IMG/VR virus record: IMGVR_UViG_3300036778_000025
Location: 1-42,271 of that record
DNA length: 42,271 bases
Origin: a virus
Taxonomy: Duplodnaviria > Caudoviricetes
Direction: 5' to 3' (one strand)
This document shows positions 1 through 42,271 of this stretch, piece by piece. A model generated the notes under the pieces. The model saw nothing but the letters and a program-made list of their open reading frames with translations, made no database searches and had not been told where the DNA came from. The translations under genes and the position numbers were made by a program. Position 1 is the stretch's first letter; each line of letters opens with the position of its first letter.

Positions 1-144
1 CGCCGTGGCCGTCGTGGCATTGGTGTCGGCCAACGTGATGGTTGCGGTCTGGTTGGTCAGCGACTGTGAGTAACGCGGCATCACCAACACGTAGAAACCG
101 TTTTTCAGCAGGTTGGTAGTGCCGCCATGATACCATTTCGCGCA
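1..144 (+). repeat. Terminal direct repeat, left copy (circularisation overlap)
   Basis: 1-144 equals 42128-42271 except position 127 (a) versus 42254 (c). Confidence 0.97.
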
Positions 145-2673
145 GATGTCGAATCCGGAAAGCACGCTCGCGGCGGTGCCCTGCGGGGCGCTTTGCCCAA
201 AAGTCCAGCCGGCCGGGCTGACCGACGCATAGCCGATCGCCCACGGCGCCAGCAGCACCGGCAGCATCGCCGTCACCCATGCAGTTGTTGCTCGCATTTG
301 ATTGAAAATGCTGATCACCACGGTGCCGCCACCACCGATCGCGCCCCAGTTGGTCATGGTCGCGATGGCTGCGCCGGTGCCGTTCTGAATGGTTTGACCG
401 AACGGGTCATACATCTGGTTGTCCGATCCGTTGTTGGGATCGAACGTATGATCGAACCAATCGACGATCCTGGCGCCGTGCATCATCACGTTCCAGGTGG
501 CCGCGTTCATTTGCGGCGGCGTGATGTAGTATTGAAATCCGCTTGCCTCGTAAGGCTGGCCGGTTTCGATAACCGACAGGAACGGCGCCGGGTTGGCGGT
601 CTGGGTTGAGCGCATGACGTCGAGGCAATCGCCGTAACGACAAGCTCGGCAAGCCTGGTCGACCGTGTAGGCCGGCGCTGCCTGGGTGCCGGTGTTGGTA
701 TAGATCAATCCGGCTTCGTACATTGCGCCGCCGAAGAATTGCCCGGCCACATAATTGGCCGACGGCGCGCAGCCAGCGAAGAAATAGCAATCGATGCTTT
801 GCATGTTCAGGAACACTTGCGCGCCGCCGCCTGAAGGCGTGAATAGTTTACTGAGTGCTGCGGTGACTTGTTGCTGTCCGGTCCCGGTAAATCCGCCGCC
901 ACTCAGAAACGCATTAAACGATGGCGCGTTCTGAGCGATGCAGTAAATGTGCGTCCAGGTATTGTTGACATAGAAGAACTTGCCGCCCGACTGCGCAGTG
1001 GTGAATGCCGCCATGTCGCCGGTTCCCGCCGCATAGCTCGGCGGTTCATCATAGGTATTGATGGCGATAAAGTAGCTCGCCGTTTGCTGTGGCGCGCCGA
1101 AATTCAACACTCCGGTATTATCCGTAACGTCGACGAAATAGATCGGATTGGTGGGGAACAGCAGCGATGCGGACGCGGGGCCGCCGCCATGTGTCAGCAC
1201 GTTCCAGCCGAGCTGCGCCCAGGTGTTGGCCTGTGTCTGTGTGCTCAGGTTGGCAAAGAATGCACCATTGGGAAAAAACGTCGCGCTGTCGAGGCCGGCA
1301 TTGTGGGCATTGGCGAAGCCGTTGCGGCTGAAGTAATTCAAGCTCTGCACGTTGCCGGTCATGCTCTCGCCGTCGATCGCGCGCAGCGTCACGCCGGGCG
1401 GCAGGGCGCCCGACACCACGACGGTCGCCGTGCCCGGGCCACTCGGACCGGTGGCGTTAGTCGCCTGTAGCGTCAGCGTGTAAGTCCCTGCCGTCAGCCC
1501 GGAACTCGACGCCCCAGCCGCAGTCACCCGAATATTTCCGGTAGCGCTGATCACAAAAAACGAACTGGCCGAACTCGGCGTCGTGGACTGGATTGTCCAT
1601 GACGTCGGTGAGTTGGTCGCCGTCATCGTGCCCACCACTTGATTGGTGGTCGCTGGCAACGTGAATGCGAAGCTGGCGTTGTTGATGACCGGAACTGGCG
1701 GCGGCGCCGCGGCGACCGCAATTGTCGCCGTGCCATCGCCTGGGCCACCGCTGTTGGTGGCTTCTGTCGTCAGCGTGTAGGTTTGCGCCGTCAGCCCGGA
1801 TACACCGGACGATGTGACCGTGATCTTGCCGGTGTTGTCGATCGCAAAAAACCCGGCGGCCGCGGTGGGGACCGTCGCCGTGATCGTCCACGCTGTGGGC
1901 GAATTGGTCGCCGTCATGGTTCCGACCGCCTGCCCATTGGTGGCTGGCAGGGTAAACGAGAAATTGCTGTTGGTAACGACGGGCGGCGACGTCGGTGCCG
2001 GTGCTACCGCGATCGACGCTATGCCCGAATTGGAGCCGCCAGCATTGGTAGCTTGCACGGTCAGGGTATAGGTTTGCGCCGTCAGATTGGTTGCGCCTGA
2101 TGCTGAAACCCGGATATTGCCAAAATTACTGATCGTAAAATATCCGATGGCGCCGCTAGGGACCGCTGCCGTAATCAGCCACGATGTCGGCGAATTGGTT
2201 GCGGTCATCGTGCCGACAAGTTGGTTGCTCGTTGCTGGCAGCGTAAAGGAAAAATTACCGTTGCTGACGACCGGCGCGACTGGCGTTGCTGGCGAGACAA
2301 CGATGGTTGCAGTGTTGTTGCCCGGGCCGCCAGCATTGCTGGCTTCGACTGTGAGCGTATACGTTTGCGCCGTCAGCCCACCTGCGCCTGCGCCCGTGAC
2401 GGTAATGGTTCCCGAGTTGTTGATGGCAAAGAACCCAGCGGCCGAACTTGGAGTTGTTGCCGTGATCCGCCATGTGCTCGGCGAATTCGTCGCCGTCATC
2501 ACACCGACGATCTGACCGGTGGTTGCCGTCAGGGTGAACGCGAAGCTGCCCGGGGCGACGACGGGCGCCGGCACACCGCCCGGGATTGCCCTGAGCGATT
2601 GGCCAAACGCCGATGGCGTGAACAGGCTCGGCAGCGCCGCCAGTATGTGCCTACGCAGGAGGTCCATTCCCAT
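1..2673 (-). CDS. N-terminal 891 codons of a ~994-aa exported protein: signal peptide, 4 cadherin/Ig-like repeats, glycoside-hydrolase-like domain; continues at 42127-41816
   Basis: Absent from the ORF track because it runs off the edge. Manual translation from ATG 2673: MGMDLLRRHILAALPSLFTPSAFG|QS..., four PVV.N..F.FTL.AT..Q.VGTMTATNSPT.W.I...F.I...G.I.V...LTAQTYTLT..A.N..G repeats, then motifs INTYDEP, IETGQP and HGARIVDWF. In frame with ORF 41816..42217. Confidence 0.88.
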   Translation of the reverse strand, partial: MGMDLLRRHILAALPSLFTPSAFGQSLRAIPGGVPAPVVAPGSFAFTLTATTGQIVGVMTATNSPSTWRITATTPSSAAGFFAINNSGTITVTGAGAGGLTAQTYTLTVEASNAGGPGNNTATIVVSPATPVAPVVSNGNFSFTLPATSNQLVGTMTATNSPTSWLITAAVPSGAIGYFTISNFGNIRVSASGATNLTAQTYTLTVQATNAGGSNSGIASIAVAPAPTSPPVVTNSNFSFTLPATNGQAVGTMTATNSPTAWTITATVPTAAAGFFAIDNTGKITVTSSGVSGLTAQTYTLTTEATNSGGPGDGTATIAVAAAPPPVPVINNASFAFTLPATTNQVVGTMTATNSPTSWTIQSTTPSSASSFFVISATGNIRVTAAGASSSGLTAGTYTLTLQATNATGPSGPGTATVVVSGALPPGVTLRAIDGESMTGNVQSLNYFSRNGFANAHNAGLDSATFFPNGAFFANLSTQTQANTWAQLGWNVLTHGGGPASASLLFPTNPIYFVDVTDNTGVLNFGAPQQTASYFIAINTYDEPPSYAAGTGDMAAFTTAQSGGKFFYVNNTWTHIYCIAQNAPSFNAFLSGGGFTGTGQQQVTAALSKLFTPSGGGAQVFLNMQSIDCYFFAGCAPSANYVAGQFFGGAMYEAGLIYTNTGTQAAPAYTVDQACRACRYGDCLDVMRSTQTANPAPFLSVIETGQPYEASGFQYYITPPQMNAATWNVMMHGARIVDWFDHTFDPNNGSDNQMYDPFGQTIQNGTGAAIATMTNWGAIGGGGTVVISIFNQMRATTAWVTAMLPVLLAPWAIGYASVSPAGWTFGQSAPQGTAASVLSGFDICAKWYHGGTTNLLKNGFYVLVMPRYSQSLTNQTATITLADTNATTATA
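1402..2565 (-). repeat. Four tandem ~97-aa cadherin/Ig-like coding repeats, 291-bp period
   Basis: The repeat-initial Pro codons lie at 2565, 2274, 1983 and 1692, exactly 291 bp apart. Confidence 0.9.
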
Positions 2674-2680
2674 TTCACAC

Positions 2681-3250
2681 CTACCGTCGCAGTGATTGTA
2701 GCACGCGGCCAACCTTGGCCGGCGGCATGTTCCACGGTGACGCCGGTGCCGCTGGCCCGGTCACCTCATGCTCGCTCATTTGCCGCCGCAGATTGAGCGC
2801 CAGCACGAGCAAGCCTTCCCACCAGCAGCGCCATTCCAGCCGCGCCGCATTGATTTGCGCCACGCTCGGCACCCAGCGCAGCGGGCAATAACTGCCCGTC
2901 GTATATTTGTTATGGCCGCGGCACTCGCCGACGATGTGCGCGCGCGGCCCCTTGAAGATACCAACAACTCGGATCGGGCCGGGCAGCCAATCAGGCTGGG
3001 TCTGCAGGGTGGCGTGCTTCAGGATCAGCGCCGGCGCTGGCGCCGGCAATTGCTGCACGGCGCGGTGAATCGCGATCGCATCGGGGTGCGGGCCGCCGAA
3101 ATAGGCCGGCAAGCGCGCCTCAGGCCGTTCGGCGCGAGCACCGAGCAGCATCACCAAATCCCATTGCGGGCCGCTCGAGCCCTCGCCGCCCTTGCATAGT
3201 TCCTCGAGATAGGTCCATTGCAAAAGCTTTTCAATATCAAGGGGTTTCAT
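2681..3250 (-). CDS. Conserved alphaproteobacterial phage protein in the late-regulator (Q-like) position
   Basis: 189 aa with LDIEKLLQW..., PHPDA and P.AP..PW motifs; last gene of the cro/replication operon. Function inferred from position only. Confidence 0.6.
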   Translation of the reverse strand: MKPLDIEKLLQWTYLEELCKGGEGSSGPQWDLVMLLGARAERPEARLPAYFGGPHPDAIAIHRAVQQLPAPAPALILKHATLQTQPDWLPGPIRVVGIFKGPRAHIVGECRGHNKYTTGSYCPLRWVPSVAQINAARLEWRCWWEGLLVLALNLRRQMSEHEVTGPAAPASPWNMPPAKVGRVLQSLRR

Positions 3251-3289
3251 GCTGTTTAAAGCGGCTCTAAAGTCGGTTAACGGGGCGAA

Positions 3290-4333
3290 TTAATTGCCGT
3301 TGACGATGTTGTCCCAGTAGTCGTTGTCGAGCGGTTTAGGCTTCACCCAGGCGGCTCGCGGCTCGGCAGCGTCACTGGCCGGCGCGACTGTTGCGCTTGC
3401 GTCATGAAGCTCGGAACCTTGGCCATTCGGCTTTGGAAGTACGCCATCCAGCGCTGGAATTCCGGGCTGTTCGGGCTGACTGACGTCAGGCTCTGGTGCA
3501 GCCGGCCCTGGTCCAGCGCTTGCTGGAACCACGGATCCAGTTGGTTCCATTCCGGCTCGGCCATTTCCCGATTGCGCATGCTTGCGCTCCTTTTCGAGCT
3601 CCAGGATTGATTTGCGGCCACTCTCGGCGCGGGTCAGCGGCGGTTCGCTCAGCGGCGCGTCGGGCATGCGCTTGGGCGCCAGCGGCTTGATGCCATGGCG
3701 CAGAAGCTGCGCAGCGCGCTCTTCCTCGGTCAGCCGCTTGCTTTCTGGCTTGCTGTCCTTGGTGGTATCGGGAGGCGGGTCGACTGAAGGCGGCTCGCGT
3801 GGCGCGCCCCCCACAGCGCTAGCGAGCGAGCCGCCTTCTGGCGCCCGCTCTGACTCAGTCAAAAGCGAGGGACTCTCAGTCGAAGAAGAAAGAGCTCTTG
3901 AGGCTCTTTCTTCTTCTCTGGGTGTGGGTGTGGGTGTGGAGGCGTTGCCGCTTGGCATTGCCGCCGATGGCATACTTGGATGATTGATAACGTTGAACTT
4001 TTTGCGTTTTTCCCAGCCTTTTGTCGCGCGTTTCGACTGAGTTTCGGAGTAGTTTCCCGCCTCTTTCAGAGTCTTTTCGACACGTTTTCCCGACAAATTC
4101 CCGGACAAATCAACCCAGATTTTTCCCTTCGCAATGAGCGATTTCTTGACCGCTCGCCATTGGTTTCCATGGCAACCCAATACCGCAAGCAGATAGGCGT
4201 CGTCATTCGGCACGACCCCGTCGCGGCTGTACAGCAAGTCCAAAATTGTGTTGTAGGCCCCACGTTCCTCGAGGGTGAGCCCGACCATACCGTTGAGTGC
4301 CCGGTCGGGGTCGCGCTTGTACCAATTGACCAT
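3290..4333 (-). CDS. Replication initiator, DUF1376/YdaU-type N-terminal winged HTH
   Basis: MVNWYKRDPDRALNGMVGLTLEERGAYNTILDLLY; TPTPTP linker; TGATG coupling at 4333. Confidence 0.8.
   Translation of the reverse strand: MVNWYKRDPDRALNGMVGLTLEERGAYNTILDLLYSRDGVVPNDDAYLLAVLGCHGNQWRAVKKSLIAKGKIWVDLSGNLSGKRVEKTLKEAGNYSETQSKRATKGWEKRKKFNVINHPSMPSAAMPSGNASTPTPTPREEERASRALSSSTESPSLLTESERAPEGGSLASAVGGAPREPPSVDPPPDTTKDSKPESKRLTEEERAAQLLRHGIKPLAPKRMPDAPLSEPPLTRAESGRKSILELEKERKHAQSGNGRAGMEPTGSVVPASAGPGPAAPEPDVSQPEQPGIPALDGVLPKPNGQGSELHDASATVAPASDAAEPRAAWVKPKPLDNDYWDNIVNGN
3343..3579 (-). CDS. Overprinted 78-aa protein nested in the 3' end of the replication gene
   Basis: AAGGAG 7 nt before ATG 3579; sequence VSPNSPEFQRWMAYF...LPSREPP looks like a folded domain. 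Confidence 0.55.
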   Translation of the reverse strand: MRNREMAEPEWNQLDPWFQQALDQGRLHQSLTSVSPNSPEFQRWMAYFQSRMAKVPSFMTQAQQSRRPVTLPSREPPG

Positions 4334-4566
4334 CAGGGTTGCTCCCTCTTGTCGGCCATCAGCCCCGCGATCGTGCGCTCCACCGCCAGCATCCGCCCGA
4401 GGAAATACTCGGCGTGCCTGGCCTTCATTTTCCCGTTGTCGACCCACTTCGGATAAAGGTTCTTGCGGTGCGCAATCTCGCGCCGCACTTCCTCGAGCTG
4501 CTGACTGAGGCTGAAATCCCGCTCCTGCGGGCTGAATTCGCGGCGACCAAAGCCGGTGGCGATCAT
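4333..4566 (-). CDS. Conserved phage hypothetical protein
   Basis: SLSQQLEEVRREIAHRKNLYPKWVDNGKM motif; stop codon coupled to the next ATG. Confidence 0.75.
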   Translation of the reverse strand: MIATGFGRREFSPQERDFSLSQQLEEVRREIAHRKNLYPKWVDNGKMKARHAEYFLGRMLAVERTIAGLMADKREQP

Positions 4567-4597
4567 GGTGTGTTCACCCCTGGCCTGAACACACCGG

Positions 4598-4900
4598 TCA
4601 TGGCGGGTGCTCCTGGCCGCAGTCGATCGCCTGCCGCATGGCGCGCTGAAACCGGGCGTCGGTGCGCTTGAATTCCAGCCGCTGCTCGGTGGTCGATAGG
4701 CCATGGCCGACCGCCTTCGTCTTCGGCCGGCCGCCGCTGGCGCTGCCTTCGATGATGCCCAGCTTGGTCAGCCGCCGCTGCACGATCGATAGCGATATGC
4801 CGAGCTCAACGCCGATCTTCCTTCGCGATAGCTTCTGGCGATGCAGGGCTAATAGCTTGGCGTCGAGCGCGGGAGTCCAGGCAAAATGGTTCGTCCACAT
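4598..4900 (-). CDS. GcrA-like HTH DNA-binding protein
   Basis: WTPALDAKLLALHRQKLSRRKIGVELGIS..VQRRL resembles the GcrA N-terminal HTH. Confidence 0.6.
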   Translation of the reverse strand: MWTNHFAWTPALDAKLLALHRQKLSRRKIGVELGISLSIVQRRLTKLGIIEGSASGGRPKTKAVGHGLSTTEQRLEFKRTDARFQRAMRQAIDCGQEHPP

Positions 4901-4910
4901 GGCGCGAACC

Positions 4911-5126
4911 TCAACGCGACATTGAAATCATCCGCCACAAAGTGTCCGGCGCCATCGCACAGCGCGACGACAGCGCCTTGGTCATCAGCACATGGGTGCG
5001 CGGTGGGAAGCTGCCTTTGGCCTTCCAATGGTGGGCGGTGACGTACTTGACGCCGGTGAGCTCGGCCACGGCGGAAATGCCGCCGAGCTCGACAATTACC
5101 GCCTCTGCGGTCATGAGCTTGCGCAT
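4911..5126 (-). CDS. cro: Cro-like repressor
   Basis: 71 aa, VIVELGGISAVAELTGVKYVTAHHWK..GSFP; divergent from cI. Confidence 0.8.
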   Translation of the reverse strand: MRKLMTAEAVIVELGGISAVAELTGVKYVTAHHWKAKGSFPPRTHVLMTKALSSRCAMAPDTLWRMISMSR

Positions 5127-5132
5127 GACTCG

Positions 5133-5210
5133 ACGTTAGTCTAATATCTTCAGATAATCAACAGGCCGAAATATTTAGGTTAACTCTAACTTTCTTACAG
5201 TGTATAAGAT
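5133..5210. promoter_or_regulatory. Immunity switch: pR-like and pRM-like promoters with TCTAA-N5-TTAGA-type operators
   Basis: Minus strand TTGATT(5161-5156)-17 bp-TAACGT(5138-5133), 6 nt before the cro ATG. Plus strand TAAGAT(5205-5210), 6 nt before the cI ATG. Operators at 5140-5154 and 5185-5199. Confidence 0.65.
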
Positions 5211-5216
5211 GTCGCC

Positions 5217-5579
5217 ATGGCCAAACGCACAGTGATCCTCGATAGCAACGAGGTCGCCGCCCTAATCGACCGGCTGATGCTGCTGCCGGCCCTCATGGGT
5301 CTGCAGAACCAGACCCAGGTCGCCGCCGCCATCGATGTCGGTTACAAGAACTGGCACCATACCTTGCGCACCGGCGACTTGTCGTTCAACACCGCCAAGG
5401 CAATCGTTCGGGCCGTCCCCGGCTTGGACCTGGATTGGCTTACCTTCGGGGTGGAAAGCGGACTAGCGCAGCACATTGTTCAGCGCGTGCACGAGCTGAC
5501 CGATCAGCCGGCGGCGGTTCCTGCCACAATTCGTCGACGAACCGCTGCAAAACCTCGAACACCGCCGCGGCATCGTTAG
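5217..5579 (+). CDS. cI: CI-like repressor (XRE HTH, no S24 peptidase domain)
   Basis: NQTQVAAAIDVGYKNWHH...LDLDWLTFG; divergent from cro. Confidence 0.75.
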   Translation: MAKRTVILDSNEVAALIDRLMLLPALMGLQNQTQVAAAIDVGYKNWHHTLRTGDLSFNTAKAIVRAVPGLDLDWLTFGVESGLAQHIVQRVHELTDQPAAVPATIRRRTAAKPRTPPRHR

Positions 5580-5766
5580 ACCTGGGCGGAAACTCGCCGA
5601 CGATCTGCGAGGCTTGGCGCCGCGCCCCCTGCCAATCCAGAAGCTCGCGCAGCACGATCAGGATCGCCTGCGCCTCCTTGCGGTCTTCAGGTAATAGCTG
5701 GGCGATTCGCATCGCATGCCGCAGATGCCACGCATAGGCATGAACCGGCTCTGTCGACTGTTCCAC
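5440..5766 (-). CDS. Hypothetical protein convergent with and overlapping cI
   Basis: GGAGGG RBS before GTG; RHAMRIAQLLPEDRKEAQAIL motif. Confidence 0.55.
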   Translation of the reverse strand: MEQSTEPVHAYAWHLRHAMRIAQLLPEDRKEAQAILIVLRELLDWQGARRQASQIVGEFPPRSNDAAAVFEVLQRFVDELWQEPPPADRSARARAEQCAALVRFPPRR

Positions 5767-5924
5767 TGCAACCCTCCAACTCCCAGAACTAACTTTTGGT
5801 ACAGGGCATGCACGGGCTGTCGTGAGAGTGTCACAAATTTAGATGACCCGCATGTCTTTTCACATACTTATCACGCGCTCGTGAATGCCGAAATACCGTG
5901 GCTAAAATTTAGAGATTCCACCGC

Positions 5925-5953
5925 TTGCTAGTCTAATAAAATTAGAGTAGATT
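5925..5953 (+). promoter_or_regulatory. pL-like early promoter with an operator in the spacer
   Basis: TTGCTA-17 bp-TAGATT; palindromic TCTAATAAAATTAGA at 5932-5946. Confidence 0.7.
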
Positions 5954-5978
5954 GTTCCCATCAGATCGGGAGCAGCAC

Positions 5979-6188
5979 ATGCCCTTCGTCGCCCGCCGCG
6001 TCACCGTCGTCACCATCCACGATCCGAACTCGTCGCGCGAGCCGTGGCGCGCCACGCTCGGCAACTACCAGCCGGGCGGCCCGGTCGGCACCGGCGCCAC
6101 CGAATGCGAGGCGGTCGGCAATCTCTATGACGAGATCGCCCAGCGCGAGGAATCCGAAGATCAACGCTACGCCAGGAGTGTGTGGTGA
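5979..6188 (+). CDS. Hypothetical early protein
   Basis: GGGAG RBS; first gene after the pL-like promoter. Confidence 0.7.
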   Translation: MPFVARRVTVVTIHDPNSSREPWRATLGNYQPGGPVGTGATECEAVGNLYDEIAQREESEDQRYARSVW

Positions 6189-6274
6189 CCGAAACCCTGC
6201 ACATCGCCGTCATGGCCGCCCTGGTGGCCGGCATCCTGATCATCATGGCTATCGATATGGGAGCAATGCGGTGA
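6185..6274 (+). CDS. 29-aa single-TM peptide (not in ORF track)
   Basis: MTETLHIAVMAALVAGILIIMAIDMGAMR; GTGA overlaps at both ends. Confidence 0.6.
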   Translation: MTETLHIAVMAALVAGILIIMAIDMGAMR

Positions 6275-6483
6275 AACTCATTCCTTCGATGTGTGAACCG
6301 CCGGAAGTCCAGCGCGCCATTCATATCAACCTGAATGATCCGGCGCAGTGCGACGCCGTATTCGAGGCCAAGACCCGCGACCAACTCATGCAGTTGCTGC
6401 GGCAATGCCAAGCCGCACAGACCAACGCCGAGACGCAGCGCGATTATGAGCAGGAGCGCAACGAAGGATGGAGTGTGCGATGA
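6271..6483 (+). CDS. Hypothetical protein
   Basis: GTGA and ATGA coupling with both neighbours. Confidence 0.6.
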   Translation: MKLIPSMCEPPEVQRAIHINLNDPAQCDAVFEAKTRDQLMQLLRQCQAAQTNAETQRDYEQERNEGWSVR

Positions 6484-6728
6484 CCAACGAACCACACATG
6501 CCCGGCGTGCTTGAGAACGTCGAGCGCGAAATCAGCCCTGATCCAGCAGTCGCCAAATTTGCCCCGCCGCGCGCGCGGGTGGGCATGCTGCCGAGCGGCG
6601 AGCTTGAGAACATTCAGGCATCGATCCGCAAGTCGCTGAGCGAAATGATCGAGCTGCACCAGCGCCTCGCGACCTATTGCGACGTGCTCAAAGTCACCAT
6701 CGAAACCCTGCAGCGCAGCGCCGGATAG
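6480..6728 (+). CDS. Hypothetical coiled-coil protein
   Basis: ATGA coupling; heptad-like C-terminus. Confidence 0.6.
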   Translation: MTNEPHMPGVLENVEREISPDPAVAKFAPPRARVGMLPSGELENIQASIRKSLSEMIELHQRLATYCDVLKVTIETLQRSAG

Positions 6729-6733
6729 GAACC

Positions 6734-7933
6734 ATGACCATCAACGTTGAACAGACGATCGCCGACGCCTGCGTTGAGATGAACAAGCCGGAAACCACCG
6801 ACGCCGAGCGCAAGCTCTATGCCGACCTGATCGGCTCGACCTTGCCGGCCGTGGTGCAGGGCAAGCCGCCGGCCGCAGCAAAGCCGACGCCAGCCCCGCA
6901 GGAATTGCCCGTCGACATGCCGGCGTTCGGCCAGCTTGCCACCGCGATCGCCGCCGTCATGGGCGAGATCGGCGTCGTCGCCAAGGAAGGCACCAACGAC
7001 TTTCACAATTACAAATACGTAAAAATGGAAGACCTGCTGCAACGGGCAACGCCGCTGCTCGCCAAGCACGGCGTGGTGGTGTTCCAATCCGAGCTCGAGC
7101 GCACCATGCTGGATGACGGCAAGGTCATGGCCGTCAAATACGGCTTTATGGTCGTGCACAAGTCCGGCGAGATGTGGCCGGAACGGCTGTTTCAAACCGG
7201 GTCGTCAGCTTGCCGGCACAAGAACGGCGGCTTTGACGACAAATCGCTCAACAAGTGCCACACGGCGGCGAGGAAGTATTTCCTGCTGGCGCTGCTACAG
7301 ATTCCGACCGGCGACGAGCAGGACGACGCCGACGCCGGAGAGGTCCCGGAGAAGCTCACCAAGCCGGAACAACCAAAGACCTACCGGCGCAAGGAAGCCG
7401 CCGACGCCGAGAACGAAAAGCGCATGAACGCGATGATGGATGAGCTCGACCAGATCACCCAGGTCAGGGAACCGCTCGATCGAATATTTGCCCACCTGCA
7501 CGACTGGTATCGCGAGCGCGGCATCGATATCGCCGCACTGGGCGACGTGTACGAGGCGAAACTGCGCAAGTTCTATGCCGATACCCTAGCCGTAGTTTCA
7601 GCCGAGATCGACCGCAGCAACAGCAAAAAGCCGGAGCCGGCGCCGCCGCCCGAGCACAAGCCGAACGGCATTTCCCAACGCGCCATCGATGCACGCCAAG
7701 CGCCGCCGCGGCTGGTGCGGGTGGAGTCGGCCGATGGCTCGTTTTTCGATGGCGTGGAATGGCTCAAGATGCTGACCGATGAACTCACCAAGGCGACCGT
7801 GCCGGAAGATTTTGCCGAGATCAAGCAGCACATGTTGATCGCGGCCCATGGCAAGGCGTCCGAAGGCGATTGGAATGAGGGCACGCGCAGATATTACGCG
7901 CGGCTGAAGGAAATCGAGTTGGCGAAGGTGTGA
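6734..7933 (+). CDS. erf: ERF-family single-strand annealing protein
   Basis: VAKEGTNDFHNYKYVKMEDL...HKSGE...KCHTAARKYFLLALLQIPTGDEQDDAD. Confidence 0.88.
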   Translation: MTINVEQTIADACVEMNKPETTDAERKLYADLIGSTLPAVVQGKPPAAAKPTPAPQELPVDMPAFGQLATAIAAVMGEIGVVAKEGTNDFHNYKYVKMEDLLQRATPLLAKHGVVVFQSELERTMLDDGKVMAVKYGFMVVHKSGEMWPERLFQTGSSACRHKNGGFDDKSLNKCHTAARKYFLLALLQIPTGDEQDDADAGEVPEKLTKPEQPKTYRRKEAADAENEKRMNAMMDELDQITQVREPLDRIFAHLHDWYRERGIDIAALGDVYEAKLRKFYADTLAVVSAEIDRSNSKKPEPAPPPEHKPNGISQRAIDARQAPPRLVRVESADGSFFDGVEWLKMLTDELTKATVPEDFAEIKQHMLIAAHGKASEGDWNEGTRRYYARLKEIELAKV

Positions 7934-8277
7934 GCATGAGCATTCAATCACAACGCGCAGACGCCGACTATGGCCGGCTTACGGACGAAACCATTGCATT
8001 GATCAAAGGTATGCTCGCGCGCGGTGATAAGCAAAGCGATATCGCTGCGTGTTTCCTGATCAACGGTGGCCGCATTTCCGAGATCAATCTCGGCGAACGT
8101 GGCAAGGACATTGCGCCGGCGAAGCCGGCCGATCTGCCGCCGGCCGCGCCATATCCATCGCCCTATGAACTCTGGAAAATGCGCCAGCAAGTATGGCGGG
8201 CGCGCGTTGCGCTGGAAGCCGCGGCCAAAGGCATTCAACAAGCGCTCGTGGCCGTGCACAAGTTGGAGCAATCATGA
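7930..8277 (+). CDS. HTH DNA-binding hypothetical protein
   Basis: IKGMLARGDKQSDIAACFLINGGRISEI. Confidence 0.65.
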   Translation: MSMSIQSQRADADYGRLTDETIALIKGMLARGDKQSDIAACFLINGGRISEINLGERGKDIAPAKPADLPPAAPYPSPYELWKMRQQVWRARVALEAAAKGIQQALVAVHKLEQS

Positions 8278-9284
8278 TCGTCAAGCTGATCAGATACGAT
8301 GCGGCGTGCCGGGCCATCGCCAGCGCCAAACGAGTCGACGAGGTAAAAAAGATTCGCGACGTGTCGATTGCAATGCGTGCTTATGCGCGGCAGGCGGACA
8401 ACCGCGAGCTTGAGGCGGATGCAATCGAGATACGCATGCGTGCGACCCGACGCATGGATCAGATGCGCCAGGAGCAGAAGCTAACGGTAGGGCTAGCCAA
8501 GGGCGGTGGCGACAAAAAGTCAGATCACCGGGGTAAGAAAAACCCCACTGATCCGCCGACTCTTTTGGAGACCGGGATCGACAAAAATCTCGCCAAGGAA
8601 GGTCGCAGACTCGGAGCATTGTCGGAACCCGAATTCGAGCAGGCTGTAAGCACTGCGCGGCAGGCGATCGGGCGCGTGGTGCGCGATGCGCTGCGCGCCG
8701 ATGACAAAACCGAACGTCGGGCGCAACGCGAACATGATCTCGGGGACAAGATTGCTGCCCTTCCCGAGTGCCGTTATGGCGTCATTCTGGCCGATCCGCC
8801 CTGGCGCTTCGAGCCCTACTCACGTGACACCGGCATGGATCGGGCGGCCGATAATCATTATCCAACGCAGGGCACCGAGACGATTGCCGCCATGAAGGTG
8901 CCCGCGGCTAATGATTGCGTGCTGTTCTTGTGGGCGACGAATCCCATGCTTGAACATGCGCTATCAGTGCTCAAAGCGTGGGGCTTCACCTACAAATCAA
9001 ACTTCTGTTGGGGCAAGGACAAGGCGGGAACTGGCTACTGGAATCGAGAAAAACACGAACTGCTGTTGATTGGCACCCGCGGCAATATCCCAGCACCCGC
9101 GCCCGGAGAGCAATACGAGTCACTAATCACGGCGCCACGCGAGGCGCATAGCGCCAAGCCGTTTGCATTTCATGAGATGATTGACGACATGTTCCCGACA
9201 TTGCCGAAGATCGAGTTGTTTGCCCGCGATCGCTTTGCGGGCTGGGATGCGTGGGGCAATGAGGTTCAAGCGGAGGCGGTGTGA
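8274..9284 (+). CDS. MT-A70-family N6-adenine DNA methyltransferase with N-terminal helical domain
   Basis: ILADPPW, LFLWAT, WGFTYKS, HELLLIG, HSAKP and IELFAR motifs. Confidence 0.92.
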   Translation: MIVKLIRYDAACRAIASAKRVDEVKKIRDVSIAMRAYARQADNRELEADAIEIRMRATRRMDQMRQEQKLTVGLAKGGGDKKSDHRGKKNPTDPPTLLETGIDKNLAKEGRRLGALSEPEFEQAVSTARQAIGRVVRDALRADDKTERRAQREHDLGDKIAALPECRYGVILADPPWRFEPYSRDTGMDRAADNHYPTQGTETIAAMKVPAANDCVLFLWATNPMLEHALSVLKAWGFTYKSNFCWGKDKAGTGYWNREKHELLLIGTRGNIPAPAPGEQYESLITAPREAHSAKPFAFHEMIDDMFPTLPKIELFARDRFAGWDAWGNEVQAEAV

Positions 9285-9739
9285 CCGACGTCATCATGCG
9301 CAAGCGCGGCAATTCGCTAGTGCCGGTCGACGACCAGGGCCTCGAATTGTTGGCCAAGCTCAAGGATGGCCGCGACGTCGGCTGCACAATCGTCGCACAC
9401 AGAAATCCCAGGCATCACAGATTGTATTTTGCGATGCTGAAATTTCTGTCCGAGCACACCGACACCTTCGCCGGCCGTGACCCGGAAATCATCTCGACCG
9501 CGCTCAAGTTGGCGACCGGACTGGTGCGTACCTACGTCAATCAGGACACCGGGGAAACCATCATGGTGCCGAAATCGATCTCATTCGCGGCGATGGATCA
9601 GACTCGGTTCAATGTCTTTTTCGATGCCGCCTGCCAAACCATTGCCCACTGGATGCCACCGGGAAGCGTACCGGATGACGTGCGCGACGAACTGATCCGC
9701 ATGGTCGACGGCGAGCACGCAATTGGGGAGCGGCAATGA
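9281..9739 (+). CDS. DUF1367 (NinB/YbcN-like) protein
   Basis: RNPRHHRLYFAML...PKSISFAAMDQTRFNVFF. Confidence 0.8.
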   Translation: MTDVIMRKRGNSLVPVDDQGLELLAKLKDGRDVGCTIVAHRNPRHHRLYFAMLKFLSEHTDTFAGRDPEIISTALKLATGLVRTYVNQDTGETIMVPKSISFAAMDQTRFNVFFDAACQTIAHWMPPGSVPDDVRDELIRMVDGEHAIGERQ

Positions 9740-10116
9740 TGGCCGGCCGCATCAGCCCGAAGGCAAAGCCGGGGTCGCTGCTCAAGAGCGGCGAGCGCAA
9801 GCATGATGACGACTACCTGGCGCTTATCCGCCGTTGCCCATGCTTGGCCTGTGACACTGACCCGGCCGGCGAGGCCGCGCACTTGCGCCTGACCGCGCCC
9901 GGCAAGCCGACCACCGGAATTGGCATCAAGCCCGCCGATGTCTGGGCGCTGCCACTGTGTCCGGTCTGCCACCGGCGCCAGCACAGCATGGGCGAGCTCC
10001 TGTTCTGGCGCTGGCTTGGGCTCGACCCGGTGGCAATCTGCAAAGAGCTCTGGGTCGCCGACGGCATCGAGGCCATGCGCGCCGTCATTTTCGCGGCGCG
10101 GGAGAACCGCAAGTGA
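9736..10116 (+). CDS. DUF968-like Zn-binding HNH-type nuclease
   Basis: YLALIRRCPCLAC...EAAH...KPADVWALPLCPVCHRRQH. Confidence 0.8.
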   Translation: MMAGRISPKAKPGSLLKSGERKHDDDYLALIRRCPCLACDTDPAGEAAHLRLTAPGKPTTGIGIKPADVWALPLCPVCHRRQHSMGELLFWRWLGLDPVAICKELWVADGIEAMRAVIFAARENRK

Positions 10117-10126
10117 GTGAGCAGCC

Positions 10127-10348
10127 ATGAGTAAAAACGTCCGCATGCAATTCCAGGTCGAGCCCGACTTTGCCCGCCTGATCGTCAAGGCCGCGCACAA
10201 TGACCGCCGCACCGTGTCCGATTGGCTGCGCATCGCGATTGAAGACGTTGTCAACGGTTCCTCGGGTATGACAAGGTCAGATGACCATCTCCGGGTCAGG
10301 GGGATTGCCGATGCCACGCGTAAAGCCGTCAAGAATTACACCGGATAG
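10127..10348 (+). CDS. Ribbon-helix-helix protein in the excisionase position
   Basis: MQFQVEPDFARLIVKAAHNDRRTVSDWLRIAI; overlaps the integrase start. Confidence 0.6.
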   Translation: MSKNVRMQFQVEPDFARLIVKAAHNDRRTVSDWLRIAIEDVVNGSSGMTRSDDHLRVRGIADATRKAVKNYTG

Positions 10349-11228
10349 ATTCGCCGCCGTCATCAAAGCCTTTTTGGCCAGCGAGAAATTCGCTTCCCTG
10401 GCCCCTAATACGCAAGTCAACTGGCGCCATAAGCTGCGGCTCGCCGAGATCGAAACCGGGCTCGGCGGGCTCTCGATCCATGAGATCGATTCTGGCTATG
10501 TGCAAGATTTCCTCGACGGGCTGGCGCAATGGCCGGCGACCCAGGCGGCGGCCAAAAAGGCACTCAAGGCGGTGGAAAAATGGGCCGTGGTCCGGCGCCG
10601 GTTGCCGCGCCCGATCACCTTCGGCACCGACATTATCGGCAGCACGGGCGCCCGCGAGCCGTGGCTCGATCGCGAGGTCGAGCTTGCCATCGCCAACGCC
10701 TCGCCTGAGCTCGCCCGCGCCATCCAACTCGTGTCCTACACCGGGCTGCGTCTAGGCGACGTTTCCCGCATGCGCTGGGGTGATCTACGCGTCTACCGCG
10801 GCCGGCTCGGGATCGACGTCGACGTCGAGAAGACGCACATCCCCATGTGGGCGCCGGTGCTGCCCGAGCTCGAACCGCTGTTGCTAGGCTGGGAACGGCG
10901 CGGCGAGCACATCCTGTGCAAGCCCAACGGCGAGCCCTGGAAGCGTTCGCAGCTATCGGACGCCTGGGGTTACGAGCGCGACAGCAAGCCCGCCCTGGAG
11001 CCGCTACGGGCGCGCAAGCTGTCGTTTCATGGGCTGCGGGCGACGGCGGCGATCCGGCTGCGCCGCTCCGGGCTGAGCAACGCCCTGATCGGCAAAATGA
11101 TCGGTATGTCGGAGGCCGTGGTCAATCTCTATTGCCGCCGCGCCGACCAAGCCGACGACGCGATCACCGGGCTCGAGCACCGGGAGCGCGTCGTACCGCT
11201 GAACATCCTAACAAAACAGAAGGGATAA
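10311..11228 (+). CDS. int: Tyrosine recombinase/integrase, 305 aa (Xer-sized, no obvious arm-binding domain)
   Basis: YTGLRLGD, HGLRATA and C-terminal Tyr (VVNLY). Confidence 0.9.
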   Translation: MPRVKPSRITPDRFAAVIKAFLASEKFASLAPNTQVNWRHKLRLAEIETGLGGLSIHEIDSGYVQDFLDGLAQWPATQAAAKKALKAVEKWAVVRRRLPRPITFGTDIIGSTGAREPWLDREVELAIANASPELARAIQLVSYTGLRLGDVSRMRWGDLRVYRGRLGIDVDVEKTHIPMWAPVLPELEPLLLGWERRGEHILCKPNGEPWKRSQLSDAWGYERDSKPALEPLRARKLSFHGLRATAAIRLRRSGLSNALIGKMIGMSEAVVNLYCRRADQADDAITGLEHRERVVPLNILTKQKG

Positions 11229-11232
11229 GCCC

Positions 11233-11595
11233 GTGGACAAGATCGTCATTGAGAGACGCCTGCGGCTACACATCCTAAACCTGTGTTTGGCAGTTGCCGG
11301 CGAGAAGGAAGGCGACATTTCTATCGGGAAAGAGCTCCTGATCCACGAGGTCGAGAAAATAGCCGCAGACGCCAGGGCAGATCGTGAGAACCTGCATCAG
11401 CGCGTGAAAGAGCTTCTTTCCGAAAACGCTAAATTATTGGAGCGACTTGGACCGCGCGGATTAGAAGTTGTGATAATAGGCAATACTGGACATTATGTCA
11501 GCTCAGCCGTGAAGGCCGAGATAGACCGATTAAGGCAAGTAGGAGGTAATCCTAATAGGATACCTCCGTGCCAAACGCAAATGCCAAGTGATTGA
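11233..11595 (+). CDS. Hypothetical protein
   Basis: Lower-GC 120-aa ORF directly after int, ending at the candidate attP. Confidence 0.5.
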   Translation: MDKIVIERRLRLHILNLCLAVAGEKEGDISIGKELLIHEVEKIAADARADRENLHQRVKELLSENAKLLERLGPRGLEVVIIGNTGHYVSSAVKAEIDRLRQVGGNPNRIPPCQTQMPSD

Positions 11596-11665
11596 AATCA
11601 TTGCGAAAAAGTTCGTTCCGTTATGCCGCTATGCAATGTCGAAAGCTAGCAAAATCAATGACTTA
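11586..11665. other. Candidate attP: inverted repeat flanking a dif-like core
   Basis: AAGTGATTGA (11586-11595) and TCAATGACTT (11655-11664) form a 9/10 inverted pair downstream of int, between convergent genes. Confidence 0.5.
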
Positions 11666-11728
11666 CAGACCCCCATTTTTTGAGCTCTTGACGGAAATTG
11701 GGGCAAAACGAGTAAAGATCGAGCAAGG

Positions 11729-11947
11729 CTAGCTTTGAGCGAGAACGCGGTTTAGCTCGACGGCGCTATCGACGGCTCTCTGCCGCGCAGCCCTGCTCAG
11801 CTTGCGCTTGCCAATCAACATCTCACGCACAAGCAGCCGGAGGCGGTTGATCTCGCTCCGAGGCATCTTGTGTTTGCGGGCGAGCCACGGTTCCGAGATA
11901 TCGGTAAATGCCAAGTCGTGGAATAGTCGATAGGTTCGCTCCGCCAT
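11729..11947 (-). CDS. Hypothetical basic protein
   Basis: 72 aa, GGAG upstream; same orientation as the Arc-like gene. Confidence 0.45.
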   Translation of the reverse strand: MAERTYRLFHDLAFTDISEPWLARKHKMPRSEINRLRLLVREMLIGKRKLSRAARQRAVDSAVELNRVLAQS

Positions 11948-12036
11948 TTTCGGGCTCCATTCCCGTTAGCCGGTTCCACCAGAACCACAAGAAGTCCGCG
12001 TCACCGGCAACCGCACTTCCTCCGCGGATTCGCTCC

Positions 12037-12201
12037 TCAACCTTCTGCCTCAAGGCCGCGCCTAACGTAAATCATGGCCTGGGCGCCGATGCTCCGCAAG
12101 TTGCGTTCAGCCGCGTGTTTTAGAGCTTCGTAGTCGGCTTCATCCATGTAGATATGTGCCTCACGCCGGCGTTGAGCTTTGGCTGATTTGGACTTTTTCA
12201 T
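12037..12201 (-). CDS. Arc/Mnt-like ribbon-helix-helix repressor, 54 aa (not in ORF track)
   Basis: MKKSKSAKAQRRREAHIYMDEADYEALKHAAERNLRSIGAQAMIYVRRGLEAEG. Confidence 0.75.
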   Translation of the reverse strand: MKKSKSAKAQRRREAHIYMDEADYEALKHAAERNLRSIGAQAMIYVRRGLEAEG

Positions 12202-12235
12202 CACCACGCGCTGGCCCTACATTTTTCTGGATATT

Positions 12236-12278
12236 ACTATACATTCCCGTTGACCTCCTGTCTATCCCGAAATAGGAT
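12236..12278. promoter_or_regulatory. Overlapping divergent sigma70 promoters
   Basis: Plus strand TTGACC(12250-12255)-17 bp-TAGGAT(12273-12278). Minus strand TAGACA(12264-12259)-17 bp-TATAGT(12241-12236). Confidence 0.65.
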
Positions 12279-12307
12279 GTTTTCGGACAACAAGGGAATC
12301 CCCCGTC

Positions 12308-12511
12308 ATGGGAAATAAGCCAGTTGAAGAACAGATTTGTGAGATTATGGAGGACTTTCGTTCGCGGCGCTTGCGTCACAAAGCAGACCATCCAGAAACG
12401 ATTTTCTCGGATTTAGTGCCGGATGAATTGACACGGTTTGCGGAGGCGAAAGCCATCTACGAGATTGTTCGCACAGATTTACTCGGCCAGAAAGAAGGTA
12501 ATTCCCCGTGA
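12308..12511 (+). CDS. Hypothetical protein
   Basis: First ORF after the plus-strand promoter; GTGA coupling to the next gene. Confidence 0.6.
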   Translation: MGNKPVEEQICEIMEDFRSRRLRHKADHPETIFSDLVPDELTRFAEAKAIYEIVRTDLLGQKEGNSP

Positions 12512-12900
12512 TCGAAAACTGCAAAGTCAACGATTGCGCCAAGAAAGAGCTTACTTGGGAGATCGTGGATTTGCGTTTGGCGCTCGCTCAGGCTGAGGAA
12601 TTTATCAAGCGCCGCTTCCCCAAAGAAGCCGGGGAGGGCCTGACCGACTACATTGCCTCTGCAAACACAGAGCGAAGACTAAAAAAACTCAAAAGCCTTG
12701 GCTTCGGTGATGCCGCCGATTTTGCAAGATCATCTAGCCAATCGGTTGTGGCAACGGAGCCTGTGTTTGATGAGATTGCGGTCGAGCAATTGGCTAAAGC
12801 TTTGTGCCTTGAATGTTTCATTCCGATGCGGCTGGCACCACAGAGAGCGCGAGATGTAATCAATCATCTTGGCAAACTCTACCGCCAACGGTCGGTGTGA
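12508..12900 (+). CDS. Hypothetical protein
   Basis: 130 aa, lower GC, GAAGG RBS. Confidence 0.6.
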   Translation: MIENCKVNDCAKKELTWEIVDLRLALAQAEEFIKRRFPKEAGEGLTDYIASANTERRLKKLKSLGFGDAADFARSSSQSVVATEPVFDEIAVEQLAKALCLECFIPMRLAPQRARDVINHLGKLYRQRSV

Positions 12901-13032
12901 GAAAACAAGGTAAACGCCGGATGACTTATGGCACGCACGACCTACGCCTCGCGCTTTGTGGGGGTGCCACTGTGACGGTGACCTGGGCTTCATCGTGCGA
13001 AGCCGTCACGCAATAGAAGGAAAACGCCGGTC

Positions 13033-13245
13033 ATGGCTGAGTGGCAGACAATTGAAACCGCGCCGAAGAACAAAAGCGTATTGATTGCGAGCGGCGATCT
13101 GATCCGCATCGCCATACATACGCGAGCGTGGAGTGACATGACGCGCGGGTATTCGGAAAAATGGTGGATAGCTCAGAACTTACCGTTTGATCATCCCGGA
13201 CCCACTCATTGGATGCCGCTCCCGGCTCCGCCAGAGACAAGGTAA
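13033..13245 (+). CDS. DUF551 (Eaa-like) protein
   Basis: WQTIETAPK...PTHWMPLPAPP. Confidence 0.88.
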   Translation: MAEWQTIETAPKNKSVLIASGDLIRIAIHTRAWSDMTRGYSEKWWIAQNLPFDHPGPTHWMPLPAPPETR

Positions 13246-13254
13246 TTGCCCCTA

Positions 13255-13734
13255 ATGACCCTGAACATTGCAACACTGCAGAACTATGCCAGCCTGGTGG
13301 TCTGGGAAGCAGTCAATGATTTCCCATTTTTCACGCCCGATTCGATTACATCGATGCAATTCGTAACGCTGATCGACTTCAGCAATGCGCAAATTGCCTA
13401 TGCCCAGCAGATCGGCCTTCCCGACCCGGCGCTGTATACCTTTGAAGCGCTCGGCGCGGCGCTGGCGTCACAGCCCAACTTTTTGCGCTTCGCCAATATC
13501 CAGGACGATACGGCTTTCGTCACCGCGACCGCCGGCTATGCATTCCAGCAGCCGGAAAGTCCGGCGCAGATTGCGGGTTTCGTCAACCAATTGCACTTCC
13601 TGGAAGGGTTCTACAGCGCGGCGCATATCCCGAATTATGAGCTCGTCGCCAAGGGCGCGGTGTTCGGTCTGATGCTCGGCGTCGAAACCGAATTACTCCA
13701 TGTGCCGCTCATCGGGATCAGCGGGCACGTCTAA
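13255..13734 (+). CDS. Helical protein resembling surface/S-layer-associated domains of Rhizobiales secreted proteins
   Basis: DPALYTFEALGAALA...DDTAFV...FY...LVAKGAVFGLMLGV; C-terminal VPLIGI. Confidence 0.45.
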   Translation: MTLNIATLQNYASLVVWEAVNDFPFFTPDSITSMQFVTLIDFSNAQIAYAQQIGLPDPALYTFEALGAALASQPNFLRFANIQDDTAFVTATAGYAFQQPESPAQIAGFVNQLHFLEGFYSAAHIPNYELVAKGAVFGLMLGVETELLHVPLIGISGHV

Positions 13735-13753
13735 TCGGGAAAGGAGGCCGAGC

Positions 13754-13990
13754 ATGGCCACACTGATGGTGAGCGAGGTTTACGACGCGCTGATCGAGGC
13801 CGGCGCGTCGGAAGCCAAAGCCCGCGCAGCCGCACAAGCCGTCGCCGCGCACGAGCACCGCTTCGCCAAGATCGAGAACGATCTAGCAGTGGTGAAATGG
13901 ATGCTGACAACGGTGATCGCCCTGAATCTGGCAGGGTTTGGCTTTGGGCTGACACTGTTGTTGCGTGTGTTGTCGGTGCTACATGGCTGA
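13754..13990 (+). CDS. DUF1640/CCDC90-like coiled-coil protein with C-terminal TM anchor
   Basis: AAGGAGG RBS; EVYDALIEAGASEAKARAAA...DLAVVKWML followed by a TM segment. Confidence 0.75.
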   Translation: MATLMVSEVYDALIEAGASEAKARAAAQAVAAHEHRFAKIENDLAVVKWMLTTVIALNLAGFGFGLTLLLRVLSVLHG

Positions 13991-14198
13991 TATCAGCTTG
14001 GAATTCATCGCGCAAAAACTCGATCAGGTGCTGATCGAGCAGCGCCGCACACGCGATGACTTACGCTTTTTGCGGCAGGAGTTCAGCTTGATGCGCGAGC
14101 AAGTCCGCATCCAAGGGGGTGAGCTCGCCCGCTTGAGCGATACCATCGCGATGGACGTGCTTGAGCGCTTGCGCAAACTGGAAGAGCCAAGCCAATGA
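13983..14198 (+). CDS. Coiled-coil hypothetical protein
   Basis: MADISLEFIAQKLDQVLIEQRR...RLRKLEE. Confidence 0.7.
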   Translation: MADISLEFIAQKLDQVLIEQRRTRDDLRFLRQEFSLMREQVRIQGGELARLSDTIAMDVLERLRKLEEPSQ

Positions 14199-14252
14199 AG
14201 ATTGCCAGCTTGGGCGCGTCGATCATCGTGTGCGCGCAGTGGAAACATAGAG

Positions 14253-15335
14253 TCAATCGGCAAAGCACCAGTCGACGATAGCCTTCCCCTCAATACCGAG
14301 CGCCTTGGCGGCGCCAGGGGTCAGGTCGATGCCGGCGCCGTTGGGCACCTTGCCCTTGTTGGGACCGCGTGGCAGCGGGGTGCCCTCGAGGTAGCAGGTT
14401 TCTGCCAATGGCCGCGCGTCGCCCATGACATAGTCCTCGTCATCGGTCAGCCATGGCCCTAGGTCGACGATCTCGCAAGTGACCGATTTCCCATTGGCGC
14501 GGTTGATCACCCGCACCTGCGGTCGCTCGCCGGCAAATTTGAAGGGCAAGGCGACACCGAGCACCTTGTCGTCAATGAAGGCATACGGCGGATAGGCCGA
14601 GTCGTTGGGATCATCGCTGCCGCCGAATACGGTGGTGATGATGTCGCGCTGATTGGCCGGAATGGCTGGCGCGGCCACGCTTTCGCTGATCTGGAAGTCC
14701 TGGCCATTGATGGTGACCACCACGTTGCCATGCGCCTCGATCGTGATGTTGACGCGGTTTTCCTGCGTCGGCGGCTCGATCGGCGCCGGTTCCTCCGGCT
14801 CGATCGGCGCCTCGTCGATCTGCACATTGCCGATCACTTCCGCGATTTCGCGGCAGATCGCCTCGAAATGCTGGCGATAAAGGTCAGTATCGGTCGAGCT
14901 GTCGACGAAGCACGTCTCGATCAGGATCGCCGGCATTTCCGTGTTGTTGAGGAAATAGAGATCAGTGCGCTTTTTGCCGCCGCGGTTGATGAACGCGCCG
15001 GCTTGCGCAATGGCCAGCGAGGTGTCGGCGGCCAGTTTGGATTGCGTCACGTACAGGACTTCGGTGCCCATCGGCTTGCTGGTCTGCTGATAGGCATTGA
15101 AGTGCACCGAGACATCGAGATCGCGGGTCTGCGCGTTATGATAGTTGACGATGGTTGCCAGATTGGTGCTCTGATCGTGCGAAGTGTCGTCGTGAAAGGT
15201 TTTCACGTTGACGGCGGCTTGGTCGAGATAATCGGCGACCTGATTGACCACCTTGCGCGCCTCGTCGACCTCGTCGATGTAGCCGGATGCGCCCCTCACA
15301 TACTTTCCGTGCCCGCTGGATATGACGATGTTCAT
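14253..15335 (-). CDS. Endolysin: Amidase_3 plus C-terminal double-psi beta-barrel (RlpA-like) domain
   Basis: VISSGHG...E...SVHFNA...ILIETCFVDS, then IVDLGPW...GAGIDLTP. Confidence 0.9.
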   Translation of the reverse strand: MNIVISSGHGKYVRGASGYIDEVDEARKVVNQVADYLDQAAVNVKTFHDDTSHDQSTNLATIVNYHNAQTRDLDVSVHFNAYQQTSKPMGTEVLYVTQSKLAADTSLAIAQAGAFINRGGKKRTDLYFLNNTEMPAILIETCFVDSSTDTDLYRQHFEAICREIAEVIGNVQIDEAPIEPEEPAPIEPPTQENRVNITIEAHGNVVVTINGQDFQISESVAAPAIPANQRDIITTVFGGSDDPNDSAYPPYAFIDDKVLGVALPFKFAGERPQVRVINRANGKSVTCEIVDLGPWLTDDEDYVMGDARPLAETCYLEGTPLPRGPNKGKVPNGAGIDLTPGAAKALGIEGKAIVDWCFAD

Positions 15336-15556
15336 TTGTTCTCCCCATGGATCAAGAGAAGAAACACCTCGGTGCAGGTTTCGTGCACGCCGATGTATTT
15401 GCCGTCCGCAGTAAACACCAGGCACTTGGTGCCGGGCGCGAAGTGATCACTGCCGCGCGGCTCACGCAATGATACCACGTCGTCGGCATTGACCTTGATA
15501 TGCTGATTTTCTGGCCCGGTGACCGTGATGAAAACGGCGGCAATCCACCAGATCAT
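15332..15556 (-). CDS. FlbD-like small protein with hydrophobic N-terminus
   Basis: FITVTGPENQHIKVNADDVVSL...VFTADGKYIGVHETCTEV; ATGA coupled at both ends. Confidence 0.6.
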   Translation of the reverse strand: MIWWIAAVFITVTGPENQHIKVNADDVVSLREPRGSDHFAPGTKCLVFTADGKYIGVHETCTEVFLLLIHGENK

Positions 15557-16263
15557 GTGTAGCCGTAGACCTTGATGGTTCCGCTGGCGATATTGCCGCT
15601 GCTCATCAGGAATTGAATGCCGTTGATGGGGGCTTGGACGTCGAGAAAGCCGGCGCAAGTGGCGACGCCCGCAGTATTGGTGCCGGTGACGAAAGTGCCG
15701 ACGCCGCGAAACATCCGGAGGATGGCCGTGGCGGGCTGTCCATAAAACATGACTGTGCCGGAAAATCCCTGCCCGGCGACGGCGCCCAAGGTCGCCGCCT
15801 GCAACAAGTCAACCCCGGTGGTGAGGCCACCGGCGGAATTGAGATAGGCAGTGACCCGATAGGCGCCGCCGACGTGCACCTGCGCCTGGAAGCTCACATT
15901 GGCGGTGACCGGAAGCACGTTCTCGAATACGAACTGATATTCGTTGTAACCGAGCAGGAAGCTTGCGAGGTCCGCCAAGGCCGCGGAATTGTTGGCGGTC
16001 ATGGTGTTGAGCAAAATCCCGGTCTTTGGCACCAGCGCCGACAGCGGGACGTTGACGAAGGTCTGCGCGACCGAGTCCCACACGGTGACATAATCGGTCG
16101 GCTGGGCGGCCGGCGGCGGCGGGTTCTGCACCTGGATGTTGGCGACGCTGTAGCCGACCGTCCAAATGCCGTTTTGCTTGTTGATGGTGATCGGCCCGGA
16201 GCCGGTGACCAGGGCGGGAAACGGAACCGGAACTTGAACCTGTACATTGACCGGAGCGTTCAT
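15553..16263 (-). CDS. Tail fibre/virion protein
   Basis: Ends INGIQFLMSSGNIASGTIKVYGYT, a C-terminus typical of phage tail proteins. Confidence 0.7.
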   Translation of the reverse strand: MNAPVNVQVQVPVPFPALVTGSGPITINKQNGIWTVGYSVANIQVQNPPPPAAQPTDYVTVWDSVAQTFVNVPLSALVPKTGILLNTMTANNSAALADLASFLLGYNEYQFVFENVLPVTANVSFQAQVHVGGAYRVTAYLNSAGGLTTGVDLLQAATLGAVAGQGFSGTVMFYGQPATAILRMFRGVGTFVTGTNTAGVATCAGFLDVQAPINGIQFLMSSGNIASGTIKVYGYT

Positions 16264-16991
16264 ACTGTGACTCCACCGCTCATGACCGGCAATCTGGCCA
16301 TGAACACCTGCCGGGTGTCCTGCGTGTTGGTCATGGTGAGATTGGCGCGAAAGGTGCCGCCCCAGTCGGTCGGCTGATTGGCAACGCCGATATTGCCCAA
16401 GGTTTTGAATTTCGCCTCGGGAACGGAAATCTGGATCATGCCCAGATCGAGAATGTTGATTCCATTGCCGAGCGACGCGGAAATGAGCGGTCCGTAGTCG
16501 GGATAAACGCCGAGATCGTACCAGGGGACATAACCCATCGTCCCTGAGATCGGTGGCGCGATGCGGATTTCGAACTGGAAGCTCCAGCCAATCTGGCACA
16601 CCAGGGCGCCGCTCGCGGCGGTGTAGCCGGTGACAAAGCCGGTCATGCTGTTGACGCCGGACTGGTCGGTAATGGTGATCGGCTGGCCGGCCACAATGGC
16701 CAGATTGGGCGGCACCGTCAGGGCGAGCGCCAGCAATTGGCTACCGATCGGGTAAGCCGGGATGGTCAGGGTCGAGGTTGAGCTCGTCGTCAGCGCACCA
16801 ATCTGCACCGTCCAGTGGCTAGCGGTGAAGTTTTGGCCTCCGGGCAAGGTCACCTGGGCGAGATCAATCGGCTGATAGCGCTGGCCGAACGGCTGCGTGC
16901 CGTCATAGCTGTCGCGGTCGGTCAGCTTCAGCGTCTCGATAAAATCTTCGCGGTTGGTGAATTTGCGGAACAGGATTTGCTCGGCGAACAT
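16260..16991 (-). CDS. Virion/tail-associated beta-rich protein
   Basis: 243 aa, beta-rich, lies between two tail genes. Confidence 0.6.
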   Translation of the reverse strand: MFAEQILFRKFTNREDFIETLKLTDRDSYDGTQPFGQRYQPIDLAQVTLPGGQNFTASHWTVQIGALTTSSTSTLTIPAYPIGSQLLALALTVPPNLAIVAGQPITITDQSGVNSMTGFVTGYTAASGALVCQIGWSFQFEIRIAPPISGTMGYVPWYDLGVYPDYGPLISASLGNGINILDLGMIQISVPEAKFKTLGNIGVANQPTDWGGTFRANLTMTNTQDTRQVFMARLPVMSGGVTV

Positions 16992-16998
16992 GGCGCCC

Positions 16999-18039
16999 TC
17001 ACAATTTCAGGTACCAAGTCCCCAACAGCACGTTGGGGATGGTCGAGAATCCCTGGCCGCCGCCGCTGAGCGTGCCGGACGTGGCTGCGCTGATCGAGCC
17101 GCCGGTGACGGTCACCGGGACAGTTATGCCGCCCGTTTGAGACAGCCCGGCAAAAGGCTGCGTTCCCGCCGCACCCGACCCCGCCGCGCCCCAGGTGCGG
17201 TTGTCGGTGATTGTGGTGGTCAGGCTCAGCGGCGAATTGGGTAAGTTGGCCTGACTGATTATATTATTATTGATGCCGGCGACGCCGTTGGGCGTAGTCG
17301 GGGTATCGCCCGAGCCGGTCATGTTGCCGGCGAGGATGCGCCCGGAGGCGCTCGCGCCCATATCGTCGAGCCCGAACGGCCCGCGCCCGCGCATGTCGGG
17401 CACAGTCATTTGAAAGTGCATACCGTAATCAGTCAAAGCGTTACCGGTACGGGGGGAACTCTGCGGGCAATGCACTTGCGGACAATTCGCATAGAGCCAG
17501 ACATACAGAGCTTGCGTATCGGGGTTAGCCCGCTGGGTCGCGCCTGAATTGGCGTCGCCGATGGTCAACCCGTTGGCTATCACCCAATCCTGCAAAGGGC
17601 CGCCGGCTGGCCGCCATTTGATGTCCCCGGTTGAGAAAATGGCCGATGCCGGCACACCCGGCGCGACGGTGCCGCCGCTGGTGGTGCCGCCGATCACCAG
17701 CATGGCTGGATAATCGAACACCACCACGCCGCCCGACGTGGTCAGGCGCACGTGCACCGATCCGGCCGGCAGGTAGAGCATCGGAATCCGGCCGGTGGTG
17801 TCGGCTTGCAGCGGCCACGGGTTCTGGATGGTGAGCGCCGAGTCCTGGAAGCTGACCAGGGGCGCCGAGACAGTGCCGGCGACGTAGGTGTAGAGCAATG
17901 CGCCGATCAGCGGCCGGCCGTTAACGTCGACCTGTTGCGCCAGGGCAACAGGGATTGTCCCTTGGGCCTGGGCGGCTTGACCACAAAATAGAATGCCCAA
18001 CATAATCAGCAGCGCCGCAAGGGCGCGGCGCGGGTTCAC
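16999..18039 (-). CDS. Tail fibre: signal peptide, P22-tailspike-type particle-binding domain, tail-collar domain
   Basis: (M)NPRRALAALLIMLGILFCGQAAQA|Q; QQVDVNGRPLIGALLYTYVAGT...NPWPLQADTTGR; TGDIK...WVIANGLTIG...VPDMRGRGPFG. Start could be 18039 (GTG) or 18069. Confidence 0.8.
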   Translation of the reverse strand: MNPRRALAALLIMLGILFCGQAAQAQGTIPVALAQQVDVNGRPLIGALLYTYVAGTVSAPLVSFQDSALTIQNPWPLQADTTGRIPMLYLPAGSVHVRLTTSGGVVVFDYPAMLVIGGTTSGGTVAPGVPASAIFSTGDIKWRPAGGPLQDWVIANGLTIGDANSGATQRANPDTQALYVWLYANCPQVHCPQSSPRTGNALTDYGMHFQMTVPDMRGRGPFGLDDMGASASGRILAGNMTGSGDTPTTPNGVAGINNNIISQANLPNSPLSLTTTITDNRTWGAAGSGAAGTQPFAGLSQTGGITVPVTVTGGSISAATSGTLSGGGQGFSTIPNVLLGTWYLKL

Positions 18040-18043
18040 GATT

Positions 18044-18059
18044 CGTTTCACGTGAAACA
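18044..18059. promoter_or_regulatory. parS: Chromosomal-type parS site (ParB binding)
   Basis: CGTTTCACGTGAAACA matches TGTTTCACGTGAAACA at 15/16; an overlapping 13/16 copy lies at 18053-18068. Confidence 0.75.
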
Positions 18060-18088
18060 CGTGAAACATGCGAGCGAGGGTCAAAAGC

Positions 18089-18607
18089 ATGCGCGACATT
18101 GTCGACTTCATTGGAGACTCGATTTTCTGGATCATGTTTTTCTGGCCGGCGATCAGCACGCTGTTAGCCGTGGGCGTCGTCTGGTTCATGATCTGGCTAT
18201 TCTTCTTTCGCGTAGGCCGCCCCGATAGCAGCAGCCGCCTTACGCGCCCCTATGTCCTGAGCCCCGACCCGGGCGACGCCGCCGGTTGCGGCCCGCAGGG
18301 CGTCGAACAACACTGGACTTTTGCGGACTATCGCGATTCCTTTGTCGAGCGCCCCCGGATCAGTCGACGCCAGGAGCTCGCCAACGCGCGCAGCGACGCG
18401 TTCGTCGACCAACTTTACACCGCGATGGGCCGCACCCGCGATCAACGCCCCGGCGATCACGTGCGGAATACTGACGTCATGCTCTTTAAGCCCCTCAAAG
18501 GCGGCAACCCCGCCGCCGGCCAAGCCCATCTCGGCAAGCTGCCGGGCGGTGGTGGAATTACCGAGCGCTTGGCGCGCCTTGTCGACCACCGTCTCGACCC
18601 GAAGTAG
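18089..18607 (+). CDS. Possible antisense membrane protein
   Basis: Very hydrophobic N-terminus IFWIMFFWPAISTLLAVGVVWFMIWLFFF fills the gap between late genes; the remainder is antisense to the ejection gene. Confidence 0.35.
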   Translation: MRDIVDFIGDSIFWIMFFWPAISTLLAVGVVWFMIWLFFFRVGRPDSSSRLTRPYVLSPDPGDAAGCGPQGVEQHWTFADYRDSFVERPRISRRQELANARSDAFVDQLYTAMGRTRDQRPGDHVRNTDVMLFKPLKGGNPAAGQAHLGKLPGGGGITERLARLVDHRLDPK

Positions 18608-20374
18608 CGCCTCCAGTTTGGCGGCGCGCTCGGGACCGAGCGCCAGCGCAATCCGCTTGCGTGCGTCATCGTTATTGAGAAAAACCGAGTTGATGACGTT
18701 CTGGCGATCATTGGTGCGCTCGATCTTGTCGGCCAGATCGGAGGCAAAGCCGCGGGCGAACAGCTCGCGCTCGACCGGCGAGAATTGCTGTAATCCGCGT
18801 ATCGCGTCGGGAATTTTCATGCCCGACATGACGAATTTTTGCCCAGCCTCGAGCGCGTTCTCCGCGCCAAAGAACATCTTTGCGGTGCCGCGCGCCGCGC
18901 CATATTCCGGCACAATGCTGTCGAGCTCGTTTTTGAGTTGGCGCGCGAGATCGTTGTAGAGCCCGGCGCTTTGACTGCCGGGGGGTGCGGCGCGCGCCTT
19001 GTCCTGCAGTTCGCGCGCGGCATAGTCCCAAAGCTGAATATTCGGGTATGCCGGCAGGCCCTTGCCGCCGGTCTTGATCAGGCCGCCGCCCTCGATGCGA
19101 AATGGCGGGTTCATGGCCCCATAGCCGTCGCGCACCGCGTAGTTTTTCCATTTCGAGATCGCCCCGGACAGTGCCCGTTGCACGTAAGGCGCGGCCGTCA
19201 GCCGCTCCAGTTCCGGCGACCAGATTTGCTTATCGCCGGCCGCGTAGGCGCGCTGATAGGCCGGCCGATTGGCCTCGCGCGCGGCGTTCTCGATCGCCAC
19301 CGCGTCGTCAGCGGCATTGCCGCCGCCCGTCATATTGCGAATGAAACCAGCAACCCGCGGCGATTGCTGCGCAAACCGCGCCGATGTCATTTCCTCCAGG
19401 GCCGAACGCGCCTCTGGCGACGTGTTCGCCGCCGACCGCGCCAGCGCCCGGGTGCGCTCGCCGCCGACGTCAACGATCGCCTGCGGGGTTCCCGCCTCCG
19501 CGCCCGCAGCGGACATTTCCGGCGTGAATGGCTGACCTTGGCGCGCAAGATCGCTTTGCAAGGCGCTGGCCACGCGCCGGCTTGCCTCCGTCTCCACATC
19601 GCGGACGCCGCGGGCAATTCCGAGCACTTTCGATCCGAGCCCGCCGAGCCCTTCCAGTGCGCCACCGGCGGCGCCACCGAACAGCGCCCCGGTGCCCGCG
19701 CCTTCAGCCCCCGCCAGCGCCACATCTTGCGGCGATTGCCCTTCACTGACCGCCTGCCCGGCACTCAAAGCCCCACCGCCGACAGCGCCGCGCGAGGCCG
19801 CCTGTGCGAGCCGGCCGGTGACGCTAGCGCCGCCCCCGATGCCGGGTATCGGCAACGCGATCGCCGCGCCAAGCTGGCCGGCCAGAAACGGCAGCGGATG
19901 CTGCTCGCTCGCCAGCCGCTGGTCTTCGGCCGCGGCCTTGCGGCCACGCTCGTAAGCTTCCTTGACGGTCTTGTCGGGATGGCTGGAAAACACATTCCCG
20001 AGCATCTTGGCGGCGCCGACCACGGGCGCAAAATCATGTGCCGCCTGCGATTGGTTCCATTCTGGCCCGGCCGCTGCGGCCAGCCCTTCCGCCGCCGGAC
20101 CGAGGCCAAAGGTCAGCATTTCTGCCGCACCGCGCCCGACCGCCTCGCCGGTGCCGATGTCTCGCGCCGCCGGTTGCTGTTGCGCCTCGGGGTTCCAGTC
20201 GGGCAGTGCCTGGAACGGGTCGCCGGTCGGTGGCGCACCCGGCGCCTGATCCTGCGCCTTTTGCGTCGGCGCCTGCCAATCCGGTAACGCTGCAAACGGA
20301 TCACCGCCCTGGCCACCGCGCAACCGCACCTGAATGTCGACGGGAGCGCGGGCGCCAGGATCGAGAAACGTCAT
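18197..20374 (-). CDS. Large ejection (DNA transfer) protein, P22 gp16 position
   Basis: 725 aa, Gly/Ala-rich helical, DPF.ALPDW repeats; third gene of the ejection trio. Confidence 0.7.
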   Translation of the reverse strand: MTFLDPGARAPVDIQVRLRGGQGGDPFAALPDWQAPTQKAQDQAPGAPPTGDPFQALPDWNPEAQQQPAARDIGTGEAVGRGAAEMLTFGLGPAAEGLAAAAGPEWNQSQAAHDFAPVVGAAKMLGNVFSSHPDKTVKEAYERGRKAAAEDQRLASEQHPLPFLAGQLGAAIALPIPGIGGGASVTGRLAQAASRGAVGGGALSAGQAVSEGQSPQDVALAGAEGAGTGALFGGAAGGALEGLGGLGSKVLGIARGVRDVETEASRRVASALQSDLARQGQPFTPEMSAAGAEAGTPQAIVDVGGERTRALARSAANTSPEARSALEEMTSARFAQQSPRVAGFIRNMTGGGNAADDAVAIENAAREANRPAYQRAYAAGDKQIWSPELERLTAAPYVQRALSGAISKWKNYAVRDGYGAMNPPFRIEGGGLIKTGGKGLPAYPNIQLWDYAARELQDKARAAPPGSQSAGLYNDLARQLKNELDSIVPEYGAARGTAKMFFGAENALEAGQKFVMSGMKIPDAIRGLQQFSPVERELFARGFASDLADKIERTNDRQNVINSVFLNNDDARKRIALALGPERAAKLEALLRVETVVDKARQALGNSTTARQLAEMGLAGGGVAAFEGLKEHDVSIPHVIAGALIAGAAHRGVKLVDERVAARVGELLASTDPGALDKGIAIVRKSPVLFDALRAATGGVARVGAQDIGARKAAAAIGAAYAKEE

Positions 20375-22134
20375 GGCAAGGGCACCAGCCGGCCGTCAGG
20401 AGCGCGCAGCGCCTCGCCCGGCTTCAATCCCATGGAGAGGCCCCAATTGTGGATATCGGCGGGCGTGCGCAGGCCCGCGGGAGCCGTTGGGGCGCCGAGG
20501 GTTTCCGGGTGCGCCTTTTCTTGCTCGGAAAACGGCTGATTGTTTTTCACGAAATCGGCCAGCCGCTTATCGAACGCCTGATCGAGATAAGGATGCGGCA
20601 CGCCGCGCTGCCGCTGCTCGGCGAGATAGCGGTTTGCCTCATCAAAGATTTTGCCTTTGAAATCGCCGATGCGACTTTCAATTTCCAGCAGTGCGCGATT
20701 GCCGTTTTTCGTGGTTTCCAGCCCCGGAATGGCCTTTTCGATCGTCTCGATCGTCTGCGCGTACATCCGGCCCGCGTTCTGCCCCGCCTCGCCCATTTGC
20801 GTTTTTTGATTGGCGATTACCTGCAAAACGTTCTGTGCGCGCAGTTTGCCGAACATCTCCTGCAATTGCGCCTTGCGCGGATCGCCGCCCAGTGTCGCCA
20901 GCGCGCGATTGAAATCGAGCGAGCGCTCGCCGCCGGTGCCGGAATAAAATTGCGGATTGTTGACGATCGATTTGCCCAGATCGAGGATCGGCTTCAGGTC
21001 GCGTTGGTGCTGCAGCGCTGTTTCCTTGATGGCTTGATACATTTCCTGGCCGGCTTTGACCTCGCCCTTGCCGGCCTCCTCGCCCAGCGCCGCTGCCTGT
21101 GGTGATGCATATCCGGCTTGCCGCGCTTCCTTTTGCGCCCCGGTGGGCTCGGCCTCCTGCTTGAGCGCGTCGTCGATCTCTTTGGCCTTGTCGAGATAGA
21201 GTTGCGCGCGTTGCAGCTTCGCCTTGTTGTCAAAGCTCAGCGGCCCGATTTTCAGTTCCGGGCCAATGCCCTTCATGAGCTCATTGCCGTAGGACCGCAG
21301 CCGGTCGGCATAGCCGCGCGGGTCGGCCCGGAACTGCGGCGGCACCAGCGCGGCGGCAGCGGAAACGCCCGCAGGCGCCCCAGGCGCGGGCGCTGGTGCG
21401 TTTTGCGCGATCTGCTGTGGTGGCGCAGCCTCCGGGGTCGGCGCCGCACCACCGGCCGTCTGTACGGCTTGCGGCTGGCCGCTCGGCATGAAATTCGGGT
21501 CGGTGCTGGCGGTCTGCTGGCCCGGGGCGCCAATGCCGGTGCGATTGCCAATGCCGACCTTGGCCGCCCCCTTGTACGGCGACCAGCCGGTGCGAGCGGC
21601 ATTCTGCAGCGCCCACGAGATGGTTGCCTTCTCGTTCGCTGGATCGGCCGGATCGAGCCCGGTCTGCTTCTGGAATTCGTTGCCTAGGCCGCCGCCGGTA
21701 TAAAGCTGGAACGCGCCGTGTGACTTGCCGCTGTCGCCGACCGGATTGCTCAACCCTTCCGACATGGCGACGCGCAGCGCGACGTTCGGATCGACGCCGT
21801 ATTTCGCGGCTTCCGAGCGGATGAACGGGGCGAGCCCGCGCGGATCGGCAGCGGAACCAGAGGCCGCCGCCTGGGCAGACGCGGCCCCTGGTCCGCCCCC
21901 ACCCAACGGATCAGGTGCAGATGGCCCGCCGGACCCCTGACCACCGGGCAGGTAATTCTGCAAAAAGCTGTTTTGCAGGTTGAGGTTTCGGATCGCGGCT
22001 TGCTGCTGCAGCCCCTGCAGATAGTCCTGCGGCAGATTGCCGAGCAACGCGCCGAGTTGCATGCCGATCTGCGGCGGCCCGTAGCTCAATGGCTGCGGTG
22101 AGCCCGGCAGCGAAACGTTATCCCAGGCGGGCAT
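20371..22134 (-). CDS. Ejection protein with lysozyme/lytic-transglycosylase-like domain
   Basis: IRSEAAKYGVDPNVALRVAMSEG...SHGAFQLY. Confidence 0.75.
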   Translation of the reverse strand: MPAWDNVSLPGSPQPLSYGPPQIGMQLGALLGNLPQDYLQGLQQQAAIRNLNLQNSFLQNYLPGGQGSGGPSAPDPLGGGGPGAASAQAAASGSAADPRGLAPFIRSEAAKYGVDPNVALRVAMSEGLSNPVGDSGKSHGAFQLYTGGGLGNEFQKQTGLDPADPANEKATISWALQNAARTGWSPYKGAAKVGIGNRTGIGAPGQQTASTDPNFMPSGQPQAVQTAGGAAPTPEAAPPQQIAQNAPAPAPGAPAGVSAAAALVPPQFRADPRGYADRLRSYGNELMKGIGPELKIGPLSFDNKAKLQRAQLYLDKAKEIDDALKQEAEPTGAQKEARQAGYASPQAAALGEEAGKGEVKAGQEMYQAIKETALQHQRDLKPILDLGKSIVNNPQFYSGTGGERSLDFNRALATLGGDPRKAQLQEMFGKLRAQNVLQVIANQKTQMGEAGQNAGRMYAQTIETIEKAIPGLETTKNGNRALLEIESRIGDFKGKIFDEANRYLAEQRQRGVPHPYLDQAFDKRLADFVKNNQPFSEQEKAHPETLGAPTAPAGLRTPADIHNWGLSMGLKPGEALRAPDGRLVPLP

Positions 22135-22851
22135 TTATCGACCCCCGAACAGGCCGCTGAGCAGATTGCCGCCAAACGTGCCGCCGCTGCCGGCGCCGGC
22201 GCCACCGCTGACTCCAAGCTTGCCGAGCCCGAGCAGTGCGCCGAGCAGGTTGCCCGAGGCGCCGTACTGCGCCAGGTCGGCGTTGGCCTGGGCGTTGCCG
22301 ATGCCCGCCTGCGTGCCATAGGCCGCCGCGCCCTGCGTATTGAGATTCTGGTTGATGCCCTGGCCAAGCCCGGAAAACAGCGTGCCGATGCCGCCGGCAG
22401 CGCTGTTCGCCGCCCCGAGGAACGGCTGCAGATTGGTTAGGAACTGGTTCCAGCCCTGATTGGCCAAGCCGCTCGAGTAATTCGCCACCGCGGCGTCGGT
22501 ATTGCCCGAGCCGAGCATGCCCGACGCCGCCTGATTGCGATCGACGTTCTGGATTCCCTGCTGCAATTGGAACTGATAGCCGGGGTTGTTCTGAAATCCG
22601 GCCGTTGCCGCCGCATTGCCGGCCGCCCCGCCGAGCCCGAGCGCGTTCATCAGTTGCTGAACGCCGCCCTGCGCCTGCTGGTAATTCTGCTGATAGGGCT
22701 GCAGCGCCTGGCCGTAGTTGCTGGCCAGGGTCTGATTGCCGGCGCCGAGCAAGCTGGACAGTTGGCCATAGCCTTGCTGCAGGCCCTGCTGCTGTGCCTG
22801 TGCCGCCTGATCCGCCGGACCGGTGGAGAACACGTCGAACAACCCGGCCAT
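22135..22851 (-). CDS. DNA transfer/pilot protein, P22 gp7-like
   Basis: FQNNPGYQFQLQQG...AASGMLGSGNT; Gly/Gln/Ala-rich. Confidence 0.8.
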   Translation of the reverse strand: MAGLFDVFSTGPADQAAQAQQQGLQQGYGQLSSLLGAGNQTLASNYGQALQPYQQNYQQAQGGVQQLMNALGLGGAAGNAAATAGFQNNPGYQFQLQQGIQNVDRNQAASGMLGSGNTDAAVANYSSGLANQGWNQFLTNLQPFLGAANSAAGGIGTLFSGLGQGINQNLNTQGAAAYGTQAGIGNAQANADLAQYGASGNLLGALLGLGKLGVSGGAGAGSGGTFGGNLLSGLFGGR

Positions 22852-23387
22852 TATGATAACCTCGCAAATGCGCCATGAAGCTCGAGGCGCGCTTTGTTGA
22901 TTGCCTTTGTCGCCGCTTCGATCGTGCTAAATCTGCCAATGCGTCTTTGTCGTTTGCCAATGGCGAGTTGGGCGCTCCATTTTTTTGCTTCGATATCCCA
23001 GCAAACCCCCTTGACGCCGCTCGTATTGTCTCGGCGCAATTTTGAATTATGGATGTTCTGACCGTTGCTTGCTGCGCGCAGATTGCTCCACCGATTATCG
23101 AGACGATTTCCGTTGCGGTGATCAATCTGCTCTGTCGGTTCTTCCCCGGTCATAATTTTCCAAATAATGCGTTGCGCCAGATAGTAAGTCGGCTTTGCAT
23201 TTGTCTTGATTCCAATCGTCAGGTACCCGCGCATAGTGACGGTTCCGGCCGGCTTTGAGCAGATGTTGTATCCGCGCCCGAGCCTTTTGCGCCAAAAGAC
23301 AGCGCCTGTTTCCGGGTTATAATCAAACAGTCTCAGCAATTCTTCCCGATCAGGAAGTGCCTTTATCGGTGCACGTTTTCCCGCCAT
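22851..23387 (-). CDS. Free-standing HNH homing endonuclease with AP2-like C-terminus
   Basis: IDHRNGNRLDNRWSNLR, NTSGVKGV and IGRFST motifs; lower GC. Confidence 0.9.
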   Translation of the reverse strand: MAGKRAPIKALPDREELLRLFDYNPETGAVFWRKRLGRGYNICSKPAGTVTMRGYLTIGIKTNAKPTYYLAQRIIWKIMTGEEPTEQIDHRNGNRLDNRWSNLRAASNGQNIHNSKLRRDNTSGVKGVCWDIEAKKWSAQLAIGKRQRRIGRFSTIEAATKAINKARLELHGAFARLS

Positions 23388-23398
23388 GGCTTATCCGT

Positions 23399-24787
23399 TC
23401 AGGTTGCCGGGTTGAGCAGTTCCATCTGGTTCGCCGAGAGGTGATAGCGCAGAATGAGCTCATGCCCGGCGCCGTGAATGTCGTTGGCGGCCAAGGCTAG
23501 GCCGCCCTTTTTGGTAATGCCGCAATTGATGATGTCGGAACCGCGGTTCTGGATGCGGATGGCCGGCGTAGTGGCGGCATTTGCCCCCGGCGCCCGCACA
23601 AAGAACAGCTTGCCGTCCGGCGCGTTATCGAAGGTCTGCGCGAAGTTGGCGACCAAGGCGTCACCGGTGCCGGTGCCGACCACCCACGGCGGCTGTTGCG
23701 CGCTGTCATTGCTGTCAATCAGGTTATCCAGCGCCGGGGCGACCGCGCCGTTGCCCTCGTACAGCCGCACATAGTTGGCGCGGGCGAAATTGCCGATGGT
23801 GCCCGAGTTCGCGAACTGAGTCGCCCAAAATGCGGTGTCGACGCCGTCGAGGTAGTTCGATTCCGGCCAGTTCAGTAGCACTGAATAATCGAGTTTTACC
23901 GCCGTCGCGCCCGCAACCGTGCCCGTCACGCCGCTGTAGAAATGCACGCCGACGAAATGATTGCTGTCGCAACCCTGCAGATTAAGCCCGGTTTCCGATC
24001 CGCTGTTGCCGGCGATGATCGTCGTATTGAAAAACATGTTGTAGCAGGAATTTGCCGGCTGACCGGAGCCAACCCCGATCCCGATGCCGGTCAGCAACAG
24101 GGCGAGCGCGCCGGAAACCGCCGGATTGAGAATCGTCAGATTGCTAAACGTGTTGTGCATCGAATTGGCGATCGCCGCACCAAAGTTGCCATAGGCGGTG
24201 AGTTCCACGCCGGTCTTGCAGCCGGTAACGGTCAGGAACCGGCACTCGCCGTTCTGCCCGGCGACGACCTTCAGCCCGGTCACGCCGGCCACGCTCTGGC
24301 CATCGAGCAGGATGTTCTCGATGCCCCACCCCACCAATGGGCCGGCGATCTGCACCATGGGCGTGTTGGTCGGGCCGACCCATTTGAACGTGACCGGGGT
24401 TGCGGCGGGTGTCCCCAGGCCGCCGCCGGCGGTCGACGGCACCCCCATGCCGACGATGCGCACGCCCTGGAACGTGCTGACGGCGCTGGACGTGCCGTTG
24501 CCCAGCATGAGCGACGCATCGAGCGCGATGGTAGAGCCGCCGGGGATGGTGATGGTTCCGCCCCCGGCGCTCCCCACTTGGGCGATCGCGGCATTGAAGG
24601 CCGCGGAAGAGGCCGCGCCGCCCGTGAGGTCAACCCCGGAAAAGTCGCTGATGGATACGGTGTCGCTGCCGGCCCCGCTACGCACGAACTTGTCGAGGCT
24701 CTGGAAATACTGCACCCAAGGCAAATTGTGGTTATTGGCCTGCTGGCCAATGACCGGGGCGGTGGGCGGCGGCAGCGGCGCCAGCAT
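23399..24787 (-). CDS. Tailspike/depolymerase with right-handed beta-helix (pectate-lyase-like)
   Basis: DLTGGAASSAAFNAAIA...GGGTITIPGG; Asn/Gly-rich helix rungs; lies directly after the tail hub. Confidence 0.75.
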   Translation of the reverse strand: MLAPLPPPTAPVIGQQANNHNLPWVQYFQSLDKFVRSGAGSDTVSISDFSGVDLTGGAASSAAFNAAIAQVGSAGGGTITIPGGSTIALDASLMLGNGTSSAVSTFQGVRIVGMGVPSTAGGGLGTPAATPVTFKWVGPTNTPMVQIAGPLVGWGIENILLDGQSVAGVTGLKVVAGQNGECRFLTVTGCKTGVELTAYGNFGAAIANSMHNTFSNLTILNPAVSGALALLLTGIGIGVGSGQPANSCYNMFFNTTIIAGNSGSETGLNLQGCDSNHFVGVHFYSGVTGTVAGATAVKLDYSVLLNWPESNYLDGVDTAFWATQFANSGTIGNFARANYVRLYEGNGAVAPALDNLIDSNDSAQQPPWVVGTGTGDALVANFAQTFDNAPDGKLFFVRAPGANAATTPAIRIQNRGSDIINCGITKKGGLALAANDIHGAGHELILRYHLSANQMELLNPAT

Positions 24788-26478
24788 CAGTATTCCCTCG
24801 GATCAGTTGCCTGGGTGGCGCCGAACAGGCCGAACCACACCGGATCGGTACAGTCGACGCGCCAGCGCCGTGCCTGCGGCCCCGAGGTGCCGGTGTTCTT
24901 GACCGACACGCGGGCGAACTTGCTGCGGCGCTGAAACCCTAATGAGCGCACCAGCGGATTGCCCCAGCTATAGCCGTCATCATCCGACCAGGAGATCGCC
25001 ACCGACGGGTTGACCATGTTGGGCGGCGCGGTGATGTCGACGGCCGTTCCGCCGCTGGTCCAGGCGTTGGCGAAATGTGACCCCAGCAATTGGATCAATT
25101 CGCCGTTGATCTGATTGATCGGCCAGGTGCCGTTGGCCTCGGTGGTGCCGCCAACCCCGGACACGATGGCATAGTCGCCGTTGTTGACCTGGGTGGCGTC
25201 GTTGACGATCAGTTGGATTTCGCCATTGCCGGCGGCTTGCGCCCCCAGCACGGTCATCTGCAGCATGCGCGAATTCATCCCGACTCCGACCTCGAAATTG
25301 AAATCGGCGCGCGGGATCGCCAGCCGGTTCGGAAAACCTGCCACCGGCCCCGACTCCATGCGCGCCAGCAGCGGCATGCCGACTTCGGTATAGTTGGTGT
25401 CGTCGACGAACAGCAGCGCGCCCGTGAGGGTGTCGCCGACCAGCCACTTGCCGAATGCGGCATGTGACGACGTCGCCCGCCAACGCACGTTTGAGCCGGC
25501 GAAATTGGAGGTTCGCTCGGTCCATTTCAGGGTGTTGAGATTGACTTCCCAGGACCAGTCAGGCGAGGCGATCGACCAAAATTTCTTGCCCTGCACCACG
25601 TAGCACAGGGCATCCAGGAGCTTGCCGGCGCGCGCCGCCGCCTCGATCTGCCGGTCGAGATCGGGCGGCGATATCTTCACCGGCTGCAACTGATTGGGCG
25701 CCAAGCGCCAGACTCCAAAATCGTGCGACACAAAGCACAGATCGGCAAAGCCGGTTTCCCAGCCGGCGATGGCGGCGGGTTGCAGCAGGCCGTTGTCGAG
25801 CACTGCTAGACGCGAATAAGGGAATCCCGGCGCCGGCTGTGCGGTGTCCGAATAGATTTCACAACTCGCCGTGGTGAACGCCCAGATATATCCCGAATAG
25901 GCGATCACCCGCAGCAAGGTGACGTCGGAGCGCGCCTGACACGTCGTAAAGGTCAGCGCGTTGATGGTCAGCGAGTTGTTGTTGGTGGCAAAAATCCGGC
26001 CATCGGCGATGGAAAAGAACAGATACGAGTCCTGGAACGTCACCGAGTTGGGCTGCGGCAGTATCCCACCGGCGGTGAATGGCACCGCGGTGCCCGAGGT
26101 CAGGTCATAGGCGCCGTTGTCCGGGTCGACCACGATGATGTTGGGCGACGGCTGCAGTTGATTGCGGGCGATCGATATCTTTTTGCTGCCGTTGACGGTG
26201 CCAACATCAGTGGCGACGCCGGCGGCCGTGACCGTTACCGCCGTATCCTTCCAGAAATCATAACTGGTGTTGTTGACGATCAGGCCGCCGCGGTAGCCGC
26301 TCAGGAGGGTGCCGACGAACACGGTCAGCCCTGGTTGCCGCCGCCACACGTGCTTGTCTGCATTGGCGTCGCCCAGCGGCTCGGCCGACACGTTGATCAG
26401 CCGGCCACCGGATTCCTGCGGGTTGGCGCCCGGCGCCGATGACAACGGCCAGGGAATATCCATCGGCTGGCGTGGCAC
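24787..26478 (-). CDS. Tail hub / packaged-DNA stabilisation protein, P22 gp10-like
   Basis: GRLINV.AEP...PGL; ISWSDDDGYSWGNP..RSLG motif. Confidence 0.85.
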   Translation of the reverse strand: MPRQPMDIPWPLSSAPGANPQESGGRLINVSAEPLGDANADKHVWRRQPGLTVFVGTLLSGYRGGLIVNNTSYDFWKDTAVTVTAAGVATDVGTVNGSKKISIARNQLQPSPNIIVVDPDNGAYDLTSGTAVPFTAGGILPQPNSVTFQDSYLFFSIADGRIFATNNNSLTINALTFTTCQARSDVTLLRVIAYSGYIWAFTTASCEIYSDTAQPAPGFPYSRLAVLDNGLLQPAAIAGWETGFADLCFVSHDFGVWRLAPNQLQPVKISPPDLDRQIEAAARAGKLLDALCYVVQGKKFWSIASPDWSWEVNLNTLKWTERTSNFAGSNVRWRATSSHAAFGKWLVGDTLTGALLFVDDTNYTEVGMPLLARMESGPVAGFPNRLAIPRADFNFEVGVGMNSRMLQMTVLGAQAAGNGEIQLIVNDATQVNNGDYAIVSGVGGTTEANGTWPINQINGELIQLLGSHFANAWTSGGTAVDITAPPNMVNPSVAISWSDDDGYSWGNPLVRSLGFQRRSKFARVSVKNTGTSGPQARRWRVDCTDPVWFGLFGATQATDPREY

Positions 26479-26879
26479 TACAGATACTCCACCCGCAATC
26501 GTTCATAGGTCGGGCGCCCGCGCGCCATCTCGCGCAGGGTTTTTGCCGCCGCGCCGGACCCGACGTCGACGCCTTGCACGCCGCCGAGCCCGGAATTTTT
26601 CAGCATCACAAAATCGGCGTCGTTGACGCCGAACTTGAGACAGACCTCGCCGGCGATGATGGAGACGAGCTCGCGATAATATTCCGCCGGCGTCACATCC
26701 GGATCGGGGATGTAGACGATATTCAGCGCGCCGAGCTTGGCCATGACCGAGTCGAGCTCCTCGCTGACATAGGCGAAGTCCTCAGGGTCGGTAGGCTGGC
26801 CGGATTGCTTGACCTTGAGTTCCTTGAGCACGCCTTCGATCAGATCATTAGCGGTGCGGGTCGGCCCGGTCATCGCCAT
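26478..26879 (-). CDS. Head-tail adaptor, P22 gp4-like
   Basis: RTANDLIEGVLKELKVKQSGQPTDPED; position before the hub gene. Confidence 0.7.
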   Translation of the reverse strand: MAMTGPTRTANDLIEGVLKELKVKQSGQPTDPEDFAYVSEELDSVMAKLGALNIVYIPDPDVTPAEYYRELVSIIAGEVCLKFGVNDADFVMLKNSGLGGVQGVDVGSGAAAKTLREMARGRPTYERLRVEYL

Positions 26880-26882
26880 CGG

Positions 26883-27374
26883 CTAGCGTCCGCGCGCTTG
26901 CTGGCGGGCGAGCTTGGCCGCCTGCTTCAATTCATCGGCGCGGATATCGATGAACGGCCGCAACGCGCGCAGGTCCTCGTCGGTCATCATGCATTGCTCG
27001 CGCAGGTCTTCCTCCGCCTCGAAGCGCTGCCGCAATCGAGTCAAATCGGTTTCCGACTTGAGCCAATGCTGCACGTGCAGCCGATACTCTGCGGGCGTGC
27101 ACATTTCGTCCTCAGCGGGCAGTTTGCGCTCCGGCTTGGTTTCGCCCTCGATGCGGAAATTCGGGTTGCTGCGCGCCATTTCGGCGTAGGTGACCTTGCG
27201 CTCGCGTGGCACCCGCACGACCGTTCCGTCCGGGCGTTCCGAGGCGACCGTTTCCATAATCACATAGCCGGCGTCGTCGGGCAGGCTTTCCGGCATGTTG
27301 GCTTTGAAGCGGCGCGCGCCCCAGATAACAAAATTTGGCTCGTCGGGCGGCGGGTCATAGATGATCTTGATCAT
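26883..27374 (-). CDS. Hypothetical head-region protein
   Basis: 163 aa, ATGA coupled. Confidence 0.65.
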   Translation of the reverse strand: MIKIIYDPPPDEPNFVIWGARRFKANMPESLPDDAGYVIMETVASERPDGTVVRVPRERKVTYAEMARSNPNFRIEGETKPERKLPAEDEMCTPAEYRLHVQHWLKSETDLTRLRQRFEAEEDLREQCMMTDEDLRALRPFIDIRADELKQAAKLARQQARGR

Positions 27375-27817
27375 GTGAATATCGATCCTGTCCAGTTGCC
27401 GAGATTGCCGACTCCCGCCGGCGGGCCACCGCCAACCGGCGACGGCAACGCTTCGGCAACGAAAACCCCGAAGTTGCCGGCGGCAAGAACCACGCGGCCG
27501 GTGATCGCACCGAACGCCGCGGGCGATCCGTTCATGCTGTCCGAGTTGCCCACCGCATCGGCATAGGCAAAGACGTTCATTGCGGCGGTGCCGTCATTGA
27601 TGACAACAATGATCGAGCTTGCGTCAAGCGTATCGAGTGACGGCAGCACCGCGTTTGACGATGCGGCACCTTTGGTGAACCGCGCGAGCCGACCGAGAAC
27701 GCGCGGCGAAGCTGCGGTCAGGTTATTGCCGGCGGTGGTTCCTGCGGTCTGATTATCGACCATGGCCAGCCCGAGGCGGGTGAACGCCTGTCGCGCGGCG
27801 TTGGTTGCGTTTGACAT
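27371..27817 (-). CDS. Putative head decoration/fibre protein
   Basis: AAGGAG RBS; AVLPS...IVVINDGTAAMNVFA beta motif. Confidence 0.6.
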   Translation of the reverse strand: MSNATNAARQAFTRLGLAMVDNQTAGTTAGNNLTAASPRVLGRLARFTKGAASSNAVLPSLDTLDASSIIVVINDGTAAMNVFAYADAVGNSDSMNGSPAAFGAITGRVVLAAGNFGVFVAEALPSPVGGGPPAGVGNLGNWTGSIFT

Positions 27818-27841
27818 AGTTGCTCTCCTTTCAACGAATTG

Positions 27842-27863
27842 GGGCCGGCACAAATGCCGGCCC
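27842..27863 (-). terminator. GC hairpin after the capsid and cement genes
   Basis: GGGCCGGCA-CAAA-TGCCGGCCC perfect 9-bp stem; weak U-tract. Confidence 0.5.
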
Positions 27864-27881
27864 GGTTGTTATGGTGCCTGC

Positions 27882-28505
27882 TCAGCAGCCGGGCGGACGT
27901 GCCGGTTGTCCCGGCTGCGGCGTTCCTTGTGCACAGTTGCCGTCGTTGGGCGGGATATATTCGATGATGATCGAAGCCAACCCCGCTGGGGTTGCGTTAG
28001 GAGCGCCGGTGGCAACCCATTTCACCCATAGATCAAAGCCGCCGTTGAAGCCGGACGGCGAGGTTGTCGTCGACGGGGTGTTGCCGATGACGTTGATCGA
28101 TGCCGGCACCACCGTGCCGGTGGCAAGTCCCACCGTCTGCAGGTTCATGGTGGTGGTAACGATTTCATTGGCGCTGGCCTGGGTGATGCCCAAGGTCAAC
28201 GCATCGGAGGTGGTCGAGTTGAACGGAATATAAACCGCCAGATACACGCGCGTCACGATGGCATTGAACGGCAGGCTGGCGGTCGCCAGCTGCACCGTAC
28301 AAGTACCGGCCACGGGGGTGCCGCACATGCCGACGGTCAGCGTGTTGCGGATGTAGTGCGTCATCTGCTCGGTGTATTGCCGCGGCGTTGGCCGCCGCGT
28401 GGTGGTCGAGCCCGCCGGGATCACCTGCGCGAATGCAGGCCACGCCGCCGCCAGCAGCATCAAGCCTGAACCTGATGCGGCAACAAGGTTACGGATGCTA
28501 CGCAT
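27882..28505 (-). CDS. Capsid cement/decoration-like protein with signal peptide
   Basis: AAGGAGG RBS; MRSIRNLVAASGSGLMLLAAAWPAFA|Q; LPFNAIVTRVYLAV..PFNSTTSDALTLG; directly follows the capsid gene. Confidence 0.7.
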   Translation of the reverse strand: MRSIRNLVAASGSGLMLLAAAWPAFAQVIPAGSTTTRRPTPRQYTEQMTHYIRNTLTVGMCGTPVAGTCTVQLATASLPFNAIVTRVYLAVYIPFNSTTSDALTLGITQASANEIVTTTMNLQTVGLATGTVVPASINVIGNTPSTTTSPSGFNGGFDLWVKWVATGAPNATPAGLASIIIEYIPPNDGNCAQGTPQPGQPARPPGC

Positions 28506-28533
28506 GGGGTGGTCCTCCTTTCCTTGTTTGCCG

Positions 28534-29682
28534 TTACTGATCAGACGCCGCGGCGGTGAACAGGGTGAACACGCCCCATTCCTTGTAGTTGCCGAGATTG
28601 TTGGTCTTGGCGATTTTCTTCATGCCGTAGGCCATCTTGATGCCGACGCCGCGATAGAACTGATAGTCGTCTTCGCGTAGGAACGTCGGCATCGGCATGC
28701 GGCCCCAACCCCAGGCAACCGCGCCTTGTCCGCACATGAACGCCGGGGCAACCTGGCCGGTGGCGGCGCCGCCGGTGGTGTAAGTTGTCGGCAAGCGGGT
28801 GGTGAGCGGCGGGATCTCCCGGATGATGACGCCGTCCCAGATCAGATCACCGTCCTGGAAGATCGGGTTTTTGTCGAGCCCGTCGCCTTCGCGCGGACGC
28901 GCCTGGGTGTTGGCCTGGATGATCGCTGGGTCGGCCTTCAGATCGCGAAACTGGAAGGTGTTCGCGAACAGCACGAAATACTCCCGGCCGTCTTTCAGCT
29001 TGTAGGGCCGGATGCGCGGTTGTGCGAGCTTGGCCAGCCGCTTGCCTTTGCTGACCATCGTCGCCGACAAGGTCATGGCCTGGGTGACGTTGCCGAGCGA
29101 CCCGGAAAAGTTGCTGCTCACCAAGTTGCCGACGGCGCCGCCGAACAGCACCCGGTCGGCATTGTCGCCGACCCAGAGGTTACGGGCCGTTGCGCCGGCC
29201 GCATCCAACAAGGCACCGTTGACGCGTTGCCCAGCCGATGAGCCCAACCCTGCTGGCGGGGTGGTGGCGATCGGGATTGCATAGAGCGTATCGGTGAGTT
29301 CATCGATATGCAGTTCCTTACCCCAATCTTCCAGCAGCGGCCGCGCCTGACCGAACAGGTCGATCGAGGATTTCTGTTCTTCCGAGATCGGAATCTTGAT
29401 GGCATTGCGCGCCCAGTCGATCCACATCCGGTCGCCGTAGTTGTCGATCGACTCTTCGTTGCCGACCAGGGCGCCGGTCGAGATCGCGGTGCTTCGCAAC
29501 CGGGCGATCAGCGGAATGTTGATCTGCTCGCCGCCTTTCTTCAAATCCGGGATTACCCGGAAGATCGCGGTCATTTCCTGGCCCACATAGGGCGAGTAGA
29601 GGTTCTGTCTGACGTATTCCCGATATACCTGTTTGGAGAACACGATCAGTTTGTTGTTGGGACTGACGGTCGTAACAGCCAT
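28534..29682 (-). CDS. Major capsid protein (DUF4043/N4-gp56-like)
   Basis: DLKKGGEQINIPLIARL, LVGNEE, AQPRIRP and NPIFQDGDLIWDGVIIRE motifs. Confidence 0.92.
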   Translation of the reverse strand: MAVTTVSPNNKLIVFSKQVYREYVRQNLYSPYVGQEMTAIFRVIPDLKKGGEQINIPLIARLRSTAISTGALVGNEESIDNYGDRMWIDWARNAIKIPISEEQKSSIDLFGQARPLLEDWGKELHIDELTDTLYAIPIATTPPAGLGSSAGQRVNGALLDAAGATARNLWVGDNADRVLFGGAVGNLVSSNFSGSLGNVTQAMTLSATMVSKGKRLAKLAQPRIRPYKLKDGREYFVLFANTFQFRDLKADPAIIQANTQARPREGDGLDKNPIFQDGDLIWDGVIIREIPPLTTRLPTTYTTGGAATGQVAPAFMCGQGAVAWGWGRMPMPTFLREDDYQFYRGVGIKMAYGMKKIAKTNNLGNYKEWGVFTLFTAAASDQ

Positions 29683-29709
29683 GGCTTACGCTCCTGCGAG
29701 CGCGCGCCC

Positions 29710-30717
29710 TCATGAGCGGCGATCGCTGAAAGCGAAATCGTTGTAGGATTGCGGTTTGGAATCGTACATGCCGGGATCATCCGGGACGACTCGTCGGCCG
29801 CCGGCCGAGTTCAACGATTTCGGCAATTGCGTCATCTGGCGCGCTGGCGCCGGACGCGGGGGAACGCCGTTCGACTGAGATTGCCGCCGAGCATCTGGAA
29901 TCTGGTAACCGAACCGATCCGCCTGTGCCACGAACGCGTCGTACTCGCGCTGCTCGCGTTCCTGCTGCAGTTTTTCGATCTGCTCACGGCCGCCGCCCTG
30001 ACGTTCCCACATCTTCACGAGGGAACCGGCCGGATCGGGCGAGTCGCGCAGGTATTCGAACAATTGCTGACGGTTGCGCGGGTCGTGCAGGTTGAGGCTT
30101 TGCATGGCCCAGTTGCCCGCGGCTTGGACTTTCCAGCCCTCGTCGGGGTCGCGTTCGGCATGGTTGAGCATGCGCACGATGCGGTCGTTCTGATCGAACA
30201 GGCGGGCACCGTCGGGGTCGAGAATCGGATCGGGACGCGGCTGCGGTGGTTGCTGTGGCTGTTGCGGCTGCATGCGCCGCATCGCCTCCATCTCGCCGCG
30301 CAAGCGGTTGAGCTCCGCCTCTTGTTCGCGCTGGCGCGTTTCGACTTCACGCCGGCGCGTGGTTTCCTCCTGTAGCCGGGTGAGTGGAATGCGCTGCTCC
30401 GGTGCCGGTGGCGGCATTGGTCCGCCATCGTCGTCTTCCGTCTCGTCCTGTTCCTCGTCGTCCGCTTCGTCCTGTTCCTGCTCGTCGCCGGGATCGGCCG
30501 TCACGTCGTCTTGTGGCAGGCCTTCGATATCTTCCGGTTGTTCGAGTGAACGATCATCATCGTCGCCGGGCTCGATATCGCCATCGAGATCGGGATCGTG
30601 ATTGAACGCGGCGCGCGCCTGCTCGTCGAAGGTCTCCGCCACCATGGCGTTGATCTCATCGTCGAGCGGGCTTTCCATGCGATTCATCTGCTCGGGGGAA
30701 ATCTCAGTCTTAGGCAT
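29710..30717 (-). CDS. Scaffolding protein
   Basis: Acidic N-terminus, RIPLTRLQE coiled coil, PDPILDPDG, LPKSLNS; precedes the capsid gene. Confidence 0.85.
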   Translation of the reverse strand: MPKTEISPEQMNRMESPLDDEINAMVAETFDEQARAAFNHDPDLDGDIEPGDDDDRSLEQPEDIEGLPQDDVTADPGDEQEQDEADDEEQDETEDDDGGPMPPPAPEQRIPLTRLQEETTRRREVETRQREQEAELNRLRGEMEAMRRMQPQQPQQPPQPRPDPILDPDGARLFDQNDRIVRMLNHAERDPDEGWKVQAAGNWAMQSLNLHDPRNRQQLFEYLRDSPDPAGSLVKMWERQGGGREQIEKLQQEREQREYDAFVAQADRFGYQIPDARRQSQSNGVPPRPAPARQMTQLPKSLNSAGGRRVVPDDPGMYDSKPQSYNDFAFSDRRS

Positions 30718-30729
30718 TGCGTGGTCTCT

Positions 30730-30815
30730 CCTGTGACGTCGGACAGTGTACGAATCGACCCTTTGCGCCGGCCGGGGTGCGCGCGCCTGTGACGTCGGTG
30801 CGGTACGGATCGCCC
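30730..30815. repeat. Direct repeat in the scaffold gene leader
   Basis: CCTGTGACGTCGG at 30730 and 30786, each followed by ...GTACG.ATCG.CC. Confidence 0.75.
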
Positions 30816-30861
30816 GTCAGAGTCGGCGGCACTCCCAGCGATGACGCTCGCTGGCGGCGAA

Positions 30862-32232
30862 CTAGTTGATCGACAATCCTTGCAGGATTGAGCGCAGCTC
30901 AGCCCCCATCAGCGGATAGCTGTTGAGGTTCGGGTGCACGCCCTGGCAAGTGTATTTGTACGCGGTGCCGTCGGTCAGCCATTTCCAGCGGGTGCTGGAG
31001 TCCTGCGTCGTTGCCAAGGTTAGCTGGCCGTCGATCGGCGCGGTCTGATACATGGTGTTGATCTGGTCGCCGACCTGCCCGGTATTGAAGCCGTTGCCCG
31101 GCGTTTGGTTGGCGGCCGTTGCCCAGTTGTCGGTGCTCGACGTACGCTGGTTCATCTGCATGACGACGATACGCTCTACGCCAACGGCGCGCGCGTTCTG
31201 CCACATCTGCAGATTATTATTGTAGATCGTCGCGGCGACGCCACCGGGGACGTCGTTGGCGCCCATGTCGTCAAACAGAACATTGGCATACTGCAAATAG
31301 GTTACCGATTTTGTCCAGGTCAGCGCTTCGGCTGCCCCACTGCCGCCCTGAGTGATCTTTGTGTACGGGATGGCCCCCGAGATTGCGCCACCGGCGCCGA
31401 GCGCCGCGTGGGGCATCAAGCCGTAGCCGGTGGCGATCATATTTCCTGAGTCGGCGCAGGCTGCTCCGCCGGAACTGACCTGATAATCATCGTTGCCGAC
31501 CGACCAGGAGGCGCCGATATTGGCGACCGCCAGATGCCCCGCGGTTGCGCAGCGGCCGAGAATGGCGGACGGGCCGTAACCATAATTCTGTGCCAGCGAC
31601 CCGCTCGGCGCGGTCATTGCACCGGTCGCATAGACCTGATCGATGTCATTTGCCGGTGGATACAGATAGCTTGCCGTCCCGGCATAATTGATGCCGGTAT
31701 TGGCGCCTTCCGGCAGGTTTCCCGCCGCTGGGATCGTGCCGGTGATTCTGATCCAGTAAAGCTGGTTTGGCACCAGTGATATCGTCAACGTGTCGCTGTG
31801 CTGATTGGAAGCGCCATCGGCCAGCGTGGTCCCGGCGAGCCCGCCGAACTTGATAGGTGTGAAAGTGGTTGGGCTGGTGTTTTCCAGCGCGACCTTGACG
31901 ATGGTCATGGCTTGTCCGAGGTTGGTTTCCACCACCGGGGTGCCCGCCTGCAGATAGAAGTTGTCAAACGCCAGCGTGAGCTCGGTTGCCGGGCAACCGA
32001 AGATGACCGGTATGCGCGCCACGAATTGCGTTCGTGTGGTCTGCGCGGAGGCTAAAAACGGTATCACACCATTGGTCCCGATGATCCGCACCGGCTGCAA
32101 CCCCGGCTGCGATCCAGAAGTCTTGTAGGATTGCGCATAGGCGGCGAAAGCGAACAGCAAAACGCCGGCTAGGGCACCGAGTTGACCAAAAACTCGATTT
32201 GCGGCGCGCTTGCGTCTGCTACGATCGTCCAT
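30862..32232 (-). CDS. SGNH/GDSL hydrolase with N-terminal beta domain and signal peptide
   Basis: AGGA RBS; ...LGALAGVLLFAFAAYA|Q; blocks IGASWS, QGGSG, MGAND and QGVHPN. Confidence 0.75.
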   Translation of the reverse strand: MDDRSRRKRAANRVFGQLGALAGVLLFAFAAYAQSYKTSGSQPGLQPVRIIGTNGVIPFLASAQTTRTQFVARIPVIFGCPATELTLAFDNFYLQAGTPVVETNLGQAMTIVKVALENTSPTTFTPIKFGGLAGTTLADGASNQHSDTLTISLVPNQLYWIRITGTIPAAGNLPEGANTGINYAGTASYLYPPANDIDQVYATGAMTAPSGSLAQNYGYGPSAILGRCATAGHLAVANIGASWSVGNDDYQVSSGGAACADSGNMIATGYGLMPHAALGAGGAISGAIPYTKITQGGSGAAEALTWTKSVTYLQYANVLFDDMGANDVPGGVAATIYNNNLQMWQNARAVGVERIVVMQMNQRTSSTDNWATAANQTPGNGFNTGQVGDQINTMYQTAPIDGQLTLATTQDSSTRWKWLTDGTAYKYTCQGVHPNLNSYPLMGAELRSILQGLSIN

Positions 32233-33275
32233 GTTGTTCCTACTAAAGTCGCTGGCCAAGTTCCGAAGGTGCTGCTGCCGCCGGTACAAGCCGCCCCGGC
32301 ACAGGAAACCGCGGCGGCCATGTTCACCAATGAATTGCTGGCGCCGGCATTGACCTGCGTTCCGCCGATGTAGCCGACCGCCGCGGTTCCGCCGGAGAGG
32401 CCGTTCACCACCACGGTTGAATTGTCGGCGTTGATGCACCACCACAGATTGGAGGTGCCGTTGGCGCCGTTGACGCCAACTTGCTGATTGGCGCCGAGGG
32501 CAGCGTTGAAGGCGCCGGCGGCCGCCGTGCTGATGCTTGGCGTGGAACTGAGCAGCAGGCCGGGCCGTCCGGTGACGTTGGAATAAAGCGCAAGCTGAAT
32601 GTTGCCGGCGGCGGCCAGGGTGCTGATACGCGTGCCCAGGCTTGAGATTGTCAGCCGCTGGCCGACTTGCCCGAACGTACATTTGATCACGCTGGCGGTC
32701 GCCGCGGCGCCATTGGTAAAACTGCCCGAGTTGAGCGGCTGATACCAGTTGGCGGCGACGTAGCCGGGATGGCTCGGCGCAATCACCGAGCCCGGAACAC
32801 CGAGTAAGACCGTGTAGTTTGTTCCATCAGATACAATCCGCGCGGCTTGCCCCGGCAGCAATTGCCGATAGGCGATCGTATCGATGGTTGAGGTTGCCGG
32901 CGTGATGGTGACAATGCCGCTGCCGCTGTTGCGATAGTCCGCATACCATCCAGCGATGAATTGGCTGGCGGCGCCCGCCTGCGGCAAGGTGACGGCGACG
33001 GCGCCGGCGTTGGTGAAATTGGTTAGCGTTCCGCAATCGGCATTAGCGATCGTGTAAGTCGCGCCGGTCTGCGGATTGATCATCTCGACCGCAGTGATCG
33101 TGCCGGCTGACGTGATTGGGTTGGGCGCAGCGACTGAGGCACAGCCGCCGCCAACTGATGTCACCGTGCCGACGCCGCCGCCACCACCGCCGCCACCACC
33201 ATTGAAGATGCCATCGGCCAGCGCCGGGCCGGTCAGCAGAAGCAGGAGGACGCTGAGTTTATTGCGTATCGACAT
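32169..33275 (-). CDS. Fibre-like virion protein with signal peptide
   Basis: MSIRNKLSVLLLLLTGPALA|DG; GTVTSV...PITSAGTI and QTGATYTI...VTLP...SDGTNY fibre motifs. Confidence 0.7.
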   Translation of the reverse strand: MSIRNKLSVLLLLLTGPALADGIFNGGGGGGGGGVGTVTSVGGGCASVAAPNPITSAGTITAVEMINPQTGATYTIANADCGTLTNFTNAGAVAVTLPQAGAASQFIAGWYADYRNSGSGIVTITPATSTIDTIAYRQLLPGQAARIVSDGTNYTVLLGVPGSVIAPSHPGYVAANWYQPLNSGSFTNGAAATASVIKCTFGQVGQRLTISSLGTRISTLAAAGNIQLALYSNVTGRPGLLLSSTPSISTAAAGAFNAALGANQQVGVNGANGTSNLWWCINADNSTVVVNGLSGGTAAVGYIGGTQVNAGASNSLVNMAAAVSCAGAACTGGSSTFGTWPATLVGTTWTIVADASAPQIEFLVNSVP

Positions 33276-33612
33276 AGACGAAATCCCCGGCAGTGGCACA
33301 GGTCACCGCAACATTGTCGTTGGGAATGTAGGGGTAATAGCGCTGGTAGGACCCGCCCGGTATCAGCAGGATTGCGCGCGCCTTGGTGGCGCTGGCGGTG
33401 GGCCCGAGAAACACCCAGCAGCTATCGGTCGCGTTGTTGTTCTGGATGGTGAGCGAGCGGCGTGAGGTAGCGCCGGCGGTCAAGCCGGGCACACTCTGGA
33501 ATGAGCTGGCGACGGCGATGGTCACCGACAGATTGAGGGTCGGCGCCATTGACTGACCGAACGCCGGAAATGATAAGGCCGCCATCACAGCGGCCAGTGT
33601 CAAGCGTCGCAT
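33259..33612 (-). CDS. Small beta-sandwich virion-type protein with signal peptide
   Basis: MRRLTLAAVMAALSFPAFG|Q; RRSLTIQNN...WVFLG...ILLIPGGSY. Confidence 0.7.
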   Translation of the reverse strand: MRRLTLAAVMAALSFPAFGQSMAPTLNLSVTIAVASSFQSVPGLTAGATSRRSLTIQNNNATDSCWVFLGPTASATKARAILLIPGGSYQRYYPYIPNDNVAVTCATAGDFVYVDTQ

Positions 33613-33628
33613 TGATGTCCCCTATGGC

Positions 33629-35830
33629 CTAGCCACGAATCCCGATCGGCAATGGATCGGACGGCCCGCCGCCGCTGTCGGGCGGGATGGCGCCAGCGCC
33701 GGCGCGTAAGATGTCCTGCAAGGTCGGTTGCCGGTTCAACCAGCTATCGTTCTGCATGTTGCCGAGATATTGCTCCAGCGGATTGGTCAGCGGGATCACC
33801 GCTTCCGGGCCGCGCTCGCCGAGCAGCGCATGCGTCGGCCGGGTGACGATGCCGCCCTCGGCCATTGGCCGCGGAGCGGCGGCAATGCCGCCAGTTGCTT
33901 GCGCTGCCGTACCTTCCTGGCTGATGTTGCCGGGGTCGAGCACGTCGGCCTTCTGGAACAGCTTGAGAAAATCGGTGAAACTCTGGAACGTATCGATATG
34001 CGCGTCGTGCATTTTCTTCTGCGCGTCGGCGATGCGACCGACGGTGCCGGCGCGCTTCTCGCCGACTTCCGCCTCAAGCCGCTGATTAGTCAGTTCCTTG
34101 GCGCGCGCCACCTGCGGATCGGGCGGCGGCGGCGTCGATAGCATGCGCAAAATCTTCTGCTTCAATGACCCCGGCAGGCTCATGAATTCGATCAGCACGG
34201 TGGGCGGAATGGTGCCCGGCGGTAGCTGCTTAATGAGATCATAAGCATCCTGCATCAGATTGGACGTATCTGGTCCTTCATCCAGCGCGATGTCGACGTC
34301 GATTGCGCCGACGAAGTTAATCATGGTCGGCAAGCCGTATTGATCTAATCTCTGCCCATTCAGTTGCAGGAATTGCGCCATGCCGTTTTCGTCTTCGCCG
34401 GCGACCCTAATCCAGCGCTCGCCCTGCCAGGTGTTGACGATGGTATTCCACAGATTGCGATAGACACGGATTTTCCAGTTGCGATAGTTGCGCAGAAACG
34501 ATCCAAGCTCGGCCAGCGCCGCCTTCTGCATCAGGTTGATCGCCACCCCTGAGTGCTCGTCGGTGTCCGGCTGCGCCAGGATTGCCGGGTTGACGTTGGC
34601 AAACGAGATGATCTTTTGGCGCGCGTCCTGCATCAAGCTCAAATGCGCCGCGAGGTCTTCCTGCTTGTCGTCCGCCATTGGCGGGTCATAGCCCTTGTTC
34701 CATTCGATCAGGCCGTCGGGGCGGGCCATTTCCCGGCGCGTGGTTTCGACGTCGTCAACGGCGCCCTTTTGCACCTTGATACGCGTGACATTCGACAGAT
34801 GCAGCGCTTTCGCGCGCCGTTGATTGGTTTCGTCTTGCGGTGATTTCAGCAGCCGCACGAACGCATAGCGGTCGCCCTCATGGTCGACGAACGCCGAGGC
34901 CATGCAGTATTTGTTGATCGGATTGCCGCGTTGATCGCGGAACTTGGATACGCCGCGCTCTAGCTCGAGATAGGTTCCGCAATAAAAGCAGTAGAACCAC
35001 ATGCCTTTGTTTTTGTACCAGTGCTCGACCAGCCGCAGCCGCCCCTCATTCACATAAATCCATTTGATCTCGCGGTCGGAATGCGTGGTCATGTCGTAAC
35101 CCGACTCGACCATCAGAGTCCGGATGTCCTCTTCCTGGTCGGGGAACATCTCGACCGCTTCGTTAACGTCCATCCATTTGGCGACGCCCATCCAGCGGGC
35201 ATCGCTGAAATCGGCTTTCATCGAGCGCGGGTCATAGAAGAAATCTTCGCCGAACACGTGATTGAGCGCGATATCGGGGTCGTCGTGATCGCCCTCGATC
35301 AGGTCGAGCTCGACCCCGGCGATACCTTCGGTGGCCAGCTGCTCGGCGACGAACGACGCGGTGTAGGTTTCCCATTCGTTGGCGTCGAGCACCGCACGTA
35401 ACGATGCGCTGGCGACCTGGGCGCCTGATTCCGAGCGCGGGTGCTTGGGGTAGGCCTTCGGTTCCTGGCGCAGCCGTTCCACCAGGCCGACGATCTGATC
35501 GATCTTGGGGCCAATCTCGTTATAGGTGATGATTGGTTGCCGGCGCGCACGAAGTGCCCGGACTTCCTCGGCGGTGTACTGGGCGCCGTGGCGATAGTGG
35601 CGGGAGAGTTTCTGTTCCTCGATTTCGAGTTGCTTGGCGCCGATGTAATCGAGATACTGGCGCGACAGCTTGGTGACCGAGAATTCGCCGTTGGCATCTT
35701 CGCTGAGATCGTATTCGCCGGGGTTATTGGTGGTGAATAGGCCAACGGTCGATTGCGCCGATTGATAGTTCTGGCCGGGCTCGCGCCCGGGTCGTCGGCG
35801 CTGCAGCGGAACGACGTTAGCCGGCGCCAT
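33629..35830 (-). CDS. Portal protein, P22-like
   Basis: 733 aa; RRQPIITYNEI, FFYDPRS...DFSDARW, LKSPQDETNQRR; follows the terminase. Confidence 0.92.
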   Translation of the reverse strand: MAPANVVPLQRRRPGREPGQNYQSAQSTVGLFTTNNPGEYDLSEDANGEFSVTKLSRQYLDYIGAKQLEIEEQKLSRHYRHGAQYTAEEVRALRARRQPIITYNEIGPKIDQIVGLVERLRQEPKAYPKHPRSESGAQVASASLRAVLDANEWETYTASFVAEQLATEGIAGVELDLIEGDHDDPDIALNHVFGEDFFYDPRSMKADFSDARWMGVAKWMDVNEAVEMFPDQEEDIRTLMVESGYDMTTHSDREIKWIYVNEGRLRLVEHWYKNKGMWFYCFYCGTYLELERGVSKFRDQRGNPINKYCMASAFVDHEGDRYAFVRLLKSPQDETNQRRAKALHLSNVTRIKVQKGAVDDVETTRREMARPDGLIEWNKGYDPPMADDKQEDLAAHLSLMQDARQKIISFANVNPAILAQPDTDEHSGVAINLMQKAALAELGSFLRNYRNWKIRVYRNLWNTIVNTWQGERWIRVAGEDENGMAQFLQLNGQRLDQYGLPTMINFVGAIDVDIALDEGPDTSNLMQDAYDLIKQLPPGTIPPTVLIEFMSLPGSLKQKILRMLSTPPPPDPQVARAKELTNQRLEAEVGEKRAGTVGRIADAQKKMHDAHIDTFQSFTDFLKLFQKADVLDPGNISQEGTAAQATGGIAAAPRPMAEGGIVTRPTHALLGERGPEAVIPLTNPLEQYLGNMQNDSWLNRQPTLQDILRAGAGAIPPDSGGGPSDPLPIGIRG

Positions 35831-36045
35831 CAGGCAATTCCGATCGTGTGATCGCTGCGCAAGGCTTCCTCGGCGATGGCGTTGAGCTTACCGTGTGCTT
35901 CCACCATGTTGCAGCACAGGAACTTGATGACTTGGCCGCCGGCGTGCTCGCGACAAAGGGCAAAGTTGTATTCCGCGCCGGTTTCCATATCGGTAACCGT
36001 GCGCTCTAGCGGCTCGATCCACCAGACGAATTCAGGGTGCGGCAT
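35830..36045 (-). CDS. Hypothetical protein
   Basis: TGATG coupling to the portal gene. Confidence 0.55.
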   Translation of the reverse strand: MPHPEFVWWIEPLERTVTDMETGAEYNFALCREHAGGQVIKFLCCNMVEAHGKLNAIAEEALRSDHTIGIA

Positions 36046-36349
36046 GATTGATTTTTCCAAGGAGAATGCTGGCAAGTCGACCCGACTCTTCCCACCTCGC
36101 GTTGATCATATCTTTCTGACTTTGTGGTAACCACAAATCGTAAGCCTGCAATCGACTTTCCAAGTCCCCACATTTTTGTAATGATTTACAATAAGAGCTT
36201 TGTAGCCGCTCAAGAAGCAAATCGGCCGCCCGAGAATAAGATAACCCATTTTCCCTGGCTTGCTTTTCGATCCATCTTGCTTTCGCTCCATCAATTCTAA
36301 CCCGCATAGTTTTGGTCTTGCGTCTATTCTTAATCCTGCGTTGTTTCAT
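36032..36349 (-). CDS. Ribbon-helix-helix protein in an AT-rich insert
   Basis: TMRVRIDGAKARWIEKQARENGLSYSRAADLLL. Confidence 0.6.
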   Translation of the reverse strand: MKQRRIKNRRKTKTMRVRIDGAKARWIEKQARENGLSYSRAADLLLERLQSSYCKSLQKCGDLESRLQAYDLWLPQSQKDMINARWEESGRLASILLGKINHAAP

Positions 36350-36351
36350 AG

Positions 36352-36386
36352 TGGCCCTTGTTTGTTGATCATGGCCCTTGTTTGTT
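36352..36386. repeat. 15-bp direct repeat upstream of the RHH gene
   Basis: TGGCCCTTGTTTGTT at 36352-36366 and 36372-36386. Confidence 0.85.
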
Positions 36387-36456
36387 TGCTTTGCTTCATT
36401 GATGTCGTCACGCTTGCATTTTACGGTGCCCACCCCAAAACAGAGCGAGGGTAGTC

Positions 36457-36774
36457 ATGGCCCCCAACATCTACAAAATCCCCGACCCGTTTGACCCCAA
36501 GTGGTACAACACGGTCTATCTGCGAAGCCGCTACTGGAAATGGCGCCGCCTGCAATACTGGATGTGGTGCGACGGCCGTTGCGAAATCACCAACTGCACC
36601 CGCAAGGCAACCGTTCTGCATCATCTCAGCTATGACAACCTGTATTGCGAGCCGAACACGGACCTGATGGCGCTGTGCCGCGACTGCCATGCCTGGATGC
36701 ACAAGTGGCCTGACAATGACAACACGCCGCAACTCTCGCTCGAATTCGAGAAACCGAAAAAGACCGGCTCATAA
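36457..36774 (+). CDS. HNH endonuclease, opposite strand to the late operon
   Basis: YLRSRYWK.RR...CE..C...VLHHLSYDNL...DLMALCRDCH. Confidence 0.85.
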   Translation: MAPNIYKIPDPFDPKWYNTVYLRSRYWKWRRLQYWMWCDGRCEITNCTRKATVLHHLSYDNLYCEPNTDLMALCRDCHAWMHKWPDNDNTPQLSLEFEKPKKTGS

Positions 36775-38283
36775 CATCTTGATCGAATCGGTTGGATACT
36801 GTTCCTCGATCGCGTCGCGATAGCCATCGCGGCGGTCGGGGTCTTCCTCTTTCTTCGGCTCGACGCCCGGCGCCATCCAATCCAGCAACTGGCCGGCGAG
36901 TCCCAGCGCATCGACCTGATCGTCGTGCTTGCCCGACGGAAACGACAGCAACTCACTCCGCAGCGCCTCATACCAGGGCGCGTCGATCGGCACATACATG
37001 CCGTCAAGCGCCATCCGACCGCGAATGGATGCCGCCCGAATAGCCTTGTCACCGCGGGTCGGGAACTGCTCGCGGCCAAGCCATGCCTTGCGCTCGCGCA
37101 AGCGCCGATCGAGATACGGACCAATGCCTGACGTGATCTGAATGTTTTCCTCGGCCCAACCGTGCGGGCGCCATGCGATCACCATGTCGCACAGCGCTTC
37201 CACCCATTCGGCCGGATCGGCTTGCTTGCGCCACAGGTCGAGCAACCACATGCGGCCATCTGGGTCGAGCCCGACCACGACGTGCACGGTGTAATCGCCG
37301 CCGTCGGCGGTCACCGCGTAGTCGGAGGCGCCGTAGACGTTGAGCGTTCGACGAGCCGGAGTTTCCGCCAACCGGTACGGTCGCAACCAGTCGGAGCGGA
37401 AAAATGTCCCCTCTTCCGGTGCCGGGCGCTGCTGAAACAGCGACGCCCAGTTGCCGGGCAGTTGCGTGGCTTTTTCCTGACGCAGAAAGTCGGCATAGCC
37501 GTACTCGTCGTCCCATAGCCATTCACCGGGCGCACGGCCGAGCTGGTCATCGTACTCGGCTTGTGCCGGCAGGTTCAGCACGTCCCATTGCTGGCCGCCG
37601 TGGCGCATTTCCTCAAGGATGCGCCCGGCCAGATCGTCTTCATGCCAGCGCGTCTGGATCAGCACCATACGGGCGCCAGGCTTGAGCCGGGGCGATAAAT
37701 CCGACTTGTACCATTCCCACACCCGTTCACGGACGGGCTTACTGTTGGCGTCCTGACGGCTTCTGACGGGGTCATCGATCACCGCCAGATCGGCGCGGAA
37801 GCCGGCAATACCGACGCCAACGCCAGCGGCGTAGTATTCGCCGCCGCTGCGGAGTGCCCAGCGCCCAGCAGCCGTAGAGTCGCCGGATAGCTCCAAGCCG
37901 AGCGTAGTCCCGTGCTGACGGATCAGGTTGCGGACGCGGCGACCCCATTTTTCGGCGAGCTCCGTGGTGTGTGAGGCGGCGATGATCTGCGCCGTCGGGT
38001 TGTTGGCGAGGTACCAAGGCTCAAACAGAATGCTGCAGTACGTGCTTTTGGCCGAGCCCGGCGGCATAAACACCGCCAGTCGCGTAATCTTGCCGGCGTT
38101 GACGGCTTCGAGCTTGTCGATCAGCAATTGGTGGTGATCGGCGGGTTCGTATCCGGCGAGGCGGGCGAATTCAGTTAAGCTTCGTTTGATCCGTTGCCGC
38201 CGGATCAGCTCCGTTGCCGCCGTTTGCCGGGTGATCGCCGCGGGCGATGGCGTGGAGCTCGGCGTCAGTAAGCTGTTCAACAT
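36769..38283 (-). CDS. terL: Terminase large subunit
   Basis: MPPGSAKST Walker A, VIDDP Walker B, IQTRWHEDDLAGR and HDDQVDA. Confidence 0.96.
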   Translation of the reverse strand: MLNSLLTPSSTPSPAAITRQTAATELIRRQRIKRSLTEFARLAGYEPADHHQLLIDKLEAVNAGKITRLAVFMPPGSAKSTYCSILFEPWYLANNPTAQIIAASHTTELAEKWGRRVRNLIRQHGTTLGLELSGDSTAAGRWALRSGGEYYAAGVGVGIAGFRADLAVIDDPVRSRQDANSKPVRERVWEWYKSDLSPRLKPGARMVLIQTRWHEDDLAGRILEEMRHGGQQWDVLNLPAQAEYDDQLGRAPGEWLWDDEYGYADFLRQEKATQLPGNWASLFQQRPAPEEGTFFRSDWLRPYRLAETPARRTLNVYGASDYAVTADGGDYTVHVVVGLDPDGRMWLLDLWRKQADPAEWVEALCDMVIAWRPHGWAEENIQITSGIGPYLDRRLRERKAWLGREQFPTRGDKAIRAASIRGRMALDGMYVPIDAPWYEALRSELLSFPSGKHDDQVDALGLAGQLLDWMAPGVEPKKEEDPDRRDGYRDAIEEQYPTDSIKML

Positions 38284-38680
38284 CAGTTGCGATGCCGTGT
38301 TTGATGACGGTGGCGAACATGCCGACTTCGAGGCCGAGCAAGTGTAGCGCCTTGTTGACGGCGGTGTAGTTGTGATCGGCCCTGGCCTCGAGGACGTTGG
38401 CGACCAGCTTGTCGACGATCCAGTCGCGCGTTGCCACGTATGCCGGATGCGGCTGGGTCGCCTGCCGGACTTCCTCGAGGCGCAGTTCGGCGATGCGGGC
38501 GATGATGTCCGGCTTGTACATCAGGCTCGTCGCAGTAGCGCTGGCAACACTCGAACTGTATCGCTGCAATCCGCAAGCGATGCGGGCCTGCTGCACGCAA
38601 TCCCGGCGCAGTTGCCCGGTGAAAGCGACGTTACGGCAGAAGTGCTCATGGAATGGGTTGAGCAGCGGCTTGCTTACCAT
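38171..38680 (-). CDS. terS: Terminase small subunit
   Basis: HEHFCR...ATSLM.KPDIIARIAELR...NKALHLLG...GMF; overlaps terL. Confidence 0.85.
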   Translation of the reverse strand: MVSKPLLNPFHEHFCRNVAFTGQLRRDCVQQARIACGLQRYSSSVASATATSLMYKPDIIARIAELRLEEVRQATQPHPAYVATRDWIVDKLVANVLEARADHNYTAVNKALHLLGLEVGMFATVIKHGIATDVEQLTDAELHAIARGDHPANGGNGADPAATDQTKLN

Positions 38681-38683
38681 GGT

Positions 38684-38914
38684 TCAAATCCGTGAATGAT
38701 AAAGCGGAACATTGACCCCGACCAATCCCAGCAATTGCAGGATCACCCATAGTACGATCAGCACTAGAATGACCGTCAGCAGCACGTTGACCAGCGTTCG
38801 GAACGGCGGCGCCAATGGAATCAGCGGCAGCAATTGCTGCACGCCCCACCACACCACACCGACGATGATCAGCGTGAATACGATGGCGAGCAGCGCGCCG
38901 ATGATGCCCATCAC
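38684..38914 (-). CDS. Two-TM membrane protein, holin candidate
   Basis: 76 aa, two long hydrophobic helices. Confidence 0.6.
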   Translation of the reverse strand: MMGIIGALLAIVFTLIIVGVVWWGVQQLLPLIPLAPPFRTLVNVLLTVILVLIVLWVILQLLGLVGVNVPLYHSRI

Positions 38915-39120
38915 TCGTATCCGTGGCGCTTGGCGGCGCGCTCGGAGATGGCGCCGCGCTTGCGCATGCGCGCCACTCGGTTCGGCAGCTTGGATCGCTT
39001 CTTGCCGGTATCGGCCGCGTTGAAGTCCTTGCCGACTGATTGCGGCACGCCGCCGTAGCCGCCCGGCGTGTGGGCGGCGGCGGCCATCAGCCTAGCTTGC
39101 GCTTGCGACTTGCTCGGCAT
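38911..39120 (-). CDS. Conserved small basic phage protein
   Basis: MPSKSQAQARLMAAAAH...GVPQSVGKDF. Confidence 0.75.
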   Translation of the reverse strand: MPSKSQAQARLMAAAAHTPGGYGGVPQSVGKDFNAADTGKKRSKLPNRVARMRKRGAISERAAKRHGYE

Positions 39121-39466
39121 TTGGTTCGTGCTGTTCGGCATGCTCGGGGTCGAGCTTATCGGCGATCTCTCGAAGCTCGTTGATGATGCCGGTCGACACC
39201 GGCGCGTTGTGCTGCGCCTGATGGTGCAACGCTATCAGCAAATTGCGCAACCGCTCGAGCGGCGGCACTTCGGGTTCGGGCTCGGGCGGCGGAGGTTGCT
39301 CGGATGGCGCATCGATTTCGGCTTCCGGCTCGGCTTCGTGCACGGTGTCGTCGTCGTAAACATCTTGCGATTTTCTGGCCATGACATGCCTCGTTTTATG
39401 CGGCTTATGTGGCTGCGGTTTGGATTTGGTCTTGTGTTTGTAGGCGCCGCGGGCTGAGCGTTTCAC
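39092..39466 (-). CDS. Hypothetical protein (basic/acidic segments plus helical hairpin)
   Basis: GTGA coupling; alternative ATG at 39382. Confidence 0.6.
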   Translation of the reverse strand: MKRSARGAYKHKTKSKPQPHKPHKTRHVMARKSQDVYDDDTVHEAEPEAEIDAPSEQPPPPEPEPEVPPLERLRNLLIALHHQAQHNAPVSTGIINELREIADKLDPEHAEQHEPNAEQVASAS

Positions 39467-39879
39467 ATCGTCCTACGCGAAATCTTCCCCTCGTACATTG
39501 GGCCGCTCTCGATCACGGTTCCCTTGGTGGCCGGCGGGGTTTTGACAATGCCGCTTTTGCCTTTGGCGGTCGAGCCGGGCGGGAACTTCTTCGCTACCAA
39601 CGAACGCTGGGTGAGATGGTTCACGGTTGGCGCCCGGTTGCCATGGGCGCCAGCGGCATGCGATGGCATCGTGCCGCGCTGGTGCGCCTTGATGTTGATG
39701 TGGTTGGGGCTGAGCTCACCGGCCTTGGCCTCACCCTCGTCGCTGGCGTTGTCCTGGTGCATCGGCGCCATTTTGCTTTTCTGCGCCTTGGTGCCCTTGA
39801 GCACCGACGGCTTGTGCTTGGCGACGGCGCGTTCGGAGATGACGCCGGCGCGCATCAGCGCATGGATCGATCGCGGCAT
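39463..39879 (-). CDS. Basic, disordered hypothetical protein
   Basis: AAGGG RBS; Lys/His-rich. Confidence 0.65.
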   Translation of the reverse strand: MPRSIHALMRAGVISERAVAKHKPSVLKGTKAQKSKMAPMHQDNASDEGEAKAGELSPNHINIKAHQRGTMPSHAAGAHGNRAPTVNHLTQRSLVAKKFPPGSTAKGKSGIVKTPPATKGTVIESGPMYEGKISRRTM

Positions 39880-39892
39880 GTTAGTTTCCCTT

Positions 39893-41488
39893 TCACGACG
39901 AAGCGTAAGCCATGGTGACCTGGCTGCCGCCATTTGTTGTTGGATTTGCATAGCCTGCGCTGGCCGCACAGGTAACGCCGCCGCCCGCTCCGGGCTGCAG
40001 CACCTGATTCCAATTCACCGGCAGAGGGTTTGGGCCGAGCCGCACGGTAATGCCGCCGAACACGGCTATGATGTTGATATCGGTGCAGGTAAAAGCACCA
40101 TCGTTAGGCACGGGAATTTCGATTTCGAGTAACGCCTGTTCCGGGATAGCGGTGCGGCCAGAGAGCACGACACCGACCAAAGCAGCGGGTGGATTTGCAA
40201 AATACACGTCCAAGGGCGTGCCGAGTGGCTGATTGAAATTAGGCGCGGTATTTTTCGGATTGCCGCGGTAGAATCCGTTCCTGAAAAAGCCGCTAATGCC
40301 GCCAAACTCGCGCACCACGCCCCAGACGCCCTGCGGCATGTGAATGGGAAAGAGTCCGGAGCTCCACTGATGGTCGACGCCATTGGGGTCCTTACCGTTG
40401 AGGGTCGGGAACATCTGCCAGGCTTGCCCCAGCGGGTCTGCGCCTTTCTGGCGCAACAAGCACGGTTGGATGACGAAGTGACTATCGGCTGGTTCCAGCC
40501 CGGGCCAAACCAGCAGCGACACATTGTTTGTTGTTGCGACTTGCGAAACGCCGAAAAATGTCGCCATGTAACTGATGCGTTGCGGCAAGACGTATTGCTG
40601 ACCGCAAGTCAACAGCGCGCCCTCATAAGTCCAAGGTCCGGCCTGCGGTGTTGCCGCACGTTGCTGTTGCCGGCGGCGCAGCCAATTCTTGCCGCCTTGC
40701 AGATCATCGCGGTGGGCATCGAGCCACGCCTGCGCGTCCGGCGACAGCGGCGGCGGATCGTAAATCCGTCCTGAGCCGTGCTCGATCAACATGTTTGATT
40801 CGAAGATGACGGCGCAGCCTTCGGGGACGATGCGGGTGGTGTTGATGCGCGCCTCAACGGCGTCCCAATGGCGCCAGGGCTCGCCATGAATCGCGGGCGC
40901 CGCCACGTCATCCTGAGCACTTGCAGGGTCGGCCGTGCAGCCGCAGGGTTCAGCCTGAACGACCGCCGGGCTCAAGCTGGTCGGCGTGATGCCGAGCAGA
41001 TAAATGCTGGCAATGAGTTCAGATGCCGCCTCGGAGTACGTCGGCCAATTGCTCCACCACGGCGATGCACTGATGACCATTGTCAGCGTGTAGAAGCCGC
41101 GCACCTGCACGGTCAGCGTGGTGCTCGGTCCGTCAAAATTCATCCACAGCGACGGCGCCCAGTCGGGTTCTTGCAGGAGCATGTAGCTGGTGATTTGCGC
41201 GATTGCGTTGAGATCGGCCGTGTTGGTCGTCTGCGTGCCGTTGGTGAGTTGCGACCACACGTCGGCCAATTCGACCAGTGTGATTGCGGGGGCCGGCGCC
41301 GCATGTGGTGCGTTGAACGACAATTGGCCGATTGCGGCGTTGAGCTCGTCGAGGGGTGGGCCAGGGCTCAGTTGCGCGGCGACGTCCTGCAGTTGGGCGA
41401 TTAGCGCGGTGGCGATCGGCGCATTGTTGGCGGCATTGAACGTCAGCCGCGTGATGGCGTCCTGGAGCTCGTCGGTAGTTGCACTCAT
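39893..41488 (-). CDS. 531-aa protein: two N-terminal helical repeats and a C-terminal beta domain
   Basis: ATG 41488; LLVWPGLEP...VIQPCL motif. Confidence 0.65.
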   Translation of the reverse strand: MSATTDELQDAITRLTFNAANNAPIATALIAQLQDVAAQLSPGPPLDELNAAIGQLSFNAPHAAPAPAITLVELADVWSQLTNGTQTTNTADLNAIAQITSYMLLQEPDWAPSLWMNFDGPSTTLTVQVRGFYTLTMVISASPWWSNWPTYSEAASELIASIYLLGITPTSLSPAVVQAEPCGCTADPASAQDDVAAPAIHGEPWRHWDAVEARINTTRIVPEGCAVIFESNMLIEHGSGRIYDPPPLSPDAQAWLDAHRDDLQGGKNWLRRRQQQRAATPQAGPWTYEGALLTCGQQYVLPQRISYMATFFGVSQVATTNNVSLLVWPGLEPADSHFVIQPCLLRQKGADPLGQAWQMFPTLNGKDPNGVDHQWSSGLFPIHMPQGVWGVVREFGGISGFFRNGFYRGNPKNTAPNFNQPLGTPLDVYFANPPAALVGVVLSGRTAIPEQALLEIEIPVPNDGAFTCTDINIIAVFGGITVRLGPNPLPVNWNQVLQPGAGGGVTCAASAGYANPTTNGGSQVTMAYASS

Positions 41489-41815
41489 GGCATGATCCGA
41501 GATGCGCGCCGGGCGGCACGACGGTGGCCTCCGCGGCCGCCCGGCCGATTGGCGACGTCCTCGGATAACCTGCGAGGGTACGAGAACGCCCGCCAACGGG
41601 GAATTGGGGAAACGCAAAAGGCGGCCGCTGGTGGCGACCGCCCTGGTCCCTTTCAAGCTAGGGGCATTGGGAATGTTGCAATAGGCTGCCCCCCTCTGTC
41701 AAGTGGTGGTGTATAGGCCCTCAATCGCCCACAAACGGCCGCTGGTGCGTTTTGCCGGGGTGGGGCTATGTGGATGGCCCTACTGGCGCAAAATCGCTGT
41801 ACGGCCACCTGTGCC

Positions 41816-42271
41816 TTAGCTGATCTGGTACATCTTGACCGTGTTGCCATCGGCAAAGGTATCGGTAAACACGCCGCCGCTGATGGCAATCGGCGCGCGC
41901 TGGAACAGCAGCACGTCGGCCGCCCCAGCACTGGCATGCGAGGCATTTGCGGCCAGAGTCAGCGTCGCGCTCGCCGTCGTGTAAGCCGAGACGGTGCCGA
42001 TCGCAAAGCCCGTGCTGGCGTCGAACACGGTCATGCCATTCGCCACCAGCCCGTTATTCACGCCGGCCATGCTGATGGTCGCGCTCGCCGTGGTGAAAGC
42101 CGCAGCCGCCACAATCGCCGTCACGATCGCCGTGGCCGTCGTGGCATTGGTGTCGGCCAACGTGATGGTTGCGGTCTGGTTGGTCAGCGACTGTGAGTAA
42201 CGCGGCATCACCAACACGTAGAAACCGTTTTTCAGCAGGTTGGTAGTGCCGCCCTGATACCATTTCGCGCA
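41816..42271 (-). CDS. C-terminus of the cadherin-repeat/GH-like protein that starts at 2673
   Basis: Same frame across the terminal repeat; ends GGVFTDTFADGNTVKMYQIS-stop. Confidence 0.88.
   Translation of the reverse strand, partial: CAKWYQGGTTNLLKNGFYVLVMPRYSQSLTNQTATITLADTNATTATAIVTAIVAAAAFTTASATISMAGVNNGLVANGMTVFDASTGFAIGTVSAYTTASATLTLAANASHASAGAADVLLFQRAPIAISGGVFTDTFADGNTVKMYQIS
42128..42271 (+). repeat. Terminal direct repeat, right copy
   Basis: 143/144 identical to 1-144. Confidence 0.97.

Follow-up and report, generated by a model that had tools for sequence, protein, structure and literature searches.

Tailed phages are held to complete their assembly in the cytoplasm. For the locus described here, structures are available for the cements of the cyanophage Pam1 (gp6, PDB 7eel) and the Ralstonia phage GP4 (8h89), which share the fold of g28505, and for the head-binding domains of Pam1 gp17 (7eeq), the Pan3 tailspike (9vyg) and the P22 tailspike (1lkt), which share that of g18039. 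Pam1 gp6 and gp17 are leaderless (scores of 4.32 and 0.45 with the heuristic described below), whereas their counterparts here carry leaders and extra cysteine pairs. Virion proteins with type I signal sequences are known from filamentous phages, whose pVIII and pIII use SecYEG (PMC4823517). However, pVIII and pIII stay membrane-anchored and assemble during extrusion, whereas the mature proteins of our phage look soluble; unlike filamentous phages, it also has a P22-like portal, a terminase and an endolysin.

The head spike of the gene transfer agent RcGTA offers another comparison. It consists of a pentameric base of Rcc01079 and a fibre of Rcc01080, whose residues 2-10 with Ile/Leu-Gly repeats hook into the base and are followed by a flexible capsule-binding part (PMC7296036). 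Judged from the genes, g33612 and g33275 share this layout, with a small base next to a fibre that starts with a short candidate hook and bears variable cargo. Homology between the RcGTA base and g33612 was not detected, and an export signal is not mentioned for RcGTA in the section of the source used here (PMC7296036). The nearest precedent is a GenBank note on gp49 of the Burkholderia phage Bcep781 (AF543311.2), annotated as 'possible tail fiber; possible signal peptide domain', which scores 7.28 and has 14 Cys. Moreover, BcepC6B gp19 (AY605181.1), encoded after the tail fibre gene, scores 7.83 and has 4 Cys. In these phages the evidence is annotation, and a single leader-bearing gene per phage was found among those scored, whereas our phage has several; homology between the Bcep proteins and g18039 was not seen. 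In the openly accessible articles searched, supplements excluded, we found no report of tailed phages that export structural proteins.

The window, i.e. the whole stretch of 42,271 nucleotides that was analysed, is a near-complete 42.1-kb genome of a Pam1/P22-like temperate podophage from soil (Table 1). The podophage type is supported by a P22-type portal, an HK97-type capsid and the hub and ejection genes (PF16510, PF13252, phrog_578, phrog_598); a tape measure gene was not found in the window. The gene order is as in Pam1, to which the capsid family is 33% identical, and an integrase marks the phage as temperate. The window contains no detectable tRNA, and the lysin matches were uninformative on the host. 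Our analysis suggests that the outer parts of this virion are probably exported via Sec and added to the particle at lysis.

Table 1 Features of the window relevant to export and assembly
Feature	Position	Strand	Remarks
g33612, 117 aa, leader 1-19 (33556-33612), mature 98 aa	33259..33612	-	candidate head-spike base; one invariant Cys pair (C65, C105)
g33275, 368 aa, fibre-like, leader 1-20 (33216-33275)	32169..33275	-	6 Cys; mature start D-G-I then poly-Gly, candidate docking hook
g32232, 456 aa, SGNH-esterase-like, leader 1-33 (32134-32232)	30862..32232	-	4 Cys; phrog_8480, E 7e-29
g28505, capsid cement (decoration) protein, 207 aa, leader 1-26 (28428-28505)	27882..28505	-	
g18039, tailspike-position protein, leader 1-25 (17965-18039)	16999..18039	-	uncertain start (open frame to 18189); head-binding domain of the P22/Pam1 type; CxxxxC pair in the collar-like domain
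g2673, 5' part of 994-aa cadherin-repeat protein, borderline leader 1-24 (2602-2673)	1..2673	-	PF00028, 46.5 bits, cut-off 28.8
g2673, 3' part	41816..42127	-	continues through the 144-nt overlap between the record's ends
P22-like portal, leaderless	33629..35830	-	
Probable scaffold, leaderless	29710..30717	-	assigned by position
Major capsid protein, leaderless	28534..29682	-	cement presumed to dock here
Adaptor and tail hub, leaderless	24787..26879	-	presumed to receive the head-binding domain
Beta-helix-like protein after the hub, leaderless	23399..24787	-	
Two leaderless genes (families f37/f32 and f28), placed after the tail protein in most relatives	15553..16991	-	probable cytoplasmic tail partners
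Amidase endolysin, leaderless	14253..15335	-	holin lesion would be needed for wall access

Leaders in the window and in relatives

Leaders were predicted with an n-, h- and c-region heuristic made for this analysis (cut at a score of at least 5.5), which in calibration flagged 9/11 periplasmic binding proteins of Rhizobium and 1/80 cytoplasmic proteins; two unannotated pSymB stretches were left out. An earlier note on this DNA had ascribed export leaders to six proteins. The six N-termini read as quoted there, and five of them score as signal peptides (g33612, 6.15; g33275, 7.65; g32232, 7.3; g28505, 6.32; g18039, 8.15), but g2673 is borderline (5.22) and lies below the cut. None of the other 33 window genes scored reached 5.5, the highest value being that of the membrane protein g38914 (5.37). 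By the same heuristic, the five genes and their families have the basic n-region, uncharged h-region and small residues at -3/-1 that are typical of Sec/SPI substrates, and the portal, scaffold, capsid, hub, ejection and beta-helix proteins are leaderless, as had been claimed. The mature Cys counts of g33612, g33275, g32232, g28505 and g18039 (2, 6, 4, 4 and 2) were likewise found to be even.

The same division was seen in relatives. In a first set, the heuristic flagged 0/78 capsid, 0/66 scaffold, 0/53 portal, 1/54 adaptor, 0/48 hub, 0/39 ejection and 0/20 TerL proteins, compared with 22/48 cements and 10/12 tail proteins. In a second set, the hub (1/70), adaptor (0/60) and ejection (0/74) families contrasted with cement (23/26), tail (54/76) and g33612-type proteins (19/19). 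It speaks against the export reading that the two genes after the tail gene had leaders in 0/48 and 0/24 cases (f28, 6/64). Homologues of the beta-helix-like protein are leader-bearing in the loci L153 and L158, with 12 and 10 Cys. Counting one protein per family, the ratio of even to odd Cys numbers was 70:19 with a leader and 49:82 without. Leaders and extra paired cysteines thus occur on outer parts and are absent from core proteins, and therefore the outer parts likely mature in the periplasm.

That the leaders are chance hydrophobic N-termini or products of wrong start calls might be suspected from the heuristic nature of the predictor, the ambiguous start of g18039 and the score of g2673. 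We consider this very improbable in view of the near-zero leader rate in the core families and of the recurrence of leaders, unrelated in sequence, among 80 proteins of the tail family, 34 cements and 115 members of the g33612 family; it is the character of the leaders that is conserved and not their sequence. Routing by Tat or as lipoproteins was rejected, with the strict Tat motif in 0/71, 0/113 and 0/37 proteins and a lipobox in 0, 2 and 0. The emphasis that had been placed on Gln at +1 holds in part: Gln is common (59/80 tail proteins and 112/120 members of the g33612 family) but not fixed, since Ala, Leu and Asp also occur and cements often have Leu, so that an invariant +1 Gln was rejected. 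A Q-rule leading to pyroglutamate has been described for Bacteroidetes (PMC5837995).

The capsid cement and the tail anchor

g28505 lies directly after the capsid gene and, by its modelled beta-sandwich fold and its sequence profile, is a cement of the Pam1/GP4/KHP30 type that is predicted to bind the capsid. A fold comparison of the kind proposed in the earlier note returned the GP4 and Pam1 cements as the top two Foldseek matches (model pLDDT 70), and a profile built without Pam1 found KHP30 gp15 (E 1.5e-5), GP4 (0.0014) and Pam1 (0.0053); a match to g28505 among annotated phages was not found. One Cys pair (61, 69) sits in an inserted loop and the other (191, 207) in an extension of the C-terminus; leaderless orthologues have neither the loop nor the extension. 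Leader-bearing cements occupy the same locus as leaderless ones and fall on one side of one branch of the capsid tree (22 vs 45), and the Cys-rich cements form a single clade. Of 150 cement matches, 4 longer than 240 aa and 2 unclear ones were dropped, as were 2 heuristic false positives among 36 flagged proteins.

By its modelled fold, g18039 is an anchor that would work like that of a tailspike, but it is not a P22-type tailspike. In the proposed fold check, about 80 residues could be superposed on Pan3 and Pam1 with an rmsd of 1.1-1.3 A, P22 1lkt was also matched, and the profile of the head-binding domain gave E-values of 2.6e-11 and 4e-10. A beta-helix receptor-binding body was not found in g18039, which ends in a collar-like domain, whereas Pam1/P22-type tailspikes continue into a long spike. 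No clear ribosome-binding site was seen at 18039, and from the alternative ATG at 18189 the leader score drops to 1.82; the short leader was accepted because most homologues have leaders of about 17-27 residues. Full-length tail orthologues were absent from 401 genomes of the class of G001, where all 9 matches covered partial domains.

In the tail family, from which 6/120 proteins with unclear starts were dropped, the 80 leader-bearing members have Ala at -1 in 72 and Ala or Val at -3 in 70 cases, and the predicted cleavage site aligns with the Met of the 34 leaderless forms. Even Cys counts occur in 78/80 leader-bearing and 10/34 leaderless proteins; C161 is present in 75/80 vs 0/34, and C166 beside it in 77/80 vs 32/34. 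The earlier note had asked whether homologues gain and lose leaders and Cys pairs together. The tail counts agree with this, but the tail tree shows only 3 joint changes of leader and C161, amounting to 2-3 independent pairs (not significant), and the cements contribute a single clade. Strict coupling of cement and tail leaders was rejected, as the two are uncoupled in 7/24 loci; a locus that carries both is L170.

Leaky export, or a leader serving as a temporary membrane tether, could leave a cytoplasmic or membrane-held pool that supplies particles assembling or maturing at the inner membrane. This would need no new assembly step, some cement leaders are as long as 30-35 aa, and 5/54 tail genes have a start with an RBS-like site near the cleavage site. 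Yet a second start is absent in most loci, an ATG near the cleavage site being rare (tail, 7/54; cement, 1/25; g33612 family, 1/20), the -3/-1 residues are conserved and aligned with the leaderless Met, and the even numbers of Cys speak for an oxidising compartment. We therefore regard this scenario as quite improbable.

It is also unlikely, though less so, that the proteins are exported without joining the virion, i.e. that former structural genes now serve in lysogenic conversion, block superinfection or provide decoys in the periplasm or at the surface. The temperate lifestyle and the variable, adhesin- or esterase-like cargo would suit such roles. However, no cement gene other than g28505 and no head-binding gene other than g18039 was found in the window, and both stand at the loci of their leaderless orthologues. 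With and without a leader, the docking domain is conserved to a similar degree (0.76 vs 0.80 in leaderless forms), and the head-binding domain has the same majority residue in both forms at 74/92 positions. Promoters are not in excess in 27000-36000 (2 found, 2.3 expected; a weak test). Moreover, a leader-bearing fibre is carried by Bcep781, which we take to be virulent. Export followed by addition to the particle remains the preferred reading for both proteins.

A candidate head spike and two weaker members

Of the six proteins that had been described as virion-type, g28505 and g18039 are shown to be so by their folds. For g33612 and g33275 the assignment is putative and sequence-based, and g32232 and g2673 are at most possible virion proteins. 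In the g33612 family, 115/120 homologues score as leader-bearing and both Cys are present in 120/120. By sequence, g33612 had no match among solved structures and none among annotated phages. An Atlas match to the N-domain of the PRD1 P5 spike (0.83) lies under the Atlas bar, and a predicted complex of four g33612 copies with residues 21-54 of g33275 scored 0.02, which weighs in neither direction. The N-terminal part of g33275 resembles viral fibre-type models (TM 0.60-0.69).

The gene after g33612-family members is leader-bearing in 21/21 loci, and the mature protein begins with D/E-G-I in 18/21 of these genes (16/19 without near-duplicates), as opposed to 1/58, 0/221 and 0/115 of other leader-bearing genes. 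By analogy, this start is likely a docking hook resembling that of the RcGTA head spike. g33612 would be the head-spike base that captures the D-G-I N-terminus exposed on g33275 by cleavage. Methionine aminopeptidase does not expose Asp or Gln, and such a hook would therefore need signal peptidase.

g32232 and g2673 are less well connected to the particle. The 4 Cys of g32232 are also present in each of 4 homologues, and no match to a solved structure was found. g2673 is the weakest member of the set: it has 7 Cys, an odd number, and an RR pair. A homologue for comparing leaders was not found, and its C-terminal half has no homologue in viral contigs, metagenome contigs, plasmids or the PDB.

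These two proteins bear on a split fate, in which the cement and the tail anchor would be added to the particle at lysis, whereas the cargo (g32232, g2673 and perhaps g33275) would leave the cell unattached, as lectins and as enzymes that modify matrix or capsule. Neither has a recognised docking domain, and the g2673 slot in the closest relative holds an unrelated protein. Conversely, two g32232 homologues begin with D-G after the leader, and phages with leaderless cements (L042-L044) have homologues of the g33275 C-domain, likewise without leaders, in the slot between portal and scaffold, which fits particle proteins. Overall, such a split is rather unlikely, and we favour the addition of the cargo to the particle as well.

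A proposed assembly in two compartments

In the proposed mechanism, the signal-peptide-like leaders would direct the cement, the tail anchor and at least three accessory proteins to the Sec pathway. Once in the periplasm, these proteins would lose their leaders and form disulfides. There they would wait until lysis breaches the inner membrane, and then dock on DNA-filled particles built in the cytoplasm. The endolysin is itself leaderless and would reach the wall only through a holin lesion.

The idea that export serves disulfide formation does not hold as the sole reason and was rejected as such: 7 leader-bearing cements have 0-2 Cys, and 3 leader-bearing tail proteins have none. Probably, export came first and disulfides accumulated afterwards. 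It counts against the proposal that disulfides are found in virions of phages for which export is not reported, namely putative ones in Bas63 (PMC12609058) and those of Milano, a study which that source cites by title.

More tentatively, and with somewhat less than even confidence, a two-compartment assembly may be envisaged for a widespread group of tailed phages from soil. The core would be built in the cytoplasm, while the cement, the tail anchor and a plug-in head spike, consisting of the g33612 base and any cargo with a D-G-I hook exposed by signal peptidase, would be stockpiled and oxidised in the periplasm. Virions would not be finished until lysis was under way or over, and the outer modules could change compartment independently of one another.

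If the cement and the tail anchor indeed cross the inner membrane, lysis would be the last step of assembly, and the host Sec system, signal peptidase and disulfide enzymes would be morphogenesis factors. This would account for how disulfide-rich receptor-binding proteins come to be used by phages and for the filing of such genes as 'secreted hypothetical' proteins. Since orthologues with and without a leader exist in nature, they can be swapped directly in experiments, and a hook exposed by cleavage would be a simple display handle.

Leaders and cysteines of candidate virion proteins

The six N-termini quoted in the earlier note and their cysteine counts were found as it described. Signal-peptide-like leaders were called with a heuristic for n-, h- and c-regions, which was calibrated on Rhizobium pRL12, where 9/11 periplasmic binding proteins and 1/80 cytoplasmic proteins scored at least 5.5. 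With this heuristic, leaders could be called for five of the six genes (scores 6.15-8.15), but not for g2673, which at 5.22 stays under the cut of 5.5; none of the 33 other window genes scored reached it. In a first set of loci, fetched with capsid and tail queries and with alternative starts permitted equally for all genes, leaders were close to absent from the core proteins, with 0/78 for capsid, 0/66 for scaffold, 0/53 for portal, 1/54 for adaptor, 0/48 for hub, 0/39 for ejection and 0/20 for TerL, whereas 22/48 cement and 10/12 tail proteins had one. The second set, which like the first contains near-duplicates, gave 1/70 for hub, 0/60 for adaptor, 0/74 for ejection, 23/26 for cement, 54/76 for tail and 19/19 for g33612-family proteins. 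The leader pattern is not due to chance. Moreover, with one protein counted per family, the ratio of even to odd cysteine numbers was 70:19 in all leader-bearing families versus 49:82 in leaderless ones. Tat and lipoprotein routes were considered for the leader-bearing proteins and are unsupported.

The g2673 protein (994 aa, cadherin repeats) is the weak member of the six because of its score, its seven cysteines and the lack of any homologue in our searches. Its slot holds an unrelated gene in the closest relative (L101); g2673, like g32232, may be a virion protein.

Features of the window and of related loci
Feature	Position	Strand	Remarks
MT-A70 family methyltransferase	window 8193-9284	+	
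HNH-AP2 endonuclease	window 22851-23387	-	inserted in tail module
Beta-helix-like protein	window 23399-24787	-	leaderless, 5 Cys
Its homologues	L153:12401-13672; L158:12395-13660		leaders, 12 and 10 Cys, respectively; elsewhere in these relatives
Two-helix membrane protein	window 38684-38914	-	weak Thivi_2564 family match, below that family's cut-off
531-aa protein	window 39893-41488	-	leaderless, 7 Cys, two N-terminal repeats; L101 counterpart 83% identical; no match in family searches
Protein in g2673 slot	L101:1-1622		beta-propeller-like by eye; start beyond contig end
Prophage remnant	L100:5068-23737		on Rhizobium tumorigenes plasmid; same gene order; cement and tail anchor leaderless
887-aa protein	L112:10302-12965		leader, head-binding-like N-domain; directly 3' of g33612-family gene

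Cement protein and tailspike anchor

The g28505 protein is assigned to the capsid cements by a profile and by a Foldseek comparison of its model. The profile, built without Pam1, matches the KHP30, GP4 and Pam1 cements, and for the model (pLDDT 70) the GP4 and Pam1 cements rank first. A passage of PMC9698820 places the GP4 cement on the outer capsid surface. Every one of the 22 complete post-capsid genes from phages with capsids at least 69% identical (that of the window among them) carries a leader, divergent in sequence, along with 4-6 cysteines; at capsid identities of at most 55%, no post-capsid gene reaches the leader cut. An inserted loop and a C-terminal extension, both missing in leaderless forms, hold the cysteines of these leader-bearing cements, and on the capsid tree the leader-bearing, cysteine-rich cement is a single change. 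A wider set of 146 representatives comprises 108 leaderless cements, a leader-bearing clade of 27 with 4 or 6 cysteines, two false leader calls and two unclear cases. The other seven have a leader, yet only 0-2 cysteines. Thus, leader and disulfides are separable in cements, and export probably preceded disulfides.

Sequence and modelling identify g18039 as a tailspike anchor. Over its first ~90 mature residues it matches head-binding domains known from Pan3, Pam1 and P22; a collar-like region comes next. The frame is open for 50 codons further 5', and a clear ribosome-binding site at 18039 is absent. A leader was called in 80 of the best 120 of 186 homologues; 34 begin where the mature chain would, and six are unclear. 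In the alignment the predicted cleavage site, preceded by Ala in 72/80, falls at the initial Met of the leaderless proteins; a second start at this site is rare. The mature cysteine number is even in 78/80 leader-bearing versus 10/34 leaderless proteins. C166 is common to both forms (77/80 and 32/34), its partner C161 is present in 75/80 leader-bearing but 0/34 leaderless proteins, and three more pairs occur in matched numbers (23/23, 11/11 and 5/5). The tree needs three changes and so provides only 2-3 independent contrasts, which are not significant. Conservation of the head-binding (docking) domain is about equal in both forms. Cement and tail leaders combine freely: 16 loci have both, five the cement leader alone, two the tail leader alone and one has neither.

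In seven loci (L128, L142, L144, L146, L164, L165 and L167) the tail anchor is leaderless, yet large cysteine-rich leader-bearing genes lie two to three genes 3'. Leader-bearing tail anchors also occur in L170, L173, L178, L179 and L188, in L170 together with a leader-bearing cement; these identifiers are presumably those of genomes rather than metagenomes, and the five may be cultured systems. The leaderless beta-helix-like protein of the window and its leader-bearing homologues suggest that one domain switches compartment.

The portal-scaffold slot and a candidate D/E-G-I hook

In most phages with leader-bearing cements, between one and five leader-bearing genes occupy the portal-scaffold slot. 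In phages with leaderless cements it is often empty or contains mainly leaderless genes, among them homologues of the C-domain of g33275, whose N-terminal part resembles viral fibre-type models. The family of g33612, a candidate head-spike base, has 242 members found and spans phages with different capsid families; in the best 120 of these, a leader was called in 115 and two cysteines are kept in all 120. The gene after it is leader-bearing in 21/21 loci, and in 18 of the 21 the predicted mature chain starts with D/E-G-I, after which a Gly-rich linker and then unrelated cargo usually come. Of the remaining leader-bearing genes in these loci 1/58 has this motif, as against 0/221 and 0/115 elsewhere; without near-duplicates the count is 16/19, with 15 directly after a signal-peptidase-type site. 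In the RcGTA head spike, fibre residues 2-10 hook into the base pentamer, according to a passage of PMC7296036. The g33612 family and its neighbour with the candidate hook can be likened to this spike; a sequence search against solved structures detected no homology of g33612 to the RcGTA base. The SGNH-esterase-like g32232 has four homologues, with a leader in 3/4, four cysteines in 4/4 and a D-G mature start in two. Leader-bearing Gly-rich proteins of 55-83 aa with one C-terminal cysteine pair adjoin g33612-family genes in L104, L105, L109, L114, L116, L120 and L121.

Genome, probable host and proposed docking at lysis

The two ends of the 42,271-nt window share 144 nt, apart from one mismatch, so that it closes to a circle of 42,127 bases. 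The particle proteins encoded are a P22-like portal, a PF13252 capsid, a hub and ejection proteins; terminase, an integrase and an amidase endolysin are encoded as well. The gene order is that of cyanophage Pam1, whose capsid is the best match among annotated phages (33%). The tested stretch of the window is present in soil metagenomes, one run possibly being the record's own source. The syntenic Rhizobium tumorigenes prophage remnant and integrase matches in Azospirillum point to a host that is probably alphaproteobacterial. The two-helix membrane protein is a holin candidate because similar-looking small membrane proteins lie 3' of the tail module in L128, L155, L161 and L190; no spanin was recognised.

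Coat proteins of filamentous phages likewise carry type I signal sequences, but they remain membrane-bound (PMC4823517). A 2026 preprint on envelope proteins encoded by phages deals with display on the host surface (10.64898/2026.10.24.761521). For Bcep781 gp49, the GenBank entry gives a possible tail fibre and a possible signal peptide domain; the protein scores 7.28 and has 14 cysteines. A literature search of open-access main texts found no papers on exported structural proteins of tailed phages; the component families are known, and the putative export route was not found described. Disulfides alone need no export, as putative virion disulfides are mentioned for Bas63 (in part of PMC12609058) and, in a title, for Milano; a word search of PMC10811340 (Milano) gave no passage on compartment. 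Pyroglutamate may form at the mature Gln N-terminus. The Q-rule is described for Bacteroidetes and several further phyla in a paper whose main text does not mention proteobacteria (PMC5837995).

The observation is real and recurrent; what the analysis shows are the leaders, the folds, the pairs of leader-bearing and leaderless orthologues and the cysteine pattern. Less probably, the leader-bearing proteins are decoys or lysogenic-conversion factors. Docking at lysis has against it that the two genes 3' of the tail gene are leaderless. Tailspikes and decoration proteins of P22-like phages can join finished heads. We consider periplasmic maturation followed by docking at lysis the best and a fairly probable reading: the cement, tail anchor and accessory proteins would be exported by Sec, lose their leaders and be oxidised in the periplasm, and would dock on particles once a holin lesion lets these and the leaderless endolysin reach the periplasm.
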